From an uncultured Planctomycetota bacterium (GTDB lineage Bacteria > Planctomycetota > Planctomycetia > Isosphaerales > Isosphaeraceae): 64,000 nt of DNA. The DNA lies in contig CAWJTV010000011.1 in the NCBI GenBank assembly GCA_963845755.1, positions 1,344,001 to 1,408,000 of the forward strand, read 5' to 3'. Below are positions 1 to 64,000 of the stretch, one piece after another. Position 1 is the first letter of the stretch, and every line of letters starts with the position of its first letter. The notes below the pieces were generated by a model. It was not told the origin of the DNA, ran no database searches, and worked only from the letters and a program-made list of their open reading frames with translations. Both the position numbers and the translations under genes were made by a program.

Positions 1-794
1 GCGCGACACGGTCGCTTCGAGCCCGGCCGTCACCGTCGAAAAGACCAGGTATTTTAGCAGCTTGGTCTCCAGCTCGTTGTTCTGTTTCTCGTTATGGAAG
101 GACGTGAACAGAACGTTCCCCTTGCCGACCGGGAACTTGACGAGCAACGGCGCGTCGATCGTGACGCCCGCCGTGGTCCGGAACTTCCCTCTAAGATAGA
201 TGGTCCCGGAATCGCCGCGGAAGGCCGCGGGCCGCCAACCGTCGAGGTCGAAGTGGAGCGGCATCTCGTCCCCGATCAGGTCGCGCAGCTCGGGCAAGAC
301 GACCTCGGCGCGGAGGTTTTGTTTCAGGCCCTGGGCGACCGCTTCGGCGTCAACCGCGTCGGGGAACGCCGCCTTGAGTGCATCGAACCGAAGGTCGGAG
401 GCGTAGAGTGTCCCTCCTTTGGTGACGAACTCCCGGAGCGCCTCCGAAAGGAGTCGAACACCGGCCGCTCCTGCGGAATCATGGTCCTCGGCGCAGGTGA
501 GGAAGATCGCGTCGAATCTGCGCAAGCGGCGGGGTCGCGCAACGTCTTCTCGTCGACGACCTGGAACTGATAGCCTTTGCCCAGAGTGACGAGGAGCTTA
601 CCCATGTCGTCGAAACTCGCCGGGGTCACCGCCAACCTCAACGGGGTCGGCTGCGGCGCCACGGTCTTCAGGGCCGTATTGTGAACCGGGTTCGTCGGGG
701 CACTGGCCGCACCACGACGATCGACGAGATAAACGCCCAGGAGGACCACAGCCAGCAGGATGGCAAAAGCCGCATCGGTGCATATACGGGTCAT
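1..794 (-). CDS. Membrane-anchored protein with GATase1-like (class I glutamine amidotransferase-like) domain; paralog of 1192..2376; frameshifted and running off the left edge
   Basis: ATG at 794 gives MTRICTDAAFAILLAVVLLGVYLVD...LRLAVTPASFDDMGKLL. After a frameshift near 520 the minus strand reads ...PLLVKFPVGKGNVLFTSFHNEKQNNELETKLLKYLVF, matching LRLAVTPHQYDDMGKLL and FTSFHNEKNNGELEIKLLQFLVF of the neighbour. Confidence 0.75.
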
Positions 795-1191
795 GTTCAC
801 ACTTCCCACGCCTTCGGGTTCCGAGTATTCATCGCACCTAGAAGGCATTCTCCGATACACGAGACTGTGAGGCAAGAACACCGAATTCCAGGGAGTGGTC
901 AGGACCTTCGGCGAACTGATCCGTTCACCAAGTCATCGCCGACTCTTCGAAGACGAACCAGGTCACGAGAACTTGCGCGCCTCGACGATCGAACCGCCCA
1001 CAATTCGGGGAATTCGAGATAGCTGCGTCCCGCGGGCAACGGGGTGAGGAGGGGCGTTTTGGCCGAACCGAGGGCGCCCTCTCGTCAGCCCGTTGCGAAC
1101 CGGAGTGCGCCGGTTTAGGATTGGCTGGGGCATGAGCGACCGGCGTCGCGGCGCGGTCAGCCCCGACGAGCGATCGAGGAGGTAGCACGAC

Positions 1192-2376
1192 GTGTCCGAC
1201 AATCGGCAGTCCATGAGCGACATCGCGATCGCCATCTCGCTGGCCTGCGCCCTGGGAATTGTCTTCCTCATCGACCGCATTCGGGGCCCGGTACCGACGG
1301 GCGAGATTGTCCAAATCAAGCCGCAATCCCAGTCTGCGCCGCCGCCACGTGCCCGGGCTCTGCGTCTCGCCGTCACCCCGCACCAATATGACGACATGGG
1401 GAAACTGCTCAGCCAACTCGGGTCCGGCTTCAGTCACACGGACCTCCCGCTGGAAGATCTCGAAGACGCCTCGAAATTGGCCGACTATGATGTGGTGTTC
1501 CTGACCTGCGCCCAGCCTGCCCCTCGTTGGGGGATCGGGGACGAGTTCGCTTCCAAGAACAAATACGCTAACCCCCGGGGGCGGTTCAATGAGGAGGTCT
1601 TCGGCCGGATCCGCGAGGCGCTCCGATCGTACGTCGGTGGCGGTGGCACGCTGTACGCGTCCGACTGGCGGTTCGTCGTGCTCGAGAAGTGCTTCCCCGA
1701 ACTCTTCGGGGGTAACAACCTCCCGCCCGGTGCGGCGCAGACCCTCACCGCCGAAGTCATGGATCCCGGCCTCCGCGACTTGCTGGGACCCACGGTCGAT
1801 CTGAAGTTCGACCTGCCCAGTTGGCTCCCCGCCGGATTCAAGGGCGAGCGGGTCACCGTCTATCTCCAGGGCCGGTACCGCGTCACCGGGGAAGATTCGG
1901 CCGTCATGGCACCGTTGCTGATCAAGGTGCCCTTCCAGCAAGGAACGATCATCTTCACCTCGTTCCATAACGAGAAGAACAACGGCGAGCTCGAGATCAA
2001 GTTGCTGCAATTCCTCGTGTTCGCCGCGGTGACGGCCAAGGAGACCGCAGAAGCCCAGAAGATGATGATCTCGGGGGGATTCTCGCCCCAAAAGCAGAAC
2101 CTGCTCAGTGCCTCAGCCGACGCCCAGTCCGTAACCCAGATCTATACCAATTCCAAGCGCGGGCCGCTCCGCTTCGCCCTGAGCTTTGCCAATCAAGGGG
2201 CCTTACTCAAGCTGGCTGTCCGTGGTCCGGATGGCCGGACTTACGAGCAGCAGGGTGAATTCACATTCACGGTCGATGTACCCGACGCCGCGGCGGGTGA
2301 CTGGTCGTATACCGTGACCGCGCAGAAGGTCCCTTATCCCAACTTTCCGTTCACACTGACTGTGGGCGGGAACTAG
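1192..2376 (+). CDS. Membrane-anchored protein: signal anchor, GATase1-like domain, C-terminal PPC-like beta-sandwich
   Basis: Intact 394-aa ORF with GAGGAGG upstream of the GTG start. N-terminal hydrophobic helix; LADYDVVFLTC and LRSYVGGGGTLYASD resemble GATase1-like folds; LAVRGPDG...AAAGDWSYTV resembles a PPC/beta-sandwich domain. Confidence 0.75.
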   Translation: MSDNRQSMSDIAIAISLACALGIVFLIDRIRGPVPTGEIVQIKPQSQSAPPPRARALRLAVTPHQYDDMGKLLSQLGSGFSHTDLPLEDLEDASKLADYDVVFLTCAQPAPRWGIGDEFASKNKYANPRGRFNEEVFGRIREALRSYVGGGGTLYASDWRFVVLEKCFPELFGGNNLPPGAAQTLTAEVMDPGLRDLLGPTVDLKFDLPSWLPAGFKGERVTVYLQGRYRVTGEDSAVMAPLLIKVPFQQGTIIFTSFHNEKNNGELEIKLLQFLVFAAVTAKETAEAQKMMISGGFSPQKQNLLSASADAQSVTQIYTNSKRGPLRFALSFANQGALLKLAVRGPDGRTYEQQGEFTFTVDVPDAAAGDWSYTVTAQKVPYPNFPFTLTVGGN

Positions 2377-2691
2377 GGCGCCTAGCTCCTTGCCGTCGCG
2401 GGATGAGGCGAGATCGTTTCGGCACGCCGCCCGGAGCGGTCGGCATCCCATCTGTTAGCCCGTGCCCACGCCGCCGCCGGCCGGCCCGACCTCTCCGAGC
2501 CGATCTACCGGCAGATGATCGCGTCGGACCCCGACGAGAATCGCGCGGTCGAGCCGCGTTTTCGCGACTTGCTCAAGCCGGCAATGCTGGATCGGTTCGA
2601 CGGCCGTTGCCGCATCCGTGCTTCTGAACCCTTGGTCGAGGTGGTCAAGCTCGTGCCGCACGTTGGGGCCGGCTCTTCCTCCCGGGGAATC

Positions 2692-2998
2692 CTAACGCGG
2701 CCTTCGGCCGCAACCCCATCGGGATTCCCGATTCGGGATTCCGGATTCCCGAAGGGGAATGATCCGGGAATCCGGAATCTCGAATCCGGAATTCGGAATC
2801 CCCAAAGGCGCGCACGGCGCAGGGATCCTACGGAGGACGACTCTAACGCGGCCTTCGGCCACAACCAAAAAGCGGGATTGCCGATTCGAGATTCCGGATT
2901 CCCTACGGGGAATGATTCGGGAATCGGGAATCTCGAGTCGGTAATTCGGAATCCTCAAATGCGCGGAGGGCGCACGAATTCTACGGAGCAAGACTCTA
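2692..2998 (+). repeat. Two tandem copies of a ~151-bp palindromic dispersed repeat (GGATTCC/GGAATCC heptamers plus GCGGCC-TTC-GGCCGC hairpin)
   Basis: Units start CTAACGCGGCCTTCGGCC at 2692 and 2843 and end ...GACT(CTA). Inverted copies occur at 25932-26260 and 41825-41978. Confidence 0.9.
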
Positions 2999-3131
2999 TC
3001 GCCTGATCGTGATCCAGCGCGACCTGCTTAAGGTACTGGCCTCGCAGCGTCGTATGCTCGACCGCCTGGGTCGAGAGAGTCGCTCGGCTGGGAGACAACG
3101 CACTGGCCCGCGAATATCGCAGGGGGGCACC

Positions 3132-4361
3132 TCATCCGCCCAGCGGGAGGGTGAGCAGCGGGCCTGTGGTCTTCACGTCCGATTCTTGCAGCGCGAAGAG
3201 GATCTCGAGGATGGCGAGAACGGCCCGCGAGTTCACGTCGTTCCGGTCGATCGAGAACCAATAGCCCCGGTACTGGATGGCCACCTCCGCGTTGTGGGGC
3301 CGGTGTTTCTGTGCGTGGACACGGAAGTTCCCAGCGGTGATCTGCGTCCAGTCGAATGGCTGGCCGTCCGGGCCGGGCGTCATCGGCACGATTCCCGACT
3401 GCACGTGCTCCTCGGGGACACACACACCCTTCGAGAGGAAGGTCATGATCTGGAGGATTGACCGCAGGTTCAGGTAGATCGTGTCATTTCCCATCGGGTT
3501 CAGAGATTTCGTGTCAGCCTCCTCAGTCAGCTCCGACTTGATCCAGTACCTGCCCAGACCTGGGGTCAGGTGGAAGATCTGCGCCACTTCCTGCATTTCA
3601 GGGGAGTTGACGTACGGATCGCGGATCCGAAGGAAGAGCTCCTTTTCCCGCTTGTGCAGAGTCACGTTTTCCCCCTGGGTGCGGTAGACGAAACCATCCC
3701 GTGCGGCATTCAGAAGATCGCTTCCTCGGACCGAGCTCTTCGCAATGGGATCGGAAGCGATATCGGTCTCCTCGTTCGTCCCGACTGCCAATTCCGTGGC
3801 ATCGCGCTCGCGCAGGGATTCGAGGATCTGGATGGCCCGAACAAACAGCCGGTTGTCGTCGGAGACCTTGGGCGTCAAGGTGGTCGCGCGGGGGGCGTTC
3901 GGCAAGTCGTTGATGTCGTTGATGGTCAACAACAAGAGTTGTTCGAGATTGGCCCCCGCGTTGACCACAATGAACAGATCGGAAGACAGTGGGGTCAGCA
4001 GCGACTTGGCGATCTCACGCCCCTCGCGCGGATGGTAGCTCAGAGTGGGTGTGTCGCGGAGGGACAGCTCGCCGTAACCGAGGCTCGCGCGGCCCGGCTC
4101 CTGGTTTCCGTAGCCTCCGAGATAATTGCCGTGGCCAGCCATCTCGAACTGACTGGTGATGCTGGGCAGGTCGATGAACACGGGGGAGTCGGCGTAACGG
4201 AGCCGGACGATGTTCATCAACAACTGCTCGTCGTTGGTGTCGCGGACCACCTCGTTGTACCGCAAGCGGGTGTAACGGATGGCCTTGGGACCAAGGCAGC
4301 CGCTCGCGCCGGTCCAAAGGGCGAGGACGAGGACGACCTGTCGAAACGACCGGTGCCCCAT
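3132..4361 (-). CDS. Conserved hypothetical lipoprotein
   Basis: Intact ORF. Likely start MGHRSFRQVVLVLALWTGASG-C (lipobox-like), followed by YNEVVRDTNDEQLLMNIVRLRYADSPVFIDL, which looks like a conserved uncharacterised lipoprotein N-terminus. Confidence 0.75.
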   Translation of the reverse strand: MGHRSFRQVVLVLALWTGASGCLGPKAIRYTRLRYNEVVRDTNDEQLLMNIVRLRYADSPVFIDLPSITSQFEMAGHGNYLGGYGNQEPGRASLGYGELSLRDTPTLSYHPREGREIAKSLLTPLSSDLFIVVNAGANLEQLLLLTINDINDLPNAPRATTLTPKVSDDNRLFVRAIQILESLRERDATELAVGTNEETDIASDPIAKSSVRGSDLLNAARDGFVYRTQGENVTLHKREKELFLRIRDPYVNSPEMQEVAQIFHLTPGLGRYWIKSELTEEADTKSLNPMGNDTIYLNLRSILQIMTFLSKGVCVPEEHVQSGIVPMTPGPDGQPFDWTQITAGNFRVHAQKHRPHNAEVAIQYRGYWFSIDRNDVNSRAVLAILEILFALQESDVKTTGPLLTLPLGG

Positions 4362-4634
4362 CGTCTTTCGCCGACCGCGATCATCCATGGGCTGCACCAA
4401 ATCCGCCCCATCGTCTGGCCGCCCGGCCTTGAGGGACACGATACTCCGGAGTATCCCCAAGAGTTATCGGCGGCAAACCCCGCAAACTTGACGGGACCCG
4501 CCAGGTCGCGACGCCTGGCCCGTGGGTTCGGCTTGACAGATCGAGCCGCTTGGGAAGAATCCGCAGTCGAGGGTGTTTTTGTGCGGCGGGGTGGGACACG
4601 CCGGTCGTCGCGAGCCGGTCATGGAGGGCCCGAG

Positions 4635-5957
4635 ATGCCTCGTTCGGTCTGGGAGTGGGTGCTCTGGCTGGTGGCGTTGGCGGTTCCCTGGCTCCTGTCG
4701 CGCCAGCGCCGTCGCATCAATCTTGCGAGCCTGGTGGGTCTGATCAACCTGCTCTATGCCTGCGCCTTCGTGCTCGTGCGTCCGGGTGCCGAGTCGTCCG
4801 AGGCGGCGACCGCCGCGATCGGTCTGATCGCGCTGGACCTGGCCGCGTGGTGGGCCCCCGACTCGCTCCAGCGACGATTGCTCGACCGGGTACGATGGCC
4901 GTCGGCCAAGATCGTGCTGACGGTCGCGACGATCAGCCTCGTCCCCCTGGGGCTGGCCGAGCAGGCCGCGCGCGTGCTCACCGATCTCCGCGTGCTGAAC
5001 TATCACCGGCCCATCCAGACGGTCTGGCGGTCCGGGCACGACGACTGGCGGCTCGCCACCATCACCGGCGACGAGAACCGGGAGCCCGACCCGGTCCTGC
5101 TATGGCGGCCGGTCGACCACAAGCCGTTCAATGCCCAGCGCTTCAAGGGGCCGCTCGTGGAGCTTCCCAAACCGTCGGACGTGATCCGGGTGATGTGCTA
5201 CGGCGATTCCCTGACCGACGGCCCGCCCCTGGGAGGCTGGCCGACCCGGCTCCAGGTCCTGTTGAACGAGCGGCCGGCCACCCTCGGCCGTCGGTTCGAG
5301 GTGATCAACGCCGGCGTCGCCGGGTATTCCTCGCATCAGGGCCTCCGGCGCTTCCTCCAGGAAGTGGACCGATTCCAGCCCGACCTGCTCCTGGTCTCGT
5401 TCGGCTGGAATGACGCGGCGGAGGCCATCGGCCAGCCCGACAAATCATTCCGGATCCCCCCCTGGCCCATGGTCGCCTGTCAGCGGGCGCTGGTCCGCTA
5501 TCGGGGCTATCTTGTGCTCATGTATTACACGCGCTCCTTGCGTGCGCAGCCGCCGGCTTCGCCGGCCGGTCCGGTGCATCCCCGTGTCGACCTCGCGGAT
5601 TACCTGGCCAATCTCGACCGCTTCCGCATCGAGGCCGAGGCGCGCGGCATCCCGATCGTGTTCCTCACGCGTCCCCACAAGGTCGCGCCGGCCGCACTGG
5701 GCCAGGACCCCACCTGGCGGGGCGCCGTGCCGCGATATAACGCCGCGCTGACCGCCTGGGCGCGACGCCGTGGACTCCCGCTCATCGACGCCCAGCGAGC
5801 CTTCGAGAAGCTCCCCACTGCGCTCTTCTCCGACGAATGCCACTTCACACCCCAAGGTTATCAGCGGATGGCTCAACTGGTCCGCGACGGGCTGCTCGAA
5901 GACCGGGACGGGCTCCTTCGGCTCGCGGGCGAGGTATCCACGGTCCCGGTACCCTGA
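4635..5957 (+). CDS. SGNH/GDSL hydrolase with N-terminal transmembrane helices
   Basis: Motifs CYGDSLT, NAGVAGY, SFGWND and DECH. About 4 hydrophobic helices follow the ATG at 4635, which has GGAGG upstream. Confidence 0.85.
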   Translation: MPRSVWEWVLWLVALAVPWLLSRQRRRINLASLVGLINLLYACAFVLVRPGAESSEAATAAIGLIALDLAAWWAPDSLQRRLLDRVRWPSAKIVLTVATISLVPLGLAEQAARVLTDLRVLNYHRPIQTVWRSGHDDWRLATITGDENREPDPVLLWRPVDHKPFNAQRFKGPLVELPKPSDVIRVMCYGDSLTDGPPLGGWPTRLQVLLNERPATLGRRFEVINAGVAGYSSHQGLRRFLQEVDRFQPDLLLVSFGWNDAAEAIGQPDKSFRIPPWPMVACQRALVRYRGYLVLMYYTRSLRAQPPASPAGPVHPRVDLADYLANLDRFRIEAEARGIPIVFLTRPHKVAPAALGQDPTWRGAVPRYNAALTAWARRRGLPLIDAQRAFEKLPTALFSDECHFTPQGYQRMAQLVRDGLLEDRDGLLRLAGEVSTVPVP

Positions 5958-6124
5958 AAGGGCGTGCGAGAAGCTCGCGTAGGAAGGGGGCACACCCGGA
6001 ACTGGCCCGGAATCCCGAGCCGCGCCGGGCCCCGTTCCCCGGCGGATGGCCTTTCACGCCCTCGGGGGCCACGGTAGAATCGAACGCGATTCTCACGCGG
6101 CGCCGCCGCGACGGCGAGACCTCA

Positions 6125-6260
6125 CTGCGCCCTCCGCGCATCTCGAGGATTCCCAATTCCACATTCAAGATTCAACATTCGTTATTCAAGATGGAACCGA
6201 GGCCGGTTTCTTGAATCGCGAATCTTGAATCCCTCTGAAATGGCGGCCGAAGGCCGCCTT
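6125..6260 (-). repeat. Degenerate copy of the ~151-bp palindromic repeat
   Basis: CTGCGCCCTCCGCGCATCTCGAGGATTCC..., ATTC/GAAT heptamer runs and terminal GCGGCCGAAGGCCGC match the family seen at 41825-41978. Confidence 0.6.
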
Positions 6261-6299
6261 CGAACTTGTTGAACGATCAATGGATTGCAAGGCGGACTC

Positions 6300-7176
6300 A
6301 TGGAACCCACTTCCGACCAGATCCAGCACGCGGCTTATGAACGTTGGCTGCGCCGCGGCCGGATTCACGGGCATCACGACGGGGACTGGTACGGCGCCGA
6401 GAAAGAACTCGCCTTCCTGCTGAACTACCAGACGTTCGTCGAGTATCCGCTGGTTTCCGCCGAACCGCGTGTGCTGGACAATGCGTCGATCCGGCGCTGC
6501 CGCTTCTGCGAGCGGACGGACGGTCAGGCGGCGTTTGGCCGGGCCCAGGCGGTCGTGGCGGCTCTCTCGGAAGCCCCGTCCCTGTTCACGGCCGAGCTCT
6601 GCAGCGATTGCCAGGCGGATTGGCGCGATCCGCTCGATCGGGAGCTGCGGGAATTCTGGCAAGCCCTGCGTGCCGATCGGGTCGGGTTCGACGCCCAGGG
6701 CCGGCCGACCGCCCGCCCGAGCTTCACAATCGGTGCGTTCAAGGCGTTGATCGCCGGCGCCATCCTGATCTTGCCCGAGACCGATCTCCCCGCCGTCGTC
6801 GACACGATGGAATGGGTGAGCAACCCGGACCACGATTGCGACGACAATCTGTTCGCCGGGATCCTGCTGCCAGGTCTACGCCGCACCGTTCCTCGAGGAC
6901 CTCTGCGGGATCAGCCTGGCGAGACGGGTCGAGGCCGAGGCGCCGCTGCCGGACCTGCTCGTGTTCCTCGGTCATGGTGGGATCGTGGTTCAGGTCCCCG
7001 TGCCGCTGAGTTTGCGCGATCAGGACCTCGACGGTCGCGCCGTGCATCAGCCTCAGCGGTCACTCATCGGCGGGTCCGGCCCCGATTTCCAGGAGGCTTG
7101 TCATCGGGTGCTGCCGTTGGCCCTATCCCGGAGGCGCCCCCACGGGGAGCGCCGGCGTCCTTCGATGGCTTCCTGA
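6300..7176 (+). CDS. DUF2934 domain protein fused to a degenerate HNH-like Zn-binding domain; frameshift near 6870
   Basis: MEPTSDQIQHAAYERWLRRGRIHGHHDGDWYGAEKEL fits DUF2934. CRFC...LCSDC Cys pairs follow. The C-terminus continues in the 6961..7176 frame. Confidence 0.65.
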
Positions 7177-7185
7177 GAATCCGCC

Positions 7186-8521
7186 ATGCCCGGCACACTG
7201 GCCCGCGAAGAGAACACCGGACCCGACTCACCCCAGGGCACGCCGGTTCCCGCGCCAGGCCAGGGCGATCACGGCCCTCTCGTTCGCGGCGGTCATGGTC
7301 GCCGCGCTCTGGGTGGGCTTCACCGCGATGCGACCTCGGCCGGAGAAGCAAAACCCAGGCGTGCGGTTGCTCAGCCTGGACCGGCCCTTTCCCGCCGGGG
7401 GGCGCTATCCCTCCGACCCCTACATCGGACCGCGCGTCTGTGCGGAATGCCACCCCGGTGAGTTCGCGCAGTACTCCCGATCCGGACATGCCCAGACCCT
7501 GGGCCCGCCCAACCGGCGGGCCTTGCGCGCGCCAACTCGACGGGCAAACGGTCGCCGATCCGGAGCTCGCCGAGGTCTCGTGGAACTACCAGTACCGCGA
7601 CGGGCAGTTGCACATCCGCCGCATGGCCCAGGGCAAGGTCGAGGATTGCATCGCCGAGTATGCGTTCGGATCCGGCCATCACGCCTTGACCTTCGTGAAC
7701 GTGATCGATCCCAAGATCCCGGCGATCCTGGAGCATCGCATCACCTATTATACGGTGCAACACGCGCTCGGGCTTGACCCCCGGCCACAACATCCGACCG
7801 CGCCCTGCCCAATCGTGACTCCCCTGGGAGGCGTGCTCCCGCCCGCGACGTCCCGGAAGTGTTTCGCCTGTCATACGACCCAGACCTCAGCCCGCGACAA
7901 CCAACTGATCGACGAGAAGACCATGATCCCCAACGTCTCCTGCGAGCGCTGCCACGGCCCCGGGCGGGCGCACGTGGAGGCCGCGCGGCGGGGTGCGGAC
8001 GGTCGGAGCTCCAGCTCCCGTTCGGTCCGGGCCGTTACACCGCCGATTCGTTGCTGGTGCTCTGCGGGACCTGCCACCGGCATCCGTCCCGGTCTCGGCC
8101 CGGCCAGGTCCGGCCCGACGACCCCCATCTGGCCCGCTTCCAGCCGGTCGGCATCCTCGAGTCGCGTTGCTTTCGCGAGAGCAACGGCACCTTTAGTTGC
8201 GTCACCTGCCATGATCCCCACGCGCGGGCATCGACCGACCGGGCGTCGTATCTGGTGGTCTGCCTCTCGTGCCACGCCGGCGGCGGCCGGGACGCGACGC
8301 CGCAGCCGACCGGCTTACAAGGCACCCCTCCGCATCGCCGGGTCCCCTTGCCCCGTCGCGCCGCGCGGCGATTGCGTCCACTGCCACATGCCGCGCGTCG
8401 ATGCGGGCCAGAACGTCCTCTTCGCCGACCACTGGATCCGGCCCCGGCACCCGGGGAATCCACGCTGCCGCTGCGCGGTCCCGCGCCGAACCTGAAGCTC
8501 CTCGAGACGCCCGAGCCCTGA
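7186..8521 (+). CDS. Membrane-anchored multiheme cytochrome c (7 CxxCH), frameshifted
   Basis: CAECH, CFACH, CERCH, CGTCH, CVTCH, CLSCH and CVHCH across three frames, plus YAFGSG, HMP and DHWIR; ends NLKLLETPEP. Confidence 0.85.
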
Positions 8522-8700
8522 GAAGGGCGCGGGCCTGTATCGAGGCTCGACAGGCTGGCGAGATTCCTGGCATGCTCTCGATGGAGTCGCGTGTCGTTTC
8601 AGGCGGAGACCCGGGGAGGAATACCGGCTGTCTATCCCAGGGCCAGGGTGCAATGGCGGGCTGTTCCCGGATCGACCCTTCCGGTCGAGCAATCGCAGCG

Positions 8701-11063
8701 TCATCGGTTCGAGACCGTTCGGGCCGGGCCAGGCCGCGGGATCGGCGGTGCGTCCCGCACACGGAAGGCGTCGTGACCCTCGGTGATCTCGATCACCCGA
8801 TCGATCGGGACGTCGTGGAATTCCTGACGCGTCCGACTCGTGGGCCAACTGACCTCCAGGGTGGGGATGCTCTGGGCCTTGCCCAGCCCGATGGTCAAAG
8901 AGAACGGGTTGCCACCGTAACTCGACCCGCTGGTGACCTCGCGATGGCGGGAGTCCACCCCGCCGCCGGGCTTGGGAAGGTCAACACGGACCCGGGCGCC
9001 GATGCCGGCCCGGTTGGTCTTGGTGCCCACCAGGCGGACGGTCAGCCAGTGGTTCCCGTGGCCGGGGTTGAGAAACAGGGCGTTGTGGGCACGGTCGCCC
9101 GGAGTGGCGCCGCCCGCCTCGAGAAAGATGTCGAGGTCGCCGTCTCGGTCCCAATCGGCGAAGGCGATCCCATGCCCCTTCTGAAGGTGCCCGGTGCCCG
9201 AAGAGGTCGTCACGTCCTCGAACCGGAGCCCGTCCACGTTCTTGAACAAGACGTTGGGAACCACGTAGCGATACTCGGCCCGGCCGGTACCGAGATACAT
9301 GTCGAGATACCCGTCGTTATCGAGATCGCCGAAGTTTGATCCCATGCAAACGAGCACACGGTCGAGACCGACCTCCGTCGTGACATCGCGGAAGCCGCTG
9401 GGCCCCTCATTGCGAAACAGCCGGGGCCGCTCGCCGAGGGTCGGCTGGCCGAGGTGGCTCCGGATGACGTCGGGGAGCCGGTTGCCGAAGGCGCAGACGA
9501 ACAGGTCGAGACGACCATCGTTGTTGTAGTCCCACCACCAACACGCGAAGCTGGCCAACGGCTCGGTGACGCCCAGCGCCTGGGCGACGTCGGTGAATGT
9601 GCCGTCGCCGTTGTTGCGGAAGAGTCGGTTCGGTCCGGCGTCGTTGGAGACGTAGAGGTCGGGATCGCCGTCGTTGTCGTAGTCGCCCCAGGCCGCCCCC
9701 TTTCCCCAGAGCCGGTTGAGCACCCCGGCCACGTCGGCGACGTCGGTGAACGTGCCGTCGCCGTTGTTGTGGTAGAGCCGGCCGTGGTTCCGCGGGTCGG
9801 GACGTTTGGGATTGAACTCACCGGCCATATACAAATCGACGAACCCGTCGTTGTCATAGTCGGCCCAGGCGCCCGAGTGGCACGCGATCGGAGCGAGCAG
9901 GCCCGCGGCGGCGGTGACGTCCTCGAAGGTGCCGTCACCCCGGTTGCGCAACAGAGAGGGCCGCTTGGCCCGCTCCCACCCGCCGCGCAGCAAGAGCACA
10001 TCGAGATCGCCGTCATTGTCGTAGTCGGCGTGGGTGGCGTTGGCCGCCCCGACCTGGTCGGCCACGCCGGCCGATCCGCCGCCTCCTCGAACATCCCATT
10101 GCCGCGATTGATGAAGAGCCGCGGCCCGCGCTCGGGGTCGAGGTTGGACGTGAAGACGTCGAGCAGGCCATCGCCATTGAAGTCGTCGACGATGCAACCG
10201 CCGGCATTATTCTCGCCGGGTACGTCGAGTCCCACCCGCGCGGCCACGTTGTGGAACCGGCCGACGTCGATCGACGACCGAAACGGCTCCAGGGAGATGA
10301 GATGCCGTGTGGGGACCTTCTCGGGATACTCGCCCAAGGTCATGTAGGCGACGTTCAACAGCCATCGGACGCCGATGTCCTCGGGACGCGTCTCCAGGTA
10401 GGCGGTGAAGTGTCGGATCGCCTGGCGCGAGCCGGCCGGCTGTTGGTGCACGGCCGAACGGGCGAGGGGGAAGATGCAACTCGCGTCAGTGCAGCAAGCA
10501 ATGCAGTTGTCGGACTCGCCCCGCCGCAAGGCGGCGACACCCAGCAGCGCCTCGATGTTGGCTTCGTACCCGTTGGGCTTCGATGGACGGGTCTCGCGGG
10601 CGGCTTGGAAATACGACATGGCTTCCTCGAACCGGCCGTCGAACATGTGGAGCTCGCCGATCCAGAGCTGGAACTGTGCGACCTGCGCCGCCTCGCGGTC
10701 CGATTTGGGTCGCCCGAGTTGCGACAGCTTTTCCTGGAACCGCGCGATCCCCCGCGCCCCCGCCCCTTACGCGCCGCGGCCACCTGGGCCAGCGACGCGG
10801 GGTCGGTTTCGGCCTCTTCGAACTCGACGGCGAGGGAGATCCCGCTGTCGTCGATCCAGCCGTCGGAATAGAGCGGAACCGTCTCTCGCCGCGGCCCGAT
10901 CGGGCTCGGGGCTCGGGCTGGGGGGCACACCCCTGGCAGACGCCAGCTCGAGCAACCGCCTCGGACTCAGGCCGGTGAGCGCGGCCACCCCCCCGAGGCT
11001 GGCCATCACAATCAGGGCAAGTGCACAGAGTAGCCGGAAGGTCCTGACCATTCTTCGACGCAT
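8701..11063 (-). CDS. CRTAC1-family FG-GAP repeat / ASPIC-UnbV protein, frameshifted
   Basis: Repeated DYDNDGxxD motifs, [30 protein letters not shown] and a GLG...EVSWP C-terminus. Signal-like N-terminus MRRRMVRTFRLLCALALIV. Confidence 0.88.
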
Positions 11064-11200
11064 GAATCTTACTCCCGAAGAGAAGGACCAAGACCAGGCC
11101 GCCCGCGTGGCCGAGGCGGGTGTCCGCAAACCATCGCGATCCGGCGAGCACGATCTTGCGATTCTCCCACCAACGGCTTGCGGTGCAACCCCGGATTCTA

Positions 11201-11355
11201 GGTCGAGTCCGCGTCTTGCGATCGCCGCCCTGGTCCTGTATCCTGGACGCGGGGTCCCTCGCCCCGGCCATACCCGAGAAAACCGGCTTCGTCAACGTCT
11301 CGGGCTCGGTCGAGCGTCTTGCAATCGCCTCCCTGGTCCTGTGTACTGGAGTCGG
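11201..11355 (+). promoter_or_regulatory. Two near-identical sigma70-like promoter units in tandem
   Basis: TTGCGA(11216)-17 bp-TATCCT(11239) and TTGCAA(11319)-17 bp-TGTACT(11342) lie inside a ~50-bp direct repeat. Confidence 0.5.
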
Positions 11356-11423
11356 CGCCTCCGCAGGCAGCCGGAGAAGACCGGATCCAGGGTCGTCTCT
11401 CCGAGCAACTCAATCCCGCCTTG

Positions 11424-13374
11424 ATGGGCTCTTCGATGGACTTACTCCAGGGACTCGCGACGGCAAAGACGCTCCAGCCGAAGGTCGGTGAGGCGTGGGA
11501 GAGCCAGCCGGCCGCCGCCACGACGCCAGCGACGATCCTCTTACTGGCCATCGGGATCGGCCTGATTGCCGGTTTCCTCGACCTCGGCATGTTGATGGTC
11601 AAGCTCGCCTGCAGAAGGAGGGGTTTTATTATCTGAGTCCGGAGTTCGTCTGGCTCATTCCGGCGGGCGTCGCATCATTGGTCCTGATCCCAGGAACGAT
11701 GCTCGCCCTGATCGCCCTTCTGCGCCGCGGGAACATGCGGCCCGGCCTCGTGGTGGGGTGGCTCGTCTTCTTCGGGTCCCTGGAGCTGGCGGCTCGGCTG
11801 CCCTTGAAACTGTGGGCATTGCCCTTGCTCAGTGGCGGGGTCGCGTTCCAGTTGGCACGGCGGGTCCGTGTCCGCCCGATGGTTGTCTCGACGCTCAGCC
11901 GTCGCCTGGCGCCGGTGCTCCTGGGCATCTGGGCGGCCATCGTCCTGGTGACGTCCGGCGGCCGGGCCTGGTCGGAGCATCGCGCGACGACCACGCTGGC
12001 CGCCGCCGTCCACCCCGCGGAACGTCCTGCTGATCGTCTGGGACACCGTCCGTGCCGCCAACACGAGTCTCCACGGCTACGATCGTTCGACCACACCCCA
12101 CCTCGAGAAGCTGGCCGCGCGCGGGGTGCGGTTCGATCTGGCCTTCGCGACATCGTCCTGGACCTTGCCGTCGCACGCCAGCCTGCTCACGGGCCGCTGG
12201 CCGCACGCGCTGGGGGTCGATTGGACCACGCCCTTGCGACCCGACGTCCCCACACTCGCCGAATTCCTCGCCGCCCACGGCTACGACACAGCCGGCTTCG
12301 TGGCCAACCTCGACTATTGCGGTCGCGAAACCGGGCTGGCCCGGGGCTTCGCGCACTACGAGGATTTTCCGATCAACGCGTGGGACACGTTCAACCGTTA
12401 CCTGGCGCTCGGCCGCCGGCTCGATCTACCGTCCCGGGTTCCTGCCCTGAACGCGCTGATAGAGAGAATCTCCGGCTACCGGGCCGTCCTGTTCTTCCAC
12501 AACAAAGAGCACGCCAAGGAGGCCGCGGCGGTGAACCAGGCGTTCCTCGATTGGCTCAACTGGCAGCGAACCGGCGCCGCCCCTTCTTCGCCTTCCTGAA
12601 CTTCAACGACGCCCACCCGCCCTATGAGGTCCCCGATCCGTCGGTTGCGGGATTCGGACTCCGCCCGTCATCCGAAGGCGACCTCGAAACCCTCGCCGGC
12701 TGGAACCTCTTCGGCAAGGCGAGTCTCGCTCCGCGCGATGTCCGCCTGGTCACCGACGTCTACGACGATTCCATCGCCTATCTGGATCGCCGAATGGGGG
12801 CGCTCCTCCAAAAGCTCGACCGCCGCGACGTGCTCCAGGACACGATGGTGATCGTCACATCCGACCATGGCGAGCATCTGGGCGATCACGGGCTCTTGTT
12901 CCACGGCGGCAGCCTGTATCGCCAGCTCGTCCAGGTCCCCCTGGTGATCGTGGGCCCCGACGTGCCGTCGGGCCGGGCGGTGGCCGATCCAGTCAGTCAG
13001 CGCGACTTACCGGCGACGATCATCGATCTGCTCCAACCGGACAGACTGCGCCGTTTCCAGGGCGGTCGCTGGCACGTTTCTGGGACAAGGGCCTGGAATC
13101 GGAGGCGGGCCGTTCGCGCTCCGAACCCCTGCTGATCCAGACCGGCAAGCCGATCTACCTGATGAACCAGGGTCGCGAGCCGGTCGCCAAGGGACCGATG
13201 TCTTCCGTGGTGGCTGCCGGGATGCATTACATCCGCGAAGCCGATGGGCGGGAGGAACTCTTCCTGCTGGATTCCGATCCGGAAGAAGGCCGCAACATGG
13301 GGGACTCATCGGCGGCCGCCGCGGTTCTCCATCAGTTCCGCCAGGATCTCTTGTTGCTGTTCAAGAGAGACTGA
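11424..13374 (+). CDS. Membrane-bound sulfatase-like (alkaline phosphatase superfamily) protein, frameshifted
   Basis: N-terminal TM helices, NVLLIVWDTVRA, SWTLPSHASLLTG, RPFFAFLNFNDAH, YDDSIAYLD, TSDHGE, VPLVI. Confidence 0.85.
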
Positions 13375-13514
13375 AATGAACCCACGGAAGTTGCCATTCC
13401 GCCCGATGGGAAAACCGCCCATCCCGCAGCGGGACCCCGGCGGCTCATGAGCGCGTTGACCGCTCCGTTGGCTTCCCGGGGGCTCCCTCGAGACACGCTC
13501 GATGAGGATGACAC

Positions 13515-14824
13515 ATGCCTGAGACGATGGCCGGCGCACCGACTTTCGGACCCGAGCACCCCCGGCTCCGGCCGGTTGCGGAGCGCCGAGCCCGGTTTAT
13601 CTGTGCGCTCTCGCTGGCAGCGGTCCTGGTCGCCGCGGTCTACGTGGCGGTGACCGCCAGGCGGCCCGGGGCGCCAAGCGGACACGGCAAGGGCGTGCGA
13701 TTGCTCACGGTGGACCGGCCATTTCCCGCCCAGGGACGATATCCGTCAGACCCCTACATCGGGTCCCGGGTTTGTGCGGAATGCCACCCGGGTGAATCCG
13801 CACTCCACTCCCTCTCCGGACACGCCCGAACCTTGCGTCCGGCCGGTCGGCGGGCCCTCGCGCGTCAACTGGACGGAACCAGGTTCAGCGATCCGGAGTA
13901 TCCTGATGTACTCTGGAGCTACCAGTACCGCGACGGACAGTTGCACATCCTCCGCACCGACCAGGCCAAGGTCGAGGATCGCATCGCCGAGTATGCATTC
14001 GGCTCGGGTCAGCACGCCACGACCTTCGTAAGCGTGATCGATCCCAAGATCCCCGCGATCCTCGAGCATCGGATCACCCATTACACGCAGACCGGGACGC
14101 TGGGTCTGACCCCCGGCCAGAACGCGCGACCTCGATCGCCCGGCCTGGATTCCCACGGGGGCATGATCTCGGCACGCAACGCCCGGAAGTGTTTCGGATG
14201 TCACACGACCCAGACCTCCGCCCGCGAGGATTTGCCGATCGACGAGGCGACGCTGATTCCCAACGTGACCTGCGAGCGCCGTCACGGACCGGCGAGGGCC
14301 CATGTCGAGACGGCGCGGCGCAACTCGACGAGCGCCGAGCTTCGGCTCCCGTTCGGTCCGGACCGATCCACGGCCGAGGGCCTGCTGATGCTTTGTGGCA
14401 CGTGCCACCGTCATCCGTCCAAGGCTCAGCCCGGCCAGATCCGGCCCGATGACCCTCACCTGGCACGATTCCAGCCGGTAGGAATCCTCGAGTCCCGGTG
14501 CTTCCGCGAAAGTAACGGCGCTTTCAGTTGCGTCACTTGCCACGATCCGCATGCACGGGCTTCCTCCGACCGGGCGTCGTATTTCGAACATTTGCTTGTC
14601 CTGCCATGGGGGAAGCGGTTCAGACGACCGGCCGACCGTCGCCGGGACCCCGTGCCCCGTCGGGCCGCGCGGCGATTGCGTCGAGTGTCACATGCCGCGC
14701 GTCGAAGCGGGCCAGCACGTCCTCTTCACCGACCACTGGATCCGGATCCGGCGCCGGGCGAATCCATGCTGCCCCTACGTGGTCCCGCCCGAACCTGAAG
14801 CTCCTCGACACGCCCGAGCCCTGA
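13515..14824 (+). CDS. Multiheme cytochrome c, close paralog of 7186..8521; frameshifted near the 3' end
   Basis: CAECH, CFGCH, CERRH (degenerate), CGTCH, CVTCH, CLSCH and CVECH; ends [10 protein letters not shown]. Confidence 0.88.
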
Positions 14825-14935
14825 GAATCGACGCGGTCCTGGATCGGGGCTCGACAAGCCGACCGGATTCCTGAGATGCTTTCATTAGAGCGCCTCACAG
14901 CTGGCTGGCACACACTCGAAGCCTGCTCCCGAAGA

Positions 14936-15013
14936 ACCCCCCCGAACCCCCCCTTCGCAAGGGGGGGATCTTGATCGGGAAAAATCCCGTTTCCTGTCCC
15001 CCCCTTGCGAAGG
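14936..15013. repeat. Left part of a CCCCCCTT(C/G)..AAGGGGGG REP-like doublet interrupted by the IS4 element
   Basis: ACCCCCCCGAACCCCCCCTTCGCAAGGGGGGG...CCCCCCCTTGCGAAGG; the motif resumes as GGGGGTTGGGGGGTG after 16602. Confidence 0.7.
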
Positions 15014-16591
15014 CAGTGAGTTCAGGGTCTTGGCGTTCCACCGCGGATCCGAGGTCCGTATCATAAATACCCATCGGATTGCACCTTCGGTCCTCTCAGG
15101 AGTCCTTCGGTTATGGAGGTCGCCGTCTTTTCCGCAGCCGTCCGGAGTCCTTCGGTCCTCAACGACACCCCGTTTGCCGCCGAGGTGCTGAGTCGGCTTC
15201 CTCTGGCCGACTCGGTGTGGCGGTTGCTGCACTACGCGATGGCGGATTCGTGGCTGGATGATCTCTGGGCGCGAAATCGCGGGCCCTGCTTCGAGAAGCA
15301 GTTGAAGTTCCGCACGCTGGCCCATCTGATCACCGATGCCTTGATCGAGCACGAGGGGAGTGGCTACCAGGCCTTCACGCGGGCCCAGGAACAGGGCACG
15401 CTGCCGGTCTCGATCACCTCGTCCTATGACAAGTTGGGGAACCTGCCCCTGCCCCTCAGCGAGGCCCTGCTCGCCGAAGGCACCCAGCGGCTCAACGCGG
15501 TCCTGCCTGAGACCCTGGCCGTGGAGCCGTTGCCGGCGTGTTGGGCCGGGTTCGAAGTCTTCGGGGCCGACGGCAAGGCGATCAAGCACGTTCGCCGGCT
15601 CCTCAAGCCGTTGCGCGGCTTGCAGGCGGGGATCCTCGGTGCGCGGGCGTCGGTGGGCTTGGACCTGCGGACGGGCCTGGCCGTCGCGATGGTGGGCCAC
15701 CTCGACGGCGAAGCCGGTGAAGCGGCTCTCACCGAGGGCCTGCTGCCGAAGTTGGCGGAGTTGGCCGGGGAGAAGTTGTGGTTGGTGGTCCTGGACCGAC
15801 TCTACTGCAACCTGAGTTTTCCCCGGGAGGTGTTGAAGGCCGGCGGCCATTTCCTGATCCGCTACTGCAGCAACACGACGTTCGTTGCCGATGCGTCCCG
15901 GCCGGCGCAGGAGCTCCGCGACGCCGACGGGCGCCGGATCGTGCAGGAGTGGGGCTGGCTGGGCAAGGTCGCCAAGGCCGACCGCGTGTACGTGCGCCGG
16001 ATCACCAAGCATCTGGCCGACGGCAAGGAGTTGGGCGTGATCACCGACCTGTTGGACGAGGCGACGTATCCCGCCGAGGCGATGCTCACGACGTATCACA
16101 GTCGCTGGAGTTTGGAGACGGTCTTCCAGCAGATCACCGACGTGTTCTCGCTGAAGCACCTCATCGGCACGCAGCCGAAGGCGGTCCTGTTCCAGTTGTC
16201 GTTCTGCCTGCTGCTGTACAACGCCCTGCAAGTCGTGCGGACGCACCTGGCATCGCATCAAGAGTGTGAGGCCAAGGCGATCTCCAACGAGAAGCTCTTC
16301 GGTGACGTGGAGCGGCAAATGGTGTCGGTCAGCGAGTTGGTTGAGGTCAAGACGTTGCTGTCGTTGCTGGGCGCCGTGCCGACGGCGAGTGAGGTGCGCA
16401 CGTACTTGCGGGAGCGGTTCGCGGCGCCTGGAGCGACCGTTGGTGGAAAGCGGCCACTCCGGCCGTGGCGGTCATCAGAAAGTCAAGAAGCGTGTGCTCG
16501 GCAACCATACGTCAACCTACCGGGTTCTCCAGCAAGCACATGAGCAAAAGACGGGGCCCCCTAGAGCCAGAGGAAAACCCTGAACTCACTG
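15014..16591 (+). mobile_element. IS4-family insertion sequence, 1578 bp
   Basis: Perfect 15-bp terminal inverted repeats CAGTGAGTTCAGGGT (15014) and ACCCTGAACTCACTG (ends 16591). 11-bp direct repeat CCTTGCGAAGG at 15003-15013 and 16592-16602. Confidence 0.93.
15113..16583 (+). CDS. IS4-family DDE transposase; C-terminal frameshift near 16420
   Basis: VFGADG, VVLDRLY and YHSRWSLETVF (Y-R-E, YREK-like signature) motifs, located between the inverted repeats. Confidence 0.9.
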
Positions 16592-16624
16592 CCTTGCGAA
16601 GGGGGGGTTGGGGGGTGAATTCTC

Positions 16625-16690
16625 GTAGGGTGCTCTGTGAGCACCGAATTCGGCAAAGGGCGTCGCATCGGTGCTCACAGAGCACCCTAC
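16625..16690. repeat. GTAG-type REP doublet (REPIN-like)
   Basis: GTAGGGTGCTCTGTGAGCACCGA...TCGGTGCTCACAGAGCACCCTAC inverted pair. Confidence 0.8.
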
Positions 16691-16732
16691 AAAGACCTTC
16701 CGAGACAGTCTCTGATCAAAGGAGAATCGCCG

Positions 16733-19116
16733 ATGCGCCTCGGGCAGAAGATCGTCCTCTCCGGGGCGTGCAGCGCCGCGATCGTGGCAGGTGTCAGCGC
16801 CTGGGTGCCGTCGCGACTTCGTCGGGAACGGCATCCTGAGTCCCCGGGCCGAAGGTGGGCCATTCGACACCTACGGTGAAGCCCGGTGTGGAGTCGTTTC
16901 CCGACCCCAATGCACCCGGGACCGGGCCGAGCGTCTTCCTCGATCGAAGCGACTTCGACCAGGATGGCTTCGAGCGGCACTCCCCTTCACGGGCTTGATC
17001 CGGGACGCCGGCTCGCTGGAGGAGGTGCGCAAGGCCGTTCGCGAACGTGGCCCGTCGCGGGATCGCCGCGCTGCGGACGCAATACGATCGGCTCCGTCTC
17101 GACTCGTCCCCCGACCACTCCGCAGCGACGCGAAGCCATCCGCCTCGAGAAGCTCGATCGCGTGCCTTATATATGCACGAGGGCAAGTTCGCCGAGGCCG
17201 CGTCGTGGCTGGGGCGGATCCTGGAGCCCGGCCGGGAGCCGGCGGTTTCCGCCGATCTCCAGGCCGAGGTGCATGTCCTGCTGGGCATCGCCGCGCTGCG
17301 GAGGGGTGAGATCGAGAACTGCCTGGACTGTGTCGGCCCGTCGAGCTGCATCTTCCCGATCGGCGCGAGGCCTGCCACGTCAGCCGGCCGGCTCGCGCGA
17401 GGCGATCCAGCAGTTCACCGCCTACCTGGAGCACGAGCCCGGCGACCTCCGCGTCCGCTGGCTGCTGAACCTCGCCTACATGACGCTGGGCGAGTATCCC
17501 CGAGAAGGTCCCGCCGGCGTACCTGATCCCGCTCGATCGCTTCCGCTCGAAGCTCGCAAGTGGGCCGGTTCGAAAACGTCGCCCAGCGGGCCGGCCTGGG
17601 GTCCAGGGGCCCGAACCTGGCCGGCGGCAGCATCTTCGACGATTTCAACGGCGACGACCTGCCCGACCTGTTCACGACGTCGATCGATGCCGACCTCGGG
17701 GCCTCCCTGTTCATCAACCGAGGCGATGGCACGTTCGAGGATCGTTCCGCCGCGGCCGGCCTCGGCGAGCAGGTCTATGCCCTCAACGTCGCCCGCGCCG
17801 ACTACGACAACGACGGCAACCCCGACGTCCTGCTGCTGCGGGGCGCCTGGGAGAAGTCGGCCCGGCTCTCGCTGCTGCGGAACAAGGGGGACGGGCGCTT
17901 CGAGGACGTGACCATCGCCAGCGGGCTCGGCGAGCCGCTCTCGACCGAGTCCGCCGCCTGGGGCGACTACGACAACGACGGCCGGCTCGACCTGTTCGTC
18001 TGCGGCGAGTACCACGGCGAGCACCCGACGCCCGCAACCGCTGCCGGCTCTACCACAACCAGGGCGACGGCACATTCAAGAACGTCGCCGCCGCGGCCGG
18101 CGTCGTCAACGAACGCGTGGCCAAGGGGTCGGCCTGGGGCGACTACGACGGCGACGGGCGGCTCGACCTGTTCGTCTCCAACCTCGACGCGCCCTGCCGC
18201 CTCTACCACAACGAGGGGAACGGCACCTTCCGCGACGTCGCCCGCGAGATGGGCGTCGCCGGGCCTCGCCACAACCGTCGTTCGCCTGCTGGTTCTGGGA
18301 CTTCGACAACGACGGCCGGCTCGACCTCTTCGTCAACGACTACTACGCCCAGCTGGCCGACGTTGTCGCCTATTACCTGGGCCTGAAGGGCAAGGACCCC
18401 GGCCATCCCCGCCTCTACCGCAACCTCGGCGCCCAGGGCTTCCGCGACGTGAGCCTGGAGGTCGGCCTCGATCGGCCGATCCCGGCGATGGGGGCCAACT
18501 TCGCGTGACATCGACAACGACGGTTACCTCGACGCCTACTTCGGGACCGGCTGGATGTCGTACTCGGGCCTGGTCCCCAACGTGATGCTCAAGAGCGTCG
18601 AGGGGCGCCGATTCGAAGACGTCACCGACGCCACGGGGACGGGCCACCTCCAGAAGGGGCATGGCGTCTCGTTCGCCGACTACGACTGCGACGGCGACCT
18701 CGACCTCTTCGTCGTCCTCGGCGGTGCTTACCCGGGCGACCAGGCGTACAACGTCCTGTTCCAGAACCCCGGGCACGGCCGGCACTGGCTGAAGGTCAAG
18801 CTCGTCGGCACCAGGACCAACCGCTCGGCGCTGGGGGCCAGGATCCAGGTCGAGCTGAAGGGGCCCGGCGGCGCCGTCGCGGTCGATCTATCGCGTGATC
18901 GGCAACAACGGCAGCTTCGGCGGCAACACCCTGGTCGAGACGATCGGTCTGGGCGACGCCACGGTCGATCGCCCAGTTGACCGTGACCTGGCCGACGAGC
19001 CGAACCCGCCAGACCTTCCTCGACGTGGCCGCCGGCCAGGCGATCGAGATCACCGAGGGGACCGACGGCTACCGCAGTCCTCGACCGACGCGCCGTTCGC
19101 GAGCCCGGCTCGATGA
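16733..19116 (+). CDS. Second CRTAC1-family FG-GAP / ASPIC-UnbV protein, heavily frameshifted
   Basis: AAGGAGA before ATG 16733; [24 protein letters not shown] repeats; [30 protein letters not shown]. Confidence 0.85.
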
Positions 19117-19129
19117 CATCGGACCGATC

Positions 19130-20664
19130 ATGCACGAAACCGTCACACAACCTGCACGACGGCAAAAGGCGGTCGGTGGGAATCCTGGGCCTCCTGTGCG
19201 GGGCGCTGGTCCTCCTCGCCGGCTACTACTTGTTACGTCGCCCGGGAGCGGGCACACGTCACCGGCGACCGGACGCCGCTGCTGGTCCCCGCCGCGAGCC
19301 GCTCGCGCCGGGGGTCCACCTCCTCGGCGGCCTGAAACCATCCGCGGCTTACGTGGTCGCGACCTCGGAGGGGCTCGTCTTGATCGATTCGGGCCTCGAG
19401 CGTCCGACGCGAGTCCTCTCGGTCGCAGATGGCGGAGCTCGGCCTCGATTGGCGCGGCGTGCGCGCCATCTTGCTCACCCACGTCCACGGCGACCATTCC
19501 GGAGGTGCCCGGTACCTGCGCGAGATGACGGGGGCGAAGGTCTAGCCGGCGCGGGCGATGCCGCGGTCCTGAGGGCCGGCGGCCGCGCGAGGCATTCTTC
19601 AGCACATTCCAAATGCCCGAGTGACACCACACCCCACGACGGTGGACGTGGAACTCCAGGGCGGGGAATCGATCGCCTTCGGGGATGTCCGCTTCCGGGC
19701 CCTGGCCACTCCCGGACATACCCCGGGAAGTATCTGTTACATGATGGAGGGGCGGACCTGCGCGCCTTGTTCGCGGCGATGTGATCACCATGCTCCTCGG
19801 CAACGCGAAGCGGCCCGGCGACGTCGGCCGGCCCCTGGGTACGTACTCGGCGTACCTGCGCCCCGCTACCGTGGCAACGCCAAGGACTACCTGGCATCGC
19901 TCCGGTTGCTGCGTTCGCTGCCGGTCCCCGACCTCGTGTTGCCCGGCCACCCGGCGCCGACCCGACACCCCAGAGCCCGATCCTGTCGCAACGACGATGG
20001 GAGAACCTGCTCGACGGCGGCATCCGCGAGATGGAGACCCTCATGGCCCGCTATGAAGCGGATGGAGAAAACTTCCTGGATGGCGTTCCCAAGCACATCC
20101 TGCCCGACCTCGATTACCTGGGCGAGTTCGAGGGCGTCGCCGTCTACGGCCTGTTCGCCAGGTCCAGCTCTACCTCGTCGCCCCGAGTGGGACCGGTCTC
20201 GCCGCGTTCGTGGAGAGCCGCCTTCGCCAGCTTGGCCGGAAGCCGGCGGCACCCACCGCGGTCTTGCTCCCGGCGGGCGATGCGAGGACCCCCTCGGCCG
20301 AGGAGCTGGCGGCCCGCGCCGGCATCGCGATCCGACCCATCCCGCTGAAAGGACGAGGCTCCTCGCCGATGGCCTATCAGCTCGAGTGGGCCGGGAAACG
20401 AGTGTTGTTCTCCGGGCGGATCCCGTCAAGATCACACCCGAGTCCGTCGCCGCTTTGGTCTCCGACATTGGGACGTCGAAAGCCCGTTTACAGGAATACG
20501 CGGACTCGATCAAAGCGCTCCGCGGCCTTTCGCCGCAACTCTGGCTGCCCGCAACCCCGATCGAGGGCCAGAATGCCAACCTCTATGACGATGATTGGGA
20601 ACGCGTCCTCGACGCCAACCGGGATGTCACGCGATTCGCCCTTTCCCGGGTCAGGTTGAATTGA
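19130..20664 (+). CDS. MBL-fold metallo-hydrolase with N-terminal TM helix and a probable second degenerate MBL domain; frameshifted
   Basis: GLVLIDSG, LLTHVHGDH, TPGHTPGS and VLPGH in successive frames. Confidence 0.75.
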
Positions 20665-20781
20665 ATGATGAGGCATCCGAGATTACGGTGGGTGAGATCC
20701 ATCGCGGAGTCGCATCCAATCGCATGGTGCCGCGACGGAGATCCGCCGGCAACGTCGCGCTTCGGGAGGGGCTGAACTGAG

Positions 20782-22140
20782 ATGAACCCCACGGACGTCG
20801 CCATCCCTCCGGATGGGAGGACCTCTCATCCCGCGCGAAGACTCCCGGGCCTCATGGTCGGGGCGAGCATCGTGCTCCTGGTCGGCCTGACGGTCGTGCT
20901 GTGGTGGCGCGGGACGCATTCCTCCGCCCTGAGCCCGGTCCAAGCCGCGACGGCGCGGGCGGGATTATCTCCGTTCGGGACGGCCGGACCTGGCGTTCCA
21001 GGCCGTCAGCGACGTGCGCGACGAGTCACCCGAGGCGGGGGAGGCGATGGCCGTCGCCGGGTTGGCGCTGGCACGAATGGGAAAATACCGCATGGCGCGG
21101 ATGCGCTGGAGCGTGCCTTGAAGCTCCAGCCGAACCAGTTCGAAGCCGCCGTGACTCTCGCCGAATTGAACCTCGATCTGGGGAATGCCCGGCGCGGGGC
21201 CGACGTGCTCGAGGCGGCCACCCGGCTTCGTCCGCGCGAGTTCGGCGTCTGGCGGCTCCTGGGCCATACCTTCAACGACCTCAACGATCCCGACGGCGCC
21301 GACCTAGCTTATCAGAAGGCCCTCGAGCTGCGGCCCGAGGACCGCGAGGTGCTGTCCAGCTTGATCGCCCTGCTGGTCAACAACGGCCGATCGGCCCGCG
21401 CCGGAACCTGGATCGACCGGGCACTCAAGTCGAATCCCGAGGATCCCGCCGTCCTGGGCCTGGCGCGCGAGGGGCCCTCGAGGAGAATCGGATCGACGAG
21501 GCCCTGGCCTTCGCCGATCGGGCCCTGAAGGGCGATCCTCAGAACCCCGATGCCTTGATGGCCCCGCGCAATGTCGGGCCGCCCGCCGCGCAATGGCAGG
21601 AAGCCCTCCCCGACGCGGAGCGCGCCGGCGCTGGCGCCCAATGACCTGCCCCCGCTCCAATGGCTCGCCATCGTCGAGGCCCGCCTGGGATTGACCGAAC
21701 GCGCCGCCCAGACCACGGCCCGGCGCATCCAGGTCCAGCAACGGGCCAAGCTGATGGATCGACTGAAAGCCGAGTTCGAGGCCCATCCCGATGACCCGAC
21801 GATCCCCTGGAAGATGGGCGAGCTCGCCCGCGAAGCCGGCTCGTTCCGGCTCGCCGGCCGCTGCTTCGAAGCGTCGTTGGCCCTCGACCCGAATTATGAA
21901 AAGGCACGCGCGAGCCTGGCGGTTCTGAAGGCCGCGCATCCCGAGATGGCCCGGAATCCCATCCCTCCGACTCATCGTCACGGGACCAATCGCTTCCCGG
22001 GTGCTCCCTTAAACCAGCTCGATGAATGGCTTCGACCACCGTGGGCCGGACGGAAGGGCTCCCGACCGCGTCACCCGGGGAGACCCTCGGTCGGCCGGGT
22101 GGCAAGGTCGGGAGTCCTTCCCACAACGCAGGAGGCGTAA
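20782..22140 (+). CDS. Tetratricopeptide repeat protein with N-terminal TM helix; frameshifted
   Basis: ALERALKLQPN, YQKALELRPED, FEASLALDPNY TPR patterns. Confidence 0.8.
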
Positions 22141-22152
22141 GCAACCCAATCG

Positions 22153-23498
22153 TCAGGGGCGATTGGAGGAACTCTCGGCGGCGGCGAATTCATCGGCGAA
22201 CACCGCAGCCAAGGTTCGCCCCGCCCGTTTCCCGGTCTTGGCACGACGGCTGACCCGGTCGAGATCCTTCCGCAGGTCGTCGGGTTCCCGACCCATCCCA
22301 ATGGCCCAGTTCAAGAAGACCTTGGCCTCGAACCAGCAGCCGAGTTGTTCCGCCAGGTGGGCCATCTCCACCGCGTCGCGGTTCGGTTGACTCCGTTGAT
22401 AGAGTTTCTGGTATCGAGCCAGGAGCCCTCCGATCCTGGCCTTCTCGCGGCGGAGTTCGGTCGGCGCGCGGGGTGGCCCTCTTGGACCTCCAACTGGGCC
22501 AACCGGTTGAACGAGGTGAAGTCGGTGGGATCGTCCGCGATCATTCGTTCCAGGTCACGCCGTTTCATCGCGACATCCTTGCGGTAAGTGATCACCCAGG
22601 CCGTCACCCTGTGGATCTCGGCAGGCGTTAACGCCTCGGCCGGCAGATGCGCGAGAGCCTCTCGTGCCTCAGCGATGCGTCCGGTCGCCATGGCCCAGTT
22701 CGCGCGGGCTCGCCAGACTGGGATGTCCTGGGGACGCCGCGGCAGACAGGCTTCGAGCCACCGAGCCGCCTCGTCGAACAGCCGACACGTAGCGCCAGGT
22801 TGGCTTTCCCGAGCCAGATTCGATCGTCCTCGGGAGCCAACCGAGCCGCACGATCGAGAAAGGAGCGAATGGCCTCGACCGGGGTCAAGCTCCCTGGGAG
22901 GCCGATGTGGACCCGGACCAAGGTCATCGCCGCCGCCGAGGCCCCTCCGCCCTTCGCATTCAGGTGGTCCCAGGTCGCCTCGATGAGACGCACCAGTTCC
23001 TCAAGGCGGCCCTCGATGCTATAAATGGGCACCAGCAGCTCGAGCAAGCCGACCTCGTCGGCCCGCGGGTCCGCCATCAATTCGTTGATGAGCCGCTCGG
23101 CGTCCGCGAGACGCCCATTCTCGATTTCGAGGTCCAAGCGAGCGCGGATCGCTCGACGTGCAAACCAGGAGCTCGGCGGAACCCGTGCCCAGGCCTCGGA
23201 GGCCGCCTGAGGCCGCCGCGCCCTTCTCGCAGACTCCCAGGAGATAGACCGCCTCGTCCGAGTCGGGCTTCCATGAAAGGAGATCCATCAAGTGCCGCGC
23301 GGCCGACCCATGCCGGCCGTCTTGAATCTCCTGGTTGATCTCCGCGATGGCCCTCCGATAGCGCCGAACGTCCCGCCATCTCCAGCCTCCCCAGATCACT
23401 CCCACGGCGAGGACGGCCAGCAACAACCACCGGCTCCATCGCCGCTCGTGCAGGATTTTTCCTCGTTCCTTCGCGACGGGGAGTTCCGGCATTTCCAT
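22153..23498 (-). CDS. Tetratricopeptide repeat protein with N-terminal TM helix; frameshifted
   Basis: RWLLLAVLAVGVIWGGWRW; DEAVYLLGVCE; LAPEDDRIWLGKANLA; EMAHLAEQLGCWFEA. Confidence 0.75.
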
Positions 23499-23940
23499 TC
23501 GCATTCGTTCCCTTCGACACCCCGGCGAGCTCTCTGCTGGGTGAATTGCCGGCACGCGACGGTGTCAAGCACGCCCATGTCAGGTGGCTGGTGGAACTCG
23601 GTGGCCCGTCACCCTGAGTCTGGCCGGGCTCCGGGCGAGGCCGGCTGCTGTCTCCATCCGCCCATCTTCGATTCCTGATGATGCGAGACAGATTGATTCG
23701 GCTCCGCGGGAGTGGCCTGCGGGGAGGGCTCGCTTCAAGCCGGTGAAACGGCAAGTCCAAGGCTCAGTCTATTCCCCTCGTCCCAGGGTCGCAACGCGTT
23801 CGGCCCGAGCTGCCGAGTGCCGAAACGGCCGGGGCACAACCAACACGTCCCGAGAATCTTGCCGGAGAGCATGTGCGGTGCTATTCTCCATGGTTCGAAG
23901 TTCGAACGACTCTCTTCACGACTAGGACGCGATCCGGTCC

Positions 23941-25871
23941 TTGTTCCAAAATCTTGCCGTGAGCCGATCGGGGCCTTTACCACTTCTGGTCTTGTCAGCC
24001 TGGTGTGGGCTCATCTCAGGGCTGCTCGAGGTCGGGATGCTTGTCCTGCGCAAGCGAACTGTCAACCTGAACCAGCTTTACTCCATGACCCGTCATTTCG
24101 TCTGGCTGATCCCGCTCACGAACCTCATCATCTTTCTCGCCTTGGGCGTCCTCATGTCACTCCCTTTCCTGTGGAGGGGCGGTCGAGGCCGTTGGGTCGC
24201 CGTGCGGCTCTTCTGCGGCTTGACACTGCTTCCCCCCGTCTGGGTCGCCCTTCCGCGGATTTACGGTCCCGCCAGCCTCCTCCTGGTGATGGGCGCCGCG
24301 ACGCAGTTAGTCCCGGTGCTGGAGCTTTACGCGATTGGCTTTCGGCGCCTGCTGCGGTTCAGTTTCCCCGCGGTCGCCGGACTGGTGACGATCCTGGCGT
24401 CATCACTCTGGGCAGGGGACCGAATCAAGGAGTGGCGCGAGGGTGCACGGCCGCTCCCACCGAGAAATTTACAAAATGTTCTCATGATCATACTAGATAC
24501 CGTGGGAGCGGAACATCTGAGTCTCTACGGTTACAAACGTCCCACCTGCCCGACGATCGAAGAACTGGCGCCGCGAGGGATTCGCTTCGATCGGGCCCAG
24601 GCGACCTCGACATGGACACTCCCCTCGCACGCGAGCATGTTTACGGGGCGGTGGCCTCACGAGCTCTCCACCGGCTGGCTCACCCCCCTCGACGACACCG
24701 CGCCAACCCTGGCCGAGTACCTGGGATCGCGTGGCTACGCGACGGCCGGCTTCGCCGCCAACTATTGGTATTGTGCGTCCGATTCCGGGCTGGGGCGCGG
24801 GTTCGTCACTTATCAAGACTACATCTTCCCCCGGCTGACGGCCCTCAAGACGGCCGTCCTGGTCAAGGGCTTCCTGGATGGTCTGCGGTCGGTTGATCGT
24901 TTCCTCGATGATTGGCTGGATCTCGACTTCGTGAGGCCCGCGGTGGGAGTCCTTTCCTGGCTCTTCGAGGCCGATCAAAAAACCGCGGCTGTGGTCAATG
25001 GCGAATTCCTCGAGTGGCTGGCCCGCGCAGGCAACCCGAACGGCCGTTCTTCGCCTTCCTGAACTTCAATGATGCCCACCATCCCTATGTCCTGCCGAGC
25101 GCGAGCTTCCTCCGGTTCGGGACCAGTCGGGAGGATGAGGGTGAAGGCGAGCCGATCGAGGAGGAATTGCTGCGGTCTCCGCGCGGGCCGAGCGAGCAGC
25201 AGATTGCCCCGGTTCGCAACGCCTACGACGATTGTATCGCGAGTCTCGATGAGGAATTGGGCCGATTGATCGACGAACTGGAGCGCCGCGCCCTCCTCGA
25301 TCGGACCTGGGTAATCATCTCCGCAGACCATGGCGAAAGCTTCGGCGAACATCCGGGCGTGTTTCGTCATGGCATGAGTCTCTACCAGACGGAGCGACAC
25401 GTCCCCCTCGTGATCATCCCTCCATCCGGGCATTCGTCGGGACGGGTGGTCACCGAGCCGGTAAGCCTCCGGGACCTTGCAGCGACGATCGTCAACGTCC
25501 TGGATGTCGAAACGGGTTCCCCCTTCGCCGGGAATTCGCTGGCCCGGTATTGGGATGGCTCATCCTCGGCGGCAACGGCCCATTCCGAGGCCCGCGATCA
25601 GGCGCTTTCCGTAGTGGTACCCCTCGACCCGCTCAAGATGGCGCCGGAACTAGAGGGCAACCGCCGCTGGCCGCTGGCTGCTCTGACTGAAGGCGATTGG
25701 ACTTACATCCGCCGTGAAGGAGACGTTCGCGAACAGCTCTTTCGGTTGGGCGATGATGCCAAGGAATCGCACAATCTCGCGAATGACCCGACGTTGCAGA
25801 CGACCCTCCAACACATGCGCGGGGCCTTGAGTTCGACTCACAGCGGGCCCACTCACCCCGGAACGGCTTGA
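23941..25871 (+). CDS. Second membrane-bound sulfatase-like protein; frameshift near 25025; start uncertain
   Basis: 5 TM helices, NVLMIILDTVGA, TWTLPSHASMFTG, RPFFAFLNFNDAH, SADHGE, RHG, HVPLVI. Confidence 0.87.
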
Positions 25872-25931
25872 ACCCTAGCAGCAAGTCCCCCTCTTTCCGG
25901 GGCCGTGTGCCATTCCGAGTGTTCAGCGCTC

Positions 25932-26260
25932 TGGAGTCTTCCTGGGTAGGATCTCTGCGCCGTGCGCATTTGAGAAACTGGCAAATCGGGATTCAGGATT
26001 CGAGATTCAGGATTCCGCATCCCCGAAGGAGAGGATTCCGACTCCGGGAATCTGGAATCTCGAATCGGGAATCTTGAATTCCTCTTGGGTTGCGGCCGGA
26101 GGCCGCGTTAGAGTCGTCCTCCGTAGGATCCTTGCGCCCCGCACATCTGGGGATTCCGATTTCCGGGTTCGAGATTCCGGATTCCCGGATCATTCCCCTT
26201 CAGGAATCCGGAATCTCGAATCGGGAATCCCGATTGGGTTGCGGCCGGAGGCCGCGTTAG
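25932..26260 (-). repeat. Two tandem copies of the ~151-bp palindromic repeat in inverted orientation
   Basis: Units end GGGTTGCGGCCGGAGGCCGCGTTAG at about 26111 and 26260; junction TTAGAGTCGTCCTCCGTAGGATC. Confidence 0.9.
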
Positions 26261-27453
26261 GGAAGAGGGCCGGTGCGCATTGCGCCGGGTATGGGCGGCA
26301 TCTGCTCATCAGGCACGCCGAGATCGATTAGCCCCTGGCGCACCGGTTGACAGTCCGGGGCCAGGGCCAGCGCGGCCTGATAGCTCTGGATGGCCAGGAG
26401 CTTCCGTCCCGATTCCTGGGCCAGCGCGCCCGAGCCGGCAGCGCAGCTCGAGATCGTTCGGACTCGCGAGGATCTCGCGCAGGAGGTCCTCGATCTGCTG
26501 GTTGCGCCGCTCCACGACCTGGCGCCGATTCAGCGTGCGTGCGGCTTGTTCCTTCTGGCCCAAATTCGCCTGGATCGAGCTGAGCAGGCCGAGGGCCGCC
26601 AGGTCGTTGGGGTCGAGCGCCAGGCGCGCTCGACCGCGGATAGCGCGTCCCGAGGATGCCCCTGGCGGAGCCGGACCCGGGCCTCGAGGATCAGCGCGTC
26701 GCGGCGATCGGGATCGATCGCCAGTACCCGTTGGAGGAGACCGGCCGCGTCCTGGCCCCGGCCCAGTTCCAGGGCAATCTCGGCGGCGAGCGCCAAGAGC
26801 CGCGGATCGGCGGGCCGTTCCGTCAACAGCTCCTTCACAAGGGGTTCCGCGTCTTGAGGACGATGCAATCGGACCAGCGCCTCAGTCAGGCCGAGCCGAG
26901 ATTCCGGGTGGCCGGGCTGGCGTTCGAGGGCGTGTTGAAATGCATCGATCGCGGATTCGTATCGACGGAGCCTCAGGTACACCAACTCGCCCATGGCGAA
27001 CCAGGGCCGGAAATCCTGGGGGTCGATCCGGGATGCGCTCAGGAGCATCTGGAGCCCGCGCTCATTCTCGTTCGCGCTCAGGTAGATCGCGGCCAGGACG
27101 CGCGCCGCCGCCGCGTTGGGCTGCAGGCTCCACGCGCGTTCCAGGTCGCGGCGCGCCGGAGCGACCTCCTCGAGACCGGCCTCGGCCAGCCCGCGGACCG
27201 TCAGGGCCTCGGCCTCGGATTCGCTCCCTTGCCGGATCGAGGCAACAGCCTGGATCGCATGCCGGAACCGCCCTTGCTCCAGGTAGTCATGGCCGTGCGC
27301 CAGGGCCGCGACCTCCCCCCGTCGTGCCCAATAACGCCAGGGGGCGCGATTTCCGAGGTAACGGTCGGCAACGAGGATGACCGAGAGCGTTGCCACCAGG
27401 CCGATGATCAGGAACGGCCAGGCCCGGCGCGATCGGAACATCGGACGCGACAT
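26257..27453 (-). CDS. Tetratricopeptide repeat protein with N-terminal TM helix; frameshifted near the 3' end
   Basis: MSRPMFRSRRAWPFLIIGLV...; TPR motifs (FQHALERQPGH, LQRVLAIDPDR). Reconstructed end ...GLIDLGVPDEQMPPIPGAMRTGPLP* with the stop at 26257-26259. Confidence 0.78.
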
Positions 27454-27569
27454 CAACGCCTCACGCGAACACGCCGGCAGATCCGGCGCAGAAACACGAG
27501 GAGGCCGAGCCTCTGGAAGGCCCGGCCTCTCGTTGTGCTGCGACCGGTCCTCGATCCGAGGAACGGCTT

Positions 27570-28738
27570 TCAATAACTGTCGGACGAGACGACCTCGCCA
27601 CCGGCCTTCGAACCCAGGTACCACATGATATTCATCGACGTGCTCGACTTGATGAACCGGACCGAGCCGTCGGCGAACGCGGCGTTGGCGCCTCCGGGAT
27701 GGAAGCTGCTCATGTTGTACATGCCGGGTGCGTCGAAATCGCCGCCCCACGACTCCATGTTGCAATTGTAATACGCCGGGTTCGGGGCCAGTAGGGTGTT
27801 GCCCAGGGTATGGCCGAACTCCGAGTCGGACCAGTCCCGACCCATCGTGCTCTTGTTGGTCTTCCAATTGCTGCCGCCCTGGATCGAGCTCAGGGCCTTG
27901 GACTGGCAGGTGCTCAGAAAAAGCTGGAAGCTCTGCAGGACCGCCGGGCTCGAGGGCGGAAGCTGGCTTTGCCCACTCGGGTTGCCCCAACTGCCGAAAG
28001 TCCCAACCGAGTTCTGCAAGATATCGATGACATCCTGGAGTGAAAGCTGGCTGGAATTGCAGTCGCCCATCTTCCACTCGCCGAAGGCGATCGTATTACT
28101 GGTGCCGTCCGTGACGTCGGAGATGGAAACGGTTCCCGGATCCGTTATCGACACGATGCTGAAGATCCCCGGCGGTTTCGCGGAAGCCCACGGGGTGGCG
28201 CAGCGCCGACCGATCCCCAATAATTGTTTCCGGGATACCGGATCTGATTCAAGGCCGCCACGCTGAGGCAACTGTACAGATTGCCGACGGGGAGGCCGGA
28301 GGACGGGCAGAGGAAGGATTGGACGCGCGTGCCGAGGGCCGTCGCCTGGATCCCCCCGTCCAGGTTGGTCTCCGTGCAAATGCTGAAGTTGATCGCATTG
28401 AAGACGACGGTTTGTTCCATGTACGGTAGGAGGTAGCAATGGACGCTGGTGGCTCCCCAACCGGAATCGGAACCCGATATATAACCGGTCGGGGTACCGG
28501 GGGCGTTCTGTGCGTAACCTTGGGGAAAGGCATTCGTAGCGGAGTGATAGTTCGCCAGCGCCAGCCCCAACTGTTTCAGGTTGTTGGTACACTGGGCTCG
28601 ACGGGCCGCCTCGCGGGCCGATTGGACCGCAGGCAGGAGGAGGGCAATCAACACGGCGATGATCGCGATGACGACGAGCAGCTCGATCAGCGTGAAGCCG
28701 AGCGGCCGCCGTCGGCGCAGCCAGTTCATGGACGTCAT
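27570..28738 (-). CDS. DUF1559 (SBP_bac_10) prepilin-type N-terminal cleavage/methylation protein with H-X9-DG motif; frameshift near 28200
   Basis: [75 protein letters not shown]. Confidence 0.95.
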
Positions 28739-29147
28739 GCGTAGACTCCTCGGGATGAAGTAGGAATCGGCGGCTCGACGATCCGAGCCGTCTTTGCCGC
28801 CAATCAGAGGCGTCGTAAGAGTGCGTTAAATCCGCCCCGAACCAGGACCAAGGCAACGAAGGCTCCGACCGTTGGGGCGTCGATCGGTCGAAACCGGCCT
28901 CCTCGTCTCCGCCTCAGGACTGACGCCTGAACCGGCATCCACTCTCCTCGGGAGGGCCAGGCGAAGTCGTCCCTCTGCTTACTTAGTGCTCGGATTTCCG
29001 TTTTCGGTTCTCAAGGAGGGAAAACCTTTTGCGGAATTCCTGAAACGGAAGTGAAGCGACCAATCCCTCCGAAGAGTTGGCGTCTTCCGGAAGATGTTCA
29101 CGATAGCCCATGAAGTCAGCGGGCGTTACGGACGGTCATCACCGACC

Positions 29148-29378
29148 TCATTGCGGCTTGAACCGCTTCTCCATCATGTCCTTGTATTTGGAGCTGGCCC
29201 CGTATTCCTTACCAGCTTTGTCCTTGCGCGGTTTGAGTTCTTCCGCCGTGGGGGCGGCCACAGCTTCCGTCGGTTTCGCCGGTGGGGGACTGTCAGGTTG
29301 GCTGCACCCCGAAAAAGCCCCGCACATCGCGCACGACACCACGAGGCAAGCCAGGATGGACCCTGTTTTCGATTTCAT
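29148..29378 (-). CDS. Small lipoprotein (76 aa)
   Basis: GAGGAG upstream; MKSKTGSILACLVVSCAMCGAFSG-C lipobox; small lipoproteins commonly neighbour DUF1559 genes. Confidence 0.7.
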   Translation of the reverse strand: MKSKTGSILACLVVSCAMCGAFSGCSQPDSPPPAKPTEAVAAPTAEELKPRKDKAGKEYGASSKYKDMMEKRFKPQ

Positions 29379-29540
29379 GGACGGGATTTGACTCCTCGTA
29401 AGGGGTGGAATTTGGGCCTTGGTAAGGTCCCGAGCCGTTGGAAACTCCAGAGCGATCAGGACCAAAAGGCGGACGAACTCAACGATATAATTAAGAGTAC
29501 AAGGGCGCGGTTCTGAAATGGTATTCGGTCTAGAGTGCGA

Positions 29541-29580
29541 ATCATAGCACGGGTCATCCGCAATGTTAAATATTTTTTTT
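29541..29580 (-). promoter_or_regulatory. Possible extended -10 promoter with A-rich upstream element for the lipoprotein/DUF1559 genes
   Basis: Minus strand reads AAAAAAAATATTTAACATTGCGGATGACCCG-TGC-TATGAT. Confidence 0.35.
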
Positions 29581-30243
29581 GCGGATTTTCTCCTCGCGTC
29601 CCTGCTGACACCTCCGGGCGATTCCAGGGAGAGGGTCTCCTGCGACTCATACCCAGGAACTTGGAAGTAGGTTGCATATTCGATCGAGGGACATGAGATT
29701 TTTGGATTCGGTGTCGCGACGATACCGGATGTCGGCACGAGCAGCCAGGGATTGCCGGAGGAGCCGGCTCCGAATCCGCAAGAAGTGGCCTGCGTCCTGA
29801 ATCCGCGATGTTGCGTGGTATCGAATCCCGAACTCCGAGAAGCCGCGGTGCGTCGGCCAGAGCGTGGCGTCACGGGCCGGGTCGGGAAAGCGGGGTCGCC
29901 GAGGCGCCGTGATCCGCCGGGCAAGCGGGATGGTTGTGGGGCGCATCCGCGGCGGCATCCCGCTCGGACGCCAGCGCCTCGGCCAGGGTCGGCCCCGGTC
30001 CCGCGGCGGCGGCGTGCCGCCGCTCCAATCGAGCCAACGCCGCTTGTCCATCGGCGACAGCGGGACCGCTCGCCCCCGAACGCTTCCAGCCATGATCACG
30101 GTTGGCCGCACCGCACGCGACGGGATCTCGAATAGGTTGCGAACCTCGGCGACACGACATTAGATTGGACTCGGTTCCTGCTGGCCGCTGGCCACCGACC
30201 ACTTACGAAGGCTGCGGCCGAAGGCCGCGTGAGGGGATGAACG

Positions 30244-31077
30244 ATGAATGCCGACCAGTCGCAACCGATCCCGGAATCGGCAGTCCGCGACGAGTGCTGC
30301 GCTGATCCCGCCGATTCGCTTCCCTCCGCGACCATCGCCGGGGGAGTCGCACGACGGCTGCCGCTCTGGCTCCTGACCTTGGGCGTCGGCCTGGTTTCCG
30401 GCCTGATCTCCTGGGCGGGCGGCGAAGCGATGCTCACAATGTTTCGGATCGAGGACGAGGCGATTTATCCCGCGGATTACCGCAAGATCGGTGGTTACCA
30501 GAGGAGCGCGGTGGGTGCGGAGGTCCAGGGCGCGGTCGCTGCGTGACCGTGGACCGGAAGCAGGCGGCGGCCAGCTTCGGCTTGCTGGGGATGGTCCTGG
30601 CGGTCGGTCTGGGCCTGATCGGCGGCCTGGCGGCGGGCTCGCCGCGTCGGGCGATCCTGGGTGCTCTCGGCGGAGGTCTGGCTGGTGCGGCGGCGGGCGC
30701 GGGACTCTCCTGGGTCGTCGTCCCGATCTTCTTGCGTTTCCAGACCCCGGCCTCCGAGCCTGCTCGTCCTGTTCCTGAGCCACGCGGCGATCTTCACCGC
30801 ATCGGCGCCATGTCGGGGCTGGCACTGGGCCTGGGCCTGGGTGACGGCCGGGCGTCGGGGCGCGCCTTGTTCGGTGGCATGCTGGGCGGCGTCATCGGGA
30901 CGACCGCCCTGGAGATCGTCAACTCCCTGGCCTTTCCCCTGATGAGGACCCTCGAGCCGATAGCGTCGGAGCCGAATCCGCGGCTGCTTGACATACCTCT
31001 ATGTGGCGTTTGCCTCGGCATTCTTCGCCGGCTTTGCCGCGGGAGGACATCGAGAAACGGCTTCGGGGAAAGCATGA
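30244..31077 (+). CDS. Gly/Ala-rich multi-pass membrane protein; frameshifted
   Basis: Successive hydrophobic helices (LLTLGVGLVSGLISWAGGE; FGLLGMVLAVGLGLIGG; ALFGGMLGGVIG) across frames. Confidence 0.65.
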
Positions 31078-31165
31078 AGGAGAAGGATAAGGCGAAAAGT
31101 CCGCGAGAACGAAGGCCGAAGCTCAGACTTCCGATAAAGCCGGACGAAAAGAGGCGGTTTTCGTC

Positions 31166-33002
31166 ATGCCAGGGCTTCCGAATCGCGGACGTCGCGGCTG
31201 GTGGATCACGGCGGGGCTCGTGGTCTTGATCGGCTCCGGCGCCGGCCTGTGGTGGTGGGCCGGCCGTGATGTCGGGCCCGTCGCCGCGGGCCTTTCCGCC
31301 TATGATCGGCAAGACTGGGACCGGGCGATCCTGCTGGCACGCCGGCGCCTGAAAGAGGCTCCCGACGATCAGGAAGCGTTACGCCTGGCCGCGCGGACAA
31401 CAGCCCGGCAAGACCGCGATCAGGCGGCGATCTCGACCTATTCTCGCCTCGAGCTGAAGCAGATGACGGCCGAGGACTATTTCCTCCTGGGTCGGGCCTT
31501 GAGCCGCACCGGGCAGGATGATCTGGCCTTGAAGTCGCTGGAGGTGGCGCGTGACGCCGATCCGGATCGACCGGAGATGCTCGACGAACTGGCACAGGTC
31601 TATTACCGGAAGGACCGTCCGGTGGCGGCCGAGGAGCTGGCCAGCCGACTCGTGCGGGAGCCGGGCCGGGAGGCTCGGGCGCAACTGATGCTGGGGACGT
31701 TTCGTGCGGCGCGGCACGATCCGGCCGGGGCGGCGCGCGCCTTGCAGCGGGCGTTCGAGCTGGATCCCGACGGCAAGGCCGCCGCACCCCAACCGGCAAG
31801 GCCACTGCGCCTGCTCTGGGTGCGTTCCTTGCTGCAATCGGCCCAACCGGCCGAGGCGCGGCGGGTGCTCGAGGCGATTCCGGAGTGGCAATCGGATCCG
31901 GAGTCCGCCTGGCTCTCGAGCCGGAGCTTCCTCCAGGAACGCGTATGGTCGCAGGCCGCCACGGCACTCCAGGCCGCGGGCTCATATCGCCGCAACCATC
32001 CCCTCGAGCCGGAGCCGGCCCCGTATGTCGGCGCGGACGCCTGCGCCGAATGTCATCGCTCCACTTACGACACGGTCCTCAACAGCCGGCACGGCACGAC
32101 ATTCGCCCGCGCCCGCGATGCTCGATCGCTCCCCTTGCCCGATCGGCCGTTTCCCGACCCGGCCGATCCCAAGGTCCAGCACCGGTATGAGCGCCGGGAC
32201 GATGGCATCCACGTCGAGACCCGGGTGGGCGACCAGGTGTTTCGCGCCCTGGCCCGCTACGCGCTCGGTTCGCCCGATCACTACGTGACCCTCACCGGCC
32301 TGGACGAGCAGGGACGCTCGCGCCTGCTGCGGATGTCGCATTACGATTCGCCCAGGGGAGCGGGGTGGGACATCTCCACGGGGCTGGTGCCCCACCCGGC
32401 TCGTCCCGACCAGTTCCTCGGAGAGCTGGCGGATCCCGGGGACGGAGAGCGGCGGTGCCTGGATTGCCACACGACCAACTTCCGCGCCATCGAGGACAAC
32501 GTCGGTCCCGAGTCGGCCGATCATGCGATGGGTTGCGAGCGCTGTCATGGGCCGGGGGCACACCATGTCCTGGCGGTCGAGGCCGGGTTCTCCGACCGAG
32601 CGATCATCAGCCCGGGCCTGCGCACCCCGAGAGACGGTCAACCGGCTTTGCGGCTACTGCCACGGCCTGACCGAGCCGCATGGCTTTACCGGCGAGCCGG
32701 ACGACCCGGGCTGGTACCGGTTCCAGACCGCGCGGTTGCAGAAAAGCCGCTGCTACACGGCCAGCGGCGGCCAGCTCCATTGCGTCACCTGCCACGATCC
32801 ACACCGCAAGGTCGAGACCGCGGCGCCGCCCTACGAGGCCAAGTGCCTGAGCTGTCACGGGACCGGCAAGACGACCTGTCGGGTCAATCCGGCCAAGGGC
32901 TGCGTCGGCTGTCACATGCCGCGCGCCTGGAGGGAGCCGACGCACTCATTTCAGTCGGACCATAACATTCGAATCGCCGCGCCGCGGCCCGCCGGATCGT
33001 GA
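31166..33002 (+). CDS. TPR repeat plus multiheme cytochrome c (7 CxxCH); frameshift near 32620
   Basis: N-terminal TM helix, TPRs, then YVGADACAECH, CLDCH, CERCH, CGYCH, CVTCH, CLSCH, CVGCHMP. Confidence 0.9.
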
Positions 33003-33120
33003 TCGACCCTTACGACGCTCCTGTCGACGAAACTCGTTGGGGATTCGGCGGATTGTAAGATCCCCGCGCCTGTCGATCATCCCGTCCTCGATGCACCGCG
33101 ACGGTCCGGGGGATCGTAAG

Positions 33121-34791
33121 TCATTTCCGTGCCAGACAGAGCAGGGTGATGTCATCGAACTGGGACCGATCGACGACGAACCGCTGCACGGCCTTGACGA
33201 TCGCATCACCGGCCGCGGTGGCTCCCGGACCGGCGCCGGCGATCGCCTCCCGCAGCCGGCTCTCGCCGAACCGCTCGTTGGCGGCATTCATCGCGTCGGT
33301 AACGCCGTCGGTGTAGAGGATGACCGTCTCGCCCGCCTCGATCGTGGTCGTGGCCGTCTCATAGGGATAATCGGGCATGATGGCCAGCGGCAGGCCCGAG
33401 ACGTTCTTGCCCAGCTCTTCGAAACGTCCGTCACGGCGGCGGATCATCGGGCAGGGATGGCCCGCATTGACGACGCTCAACCGATGGCTTTGAACGTCGA
33501 GGATCACCAGGAGGAAGGTGATATACAGGTCGAGGACGCCGCCGTCGTCGAACTGATGGTTGAGCTGGCTGACGACCCTGGCGGGGTCGGGGTCGCCCTG
33601 GAGGAAGAGCCGGACCTCACCCGAGAGTTTGGCGGACAGCAAGGCGGCCGGCATCCCCTTGCCCACCACATCCCCCACGGCAATGGCCCATCGGGTCGCG
33701 GCGACGCCACGGTCCGCGGCCCCGGCGCCGTCGCGGAGGGGAAAGAAGCCATAATAGTCACCGCCGACGTGCCGCGCCGGCTCATAGTAGGCCCAGAACT
33801 CGTAACCCTGCACCGACGCCGGCCGATCGGGTAACAGGGCCAGCATCACTTGCCGGGCGAACAGGAGCTCCTGCTCCATCTCGCGCTGGCGGACCAGGGC
33901 CTTGTGCAACCGCGCGTTCTGGACCGCCACGCTGATCTGGTTGGCGACGGCGACCAGCAGGTCCAGGTCATCCTGATCGAACCGCCCCCGGCCGTCGCGC
34001 GTGTCGATCTGCATGATGCCGATCGGCTTCCGGTCCTGATCCAGCAGCGGCACGCACATCAACGAGCGGATTTGGCTGTCGGAGACGCTCTCGCTCTCGG
34101 GGAATTCCTTGGCCAGGTCCTTGGAGAGGATCGCCTGGCCGTCGTTGAGCACCCGGTTGAGGATCGTCTGGCTGATCGTCAACTCGCCGGCCGGACCGGT
34201 CCGCGACCGGATCACCTCCGGCACGAGGGTGTCGCTCCCCGGCTCTCGCACCAGCACGAAACCGCGCTCGGCCCGCGGGAAGATCTCGAACAGTGAGTTG
34301 AAGATCCGATCGAGCAATTCATTGAGGACCAACGTCCCGCCCAGCTCCTGGCTGATCAGCCGCAAGGCGCGCAGCTTGGCCTCGGGCTGGACCAGCGGCA
34401 AGTTCCGGTCGCTCTGGTTCAACAGGTCGATCGCCACGTAGACGGTAGACTGCTCCTCGTCCCCCTCCTGGATCTGGACCACCCGGCTGCTGAAGCACAT
34501 CAGCACCTCGCCGATCTGGATCGTATTGCCCTCGTTGAGCAGCACCGGCTGGGCCAGCTTCTGGCCGTTGACGAACGTACCGCGCAGGCTGCCCAGGTCC
34601 TTGAGCACGAAGCCCGTGCTCTTGCGCAGGATCGCCGCATGCTTGCGCGACACGGATTTCGGCTGCAAGACCAGGTCGCATTCCGGGTTGCGGCCGATAA
34701 TCGTCAGGTCGCGATCGAGCGTATAGAGTCGTCCCGTGAACGGGCCGTTGATGATCTGCAAGGTCGGGACTATCGTCTGCGGAGCTGCCAT
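33121..34791 (-). CDS. FHA-GAF-SpoIIE (PP2C-type) protein phosphatase
   Basis: Canonical FHA (IIGR, SVSRKH, GTFVNG), GAF (SLMCVPL, FDQDDLDLL), SpoIIE (VGGDYY, GDVVGKG, YTDGV, DDITL). Confidence 0.93.
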   Translation of the reverse strand: MAAPQTIVPTLQIINGPFTGRLYTLDRDLTIIGRNPECDLVLQPKSVSRKHAAILRKSTGFVLKDLGSLRGTFVNGQKLAQPVLLNEGNTIQIGEVLMCFSSRVVQIQEGDEEQSTVYVAIDLLNQSDRNLPLVQPEAKLRALRLISQELGGTLVLNELLDRIFNSLFEIFPRAERGFVLVREPGSDTLVPEVIRSRTGPAGELTISQTILNRVLNDGQAILSKDLAKEFPESESVSDSQIRSLMCVPLLDQDRKPIGIMQIDTRDGRGRFDQDDLDLLVAVANQISVAVQNARLHKALVRQREMEQELLFARQVMLALLPDRPASVQGYEFWAYYEPARHVGGDYYGFFPLRDGAGAADRGVAATRWAIAVGDVVGKGMPAALLSAKLSGEVRLFLQGDPDPARVVSQLNHQFDDGGVLDLYITFLLVILDVQSHRLSVVNAGHPCPMIRRRDGRFEELGKNVSGLPLAIMPDYPYETATTTIEAGETVILYTDGVTDAMNAANERFGESRLREAIAGAGPGATAAGDAIVKAVQRFVVDRSQFDDITLLCLARK

Positions 34792-35276
34792 GGCGTTGTC
34801 CGCGCGTTCGTCGCGCCTCCCTGGCCGAGACCACCTCACGCTCCTACCGCCGGTCGTCCCTGATCGCGCGAAAAGGAACCTGTGTTACCCACTAACGGAT
34901 GGATCCGCCCGCCGGCCCGCAGCCTGTCCTCAGCCCCTCTTCCTGGACAGGATCCCACGCCGAGCCTCGGCGCGGACGCGGACATTTCCGCCCCCGCACC
35001 AGGATCCTTTCCATTCTTACCATATTGAGACGATCAAGAAACGAGGGGGATCTTCCGAAAAAACGCCAGCGGGGCGGCCCAGGCACCGGTTACTTCTCCG
35101 CGATTCCCGTGCCGAGGGTCAGATTACCCCCGGCCAGTCAAATCCGCACGTCGGTCAGGAAAGTCTGCCCTATTGACTTGACAGCCACTATAATCGGGGG
35201 GAGCAGGGAGATAGGCCATCGTCCCGAGGGTGGGACGACGTGGCTGGATCATCACCTCGGTTTTCCGGAGGTTGGG

Positions 35277-35916
35277 ATGAGCTCGATCGGTTCCCTGACC
35301 ATGTGTATCCAGAATCTGCGATCGCCCGATGGCCGGGCGACGACCACGCCGCCCAGGTCATCTGGGAACGGTTCGCGAGCCGATTGCAAGACCTGCGCGC
35401 CGCCACCTCGACCACCGAATCCGGCGCCGGGAGGACGAGCAGGATATCCTCCAGAGCATGTACGCCAGCTTCTGCGTGGGCCAGCGCGAAGGCAAGCCCT
35501 CGCCGGCCAGCCGCGAGGAACTCTGGCGCCTCCTGGTCCGGATCACGCTCTGCAAGGTGGTCAACACGGTCCACCGCAACTATGCTATCTGCCGGGACGT
35601 ACGGCGCGAGCGCGGCGGCCACGACGGCCTCGCCGCCGGCACCCCCGTGTTCCCGGGCGGCTTGCTCGACCAGGTCGACCGCGCCTCGACCGACCCCGGC
35701 GAGAAACTCATCATGGTCGAAGAGTTCGATCGCCTCCTCCGCAACCTTCCCGAAGAGCTCCGCCAGATCGTCGTCTGGAAAGTCGACGGCTTCACCAATG
35801 CCAAGATCGCCAAGATGATGGGACGCACGGTCCGCTGCGTCGAGCTCAAGATGCAGCTCATCCGCGCGCTCCTCGGCCAGGATCCGGCCGGCGCGAGCAA
35901 GGCGGAGCTTGTTTGA
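35277..35916 (+). CDS. ECF-type RNA polymerase sigma factor (planctomycete type); frameshifted in the 5' part
   Basis: GGAGGT before ATG 35277; GSLT...AAQVIWERF; REDEQDILQS; REELWRLLVRIT; LRQIVVWKVDGFTNAKIA...RTVRCVELKM. Confidence 0.85.
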
Positions 35917-36010
35917 AAACGTCAATCAAAGCGGAATGTCGGCCAAAAAACGTTCATTCCGGTCCTGAGGGTGTCGGCAGAGGCTGTGAAAAAATCGATC
36001 CAAGACCACA

Positions 36011-36099
36011 AATTCAAGATTCAAAATGATGTAAGCCATGTCTGCATGAGATATTACGTCCATTGAATTCGGAATCTTGAATCTGGAATTCGGAATCTC
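36011..36099. repeat. ATTC/GAAT heptamer palindrome between convergent genes
   Basis: AATTCAAGATTCAAAA...TTGAATTCGGAATCTTGAATCTGGAATTCGGAATC. Confidence 0.5.
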
Positions 36100-36930
36100 C
36101 TATCCGATTCTTTCACATCCTCCGACCGAAAACAGGGAATCGCGCGTCCAGTACTGAATCAAGATTCCGGCCGCCACAGCGACGTTCAGCGAGCTGGCTC
36201 CGGGGCGCATGGGGATCGTGACGGCGCGCTCGCACAAGGCGAGCCACTCGGGATCGATGCCTTCGTGTTCATCGCCGAGGACCAGCCCGAGCCGTGGCGG
36301 CCGGGCGACGTTCTCGAACGATTTCGAGGCGGGATCGGCGACGGCGGCGAGGAGTGCGATCCCCGCGGTTTGGGCCAGCCCGCCGGCCACGTCGATCAGA
36401 CGGTCGCACACGATCACCGGTAGCCGCAGCACGGCCCCCATCGAGACCCTCAACACGCGCCGAGAGAACGGGTCGGGACACTCCGGTCCCACGAGGATCG
36501 CGTCGATCCCGAAGACGTCGCCGATCCGCGCCAGCGCTCCGAGGTTCTCCGGATTGCTGAGTTTTGGGCAGATCGCCAGGAAAACAGGCTGGTCGGGGCC
36601 CCCGACGATCGCCTCCAGGCTCGGCCAGGGACGACGCTCCGCACTGGCCAGCACGCCCCGGTGGAACGGGAAACCGACGATCGCGTCGACGAGTGCATGA
36701 GGCATGACATAGACCGGCACTTCGTCGGCGATCGCCACGTCGAGCTTCGAGTCGTAGCGATCGGTGACGAGGACCGAGACGACGGGGAACCGGCTCGCCA
36801 GCAGGCGCTCGACCAGCCGCTCGCCCTCGACGACGAACTGGCTCAGCCGCCGCGTCTCGTTCGTGGCCTTGAGCGCGCGATAGATGGCGATCCGGGGGTC
36901 GTCGAGATCGTCGATGGGGATTCGGGGCAT
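36100..36930 (-). CDS. TrmH/SpoU-family RNA methyltransferase
   Basis: FVVEG, NPENLGALAR, LVLGDEHEGI, TIPM, SSLNVAVAAGI. Confidence 0.93.
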   Translation of the reverse strand: MPRIPIDDLDDPRIAIYRALKATNETRRLSQFVVEGERLVERLLASRFPVVSVLVTDRYDSKLDVAIADEVPVYVMPHALVDAIVGFPFHRGVLASAERRPWPSLEAIVGGPDQPVFLAICPKLSNPENLGALARIGDVFGIDAILVGPECPDPFSRRVLRVSMGAVLRLPVIVCDRLIDVAGGLAQTAGIALLAAVADPASKSFENVARPPRLGLVLGDEHEGIDPEWLALCERAVTIPMRPGASSLNVAVAAGILIQYWTRDSLFSVGGCERIG

Positions 36931-36983
36931 GGAAACCGGTCCTGGGGACTGTCGGCTCCACCACGGATCGCTGCCACGGAGGT

Positions 36984-37700
36984 TTATTCCAGATAGGCAT
37001 CAACGGCCGCGGCGGTGTAGGTCCGTTCGAGATCGACGGGAACGGCCGAATGGACGTCCAAGGGCAGCGGGAGTGTAGGCAGCTTTGAACCCGGGGTCAG
37101 CGGCGGCTCCCAGATGGCGAGGAATCGTCCGCCGGTCGCCGCGGGCTCACCGACCCGATAGCTCACCGCGAACGGCGGCGGCAGAGGCCCGCGATCGACC
37201 GATAACTCGGCCGCAATCTGATCGGCGAACGAGAACCCGATCGGACGTCGATGCACGTCCACCAGCAGGAGATTGACGGCTTCGTGCAGATAACTGAGAT
37301 AACGCGCCTGGTAAATTTCACGAGCCGAGGCCCGGTCCTTGTTACGCGGCGAAATCAATTCGATGGCCGCGATCAGTCGCCCCTGCCTCTCGACGAACAG
37401 GGAGGTCCCCGGGTCGAGCGCAAAAACGGCCACCTCGATCTCGGGCTCGATCGCCTCTCCCGACGCGGACGTTCCATCGCTCTCCGAGGGATCGCCTGCC
37501 ATGATCGGAGCATCCGCCAACCGGTGGACTCCGACATCGGGACGGCCCTCGGGCGCGCCGACGGCCACGACAGGCGCCGAGCCAATGTAGGCCCGATAAC
37601 CCGCCGGCAATCGCGGCTTCACCCACCGAAGAAGTTCGGTGATCCAGAGATGGTGCATTCCCTCCCAGCCCGAGCGGTCGGTCCAATCGTGGAACGGCAT
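36984..37700 (-). CDS. DUF4058 family protein (restriction endonuclease-like fold)
   Basis: HDWT..GWEGMHHLWI, PDV, LIAAIELISPRNK, LPTLPLPL, VDLERTY. Confidence 0.85.
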   Translation of the reverse strand: MPFHDWTDRSGWEGMHHLWITELLRWVKPRLPAGYRAYIGSAPVVAVGAPEGRPDVGVHRLADAPIMAGDPSESDGTSASGEAIEPEIEVAVFALDPGTSLFVERQGRLIAAIELISPRNKDRASAREIYQARYLSYLHEAVNLLLVDVHRRPIGFSFADQIAAELSVDRGPLPPPFAVSYRVGEPAATGGRFLAIWEPPLTPGSKLPTLPLPLDVHSAVPVDLERTYTAAAVDAYLE

Positions 37701-37939
37701 GGTTGTCGAACCTCATCCAGAACGAGCCAGGAACTTCGCGGACGGAAACATCGCTTGACTTCAGTATACTGTCGGACCAGGAGGATCGGAATCGGCCTGA
37801 GAGCAAGCATGCCCAACGAACGCAACTGTGAGTTCGGGTGAATCTCGTTTTCCCCGAAAAACTCTGATTGCCAGCGGTCTCTCGCGACACTACTGGAAAA
37901 CACCAACATTCCAGGCGCATTCTTCAAGGTCCGTGAACC

Positions 37940-40900
37940 GTGATCAGCGAACCCTCCCGCGCGGCACCAAGATACCTGTCGGACCTGTTCCGGAACGGCA
38001 CGCCGGCCGCCCTGAGCGACAGCGAGCTGCTGGACCGGTTCGCCGTGCGCCCCAGCGAGCACGACGAGACCGTCGAGCTGGCCTTTGCCGCACTTCTGGC
38101 TCGACACGGCCCGATGGTGCTGCGTGTCTGCCGTGCGCAGCTCGGCGATCGGCACGAGGTCGAGGATGCCTTCCAGGCCACGTTCCTGGTCCTGGCCGTC
38201 CGGCGCGGTCGATCCGTCGTCGCGGTTCGGTGGCATCCTGGCTTCACGGAGTAGCGCTCGCATCGCGGCCGCGGAGCGCTCGCGTGCGGCGCGCCGACGG
38301 CGGCACGAACAAACCAAGGCTGCAATGACCTCTTCCACGACCGAAGAGGCGGAGAACGATCCGGTGCTCGACCGCGAGCGAACGCTCATCATCCAGGAGG
38401 AGATCGGTCGCCTTCCCGAGAAATACCGGGCGGCGGTGGTCCTGTGCTATCTCGAAGGCTTGACCCACGAGATGGCCGCCGAACACCTCGGCTGGCCGGT
38501 CGGTTCGGTTCGGAGCCGGCTGGCCTGGTGCGAGAGCGGCTTCGCGTGCGGTTGACCCGCCGCGGAGTCGAGTCCGCTGCCCTCTCATGCGATCGGTCGG
38601 GAACGGCGAACGACCGGGAATCGGCCCCACCGTCGGTCTTCGTCGCGACAAGCCTGGTGGACACAACGCTGGGCGGGGCCTTACGAATTGGGCTGGGCAA
38701 GCCCGCGCTAACTGGGATCGTCTCGGCCGAGGCCATCGCGCTGATGGAGGGGATCGTGAAATCCATGACGACCGCGAAAGTGATCTTCGTGACGGCCGCG
38801 ATCCTCATCGCCGGTCTGGTGACCGCGGGGGCCGGTGTGCTGGGCTATTCCGCGACCCACGCGGAGAATCCCGCGCCAGCGGTTACCCCAGAACAAGCCG
38901 CCAGCCCACCGGCCACGGCCGCTCCGGTCGCGCAAGATCCGCCCCGTACCACCGCCACGAAACCGGCCGCCAATCCCGGGCCGCTCGTCGTGCAGATCGA
39001 AGTCGTCGATCCGGAGGGGCATCGGCTGTCTGGAGCCGAAGTCGTCACGACGATCTCGTATACACGCGGCACGGAGAACGCCGACTCGGTCCTCGAGCGA
39101 GCCCGCTCCGACGGCCAGGGCCAGGTCCGGCTCGAGGTCGCTCGCGAGCGCCCGGCGCGAAAGTCCAGGGTGCGTTCGTCTGGGCCTATCAACCCGGCCA
39201 CGCGATGGCGACGACGAGCTTCTCGCTGATGAATGGCACATCTCCGCCGACGACCCGCCTGACGCTTGATCAACCGGTGAAATGGACGATCACCGTCGTC
39301 GGGCCGGATGACCGGCCCATCGCGGGACTTCGCCTCGCTCCCCGGAAGCTTCGGAGCTTGGTCCGCAGACCCACGATGAGCGTGCTTACGATCGCCTCTG
39401 ATGAGCTGCTCGAGCCGCTGACGGTGACCACGGACGCCCAGGGCGTGGCCACGTTGTCCTATCTTTCTCGAGACATGGCGCCCCTGTCGATCGAGGTGAC
39501 CGGTCCCGGAGTCGCCCCGCACACGCTACCGCTCGACACTCCCATCGGGAATGCGACGACCCTCAAGCTCGGCGGCTCCGGGCGGGTGGTCGGCATCGTC
39601 CGCACGGCATCCGGCGAGCCGCTGACCGGCGTCCCGGTGGAAGTCTGGGTCCAGGGGGCGGGGACTCTGCCGGCCGGTGTCGGCATCCCTGGCCTGACTC
39701 GCCGGATCACGGCCGACGCGATCGTCCGGCCCGATCCGCAGCCCGTGAAAACCGGCCCGCAAGGTACGTTCCAGACTCCACCGACCCTATTGAACGGTTC
39801 GGTGTATCGCGTGGCCATCCGGCAAGACGGGTTCGTGCCGTTCGTCTCCGACTGGGTGAAGCTGGACGGCGAACGCGCCACGATTCCGCTCATCCGTCTC
39901 CAGCCGCTCCAGAAGCTGACCGGTCAGATCCAGGACCGCCAGGGCCGTGCGGTCGCCGGTGCCCGCGTCTTCCTGCCGTCGGGCGGTCCCGCATCGACGA
40001 CCGACGCCAACGGCCGATTTGCGCTGACCGGCATCAACCCTGGAAAGGCCGTTCTCCTGGCCGAAAGGAGCGGTTTCCGGCTCCAGGGCTGGCTGGTCGA
40101 TCCGTCGTCACGGGCCGAGGTGGGGTCATTGACCTTGGCTCGCACGAGCGAAACTCCCGAGCGTGTCGTGAAGCCACTCGCCGACCCGATCCCACCCGCG
40201 GAATCCCGCGCCCTGGCCGACCGCCTGCTGGAGCCCTTCTTGCGCGACACCCCGGAAAACGCCGGCAGCGCCCGCAAACTGCGGGCGATCTCGGTGCTGA
40301 GCGAGTTCGACCTCAACCGCGCGCTCGACCTGTTACAGAACGGTAAGTTCGCCGATGATGATTTCCAGTATGAGAACATCCGGGCATCCTTGGCGGACAA
40401 GCTTGCGGCGAAGGACCCCGTGGAAGCCGAGGCGTTCATCGAGACGATGCCCGATCCCTTGATGAAGAGCCGCGCCCTGGTGAGTTTGGCCAGCGCCCTT
40501 CCCGCTTCGGAGCGCGTTCGGAAGCAAGCCTTGATAGAACGTGCGATCACACTGTCCAGGGATCGGCTCCGACAGGTCAACGCCAGAGCACGGCTGTTTT
40601 ACCTCTCGGGGATCGCCGAGCAATGGCTGGACATGGGCGAGCGCGATCGAGCCCGGCCCCTGCTTCAGGAAGGGAAGTCCCTCTTTGATTCCCTCCCTCT
40701 CCAGAATGCTGTCCGAGAAACCCGTTTTCTGGTCCAACTCGCGCGGCTCGAGACCGATCAGGCCCTGACACGGTTGCAGAAGCTCCCGAAACGGACGAAT
40801 ACGAGGACTCGCGACGATGCGCTGGCCGCGGCCGCCGCCGAGCTAGCGACCGATCAGCCAGCCGAGGCCGAGCGGTTCTTCAATCAACGAGAGGGCGCTG

Positions 40901-41643
40901 GGGACCCGTTTCTCTCCCACACCAGCATCATGCGACTGTGCCGTCGCCTGGCCCGGATCGATCCACCGCGCGCCCGTCGCGTCGCCGCGTCGCTGAGCGG
41001 TCGCGGCTCCCGGGCCTGTGCCTGGGCGTCCGTGGCGCTCGGCCTGGCCGAGAAGGGCAACGCCGAAGCCACCGAGGCACTGGACCGCGCCATCCAGGAG
41101 ATCGATCAGGTTCGGGAGTCCGGACCGGGTCCCGAATTCATGATCATCGTCGGCGGCGTCCGCTTGATGTACCCGGCCAACCCCGCCGTCGTGATCCTGC
41201 CGGCTGTCGAGCGGATCGCTCCCGATCGGCTGGCTGACGTTTTCTGGCGCGCCGTGGCGCTTCATCCCCGGCTCGAAAGCGAACGTGAGGATCGATTCCA
41301 GAACTCGTTCGTGGGCTTCGAGTGCATGCTGCTGTCGCGTTATGACCGCGAGGTGGCCGCCGCACTCTTCCAGCCGATCGATTCCTACTTGAACGCGCTC
41401 GCCAGCGAGAAAGGTCGCAGTCCCGCATTCACGCCCAGCCTCATCATGGGCAAGTGCTGCATCGACCCCCGGTCCGCCGTCGTGCTGCTCGAAGCACTGA
41501 CACCGCCTCGAGCTCTCAACCGCGAGAACGACCCTACAATCGTGGGGCGGCTCCGCCTGGCCGAAGTGCTGGGCCTGCCACCCGAAAAACGCTGGACGCG
41601 GCTCTGGCGTTCCATCACCGCCCAGCTCCCGCTCGACGATTGA
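37940..41643 (+). CDS. ECF sigma-70 factor with TM helix and a ~900-aa C-terminal extension (carboxypeptidase-regulatory-like beta-sandwiches, then helical region); frameshifted
   Basis: LSDSELLDRF, AFAALLARHGPMVLRVC, EDAFQATFLVL, LPEKYRAAVVLCYLEGLTHEMAA..LGWPVGSVRSRLA; TM after MTTAKV; GxVxDxxGxPxxGAxV-like repeats. Confidence 0.88.
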
Positions 41644-41824
41644 TGGAGCCTCTCCGTTCCTCGATCCGTGGATCTCCCGAGAATCCTCAGCTCGGCCCCG
41701 TGCCGACGGCGAACTGTTGCATGCCGCTCACCGTGACCAAAAGAGTGAGCGAGGAATGTGTCTCTGGGACTGATATCCTCCAGGCCCTCCCAAAAAGTCG
41801 CATCGGAACGCCTGGAAGAAGTCT

Positions 41825-41978
41825 TAGAGTCGTCCTCCGTAGGATCGCTGCGCCGTGCGCGCATCTGGGGATTCCGAATTCCGGATTCGCGATTCCGGAT
41901 TCCCGGATCATTCCCCTTCGGGAATCCGGGATCGCGAATCGGGAATCCCGATTGGGTTGCGGCCGAAGGCCGCGTTAG
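41825..41978 (-). repeat. Single copy of the ~151-bp palindromic repeat bounded by TAG at both ends
   Basis: TAGAGTCGTCCTCCGTAGGATC...GGGTTGCGGCCGAAGGCCGCGTTAG. Confidence 0.9.
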
Positions 41979-42190
41979 GGAAAGCGGTCGCTTTGATGCT
42001 GAAAGTTGACAAGGACCCCCAGAGCGGTGTCCGCGCTTTCAGCCTCGTCGATAACGCGACCTTCCTGGCCCGGTACGACCGCCAGGTGGCCGACGTGTTC
42101 CTCGCGCAGACCGCGGCATCCCTCCCACGCGGACTCAGGGGGGACATTCGGTCCGACTTGACGGGCATGCGGGCCGAGGCGACTTATGAA
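41979..42190 (+). pseudogene. Gene fragment resembling the helical C-terminus of the upstream ECF extension
   Basis: KAVALMLKV...FLARYDRQVADVF resembles WRAVALHPRL...LLSRYDREVAAALF; no start codon or N-terminal part. Confidence 0.45.
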
Positions 42191-45100
42191 TAGATATCGC
42201 AGGAAATGCAGTATCGTCGGCCGGGGATACCGGGAACCGAGCGGCCACATCCGGGACAGGTCCCGGAGTCCGGCGCGGAGCGGGTCGGGGTGGTCCGGCC
42301 GGGGATGCTTCAACGCGCGGGGCAGGAGCCGGCGGCGGCGGGGATGGCGCCGGTGGCCGCGACGGGCCTGGGACCGTGGGGGCAGGTCTGACGGGGAGGG
42401 GCGGTGAAGGCATTGCCGGCGGCCGAGGCGGGGCCAACGGCGCGGGACGTTGCGGCGCCGCCGGCGGAGGAGCGGTTGCCGTCGCCGAGGCGGCCGTCCG
42501 CACGGTCACGACGATCGACTCGATCGAATGCGATTCATCCGGTCGCATCTCGGTCACCGTCCCCGAAGTCACGTCCTCTCTCTTGATCTTCCCGTCAAGG
42601 AACCGGTATCGGTAGGCCACCGGGGCGGCGCCTCGGGCATAGATCGTGGCGGCCCGCGTATTGCTGCCGATACTGACCGGCTCGACTCCCAGGTTGACGG
42701 TCCGGGATTCTCCGCCGCCATAACAGACCTCGAGCCAGGCCTTGCGAGCGATGCGCTCGGCCAGGGCTAGCATCAGGCCCAGGGCCAGGCCCAGCAGGAT
42801 CGCACCCAGGACGCGACCTCCGGCATCGCCGCCGGGCATTCCGCACAGCGCCAGCGTCGCCCCGAGGAACGCCAGGGCTCCGGCTGCCCCGCCCACGGCC
42901 CCGCCGATCATCCCGCGGTCGGAGGCGCAGGTTGGGTACGAAGAAGGCGAGGACCAGCCCCGCCAGCGAGCCGAGGAGGGACCAGCCCAGGACGCGGAAG
43001 AGCACCTCACCGGCCGGAGTACCCGGGGCCACCTGGTAAAGGAGCTGCCCGGCCACCCCGCCGGCCAGGCCGGCGACCAGGCCGCCGAGCCAGCCCCACA
43101 CCGCGCCGCTTGCCGGCAGCCAGCCCTGGCGCAGATACACATGCTGTCCGGCACAGAGTGCCATCGAGATCATCGCCGTGATCACGGCGGTCCAGGCGGC
43201 GATCGCCGCCAGGAGCCGGAGGGAGCTCCCCACATCGAACGTCTCTTGAGATTGTACGCCTTTGAGCACGGGCGGCGGCGAGATCGCGGGAAGGTCTCGG
43301 GCCGCCTGGGCCGCCGCCAAGGGCGGCGGTGTTGCCGACGCGGGGGATCCAGAGGTGCCACGGCCAGGGCTACGGCCGCCGGGGGCGCGGGCGGCGGCAG
43401 CGACTCCGCGGCCGGGGGCACCGGTGGCTGGCTGGCGATCTTGATGCGTGCGATCTCCCGGCTCACCTCGGGCAATAACTCCGCGAAGGCCCCCGGCTTC
43501 CGCGCGGCTTGCCCGAGGTCGAAGACCGCGCCGCGCGCCTTGGCTTGCAAGGGCTCGAAGACGGGTCGGAACTGGTTGCGAATCACGAGATGAAGCTGGT
43601 CGATCCGGGCTCGATCAAGGAGGTCGGCCATCTGCTCGAGCGACCGGACCTCCAGGTCCGGAATGTGTGGACCGGCGTCGGTGATCAGGATCAGCGCCCG
43701 GCTGGCGTCGTCCCGGAACGACTGGCGGGCCGCCAGCAAGAGAGCATCGAGGCTGCTCTCCGGGATGTCGCCTCCACCGAAAGCGACCAGGCTCTTGCCG
43801 ACCTCCTCGCCGAACGCTCGGTAGTCCTTGGTAAAGACCTCATTACCGATGTGGAGCAATTGCGGCGCGAGATCGAGTGGCTTCGGTGCGAAGAAGCCGA
43901 ACACGGGATGCATGGCCGGCGCCGCGCCGGCGGTGGCCGGGAAGAACCACGGCCTTCTTGGCTGGCTTCATGATCATCAGGTGGTCGCGAAACCCCGTCA
44001 GGCCGATCCGAATGTCCATCTTGCGCTGTTCCAGTTCCCTGGCGAACTCGATGATGCCGTCGCGAATCCCTTCGATGGCCCAGGTCATGCTGGAGGTCAC
44101 GTCCAGGACGAACATGACGTCGACTTTCAGGGGAGCCGACTTGGTGGGGTTGACCGTCAGGTCCAGGCGGCTGAACGCCTTCGGGGGATCCGTCGCGCCG
44201 GGCAGACCATCGGGGCCGGTGGCGGTCACGGACACCGGCTGCGTTCCGACCGAAGCCTCTGCCGTCGCCTGGACCTCGATCTCGCCCTGAGTCGCGTCTT
44301 CCGGCAGTTTGAGCCGCGTGGCGGTCACACCGGCCGGCAAATTGCCGAGCTCCACGTCGACCGGACCGCGGAACTGGTCTCGCGCGACGATCACACCGAA
44401 ACTGTTCTTGCTCGCCTGGTCCACGACCACGCCGGGCGAGACGCTCAGCCGCAATCCCGGGGGTAGTGTCGGACGCGCGTCGATCCTGAGGCTCAACCGG
44501 CTGGCCGCCGTCGGAGGTTCGGTCGCTCCCGGCAGCCGGACGGGGCCGGTCGCGGTCACGGGCAGCGCCTTCGTCCCGACGGGTGCCGACGCATCGGCCT
44601 GGAGCCGGATCTCGCCCGATGTTGCTTCCGGCGACAGGCTCAGCGCATTGGCGGATACGCCCTCCGGGAGCCCTCCCACCTCGACCGTGACCGGACCGCG
44701 GAAGTAGTCCCGCGCGATGACGACTCCGATACGGTTCTCGCCGCCTTGCGGCAAGACGACTTCCGGCGAGACGTTCATCCGCAGCCCCGGCGGGTTTGGC
44801 TGGGCCGCTCGGATGTTCAGTCGGAGACTCGCCGCGGCGGAGCACACGTCGGGTCGTGGAGGGCTTTCTGCCTCCAGGGCGATCTCGCTCGACCCGACCG
44901 TCGAGTCGGCCGCGGCTTCCACCTCCACGTCCGTCTCGCCTCGATCTGCGGGGATGGTGACCGGGGCGATCACGACACCTTCCGGAGGATGAACGGCCTT
45001 CAATGTAACGGGCCCGACCCATCCCTCACGAGCGACCTTGACCCCGAAGCGACCCTTCCCCCCCTGATAGACCTCGAGCCACGGCGACGTAGCCAGGCGC

Positions 45101-45261
45101 AGCGGTGGAATCGAGCGCACGGCCGGCGACGAAGGTCGCAAGACCCTCCAGAGTGCCTCTCCGAAGATGAGGGCGCCGAAGAGACCTCCCAATGCCCCGT
45201 ACAGCCCGAAAAGCCATGGTTTCGGGAGCGTGCGACGCAACCAATCGTTCAAGCCGTTCAT
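42184..45261 (-). CDS. Large membrane protein: TM helix, three Ig-like repeats, vWA, TM bundle, FHA-like region, Pro-rich linker, C-terminal zinc ribbon; frameshifted
   Basis: Three LRL.VSP...V.Q.G.N..GV..ARD.F.GPV repeats; vWA DVMFVLDVTSSM, GLTGFRD, GGGDIPESSLDAL, LITDA; end CPGCGRSVPGIPGRRYCISCDIYS*. Confidence 0.78.
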
Positions 45262-45411
45262 GGGATTCGACCGCTCCGCAGCAAGGACCCGTCGCAAATT
45301 GCCGGTATCAGGAGATCCACAAATGCCCCGGACTGCTGGATAACTTGCGGGCTGATTCTTCCGCGCCGTGGCCGCCTCGCGATCCTGGTCCCACGGCGAC
45401 GGTGCGCGGAC

Positions 45412-46809
45412 TCAAAAAGAAAGGTCGCAGAGGATACAGTAGCGTTGGCCCGGGGGCACCGGCTTCCGGCAGCTTGGACAGAGAGTCGCTCCGTCTGGGG
45501 CGGTGGTTGGTGCCGAGACGGGTGCGCTCGCCGCGGCCGGCGCCGCCGGCCGCAGCGGTGCCGTCGGGGATGTTGTCGAAGCCGGGGCAGGCCTCGGCAA
45601 CGTCACCGCGGGCACGGGCTTGGGGACGGGAGGGGTCGTCGGGGCTGTGGGTTTCGGCGCCGGGGCGACCGGAGGCTTCAACGGCGGGGCGACCGGAGGC
45701 TTCAACGGCGGGGCGACCGGGGGCTTCAACGGCGGGGCGACCGGGGGGGGCTTCGGCGCCGGGGTGGTCATCGGTGGCGGTGGCGCGGGGGCGGTCATCG
45801 GTGGCGGTGGCGCGGGGGCGGCCATCGGTGGCGCCGGTCGCGGTAATGGCGGTGTGGGCAGCGACACGGGTGGGGGGGCTGACGCGGCGGTCGCGGTCGC
45901 GGGTATCGGGGGAGCCATCCCGGCCGTCGCCGCGGCTTCACTGGACCGGTGGTGTCGCTCGCTGAACCGGATCGAGTTCATCCCGAGCCGGATGACGTCA
46001 CCGTCGTTGAGCAGGACCCGGCCGTCGATCCGCATGTTGTTGACTCGAGTCCCCTGACGGCTCTGGTTATCCTCGAGGGCGAACCGGCCGTCGGGCTGGC
46101 GAGTGATCCGTGCGTGTACCTGCTCCACGTCCGTGTCGCTGCGAGCCATGAAGGGCAAGGTTGCGTATTCGGCACTTCCCAGGATCGTTTGGGACTCGGA
46201 CAGGATGAGCTGGCGGCCGGGCCGATAGCCGTCGAGCACGGTCAACCAGGCAGCCTTGAAGACCACCTTGACCAGCCCGATCAGGATGCCGATACACATC
46301 CCCAGGATGACGAATGCAGTGGCCCGGCTGCTCATCCCCGAGCTCGACGCGATCAGCGCCACGATCGGATCGAACAGGAATCCGCCGACCAGGCCGCCGA
46401 TGGCCCCGCCGATCAAGCCGTTGCGGAGCTTGGCCGGCGATCGCTCGTACAAGCCCTCGACAACGCCGATTCCCGCCCCCATGATCATCCAGCCGAAGGC
46501 GCACGGCAACCGGAAGGAGCTGAACAGGATATCGCCCAGGAAGCCGCCGACGGCCCCTCCGACCCCTCCCGCGATCAAGCCGGGGACGACGCGCTTGATC
46601 TGTTGCTTCCACTGGCCGTTGGCCATCCCGGCGACCAGGTTCAGTCCCGCGCCGATGGCGCCTCCGACCAGGGCACACATCACGATGACACCGGTGCGGC
46701 CTCCCTCCGCGCCGCTCCGGCGGGTCAGGAACTCCGAGACCATCCATCCCAGGAACGCCGACCATCCGCCGATGATCGCGCTATAGTAAATGAGCCGGTT
46801 CAGGGACAT
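45412..46809 (-). CDS. Multi-pass membrane protein with FHA domain, Pro-rich linker and C-terminal zinc ribbon
   Basis: About 6 Gly-rich TM helices; HARI...DNQSRQGTRVNN...LNDGDVIRLG (FHA); CPSC...RYCILCD. Confidence 0.85.
   Translation of the reverse strand: MSLNRLIYYSAIIGGWSAFLGWMVSEFLTRRSGAEGGRTGVIVMCALVGGAIGAGLNLVAGMANGQWKQQIKRVVPGLIAGGVGGAVGGFLGDILFSSFRLPCAFGWMIMGAGIGVVEGLYERSPAKLRNGLIGGAIGGLVGGFLFDPIVALIASSSGMSSRATAFVILGMCIGILIGLVKVVFKAAWLTVLDGYRPGRQLILSESQTILGSAEYATLPFMARSDTDVEQVHARITRQPDGRFALEDNQSRQGTRVNNMRIDGRVLLNDGDVIRLGMNSIRFSERHHRSSEAAATAGMAPPIPATATAASAPPPVSLPTPPLPRPAPPMAAPAPPPPMTAPAPPPPMTTPAPKPPPVAPPLKPPVAPPLKPPVAPPLKPPVAPAPKPTAPTTPPVPKPVPAVTLPRPAPASTTSPTAPLRPAAPAAASAPVSAPTTAPDGATLCPSCRKPVPPGQRYCILCDLSF
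45661..45833 (-). repeat. Coding tandem repeats: 24 bp (KPPVAPPL, about 4 copies) and 27 bp (PAPPPPMTA-like, about 2-3 copies)
   Basis: CGGGGCGACCGG(A/G)GGCTTCAACGG repeats and GGTCATCGGTGGCGGTGGCGCGGGGGC repeats. Confidence 0.85.
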
Positions 46810-46964
46810 GCCTACCTCGTTTCTTACAGGCTGTTTCCGAAAGGGGACTGGTTCCGAGTCTTCGAGGTGCCTGTCCCCGTCGGGAAACAGCTCCTTACGC
46901 GAGTGGCGACGGTTCTCGATGCCGTCACGCCGGTCAAGCCGTATTCCACGGTCGCTCGGCGGCT

Positions 46965-48563
46965 TCAGTGAGTCAAGTCGCCCGGCTGGATCTCGATGGT
47001 CGCGTGGATATCTACTCCATCAGGGGACAATCGGGCAGAGACGTCGCGCCGACCCTCCACGCGCTGTCCCGGAACGACGAGCCAGTTCACCTGGGTATAG
47101 CCGGCGGTCGCGGCGGCGGCGACGGGCATCGCGGCCGTATGTCCGCCGGCGAGGGCCAGGCCCTCGGGGAGCGTAAGCGTGACCGACTGCCCCGCGCGGG
47201 GGTTGCGCACCAGGGCCGAGACCCAGAACGGCTTTCCCGATCGGAACGGGCCGCGGGGCACGAGCGAGAGTTGGACGTCGGGCGGCTGGACCCTCAGCGT
47301 CTGCCGTTCGGTGACCGTGCCGGGCTCGAGCGCGGCCTGGACCTCGGCATCCCCGATCAATCCCGGCGCGATCTCGACGAGCCAGCTCAATTGCGTATAC
47401 GCGCCCGAGCCTTCCACCGGCTGCGAGAGCGATTCGGGACGACGCGCCGTCAGGCCGGCCGGCAGCGTGATCTGGACCGTTTGGCCGCGGTGGGGGTTGT
47501 TCACCAGCGCGACCAGCCAGAACGACGAGCCCGCCCGGATCGGGCCGCCGGCCGTCAGGCTCAACCGGGCGTTCCGGGTCGCCGTGCTCGAGATCGTCCC
47601 CAGGCCGTAGGAGAACCCCAACGCCCGGGTGTGGCCCGGCTCGAGCGCCGTCGTTGCGTAGTAGAGTCCCGCCGCCGTGTCGTTGCCGAAAGGCATGTGC
47701 CGATCGTAGTTCCACGCGGCGTTCTCCCCTGGCCAGTGCGAGAGCAAGAGCTCGCCCGGACGCTCCTCCCCCTCGGCAGGGACCAGGTTGATGTTGACGA
47801 TCACGCCGGGACTCGCAGGGATGGGCCGCTCCAGCGACTGGACGAAGTCGGGTACCTCGCTGCCCTCGACGACCAGAGGGCCGGTGACGAGCCCGTCGCG
47901 GCCCGGCACGATGAACGGGACGCCGTCGTTGTCGCCGATCAACGTATCCAGCATCGCGCGAAGGCCCACCTGACGGGTCGTCACGCCCGTGTTCCGCAGC
48001 TCGTAGGTCACTCGGAGCGTGTCCATGCGCTGGGAGACATCGCCGGCGACGAGCCGAAGCGTCTGACGGACCAGGATGTCCCGGAACGACCACGCCATGA
48101 CGATCGCACCGTCGGCCTCGGTATGCCAGGGTTCGACGGTCTCACCCTCGGAATCGCCGAAAATGGGCGCCCGGCCGTCGACCATCAGCCGCGTGTTGTT
48201 CGTCTGCCCGTCCGGGCTGTATGTGAGTCGTTTATCGTCGTCGGACGGATCGTCCGGATTACCCGTCAGGCAGCTCAGGCCGAACCGGCCGTCAGGCGTC
48301 CGTTTCACGATCACCCGGGGAGTCGGGTCGACCACGCGAGCGGGCGGCGGTGGTGGAGGGGGTGGCGGTGGAGGGGGAGGCGCGAGGGCGACGTCCGGTT
48401 CCGCTTGCGGAGCCGGCGGGGGCGGTGGAGTTCCCGAATCCATCAGATAGACGACGCCAAGGACGACCGTCAGCGCGACCGCGACAATCCCATCGGCCAT
48501 GAACCGCCACGAGGACGGTCGCGCGGTCGCCGGGTCGTTGATGTCGTCTGCCGTCGTCGTCAT
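46965..48563 (-). CDS. Membrane-anchored beta-rich protein with poly-Pro linker and two C-terminal Ig-like repeats
   Basis: Intact 532-aa ORF; signal anchor; QVGLRAMLDTLIGDNDGVPF; two repeats L.L...GP.R.G..FW..ALV.NP..GQ.V..TLP.GL...YTQ..WLV. Confidence 0.8.
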   Translation of the reverse strand: MTTTADDINDPATARPSSWRFMADGIVAVALTVVLGVVYLMDSGTPPPPPAPQAEPDVALAPPPPPPPPPPPPPARVVDPTPRVIVKRTPDGRFGLSCLTGNPDDPSDDDKRLTYSPDGQTNNTRLMVDGRAPIFGDSEGETVEPWHTEADGAIVMAWSFRDILVRQTLRLVAGDVSQRMDTLRVTYELRNTGVTTRQVGLRAMLDTLIGDNDGVPFIVPGRDGLVTGPLVVEGSEVPDFVQSLERPIPASPGVIVNINLVPAEGEERPGELLLSHWPGENAAWNYDRHMPFGNDTAAGLYYATTALEPGHTRALGFSYGLGTISSTATRNARLSLTAGGPIRAGSSFWLVALVNNPHRGQTVQITLPAGLTARRPESLSQPVEGSGAYTQLSWLVEIAPGLIGDAEVQAALEPGTVTERQTLRVQPPDVQLSLVPRGPFRSGKPFWVSALVRNPRAGQSVTLTLPEGLALAGGHTAAMPVAAAATAGYTQVNWLVVPGQRVEGRRDVSARLSPDGVDIHATIEIQPGDLTH

Positions 48564-48616
48564 CGTGAGCCTCCGATCCCGCCCTTACTCCGCGCCCGCC
48601 GCGGTTCCCGGGAGGG

Positions 48617-51076
48617 TCAGCGCGCAATCTCGGTGTTAGAGACCATCTCGTCGAGGGTTCGGCGGAGGTCCACCTGGAAATTCACGAGAGCGCCGCTGCG
48701 CTCGGCAAACTGTGGCGACGCAGTCGTCGGTTCCAGCGAGTGGACTCGCCCGAGGTCGCGCTGGGCGAGCGCCGCGTTGCCCGTGAGATGGTGGTAGGCT
48801 CCGCGCAGGTACCAGGTTACGGAACTGGACGGATTGAGAAAAATCGCCTCGTCGAGGTCCTTGATCTTGAAGTTGGTCAGATTGTTCGCAATCAGGGCCG
48901 CGATCGCTTTGCTCACGATACGCTCCGAAACGACGGCATCCTGCTGCTGCCACCTGAGGTGGGGCGTGTCGAGCTTCAGGCCGGTTTCGCTGCCGATCAG
49001 CTTGCGGATCAAGTCCTCCAGGTTCTTGAGGTCCCGCTTGCCTCCCGAAGCGCGGCCATCCAGCACGAGCGCGGACGCGTCATTGTAGTAGGCACGCTCC
49101 AGGATCACGCCATTGGCCTCGGGGTAGTATGCGAGCTGATTGGAGAGGCGCTCGAGGAGCGCGCGCAGTGGGAAAACGGCGAACGTGCCGGCTCGCACTC
49201 GCACGGCGGCCGGCGGCGACAGATCGGGCCAGGCTTGGGCCGCGGCCTTGCCGGCGAGGGGGACCACGCCCTGGGCTTGCCCCTCATGGTCTTGACGGCC
49301 GGAGAGGACGAGGACGTTCTCTTCGTCGAAGATGCCCCGCTCGACCAATACCCCGTCGAGCGCCGGGTCGCGCACCACCAGTTTGCGAAGCTCGGCCACG
49401 AGGCGGTTCGGGCGTGACGTGATCTGTTTCACGACGGGGGCGCCTACCGTCTTGAGGAGCTCGTCCTCCTTCAGCCAGGCTTCGAGTCGCGCCTCGACGC
49501 TGCCCTGGGAACCCGCGATCGTCGCCCCTTGCAGGACCAGCTCGGGAGCCAGGTCAGGACCCTCGGCCGCGCGGAAGAAGAGGCGGTCGAGACTGGTTTC
49601 GTCGAATTCTGCGGCGATCTTCCCGCGAAGAACCCGGAGCGACCGATCGGTCGGGGTTGTTTTCAACCGGAAGGTAGGTGGGCCGCCGACCTTGCCTCGG
49701 GTTTTCTTGGCCAGGGCGGGCGTGAGTATGTCGGCGAGTCGCTCGGACTGCGCCGGACCCAACCACAGGCCTTCGAACGTCGTCTCACCCTGAGGGCCGA
49801 ACGTCAAGTCCTTAAGGAAGACGCCATCGAGCGCCGGATCGGCCGCGACGTTCGCCTGGAGGTCCCGCACGGGGTTGGGCAGCTCGGTCACGCCGTTCTG
49901 CGCGGCGTAATCCGGGGCCGGGGGCGGAAACAAGAGCCGACTCTCCTTCCGTAGCGGCCCGGTGACCGCATCCGAGCCGGAATCGCCAGCCCCCAGGATC
50001 ACGCCTTCGAACCGAAGCTGAAGTCCACCTCCCCGTTCCGGATAGATGAAGACGGCGCGGTCCAACCGGCAGTAGCGGAGCGCTTCAGTCGCCGTGTCGC
50101 GGTTCGAATCCGCGGCGAATCGCTGCTGAAGGCCGGAAAGCAGTGTCTTGCGCCAGGGCCCGACCACCATCGAGGCGACCGCGGTCGCCGGCTCGGCGGG
50201 CGGCTTGCCGCCGGGCCGAGCGTAGGCCGTCACGAACTCCGGGCGCGCGAGGAACGCCGCGGCCGCGGCGCGCTGATTCTCGTCGGCGAGCAAGCCGTCG
50301 AGCGTCAACAGTCCCTCGGCGTCGAACCGGGCGTCATAGAAGAGCAGGTCGTCGAGCTGTGACTCGTTCGCCAACCGCTGGAGCCTCCGGACCGGGTTCT
50401 CCTGGAAGGCGACCTCGCTGGCCGAGAGGTGGCCAAGAGCATCGGGGTGAACTCCCTGGGGGAGTGCGTATCCTTTGAGGCGATCGCGGATGCCGTCCGC
50501 AATCCGCCCCAGCCAGTCGTCGGCCTGGGTCTTGCGAGCGACGTATGCGCTCTGATTGATGCAGAGGCCCACCACCCGAAGTCGCCCATTCCTATCATAA
50601 TAGACGTCGTCGATCCGAGTTTGCTGGAATAAATCCGGCCGGACTTTCCGATCGGCATTCGCCTTGGCGAATTCGCGGCGAAGTCTCGGCAGCAAGTCGC
50701 TCCGGACCGGGAATACAATCAGGTTCGCTGCGCTTACGCCCCCGGGGATCTGGGCCTTCCAGGCGGGTGTGTCATCCAGCAACTGCCTGGCCTCGGCCTC
50801 GATCAAGCCCGCCTGCTCGGCTCGGTCGACCGTGCCTGCGAGTATCAGCGTCCCATCCTTCAGTTCGCCCGGCTGGACGAGGGCCCCGCGCAGCCCGTCC
50901 TTCGACTCGCAGGCCAACTTGAGACGCGCGACGATCTGCCGGACGGCGGCCGGGGCCGACGATGCGGCCGCGTCCTGCCCGGGCGCATCATGCTGCGGAC
51001 TGAGGAGCACCAGACCCGCAATGACGACGGCCCAGGCGGCTCGCAATCGGGATCGTCTACCGTTGATCATGGCCAT
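48617..51076 (-). CDS. Secreted protein with about 8 BON-like repeats and a C-terminal TPR
   Basis: GGAGG upstream; signal peptide; recurring (L/I)(D/E)...(F/Y)D..G.L.L.G units; LDEAIFLNPSSSVTWYLRG. Confidence 0.7.
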   Translation of the reverse strand: MAMINGRRSRLRAAWAVVIAGLVLLSPQHDAPGQDAAASSAPAAVRQIVARLKLACESKDGLRGALVQPGELKDGTLILAGTVDRAEQAGLIEAEARQLLDDTPAWKAQIPGGVSAANLIVFPVRSDLLPRLRREFAKANADRKVRPDLFQQTRIDDVYYDRNGRLRVVGLCINQSAYVARKTQADDWLGRIADGIRDRLKGYALPQGVHPDALGHLSASEVAFQENPVRRLQRLANESQLDDLLFYDARFDAEGLLTLDGLLADENQRAAAAAFLARPEFVTAYARPGGKPPAEPATAVASMVVGPWRKTLLSGLQQRFAADSNRDTATEALRYCRLDRAVFIYPERGGGLQLRFEGVILGAGDSGSDAVTGPLRKESRLLFPPPAPDYAAQNGVTELPNPVRDLQANVAADPALDGVFLKDLTFGPQGETTFEGLWLGPAQSERLADILTPALAKKTRGKVGGPPTFRLKTTPTDRSLRVLRGKIAAEFDETSLDRLFFRAAEGPDLAPELVLQGATIAGSQGSVEARLEAWLKEDELLKTVGAPVVKQITSRPNRLVAELRKLVVRDPALDGVLVERGIFDEENVLVLSGRQDHEGQAQGVVPLAGKAAAQAWPDLSPPAAVRVRAGTFAVFPLRALLERLSNQLAYYPEANGVILERAYYNDASALVLDGRASGGKRDLKNLEDLIRKLIGSETGLKLDTPHLRWQQQDAVVSERIVSKAIAALIANNLTNFKIKDLDEAIFLNPSSSVTWYLRGAYHHLTGNAALAQRDLGRVHSLEPTTASPQFAERSGALVNFQVDLRRTLDEMVSNTEIAR

Positions 51077-51108
51077 CCTCCGGGGAAGTTCGCGAGTGTG
51101 TCGCGTGC

Positions 51109-53116
51109 TCAGTTCGTGCGTAAAGCGCCCGAGAGCCGCGCGCCTGAGAACAGGTGGAAGAACAGGTGAAGTAACCCGGGTCCCGTTTCATTTGTATTTA
51201 TTAAATTTATAATATTCTTCAAAGTTAACATTGAAATCGAACCATGGGCAACCCGTTCGTGGGCCGTTATCGCTTCGTCCGGCCCGTCTTCCGGACCGGC
51301 CGGTGCGACGGATCCGGTCGATGATTCCGGCTCGGCCGTGGCGGCCGCTGGCTCGACCGGCGGGGCGTTCCCTTCCGTGAGGGCGTCGGCCGCTCCTGGC
51401 GGTTCCGGCTCCTCGGGGGATTCGGGGACGCGTTCGGGCTCCGACTCTCCGGATTCATCGGTGGGGAGCGTCGGCAGGCGCAGGACCAGGAGCGTACAAT
51501 CGTCGTTGACGATGGCGTCCTGATCGCGGAGCGCCTCGATCTCCTGTCGCCAGGTCTCCTGGTCAACGTCCCAGAGACGGCCCCAATCGGGGGGCGTCCC
51601 GGACTCGATCTCGACTAGCAGCCGCTGGGCCATCGCGTCGGTCGCGAAGACCAACAGATCGTCGGGTAGCAGGTCGCCCCGGGTCACGGCTGCCGGCGGC
51701 GTCGGTCGCATCGCTTTCGATTGATAGAGCAGGGGGGTCACGTTGAAGTCGGCCGATGCGCCGATCGGGAAGGCTGCGATCATGCGTCCGTCACGGATGT
51801 GGAACATGCAGATGTCGCCCACCACCCACGCCGTCCAGCCGATCGCGCCGGCCGGGTCATTTCCGTCTCGATCGACCGGGGGCGAATCGAGGCGGAAGCC
51901 CAGGAACGTGGCCGCGCCGCACGATCGATCGATCTTCAACTGGATCGACCACCGCTGTTCCGGATACCGGACCGCCTCGAACCAGGCCCGGCGCCGCTCC
52001 TGGATCCACGGATCGACCGCCGCCATGTCGTCGAGGGCCACTCGGCTGCGCGAGGAAGCTCTTCAAGAGGAGCTCTACCCAGAGCTTGGTGAAGATGCCG
52101 TCGCTGGCTCCGTCGGCCAGGGCGAGCACGCCTCCGGCCGCGTCCGGGGCGAAGCCGTCTTCCCACTCCTTTTCGTCATTGCCGCGCTTCGGCATCCAGA
52201 GCGCGCGGATCTCGAACCGGGGCGGCCCCGCCGGTTCGGGCGCGGGGATTTCGGGTGCCGGCTCGCTCTCCGGTGCCGGCTCGGGTCCGGGTTCGGCCGT
52301 CACCTGCACCGCGGACTCCTCGACTTCCGCGGGAGGCGGTTCCGGGACGGGCGGAGGCGGCGCCACGTGCGACCAGAGCCGACGGACGAACTGGCCGATG
52401 CCGCGCGCGGCGGAGAGCTTGTTGACGAACATCCAACGCGGTGGCGGAGTGCCCGGTTCGGCGGCTCCGTCGGTGGGGTAGGGACTGCTCATGGCCCAGA
52501 GGTCACCACAAGGGCTTTCGGGGACCGGAACGAACGCCGAGGAGGTGGCTCCGCGGCGGAATAAACAATGCACCATCACGACCCCGGGGATCAGGTCGTT
52601 CAGGGCCGCGACATCACCGCCGATCGGCCCATCGGACGTGTCGCCATCGGTGCAATGGACGATGATCGGCGGGGCCGCTCCGGGGTGCTCGGCGGTCCAG
52701 CGAGCGAGCAAGCGGCTCGTGTAGACCAGGGCCGCGTGCGCCGGGGCGTTGCCCGAGGGCTTGACCTCGATCCTCACAGGTCGGCGGTTCCCGTCCGAGG
52801 CCGTGATCGACCCGGCGAGCTCGCGGAGCGGAACGAGGAGGCGGTCGGGCCCCGAGCCCGGCAAGAGCGGGCGAAGCCGTTGCTTGCCGTCTGCCTTGGT
52901 GGAGTAGGCTAACACACCCAGCTCGAAGCACGTTGAATCGATCGCGGGCTCTCCCGCGAACCGGACCAGATCGTTGATGAGCCGGTCCACGGTCCGTTGC
53001 GCCGCGGCGATCTTGGTCGCCAACGGGCCCGTGTAGGCCGTGTCGCGCATCGAGTCCGAGGCCTGGATCAGGCAGATCAGGCAACCGGTTGCGAGGCGAG
53101 CTGGGACTTCGTCCAT
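51109..53116 (-). CDS. vWA (TerY-like, degenerate MIDAS) fused through a Pro/Glu linker to a PP2C-like phosphatase; frameshift near 52045
   Basis: CLICLIQASDSM, FELGVLAY, PPIIVHCTDG; then PKRGND..EWEDG, LALADGASDG..KLW, GAATFLG, VGDICMFH, FATDAMA, VNDDCTLL. Confidence 0.82.
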
Positions 53117-53193
53117 CGGGAGACCTCGTCGCTTCCCCGCATCGTGACACCCCCGAGCGGGCCGGGCAGGGTCTGCTCGGGGGACAGCCTGGC

Positions 53194-54129
53194 TCAATAG
53201 TGGAGCGGAGACGTCGGCGCGGACGATTCGGTCGCGACGGGCGCGGCCTGCTGGGCACCGATTGTCCCCATCTGGATCAGCATGAGCATCTGCGCCCCGT
53301 CGGCATTGAAGACCATGCCGCGCGCGCCGGGGCTACAGAGGACTCCCTTCGACTCGGCCACGCCGCGCGTCTTGTCGGGCAGCTCGCTCGACATCCGGAA
53401 CAGGACCTTCGCCAGCTCATCTGCCAGGATGTGCTCGCTGCTGGGAAACACGACCGAGCTGGCCTGCGACTCCGAGAGATGGCAGTTGAACATGAGCAAC
53501 TCGCCGTCTTCGGTCGAGAGCGACTTGAGCGCGTCGGCGAACGGTACGGGGTCGCCGTCATTCGACTCGCCGTCGGTCAGATGGATGACCACGGGTGGGA
53601 AGCTACTCGGGTGGCTGGCGCACCACGTCTCGGCGATATTGTACACGTAATTGATAGCGGCGCACATCGGCGTGCCGCTCATCGCACCCTCGGCCGGCTT
53701 GCGATACCAGACCGGCAATTTGAACGAGGTGCTGATCAGGCCGCCCGCGCCGTCATCCACCATCTTCTGGCGTTCCTCGACCGCCAGCGGGTCGTCGAAC
53801 AGATCGCTCACGCTGACGAGGTCGCGGCCGGTGAGCGTGCCATTCTCCCCCGCGAGCACGGGGCCGATCATCGCGTTGGGCGGATCGTTCCGGTCGGTCG
53901 TGTAACCGATGACGCCGACATCGAAGTAGTTGCGCGGCTTGTCCTCACCCTTCTCGCAGAGGGTGATGAGGTCGGCGATGAATCGGTTGATCCCGGTCGC
54001 CAGCGCATCGATCTTGGGCCGAGGGCTGCCGGCGATCCCGTTGTTCATCGAATAGGACTGGTCGAGCAGGAAGATGATGCAGGCTGGGTTCGCACGCGAG
54101 GCGCTCTTTTCGTACTTTCCGCTGGGCAT
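53194..54129 (-). CDS. vWA domain protein, TerY-like
   Basis: SRANPACIIFLLDQSYSM (MIDAS DxSxS), YFDVGVIGY, GTPMCAA, PPVVIHLTDGES, LLMFNCHLS, LFRMSSELP. Confidence 0.9.
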   Translation of the reverse strand: MPSGKYEKSASRANPACIIFLLDQSYSMNNGIAGSPRPKIDALATGINRFIADLITLCEKGEDKPRNYFDVGVIGYTTDRNDPPNAMIGPVLAGENGTLTGRDLVSVSDLFDDPLAVEERQKMVDDGAGGLISTSFKLPVWYRKPAEGAMSGTPMCAAINYVYNIAETWCASHPSSFPPVVIHLTDGESNDGDPVPFADALKSLSTEDGELLMFNCHLSESQASSVVFPSSEHILADELAKVLFRMSSELPDKTRGVAESKGVLCSPGARGMVFNADGAQMLMLIQMGTIGAQQAAPVATESSAPTSPLHY

Positions 54130-54214
54130 CTCAGGGGCTCCTCGGGGTTCGCTCGTTCGGACGGACGGAAGTCGAGGAAGGACCGGCCTTCCTCGGTCAC
54201 GATCGCTGTCGATA

Positions 54215-55573
54215 TCACGGTTCAGGGGCGACGAACAGGTTAGGGTGCTGCTGCACGACCTTCAGGAGACGGTCGATCCGGTCGATCAGGGTCCGCCCGC
54301 CGGCTTTCGGGTCGACGCTTCGGACGAGATCTTCCTTGTGGGCCTCGCAGATGTCGCGGAGCTTCCGGAGCGACGTGTCGGACCATTGTTTGATCTGATT
54401 GCGTTCGGTGTTGAATGCCAGGACGGCATCACTATACTTGGTCCCCTTGATCGGCGCGATATTCTTGTCTTCGGGGAGGTTGCGGGTCTCACCCATCGGC
54501 AATTTGAAATAATCGATCTGATCGCGCGGGAGGGTGTACTCGTTGTCCTTCGGGTCGCTGAGCGGGATACTCTTTTCATTTTTCAAGACGACCGTGACCT
54601 TGTTTCGCGGGACCGGCTCGTCGCCGTTTCCGCCGTTCAGGAGCACATCGTCGTCGAGCGGCTCCGGCTTGAGGTAATCGCGGCAGAGCTCCTGGGCCAG
54701 CCTCCGGGCCGATTTCACGAACGGGGGCGGTGGGTGGTTCTCGACGAGTTTCGCGATTTCTTCCAGATGTTCGTCGCGGCGGGATGACGGCTCCTGGAGC
54801 CTTTTGACAACCTTGGCCGCAAGGTCCCAGAGCGCCAGCCGCTCGTTGGCCTCCTGGAGGTGGCCGGCCGCGAAGGCCCCCTTTGCGGCCCGGTGGCCTT
54901 CCACGAAGTCGCGATAGAGGCCCGCGACGGCAGCGGCGCTGGACAGCGTGTCGTCCGATGTGCCCGGCGACCAGTGGTCGAGGGCCGCGTAAAGTTTGTC
55001 GAGGTCACCCCGCGGATGTCCGTTGTCGAGCTTGGTCCACGCCGACTCGGCCTCGGCGGAGGCACGCAGTTCGGCGTTGTAGAGGTCCTGATCCTTGTAG
55101 ACCTTGAGCAGTTTGTCGAGTCCTTCGAGGGCCTCCTTGCGCTGGCTCTCCGGCTTGTCGCGATCGCGCACGCCTTCGAGCGCGTCCTTGATGTTGTTCT
55201 CGAGCCCGGTGACACCGAGCCGCTTCTCCTCGATCATCTTTCGATCATGCCCCCGGTCGATCACATGGTCCCGCACGGCCGAGACCAGGCGCTGCTGCAA
55301 CCCGCTCGTGTCGCCCCCCGCCTTGCCGAAGCCGGGCAGTGGGGGATCGAGCCGGACGATCGTTGCGGCCACGTCGTCGGGCAGGTTGACGATCGCGTCG
55401 GCATCTTTCTTGATCTTCTCCCGAGTCTTCACCGCCCTGTCGTGTTCGGGATCGTCGGTTTTCCGCGTCGACGCCTGGGACCTCGTCAATACGTCATAGA
55501 GCCGCCGGCTTTCCAGCCACGCGGTCCAGAACAGCGGAGCACAGAGGATCAGCATCAATACGGTCTTTCGCAT
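54215..55573 (-). CDS. Hypothetical helical/coiled-coil protein with N-terminal signal or anchor
   Basis: Intact 452-aa ORF co-directional with the operon; MRKTVLMLILCAPLFWTAWL; charged helical body. Confidence 0.72.
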   Translation of the reverse strand: MRKTVLMLILCAPLFWTAWLESRRLYDVLTRSQASTRKTDDPEHDRAVKTREKIKKDADAIVNLPDDVAATIVRLDPPLPGFGKAGGDTSGLQQRLVSAVRDHVIDRGHDRKMIEEKRLGVTGLENNIKDALEGVRDRDKPESQRKEALEGLDKLLKVYKDQDLYNAELRASAEAESAWTKLDNGHPRGDLDKLYAALDHWSPGTSDDTLSSAAAVAGLYRDFVEGHRAAKGAFAAGHLQEANERLALWDLAAKVVKRLQEPSSRRDEHLEEIAKLVENHPPPPFVKSARRLAQELCRDYLKPEPLDDDVLLNGGNGDEPVPRNKVTVVLKNEKSIPLSDPKDNEYTLPRDQIDYFKLPMGETRNLPEDKNIAPIKGTKYSDAVLAFNTERNQIKQWSDTSLRKLRDICEAHKEDLVRSVDPKAGGRTLIDRIDRLLKVVQQHPNLFVAPEP

Positions 55574-55699
55574 CGCGGTCCCGCCGATTGCGTGGTTTCG
55601 CCGACGTCACGTCGGTCGATCGAGGGAGTCAGTGCGTCATACGATTCCCGATTGGGACCAGTCTATCCGGCGCGATCGCCGAACGCGCTCCGTCTTATC

Positions 55700-58600
55700 T
55701 TACTGCTTGGCCACGGCGCTCACCCAGTTCCCGGTGGACCAAAGGCGGATGATTCCCTGGGCGACCCCATTTGTGCGATCGCCCGTCTCGGCGAGAGCGG
55801 CCAGGACCCGTCCATCCGGGCTGAAACCCAACTTCATGATCCGCCCCACATGGGCGAGCCGAATCATCTCCGCCCCTCGGTGTGGCTCGCCGAGCAGGCG
55901 GACCGTGATCGCGTGGTTCTCATCGCCCGTCACCAAGATCGTACCTTTGGGGCTGAGGGCGACACAGCTCAATTCATGACCCGATACCGGCTTGAGGTCA
56001 GGCGGCTTCCCTTCGCTCAGGCCGTAAAGGTTGCCATCCCAGACCATCACCGTCGTCGCCACCGCGAGATTTCCGTGAGGGCCGTGTGCCCACTCCCGCA
56101 CGGGGGTGCCGAACGTGAGCTTTCTCGATACAGCGACGATGGATGCGATCGTGGCGATGACCTGGCTCTTCTCGGTCGGTGCCAACTCATGGGGAGGCCT
56201 TAATGTCTCGAGTTGCTTCTTGAGATTTCCGATCCGCCCTGCTTGATGCGTCAACATCCTCTCTTCGGTGTCTACGACCCTCTGACCAGCAGGGTCGAAG
56301 ATGCGGAAGTGGAGGACGTTATTCACCTCGGCCACGACGATCAGATTCTTCCCCTCCGCCGGAATGCTACTGACGTTGCCCGAGGACACCCATTGCAACT
56401 CACATCCCGCGGGAGGACGGGAGTGCAGGTCGAACGTCAGCAAGAACGTCTTACCCTCGAACCCGACGACCAGGGTGTTCGCCTCCCGGTCGAAGGACAT
56501 CGCCGAGATCTTCCAGCCGCTCTGGAATTCCTCCTTGTAGGGGATGAAGTCGAGGTCTTTGGCTCGATCATCATTCGGGTCTGTGGTCGAGCATACCTCC
56601 ACGTTGGGGAGCGAATTTGACTTGCCCGAGGCCGATTCGGCGAGTGCGTACCACTGACCCCCGTTGCTGAGGGCCAACCTCACGTCGAGCGTCGTGTCAA
56701 CATTGGGCAGCGGGTGCCGAAAGTCATAGTTTGCTTTCACATCCTTTGATGGTTTTTCATTCTCATCATAGAATGTATTCGATTGAATCCGAAATATCTT
56801 GGGCTGAAAGCCCGCCGCGCGGGACGCTTCCGTCGATGAGGAAGTAGTCGCCGGACGGGCTCAATGACCAGATTTTGGAATCGGACCGCAACTTCCTGGC
56901 ACACGTCAGCCCCGCTGGCTGCGCAGTCGAGGAAGTAGAGCGACCAGAGCCAAGGGCTCCTCAACTCGCCTTGTCGGACGGGCTGGTATCGGCAAGCCGC
57001 GAGGAGTGCGTGGGAGTCCTGGCCGCTGGCGAGAAATGCGAAGTCCGTCTTGGTCTTGTCCGGTTTTGCCTTGCTCGGCCCCGGGTCGCGAGGAATGCCG
57101 TCGATCTCAACATCGTAGGAGGATAGCCCGGTCAGGAGCTTCTTCACGGACGATACGTACTGAGTGTCCGGGGTACTGAGCGGTTGGTTCTCGAGCCGGC
57201 TGGCCAGTTCCAGGGCTCTGGGAAATTCGTCGTGCTTGAGCTGGTGGCCGTAGACGGAGTCTCTCAGGTATTTGAACTCAATGGCCGCAAGCTCGTTGGG
57301 CGACTTGCCTTTACTTTCCCCCGGTTTCGCGGTGCTTCCCGGGGGCGTGTTCACCGTCGACGAGCCGGGTTGCCCACCCTTCATCTTGCCGAGCTCCCCC
57401 TCGAGCTCGGTGACTCTCGTCCGGCTCAAGGTGAGTTCATTCTGGCTCGATCTGAAGTCGCGCTCGAGTTCGCCGATCCTGGTCTGTCGTCGGGCCGATT
57501 CCGTCTGACTGTCCTCGAGCTCGCGGTCCTTCGCCTCGAGCTGAGCTCGTACCTCCTCCAGCTTCCTTCCGTTCAGGTTCCACGGCTTTCTGCCTCCGCT
57601 TGGACGTCAAAGAAGCCGAGACGGAATCGATGGCCCGGGGAGTCACCGACGACAGGAGCAATGCGAGGAGGACGCCGAAGACGGCCCCTCCGACAAATGT
57701 CGCCGGCATAAGGCGTGGCCTCGGGCGGCAGCCGGAGCGAACCCACTCCCAGCCCTTTCTTGCTACGATCCTTGCTCCGCGCCGGTTCACGCAACGAGAG
57801 CCGAGGTTGAATGCGCGTCTCGCGCAGCTCTTCCTCATGCTCGCCTGGCGAGCCGGTCGCGGTTGGCGTCCGAGACGATCGCCGTTGAACAGCTCGGTCT
57901 TGCACTCGACGCGGAGGTCCTGGTCCTTCACCTCCTCGGCGAGCTTCAGCGCCGCGGCGCAGGCGGCGTCCTCGGATTCGTGGAACCCCAGGAGGGCGTG
58001 GCCGAGGACCTCGTTCCGGCTTTTTCGTTTCAGGTCGTTCGAAGTGCGTAAGGACGCGCCTGGCAAACCACTGCCCGATCAGATCGTCGCGGTTCTGGCC
58101 GACCGCGTCGCAGGCGGTTCGGAGCTCGGCGGCCCGTGCCCGAGGGCGGAGTCTTCGGGGGGTTGCCGAAGTGAACCCGCAGCGTGTTCCAGCCGTCCAG
58201 CCGTCTCAGGTCTTCGGGCGCGAGGGAGTTCGGGGAATCGCTCGCGAGCCGCGACGAGCGTCTGCATCTCCGCCGAAATCCGGCCGTCGTCGAAGTTCTC
58301 GGGAGTGATCCGGCCGACCAGCTTCGCCCAGATGCTTCGGGAAAGCGGCGAGTCGGTCGCCAGCCGGTCGAGCAAGCCTTCGAGACGCTTGTCCTCGAGC
58401 CAGAACTCGGGGCCGAGCGATTGGTCGCAACGCATCCCCGAGAGCCATTCCTCGACGCGGTCCGGGGGCAGCTTCACGGGAGAACGCAGGAACCTCTCGA
58501 CCAGGATCCTGGTCAGACTCGGCCTGAGATCGCAGCCGTTCGTAGACCGCCGCGCGGTCCGGGAGATTGACCAGCTCGTTGATCAGCGCGGGGAACTGGT

Positions 58601-60258
58601 CGTCGGAGAGATCCTTGATCACGTCGGGGCCGGGCTCCCAGCCGGCCGAGCCCGACAGGGCGATGCAGGCGGCCAGTCCGACGAACCGGGGTTCGATCGC
58701 GGTCGACCGGGCCAGCCCGCGGAATCCGGCCGGATCCGGGCGCGGAGCAGCCAATGAAGTCGGGCCGGAAGGGCCGTACCCGCGGGTACGGACTGGGACC
58801 ACTCCCGCAGCAGGGCGCCTCGTTCGTCGGGAGACAGCGCCGCGGCGCCGGGAGTCGCCCCCACCACACCCATCAGCGTGACGAAATGCCCCGCGCGACG
58901 ATCGGCCGGGATCACCGACTTGAGCGCCTCCCACCCCTCGCGCCAGGCGCCGGCCGGACCCGACTGCGCCCGGGTGCGTACCTCGGCCAGGAGGTCGTCG
59001 AGGTGCTCGCTCAGCAACTCGGCGAACTCGTCCCGAATCCGAGGTTGGGCCCAGACCTTGCGCAACGCCTGCCACGCCCGGCCGCGGAGCTCGTCGTCGC
59101 GGAGCAGCCCTTCGCCGAACCGGTTCCGTCGCAGCTTCATCAGGCCGTCGGCATCCAGGGCCCCGGCCTTCAGCGCAACGGCCAGGGGACGGACCTGGAT
59201 CGCCTCGGCCAGCGAGGCCGGCGTCGCCCCGCCGGCAATCCGCGGGTCGCGCGACCAGAGGTCGCGGACCTCGTCCACGGCCTTCCAGTCCCCATCCGCG
59301 GCGAGTTTCAGCAGATCCTCCAGCGGCCAGCTTGCCTCGATCATCAGCTCGGGGCCGTAGGCATCCCGGAAGGTGTCCACGACGTAACCGCGGCGTCGCA
59401 GGCCATCGCTGTCCGCTTTCTCGAGGCCATTGCGCGCGTAACTTCCGATCACCCGGGCGACCTTGTTCTCGCGGAGCGACGAGTGCGGGGGCTCGTAGGT
59501 CGAGAACGGGAACGTGCCCGCGATCCGCGGCGGCAGCAATCGAGCCATCGCGTAGACCAGGAACGCGACGGCCCCCGGCTCGGCGAGGATGCAGACCCGC
59601 GTCCGGGTCCCGTTCGGCTCGTTGGCCCGGAGGAACCCGTGCAGCGCGGCCCGGATCCAGCGGCGGCGGGCCTCGAGATTCGACTCGACGCGGCCGGGAT
59701 AGATCGATCGGGCCACGCTCTGGTCGGCGGGTGCCGCGCCGGCGGAGAGGAAATTCGTCAGGGCGGCATCGTCGATCAGGGAGCCTTGCGGGAGATGGTC
59801 GATCGTCGGCAGGACCTTCGTCTCGCCCCGGGGGTATTCGTCCGTCATCCAGTCGGACGAACCCCAGGCGGTGACGGCCGAGAGCGTATCCAGGTTCGGG
59901 CAGGAGGAGGATCTGCGAGAGGAAACTGTGGGGACGGCCGACGGTATCCTCGGGCAGGTAGGTCGTGTGGACGAGCGCGACCCGACCCGACGGGCCGGGG
60001 ACCATCGCCAGCCGGCGCGGGGCCTGGTTGGTCGGCAGCGTGCCGCTCCTCATGTCCAGCGGCAGCTCGTAGGAGTCGAGTCGGATGCGCCCAATCGAAC
60101 GTCGCGGAGTCGGCCGCCCCCGGGCTGGCGGCGCGGACGCTGAACCCCTCCCGCCCCAGGACGCTGTCCTCCTTGAGGCAGTGCATGACCAGGAGCTGCT
60201 CGATCGGCCCCGATGGGGGCGGATCGCCGGTCGCGGTCGAGGAGTTCGCATTGGCCAT
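55700..60258 (-). CDS. GAP1-N2/GAP1-M-like protein, probably one ~1500-aa gene continuing into TM helix, coiled coil and WD40-like C-terminus; multiple frameshifts; 55700..56740 may be a separate gene
   Basis: GAGGTG before ATG 60258; EQLLVMHC...LGREGFSVRAASPG; YELP; YLPEDTVGRPHSFLSQ; LLPPRIAGTFPFSTYE; TM FVGGAVFGVLLALLL near 57680; LSCVALSPKGTILVTG and LGFSPDGRVLAA...IRLW. Confidence 0.65.
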
Positions 60259-60494
60259 CGGTTCACCTCGCGGCACGCCGCCGCCTGAGAGGCCGTCGAG
60301 AAATCGATTCAAAATTTAAAATTGAAAGATTGAAAATCATAGAAATTTTGACACGGTAGCGAGGCCTCCGGGTGATCTCGATCCGACGCGGGATTGTGGG
60401 AACGAGGATCCGCTGTGTCCACCGATACTCCCTTTCTGGGGAATCCGGTTCTCTTGCGACAGTCTCTCAAACTTTTAGAAACTAACCGAGAATC

Positions 60495-60558
60495 TTGTAG
60501 GGTGGGTGAAACCCACCAGGAAGTGTCCCGATTCTGGTGGGTTTCACCCACCCTACAA
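60495..60558. repeat. GTAG-type REP doublet (REPIN-like)
   Basis: TTGTAGGGTGGGTGAAACCCACCAG...CTGGTGGGTTTCACCCACCCTACAA inverted pair. Confidence 0.85.
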
Positions 60559-60741
60559 ACCCCGGATCCGCTTCTCGGACAGTTTCTTAGCAAAGCGACC
60601 GGGTATGGAGATTCGGCCCCTTCGGGGCGAGAGACAAGAATGCCGGTATCGATGCTACAGTCTCCATTTGGATTATGGAATTTTGAATCTGGAACCTTCT
60701 ATCCGAGACCTTCACGCCTTCTCGGACGACCGGGGCGCCTC

Positions 60742-63564
60742 TCACCAGTTGAGGAGGCGTTCGAGCCACGACCGGACTCGCGGCCCGGAGCGTGAGCCAT
60801 CCGGCGCGGGCGAGATTTCGATGCCTTCGTGCTGGCCCCGGCGGCGACATAGGGCCCGATCCGGAACGGCGGCCCGACCCGCCGGTCCCAGCCGAGGTCG
60901 ACCACGGGCCAGACGGTGACGTACAGCTTCCGGCACCCGGGCGGCAGCACGAAGGCGGTCCCTCCCTTGGCACGGCGGTGGGTGTCGGGGTCGAGATTGA
61001 GGGTCCCCCGGCGCGCGTCCTCGGGGCGCTCGAGGAATCGCGCCGTGTCGGTGGCGACCAGGCAGGTCCGGACGAGTCGCGACTGCGCCCAGGCCCAACG
61101 CGCGGTGACGGCCGTGCCGCCCGCGTCGGGGAGGAACATCGGATCGGCCGGACGGAGGACATCGCCTTGCTGAAGCCGCTGGTCGACCCACGCGGCGATC
61201 CGGTCGCGGTAGGGAGCGAACTCGGCCGCGTGGGCGACGAGCAGGGCCGGGCTCGGCCTCGGCGAGGAACGCCTCGGCCTGGCCGCCGCGGAGCGGCGGC
61301 CACCAGCCGCTCGACCTGTTCGCTCTTGGCGATCAGGGCCTCGATCTCGGCCCGCTGGCGGACCAGGCCGGGGTGATCGGCCAGCTTCGCGGTCGCGGGC
61401 CAGCCGCTTCACCGCGACGGCGTCGCCCCGCTTGAGCGCCTGTTCCAGCTCGGCGAAGGCCGCGATCCGCGCGACGGCCTCGGCATGGCGGGCGCGATGC
61501 TCGCGGGCGTCGTGGCAGTCGGCCAGGAGGGCGCTGATCCCAGGCGGCGACCCACCGGGCATCCTGCTCGTCCAGCGGCAGGCTGGCGGGGATCGCATCG
61601 AGGGCGCGGAGCAGGTCGCGGCGGCGGATCGCCAGCTCGCAACGGGCGGCGACGGCCGCAACGGTGGGCCAGGTGCCGTCGGCCCGGGCACGCTCGGCGG
61701 CGGCGGCGATCGCCAGGTCGGACGGGGTCGAGGCGGCCAGCGCCTGGTCGAGCGCCGCGGATGAGGCGAGCCGCTCCCGGGCCTGGCGGATCCGGTCGGC
61801 GAAGCTGTTGCCGTACCCCGGCGGCGAGCGCCTCGGCCGCATCGAGGACCGCCTGCTCGGAGCCCCGGCCCTGATCGGCCTCCTCGATCCGCCGCTTCAA
61901 CTCGACGAGCCGGGCCGCCCGGCCTTTGGCCGCCTGGAATCGGGCGCGGAACGCATCGGCCTCGCTGACAGCCATCGAGGACCGTCGCCGCCGGCGCCCC
62001 ACGCCTTGAGCAGTCGCCCGGTCGGCCGCCTCGTCCTCGCCCGTCGGGCAAGCCGCCAGCGCCGCGAGCGCCTGGACGCGCCGGCCGGCCGCTCGGCACG
62101 GTCGCGGTGCGGCTCGGCCTCGGGGTGGCCGCCCAGCGCGTCGAGGGCCTGCCAGGCCTCGCCGATCGCCTGCTCCGGGCCTCCCTTCCGGACGGCCTGG
62201 TCGAGCCGCTCCACGGCCGCGATCCGCTTCCGCCAGGTCTCGACCTTGGTCCGGACCGCGTCGCCCTCGGCGAGCCCCTGGAGCTCGCGCCCGCGCTGGT
62301 CCCAGAGCGCGACGAACGGGCCGACCCGACGGGTCGGACTGCTCGGCGCCGCCGCAGCTCGTCGAGGAGGGCGAGGGCCGTGCGGGCCACGCCGGCCCCT
62401 GGCCACCAGCGCCGGGTCGAGCCAGTCGTCGAGCAGCTCGGGGCGATACGCCGCGGCGATCTCCTTCAGCTTGCCCCCGCGCAGCTTCTCCTCGAACTGC
62501 TGGGCCTGGCCTGACCCGCTTGTCGGCCTCGTTGACCTTCGGGACCAGGTCGGGCGGGAACGTCTCGGAGGCGTACTTCCGGCTGGTCGCCAGCTCGTGG
62601 ATCTGCCGCCAGTCGCCCCCCTTGATCACCTCGCGGAGCGGACCGAAGATGTCGATGTCGAACGGGGGGACCTCGATCGAACGGCCCGTCGAGCGACTTC
62701 CGCAGCGCGGCCGACCATTCGCGGACCATCCGGTCCTTCGCGTTGTGCATCAGCTCCGGCCAGAGCGGCGAGCGGTCGGGGTCCTTGATGTCCCGCTCGG
62801 TGAACAGCAGGCTCTCCTCCTCGCTCTGGCCGATCATCCGGTGCCAGAGCGACAGGTCGTCGGCCACCGCCCGCAGCGAGATCAGGATCAGCCAGGCCGA
62901 GAAGTCGTCGATGGCCGGCGACAGGAGCTGGCCGATGCGGCCCGGGTGCTGGTAGGCGGGCAGGCCGTTCTCCCAGGCGACCCGGTCGGCGTCGTTGCCG
63001 GTGTCCATCGTCGGCACGAACATCCCGTCGTAATCGACGAGCACCAGCCGGTCGTCCCTCACCATGACGTTGCCATGCTGGAGGTCGCAATGCGCGATCT
63101 CGTGCGACCGCAGCTCGCAGATGAGCTTGATCCACTCGTGCGACATCTGCTTGATCGCCGCGCAGTCCTGCCGTTCCACCGCCTCGCGGAACCAGATGCC
63201 CAGCGTCTTCCCTTCGACCCATTCCATGCTCAGGACCGGCAGCCACTGGCCGTTGACCAGGATGCCCTCGGGATCGTAGCCGAAGTCGACCATGCACTTC
63301 GGCTTCGTCTGCTGGAGGTAGTCGTTGACCTTCTGGTAGCGCGACTTGCCGGTCGGCCTTGGGGGCGTTCATGAAGACCCGGACGGCCGTGGACCACGAG
63401 CTGTTGTATAGCCGGTAGACGATCGCGTTGGCCCCGGACCGGGGCCAGGGCCAGGGCTTGCCCGGCTTCAGCTCGACGGCGCAGTCCTTGAGCCTCGGGT
63501 CGCGGAAGGCGGCCTTCGGGTTCTGGATCACGCCGTTGTAATCGCCCGGACTGGGCCAAGCCAT
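60742..63564 (-). CDS. Ser/Thr protein kinase of the TerY-P-associated type with a long helical C-terminal region; frameshifted
   Basis: MAWPSPGDYNGVIQNP..AFRDPRL, PWPRSGANAIVY, TAVRVF, GILVNGQWLPVLSMEWVEG, HCDLQHGN, LVDYDGMFVP, YQHP, DDFS, LLF; ends SWLERLLNW*. Confidence 0.85.
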
Positions 63565-63592
63565 GGGAAAACTCGCGGCAACCGGTTCGAGG

Positions 63593-64000
63593 TCAATGCA
63601 ACACGCAATAACCGTGCATGTGGAGCAGCCAGAGCAAGGGCTCGATCATCCCGAACGGGGTGATCGTCCGTTGCGACAGGTCTTCGATGCCGAGCTCGGC
63701 CCCCTCGAGCCCGACGGCGCTCATGGGGAAGAACATGTAGCGACCGCCGAAGTTCTCCCGCAGCATCCGCTCGACGTTCCAGCCCGGGAACATCAGGGGC
63801 ATCGCCGCGGCGCAGAGCTGGGACCGCTCGTGGATCAGCGACAGGTCGACCTTCTGCGTCAGGGTCTTCCGCAAGTCGTTCACCAGCTCGATCGCCTGCG
63901 TGCCCATCGGGTTCTTGCTCACCACGCAGGTCCATCTTCGAGACACAGATGGCGATCGGCAGGTCGATCGGGATTTCCGAAGCCAGGCCCCGGATCGCGT
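63593..64000 (-). CDS. C-terminal part of a TRAFAC-class (DO-GTPase-like) GTPase; truncated by the window edge and frameshifted
   Basis: IDLPIAICVSKMD (G4-like), RYMFFPMSAVG (G5-like), ITPFGMIEPLLWLL terminal motif. The P-loop is not inside the window. Confidence 0.7.
   Translation of the reverse strand, partial: TRSGAWLRKSRSTCRSPSVSRRWTCVVSKNPMGTQAIELVNDLRKTLTQKVDLSLIHERSQLCAAAMPLMFPGWNVERMLRENFGGRYMFFPMSAVGLEGAELGIEDLSQRTITPFGMIEPLLWLLHMHGYCVLH

Follow-up and report, generated by a model that had tools for sequence, protein, structure and literature searches.

A planctomycete gene cluster that combines a predicted GTPase-GAP1 system, TerY-P-type components and an envelope module

'GTPase-centric' predicted conflict systems were described by Kaur, Burroughs, Iyer and Aravind (eLife 2020; PMC7159879). 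In the available text of that paper, the association of a protein kinase, a PP2C phosphatase and a standalone vWA protein with GAP1-N2 forms the third theme, which is said to be 'restricted to actinobacteria'. The same text names planctomycetes among the phyla with GAP1-N2 systems and predicts that these systems act at the membrane; planctomycete examples may already be in the neighbourhood tables of Kaur et al. The TerY-P triad was defined by Anantharaman et al. 2012, and TerY-P-like triads are stand-alone anti-phage systems according to Gao et al. 2020 (both as quoted in PMC11090510 and PMC7699616).

The window analysed here is a stretch of 64,000 nucleotides from an uncultured soil planctomycete. 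Stop-to-stop reading and domain searches revealed a co-directional minus-strand cluster of ten genes from position 42184 to about 65793 (Table 1), in the order given by the original prediction, which had been made from the sequence alone. The cluster overshoots the window end by 1.8 kb and spans 23.6 kb in total. Five genes form the core (GTPase, kinase, GAP1, TerY vWA and a degenerate-vWA::PP2C fusion), and the coiled-coil anchor protein, the secreted BON-like/TPR protein, the anchored β-protein and the Gly-zipper TM-FHA-Zn-ribbon protein form an envelope module, which is clade-specific and variable. The genes in the remainder of the window are ordinary ones (for sulfatases, TPR proteins, an ECF sigma factor and a methylase) and do not make up a defence island. 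We read the cluster as a planctomycete variant of a computationally known kind of GAP1-N2 neighbourhood. With moderate confidence, we propose that this Isosphaeraceae-type planctomycete has a GAP1-N2-type DO-GTPase system of the kinase/PP2C/vWA theme, with a TerY-P triad integrated into the membrane GTPase-GAP1 switch and an envelope module added, and that the locus is a predicted conflict system working as an envelope-sensing, membrane-output relay.

Table 1. Features of the cluster and nearby repeats (window coordinates).
Feature	Position	Strand	Remarks
GTPase C-terminal part, TM/Zn-ribbon, DO-GTPase2-family	63593..64000	-	gene extends past window to ~65793 (L001 ~5793); ~4 frame breaks
TerY-P-type Ser/Thr kinase, ~935 aa	60742..63564	-	kinase domain, ~490 aa helical repeats, C-terminal beta-sandwich; ~14-16 frame breaks
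Perfect hairpin, 25-nt arms	60495..60558		within 484-nt spacer between kinase and GAP1 genes
GAP1 giant protein	55700..60258	-	GAP1-N2, GAP1-M, helical region, TM, coiled coil, WD40 propeller; ~11 frame breaks
Coiled-coil/helical protein, N-terminally anchored, 452 aa	54215..55573	-	single frame; N-terminal hydrophobic segment
TerY-like vWA protein, 311 aa	53194..54129	-	DxSxS metal site intact (DQSYS)
Degenerate-vWA::PP2C fusion	51109..53197	-	one frame break at ~52042
Secreted protein, 819 aa	48617..51076	-	signal peptide, about eight αββαβ modules (BON/ring-building-like), C-terminal TPR
Anchored beta protein, 532 aa	46965..48563	-	TM at aa 22-40, Pro-rich linker, beta-rich repeats
Gly-zipper multi-TM, FHA, Pro-rich, Zn-ribbon protein, 465 aa	45412..46809	-	at least 4 TM segments
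Last gene, Ig-vWA protein	42184..45297	-	TM, three Ig-like repeats, vWA (DVTSS), multi-TM, FHA-like stretch (unconfirmed), Pro-rich, Zn ribbon; at least 3 frame breaks
Palindromic repeat, 33-nt arms	41873..41951		directly downstream of last gene (Ig-vWA gene)

Both repeats in Table 1 recur in the genome. The 33-nt-arm palindrome has two more copies upstream of the GTPase gene (L001:6305-6538), and its core strings occur 161-302 times. The 25-nt-arm hairpin is a genome-wide repeat with core strings found 39-92 times.

The motifs SKMD, SAVG and EPLLWLL at the C-terminus of the GTPase were read directly from the sequence, as had been claimed. Extension past position 64000, where the P-loop had been expected, gave the Walker A motif GIRSSGKTHW together with a Walker B motif (DFSGE) and a zinc ribbon (CPRC...CNVC). 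The protein consists of four TM segments (65778-65722, 65300-65244, 65177-65121 and 64709-64653) with two long coiled-coil loops, followed by the zinc ribbon and then the GTPase domain. PF19993 (DO-GTPase2) was matched by 53 of 58 aligned relatives, supporting the assignment to the DO-GTPase2 family; the orthologues in L025 and G069 scored 21.4 and 20.4 bits against this family (cut-off 27). A stretch of the GTPase containing DPTQ is also common to the GTPase of a neighbouring canonical GAP1-N2 system (E=0.003).

The pieces of the GAP1 gene in the window scored 17.9 bits for GAP1-N2 and 23.6 bits for GAP1-M, both below the cut-off of 24, and 29.2 bits for WD40. The first two scores are sub-threshold since the domains are cut by frame breaks. 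Intact orthologues reached 31.5-39.8 bits for GAP1-N2 and 24.7 bits for GAP1-M, and most of 38 relatives carry a precomputed PF20013 annotation, in agreement with the predicted GAP1-N2/M architecture. GAP1 is a membrane protein with one TM segment (57700-57644), which separates the cytoplasmic N2/M/helical part from a coiled coil and WD40 propeller predicted to be periplasmic. Its length is 883 aa in L025 versus 1439-1506 aa in the other loci.

The predicted TerY-P-like set of kinase, vWA protein and phosphatase was found with all three PADLOC models, TerY, PP2C and STK_OB. The kinase matched STK_OB with 128.7 bits (window piece) and 170.6 bits (intact orthologue), the match being limited to model positions 1-268 of 562. 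The motifs HCDLQHGN and DYDG named for the window were read directly, and HGDLQHGN and DYD are invariant across 63 kinase sequences. An AF2 model of an orthologue (pLDDT 88.2) aligned to DAPK, PKR and PknB at Z ~16, which points to a Hanks-type kinase fold. A near-invariant arginine (AxRVF) occupies the position of the canonical beta3 lysine, so catalytic activity cannot be taken for granted. The TerY protein scored 266.1 bits over model positions 3-275 of 277 and is the sole full-length TerY match in the genome; the vWA of the neighbouring PP2C fusion gives one further, partial match (32.7 bits, model positions 122-176). Two window pieces of this fusion matched the PP2C model with 25.2 and 27.6 bits, and an intact 566-aa orthologue with 85.9 bits; the fusion is a single ORF in G047, G069 and L025. 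Its vWA metal site is degenerate in all four sequences compared, with QxSxS/T in place of DxSxS, and the PP2C motifs DGxxDG, GD, TDA and NDDCT are kept. No TM segment was found in the kinase, TerY or the fusion.

Compared with the third theme in the available text of Kaur et al. (PMC7159879), the locus likewise pairs a TM/Zn-ribbon DO-GTPase with a GAP1 protein that contains N2 and M domains and continues into a C-terminal TM and extracellular domains, and links a PP2C, a standalone vWA and a protein kinase bearing an extra beta-rich domain. It differs from that description in its occurrence in Planctomycetota, in the kinase gene lying between the GTPase and GAP1 genes, in the fusion of PP2C to a second, degenerate vWA, in the WD40 propeller at the GAP1 C-terminus, and in the added coiled-coil, multi-BON-like/TPR, beta and TM-FHA-Zn-ribbon proteins. 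The FNIII-repeat protein listed for GAP1-N2 systems in that text was not detected at the locus. In contrast to TerY-P, the three genes are not adjacent as a triad, the PP2C is fused to a degenerate vWA, and the set is embedded in a GTPase/GAP1 system. The kinase tail consists of helical repeats and a beta-sandwich, unlike the OB fold of the defence type (experimentally active kinases) or the Zn ribbon of the classical type. Another planctomycete (G144) has this long kinase type in a plain TerY-PP2C-kinase triad. The original prediction knew of no experimental description of the GTPase-GAP1 and TerY-P combination, and literature searches found none; the merger has a computational description in the available text of Kaur et al. 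Since this pairing was predicted computationally in 2020, its novelty is limited, and the content of the original prediction stands.

The locus contains about 30 frame changes, and they are unevenly distributed: the kinase gene has ~14-16 of them, whereas five genes are free of breaks. Such a pattern could be that of a decaying pseudogene cluster in which the frame breaks are real, and the breaks compared directly with independent data amount to 1 of ~30. In that one case, where a break was predicted at ~62509, an independent metagenome contig does not contain the extra base at 62508. After frame correction the genes showed 51–78% identity to their orthologues with no stops; the kinase aligned with its G069 orthologue at 78.2% identity over 941 aa and contained no stop, and GAP1 gave 1465 matched residues with no in-frame stop. 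The kinase breaks fell at the same sites with two independent orthologue queries, and in the related assembly L025 every gene is in one frame. Genes elsewhere in the window are also cut; two sulfatase pieces cover no more than positions 1-107 and 1-121 of a 301-position model. The host genome (14.3 Mb, 49 contigs) has a completeness score of 87.9%, and several genomes of relatives with few contigs score 60-87%. All of these observations argue against decay, which we regard as very improbable, and the breaks are best explained as assembly indels or errors. With the breaks as assembly errors, the organism itself probably carries an intact system.

Of the 120 other family genomes searched, 7 contained a GAP1 orthologue, as did 3 of the 47 rated high-quality, and the GAP1 query found no system in 400 other genomes of the phylum. 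The expected co-occurrence of the genes in relatives was borne out, as the order of the five core genes was the same in all six loci with enough flank (G069, G029, G047, L025, L026 and L027). The other parts were more variable. The coiled-coil protein kept its position in all of these loci except G047, with 32-43% identity. The beta protein gene was found in G069, G029 and L026 and is missing in L025 and G047, and the Ig-vWA orthologue is inverted in G069 and was not found in G029. G047 carries a version of the system without the whole envelope module. Relative to G069, identity was 78-79% for the kinase and TerY and 67% for the cytoplasmic N-terminus of GAP1, versus 34% for the GAP1 propeller and 42% for the coiled-coil protein. 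The patchy distribution and the variable parts are typical of an accessory system.

The predicted coupling to envelope components was supported by TM and signal predictions, which place parts of the system in the membrane or outside the cytoplasm; the coiled-coil, BON-like/TPR and beta proteins are exported or anchored. Pfam searches assigned no family to the coiled-coil protein or the beta protein. The latter resembles CARDB/NPCBM_assoc-type clusters (ESM Atlas, score 0.94), which we take as a lead only. The 819-aa protein belongs to a family with only 18 members among a 5.8-billion-protein collection. Its AF2 model (pLDDT 84.8) matched the periplasmic domains of YscD, CdsD and PrgH, the BON proteins DolP and OsmY, and TPR modules in Foldseek, so that the modelled fold supports the predicted BON-like/TPR architecture. 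The 465-aa membrane protein, predicted to contain an FHA domain, matched FHA in Pfam with 43.5 bits, and its sequence indicates a bona fide, phosphothreonine-reading FHA domain behind glycine-zipper helices. For the last gene, an Ig-vWA-TM-FHA-Zn ribbon architecture had been proposed. The Zn ribbon was found (CPGCG...CISC, in a further frame ending exactly at 42184), but the FHA was not confirmed: Pfam showed no hit up to E=5, and a BLASTP comparison with the true FHA protein reached E=0.96. VWA_4 (24 bits) and RibLong (19 bits) were both below cut-off in this protein.

These matches raise the question of whether the envelope module is a phosphorylation-regulated trans-envelope scaffold or secretion-type ring, with the multi-αββαβ protein forming PrgH/YscD-like periplasmic rings and the TM-FHA protein providing the cytoplasmic FHA portion of a YscD-like component that has been split. 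YscD, CdsD and PrgH were among the top Foldseek matches (E 1.5e-3 to 3e-2), and the TM-FHA protein scored just under the Yop-YscD_cpl cut-off (32.8 versus 33.2 bits). These structural matches are weak, however, and BON domains, which are present in the same list, share the αββαβ unit. Profile searches found no secretion ATPase, secretin or export gate at the locus, and the G047 system does without the module. We regard a ring of this kind as quite unlikely.

Actinobacterial PknB/PstP/FhaA-FhaB(FipA) and the T6SS PpkA/PppA/Fha1 threonine-phosphorylation pathway combine a Hanks-type kinase, a PP2C and an FHA protein on or at the membrane, with a vWA tied to the kinase pathway. The locus may work alike, as a functional analogy and not as family membership, since it has no T6SS or cell-division genes and its TM-FHA protein stayed below the NCBIfam cut-off for FhaB/FipA (40.5 bits) and, likewise, for GltG and TagH. 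By this analogy, the same parts could form an envelope-stress or morphogenesis signalling module, a Ser/Thr kinase-PP2C-FHA circuit controlling cell-surface or cell-wall assembly, aggregation or budding. The occurrence of kinase, PP2C, FHA and membrane proteins together, the sub-threshold FHA matches, and a periplasmic protein with TPR and BON-like modules (DolP and OsmY being envelope factors) are consistent with such a role, as are the absence of a toxin domain and, from the available text of 10.1101/2020.09.24.301986, a DO-GTPase adjoining psp envelope-stress operons. On the other hand, the distribution in the family and phylum is too patchy for core morphogenesis, accessory genes are gained and lost among close relatives, and the three TerY-P components match models derived from defence systems. 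We consider this role possible but doubtful.

We infer the function of the cluster, defence versus envelope signalling, and favour a conflict system. Against this preference, no toxin or nuclease effector was recognisable at the locus, the kinase gene is two genes apart from TerY and PP2C, and the defence role of GAP1 systems in general is only a prediction. The kinase without an OB-fold match, its beta3 Lys to Arg change and the absence of a defence island in the window were also noted on that side. As a predicted conflict system, the locus would register an envelope event, most likely phage attack or another invader, through its fast-evolving extracytoplasmic parts, namely the GAP1 propeller, the coiled-coil protein and the BON/TPR protein. 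The signal would pass the membrane via GAP1 and the GTPase and set the GTP state, which would license the kinase. The FHA membrane protein would then read the phosphothreonine marks, with TerY serving through its metal site as the adaptor for their assembly. The output would take place at the membrane, where the Gly-zipper helices might cause permeabilisation as a form of abortive infection, and the PP2C fusion would reset the system.

The genes of the locus were resolved by tblastn and frameshift-aware alignment with orthologous proteins as guides, in a source genome of 14.27 Mb (49 contigs, approximately 64.5% G+C). Between 42 kb and the window end, and through the next 20 kb of the contig, the minus strand read from stop to stop carries an unbroken coding run whose frame shifts repeatedly. 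Ten co-directional minus-strand genes were found in the order originally predicted, and the run extends past the window end to approximately 65793. The GTPase P-loop, expected beyond position 64000, was found upstream in the extended contig (GIRSSGKTHW). Intergenic spacers measure 28-155 nt, and only the one that separates kinase from GAP1 is longer, at 484 nt. The first gene below 42184 lies on the opposite strand (38587-41643); at the other end, the GTPase start is preceded by approximately 1.5 kb of non-coding sequence containing palindromic repeats.

Genes of the locus, with window coordinates and identity to the orthologue in genome G069
Gene	Product	Position	Strand	Identity to G069 orthologue
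1	GTPase	~65793-63593	-	64%
2	Kinase	63564-60742	-	78%
3	GAP1 giant protein	60258-55700	-	67% (cytoplasmic N-terminus); 34% (propeller)
4	Anchored coiled-coil protein	55573-54215	-	42%
5	TerY vWA	54129-53194	-	79%
6	vWA-PP2C fusion	53197-51109	-	
7	Secreted 819-aa protein	51076-48617	-	49-56%
8	Anchored beta protein	48563-46965	-	75%
9	TM-FHA-Zn-ribbon protein	46809-45412	-	
10	TM-Ig×3-vWA-TM-Zn-ribbon protein	45297-42184	-	

Two families of palindromic repeats were observed, and both look like REP/MITE-type elements. The first, with arms of 33-35 nt, occurs at both ends of the locus (window 41873-41951 and positions 6305-6538 of L001, the contig stretch over the window end), and the genome contains 161-302 copies of its core strings. 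The second, a perfect hairpin with 25-nt arms, lies within the kinase-GAP1 spacer (60495-60558) and has 39-92 genome copies.

Frameshift-aware alignment against the orthologues placed about 4 frame breaks in the GTPase gene, about 11 in the GAP1 gene and 14-16 in the kinase gene, where independent queries from genomes G069 and G047 gave identical sites. One break was found in the vWA-PP2C gene (approximately 52042) and at least three in the last gene. Such breaks could reflect either a decaying pseudogene cluster or errors of the assembly. The frame-corrected kinase is 78.2% identical to the G069 orthologue (941 residues) and the frame-corrected GAP1 showed 50.7% identity over 1465 matched residues, with no in-frame stop in either. 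In L025, a related locus from a different assembly, each cluster gene is one open frame. Reads were also consulted, in the form of X1, an independent soil-metagenome DNA run (0.08 share of words), the only one listed by a search of sequencing runs, which gave no RNA run. Contigs of X1 are nearly identical to those parts of the region that they span, and the sole reported indel was one base absent at 62508, a single, low-depth observation, which agrees with the extra base predicted by alignment at approximately 62509. The contig at this site shows five substitutions against the window within 40 bases and is therefore from a close relative. One of the approximately 30 breaks is thereby checked against independent data, and most frame-break sites had no X1 cover. 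Since the corrected kinase and GAP1 are free of stops, the L025 genes are single-frame and the base at 62508 is absent in X1, decay of the cluster was rejected; the frame breaks are probably assembly errors, and the organism probably has an intact system. Two further observations agree with this: the matches of two sulfatase pieces in the window (11952-12596 and 23926-25059) stop after the first third of the Pfam model, as expected if other parts of the assembly also have frame breaks, and the completeness score of the genome is 87.9%. One X1 contig (depth 4.65) joins window position 45902 to 52451, so that 6548 bases are left out; 14 foreign letters stand at the junction, and the shorter side has only 22 letters. 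The join could be fortuitous or of foreign origin, or could come from a relative that has no 819-aa, beta and FHA genes.

DO-GTPase/GAP1 systems, including GTPases with TM segments and zinc ribbons and GAP1 proteins fused to TM segments, were defined by Kaur et al. 2020 (PMC7159879). That paper names planctomycetes among the GAP1-N2 carriers and describes a third theme of these systems, with kinase, PP2C and vWA, as 'restricted to actinobacteria'. In the present GTPase, the motifs SKMD and SAVG, which were among those of its original identification, were read together with the P-loop and DFSGE (DFAGD in one orthologue). Two orthologues scored 20.4 and 21.4 bits against the DO-GTPase2 profile PF19993 (cut-off 27), and among 58 aligned relatives 53 matched PF19993 (best E 7e-13) and 13 matched PF19975; the family has 370 representatives at 50% identity. 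One zinc ribbon (CPRC...CNVC), not two, precedes the P-loop, and its four Cys columns are invariant in the 58 sequences. There are four TM segments, the first signal-like and the rest spaced by long coiled-coil stretches. By its TRAFAC GTPase motifs and the PF19993 matches of its relatives, the protein belongs to the DO-GTPase family, and it carries the N-terminal zinc ribbon and TM segments of the GTPases in these systems.

On the window pieces of the giant GAP1 gene, GAP1-N2 (PF20013) scored 17.9 bits and GAP1-M 23.6 bits (Pfam cut-off 24), below the cut-offs because the frame breaks cut the domains. Intact orthologues gave 38.2, 39.8 and 31.5 bits for GAP1-N2, and 24.7 and 22.6 bits for GAP1-M; the window GAP1-M reached 27.1 bits, above the cut-off, in a whole-genome profile search, and is borderline overall. 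The predicted GAP1-N2/M architecture was therefore recovered on the intact orthologues, with the window pieces sub-threshold for GAP1-N2. Most of the 38 GAP1 relatives in a large protein collection already carry PF20013, and some bear the source name 'GTPase-associated protein 1, N-terminal domain type 2'. Beyond a strong TM segment (window 57700-57644, residues 842-860 in G069), the protein continues as a coiled coil and a WD40 propeller. The stretch between GAP1-M and the TM segment is helical and conserved, and no GAP1-C model was among the Pfam matches of the window pieces and the orthologues.

All three PADLOC models of TerY-P were matched (3/3), in line with the predicted kinase/vWA/phosphatase set. 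TerY matched PDLC02224 at 266.1 bits over positions 3-275 of 277, with the intact metal site DQSYS, and this locus holds the only full-length TerY match in the genome. With the PP2C model PDLC02222, the two window pieces of the fusion gave 25.2 and 27.6 bits and the intact orthologue of G047 gave 85.9 bits, while Pfam PP2C or SpoIIE gave no match at E≤0.01 on the fusion protein and its orthologues. The PP2C Asp motifs are kept in the fusion. Its vWA is degenerate, with a QxSxS/T metal site from which the Thr is lost in all four sequences. The kinase matched STK_OB, the PADLOC kinase model of TerY-P, at 128.7 bits (window piece) and 170.6 bits (orthologue), in the kinase part only (positions 1-268 of 562). 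In an alignment of 63 long-tailed TerY-P-type kinases, HGDLQHGN and DYD do not vary, and the position expected for the β3 Lys has a near-invariant Arg (AxRVF; AVRVF at approximately 63400 in the window). Most of the 63 have a Lys in the preceding strand (VYK), where the present subfamily also has Arg. A PDB sequence search with the kinase domain gave weak C-lobe matches only (E≥0.015), which did not place the β3 residue. In the AF2 model of the L025 kinase (pLDDT 88.2), the kinase domain is followed by approximately 490 residues of helical repeats and a C-terminal β-sandwich (residues 796-898). The domain (residues ~10-330 of the model) aligns to DAPK, PKR and PknB with Z of about 16 in VIA-align. 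Neither the STK_OB match nor the AF2 tail, with the sandwich viewed as part of the whole model, showed a C-terminal OB fold or Zn ribbon. The long-tailed kinases form a family of at least 401 members, many of which have names that refer to Pirellulales and Planctomycetaceae. A kinase, a PP2C and a standalone vWA thus lie in one neighbourhood, as in the third theme of GAP1-N2 systems; the kinase is predicted to be active from its motifs, with the β3 Lys-to-Arg change as a caveat.

The remaining genes form an envelope module. The 819-aa protein, which carries a signal peptide, has only 18 relatives among 5.8 billion proteins. Its AF2 model (pLDDT 84.8) shows about eight αββαβ modules in a string with a TPR domain at the end. 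The best Foldseek matches, each of them weak (E 1e-3 to 3e-2), were the ring-building periplasmic domains of the T3SS components YscD, CdsD and PrgH, together with two BON proteins (DolP and OsmY) and TPR modules. By sequence profile, no Pfam family was found for the αββαβ module at E≤0.01. The description of this protein as BON-like/TPR was hence supported at the fold level but not by profile, and the modelled resemblance to BON and T3SS ring-building proteins is a likeness of fold rather than membership. The 532-aa beta protein has an N-terminal anchor, a Pro-rich linker and beta repeats with no Pfam family; CARDB/NPCBM_assoc-like clusters in the ESM Atlas offer a lead only. The 465-aa protein contains at least four glycine-zipper TM helices, a terminal zinc ribbon and the predicted FHA domain, which matched at 43.5 bits. 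The last gene encodes an N-terminal TM segment, three Ig-like repeats (weak RibLong match, 19-20 bits, cut-off 27), a vWA (DVTSS), further TM helices and a terminal zinc ribbon like that of the 465-aa protein. An FHA domain had also been assigned to this last protein, and neither profile search nor comparison confirmed it. A rapidly evolving protein with FNIII repeats is part of the GAP1-N2 systems of Kaur et al.; a Pfam search found no such repeats in the locus proteins, the last gene being read in frame-broken pieces, and no NCBIfam family scored above cut-off for any locus protein.

Gene order was compared across related genomes, and the core order GTPase-kinase-GAP1-TerY-vWA/PP2C was kept in all six loci with enough flank (G069, G029, G047, L025, L026 and L027); genome G086 was left out of this count, its contig being too short. 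The periphery is less constant. The 819-aa gene is present in four of the five loci that reach far enough and absent in G047, and the beta gene is present in G069, G029 and L026 and absent in L025 and G047. The Ig-vWA gene is present, inverted, in G069 and was not found in the examined G029 stretch. The identities in the table indicate that the fastest-evolving parts are the predicted extracytoplasmic ones. A GAP1 orthologue was found in 7 of 120 other genomes of the family (3 of the 47 high-quality ones). In 400 genomes from the rest of the phylum, searches that scored 2-3 first-look candidates per genome, and so may have missed weak relatives, gave no match to the GAP1 N-terminus (E≤1e-8) and one to the kinase (E≤1e-20). 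The latter genome, G144, has a plain TerY-PP2C-kinase triad with no GTPase or GAP1. A pattern scan with one genome per species returned eight loci, all listed as planctomycete (Isosphaeraceae, Gemmatales and Gemmataceae). Three further GAP1-N2 loci (L029-L031) lack kinase, TerY and PP2C. Overall, the locus was confirmed; it is probably intact and shows good conservation within a single planctomycete family.

The locus shares GTPase, GAP1, kinase, PP2C and standalone vWA with the third theme of Kaur et al., whereas its host belongs to Planctomycetota. Further differences are the fusion of PP2C to a degenerate vWA, the propeller of GAP1, and the addition of a multi-BON-like/TPR protein and FHA proteins. 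While GAP1 lies directly downstream of the DO-GTPase in the GAP1-N2 systems of Kaur et al., the kinase gene intervenes in 6/6 loci here, all still within one co-directional cluster. The kinase tail of helical repeats and β-sandwich contrasts with the OB fold of defence-type TerY-P kinases and the Zn ribbon of the classical type. The original prediction knew of no experimental description of a merged GTPase-GAP1 and TerY-P locus. Computationally the combination is already described, as the third theme, but full-text literature searches on GAP1-N2, DO-GTPase and TerY-P found no experimental study of a GAP1 system. The locus is the third theme in another phylum with lineage-specific changes, and not a new category.

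Several other features were observed in the surrounding DNA. A second, canonical small GAP1-N2 system lies approximately 18-28 kb past the window end, in L032, the contig stretch 1422001-1440000 (L032 3630-10494 on the minus strand and 734-2305 on the plus strand). Its GAP1 has 535 aa (GAP1-N2 101.6 bits, GAP1-M 57 bits) and is accompanied by a DO-GTPase2-like gene (23.3 bits) and three downstream genes with no assigned family. Near this system is a protein with two GYF_2 domains (86 bits), an association in planctomycetes that is mentioned by Kaur et al. A third GAP1-N2 locus of the genome is on contig C47. Upstream of the locus (L001 8237-9103, 10732-11803, 12772-15432 and 16086-18459, equivalent to window 68-78 kb) are TPR proteins, a CHAT-domain protein interrupted by frame breaks, and a pair of Hanks-type kinases, of which one carries an anti-sigma zf-HC2 motif and one a long TPR tail. 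About 7 kb below the locus, an FHA-GAF-SpoIIE (PP2C-type) phosphatase (33124-34884, minus strand; SpoIIE 158.9 bits, FHA 76.4 bits) adjoins an ECF sigma factor (35299-35913, plus strand) as a separate phospho-signalling pair. A DDE transposase is located at 15020-16540. The remaining window genes are ordinary, and a defence-island setting was not supported.

From the observed parts list and topology, we infer a relay between the parts. The fast-evolving extracytoplasmic domains would sense an envelope event, and GAP1 and the DO-GTPase, acting as a GTP switch, would relay the signal through the membrane. Phosphothreonine would then be written by the kinase, a mark that may be read or assembled by the FHA membrane protein and the TerY adaptor, with output at the membrane, and the PP2C fusion would reset the system. 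What speaks for a conflict or defence role is that the locus is patchily distributed as an accessory system, that its periphery varies, and that it is homologous to the TerY-P triad, whose anti-phage activity was shown by Gao et al. 2020 (quoted in PMC11090510 and PMC7699616). Other points favour an envelope-signalling system instead: the locus contains no recognisable toxin, no OB fold was recognised in the kinase, the genes around the locus are ordinary, and the locus is similar to envelope pathways built of kinase, PP2C and FHA. We consider it unlikely that the locus encodes a self-contained trans-envelope immune machine, which would be novel in kind. In such a machine, a periplasmic array of the GAP1 propeller, the coiled-coil protein and an oligomeric multi-BON/ring-like protein would sense phage contact on the outer side, and GTPase/GAP1 would gate the kinase. 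FHA-read phosphothreonine would then switch the glycine-zipper proteins to a permeabilising state, a phospho-FHA-gated pore acting as an abortive-infection effector.

The large class of GAP1/DO-GTPase conflict systems in bacteria is purely predicted, and the present locus shows that their kinase/PP2C/vWA theme is not confined to actinobacteria. L025 provides an intact, single-frame orthologous locus that is usable for experiments. One co-linear cluster contains the whole putative relay, from candidate sensors outside the cytoplasm through a membrane-spanning GTPase and GAP1 to the kinase, the phosphatase, the vWA adaptors and a membrane protein with an FHA domain, and it is therefore a good template for how TerY-P is triggered and what it acts on.
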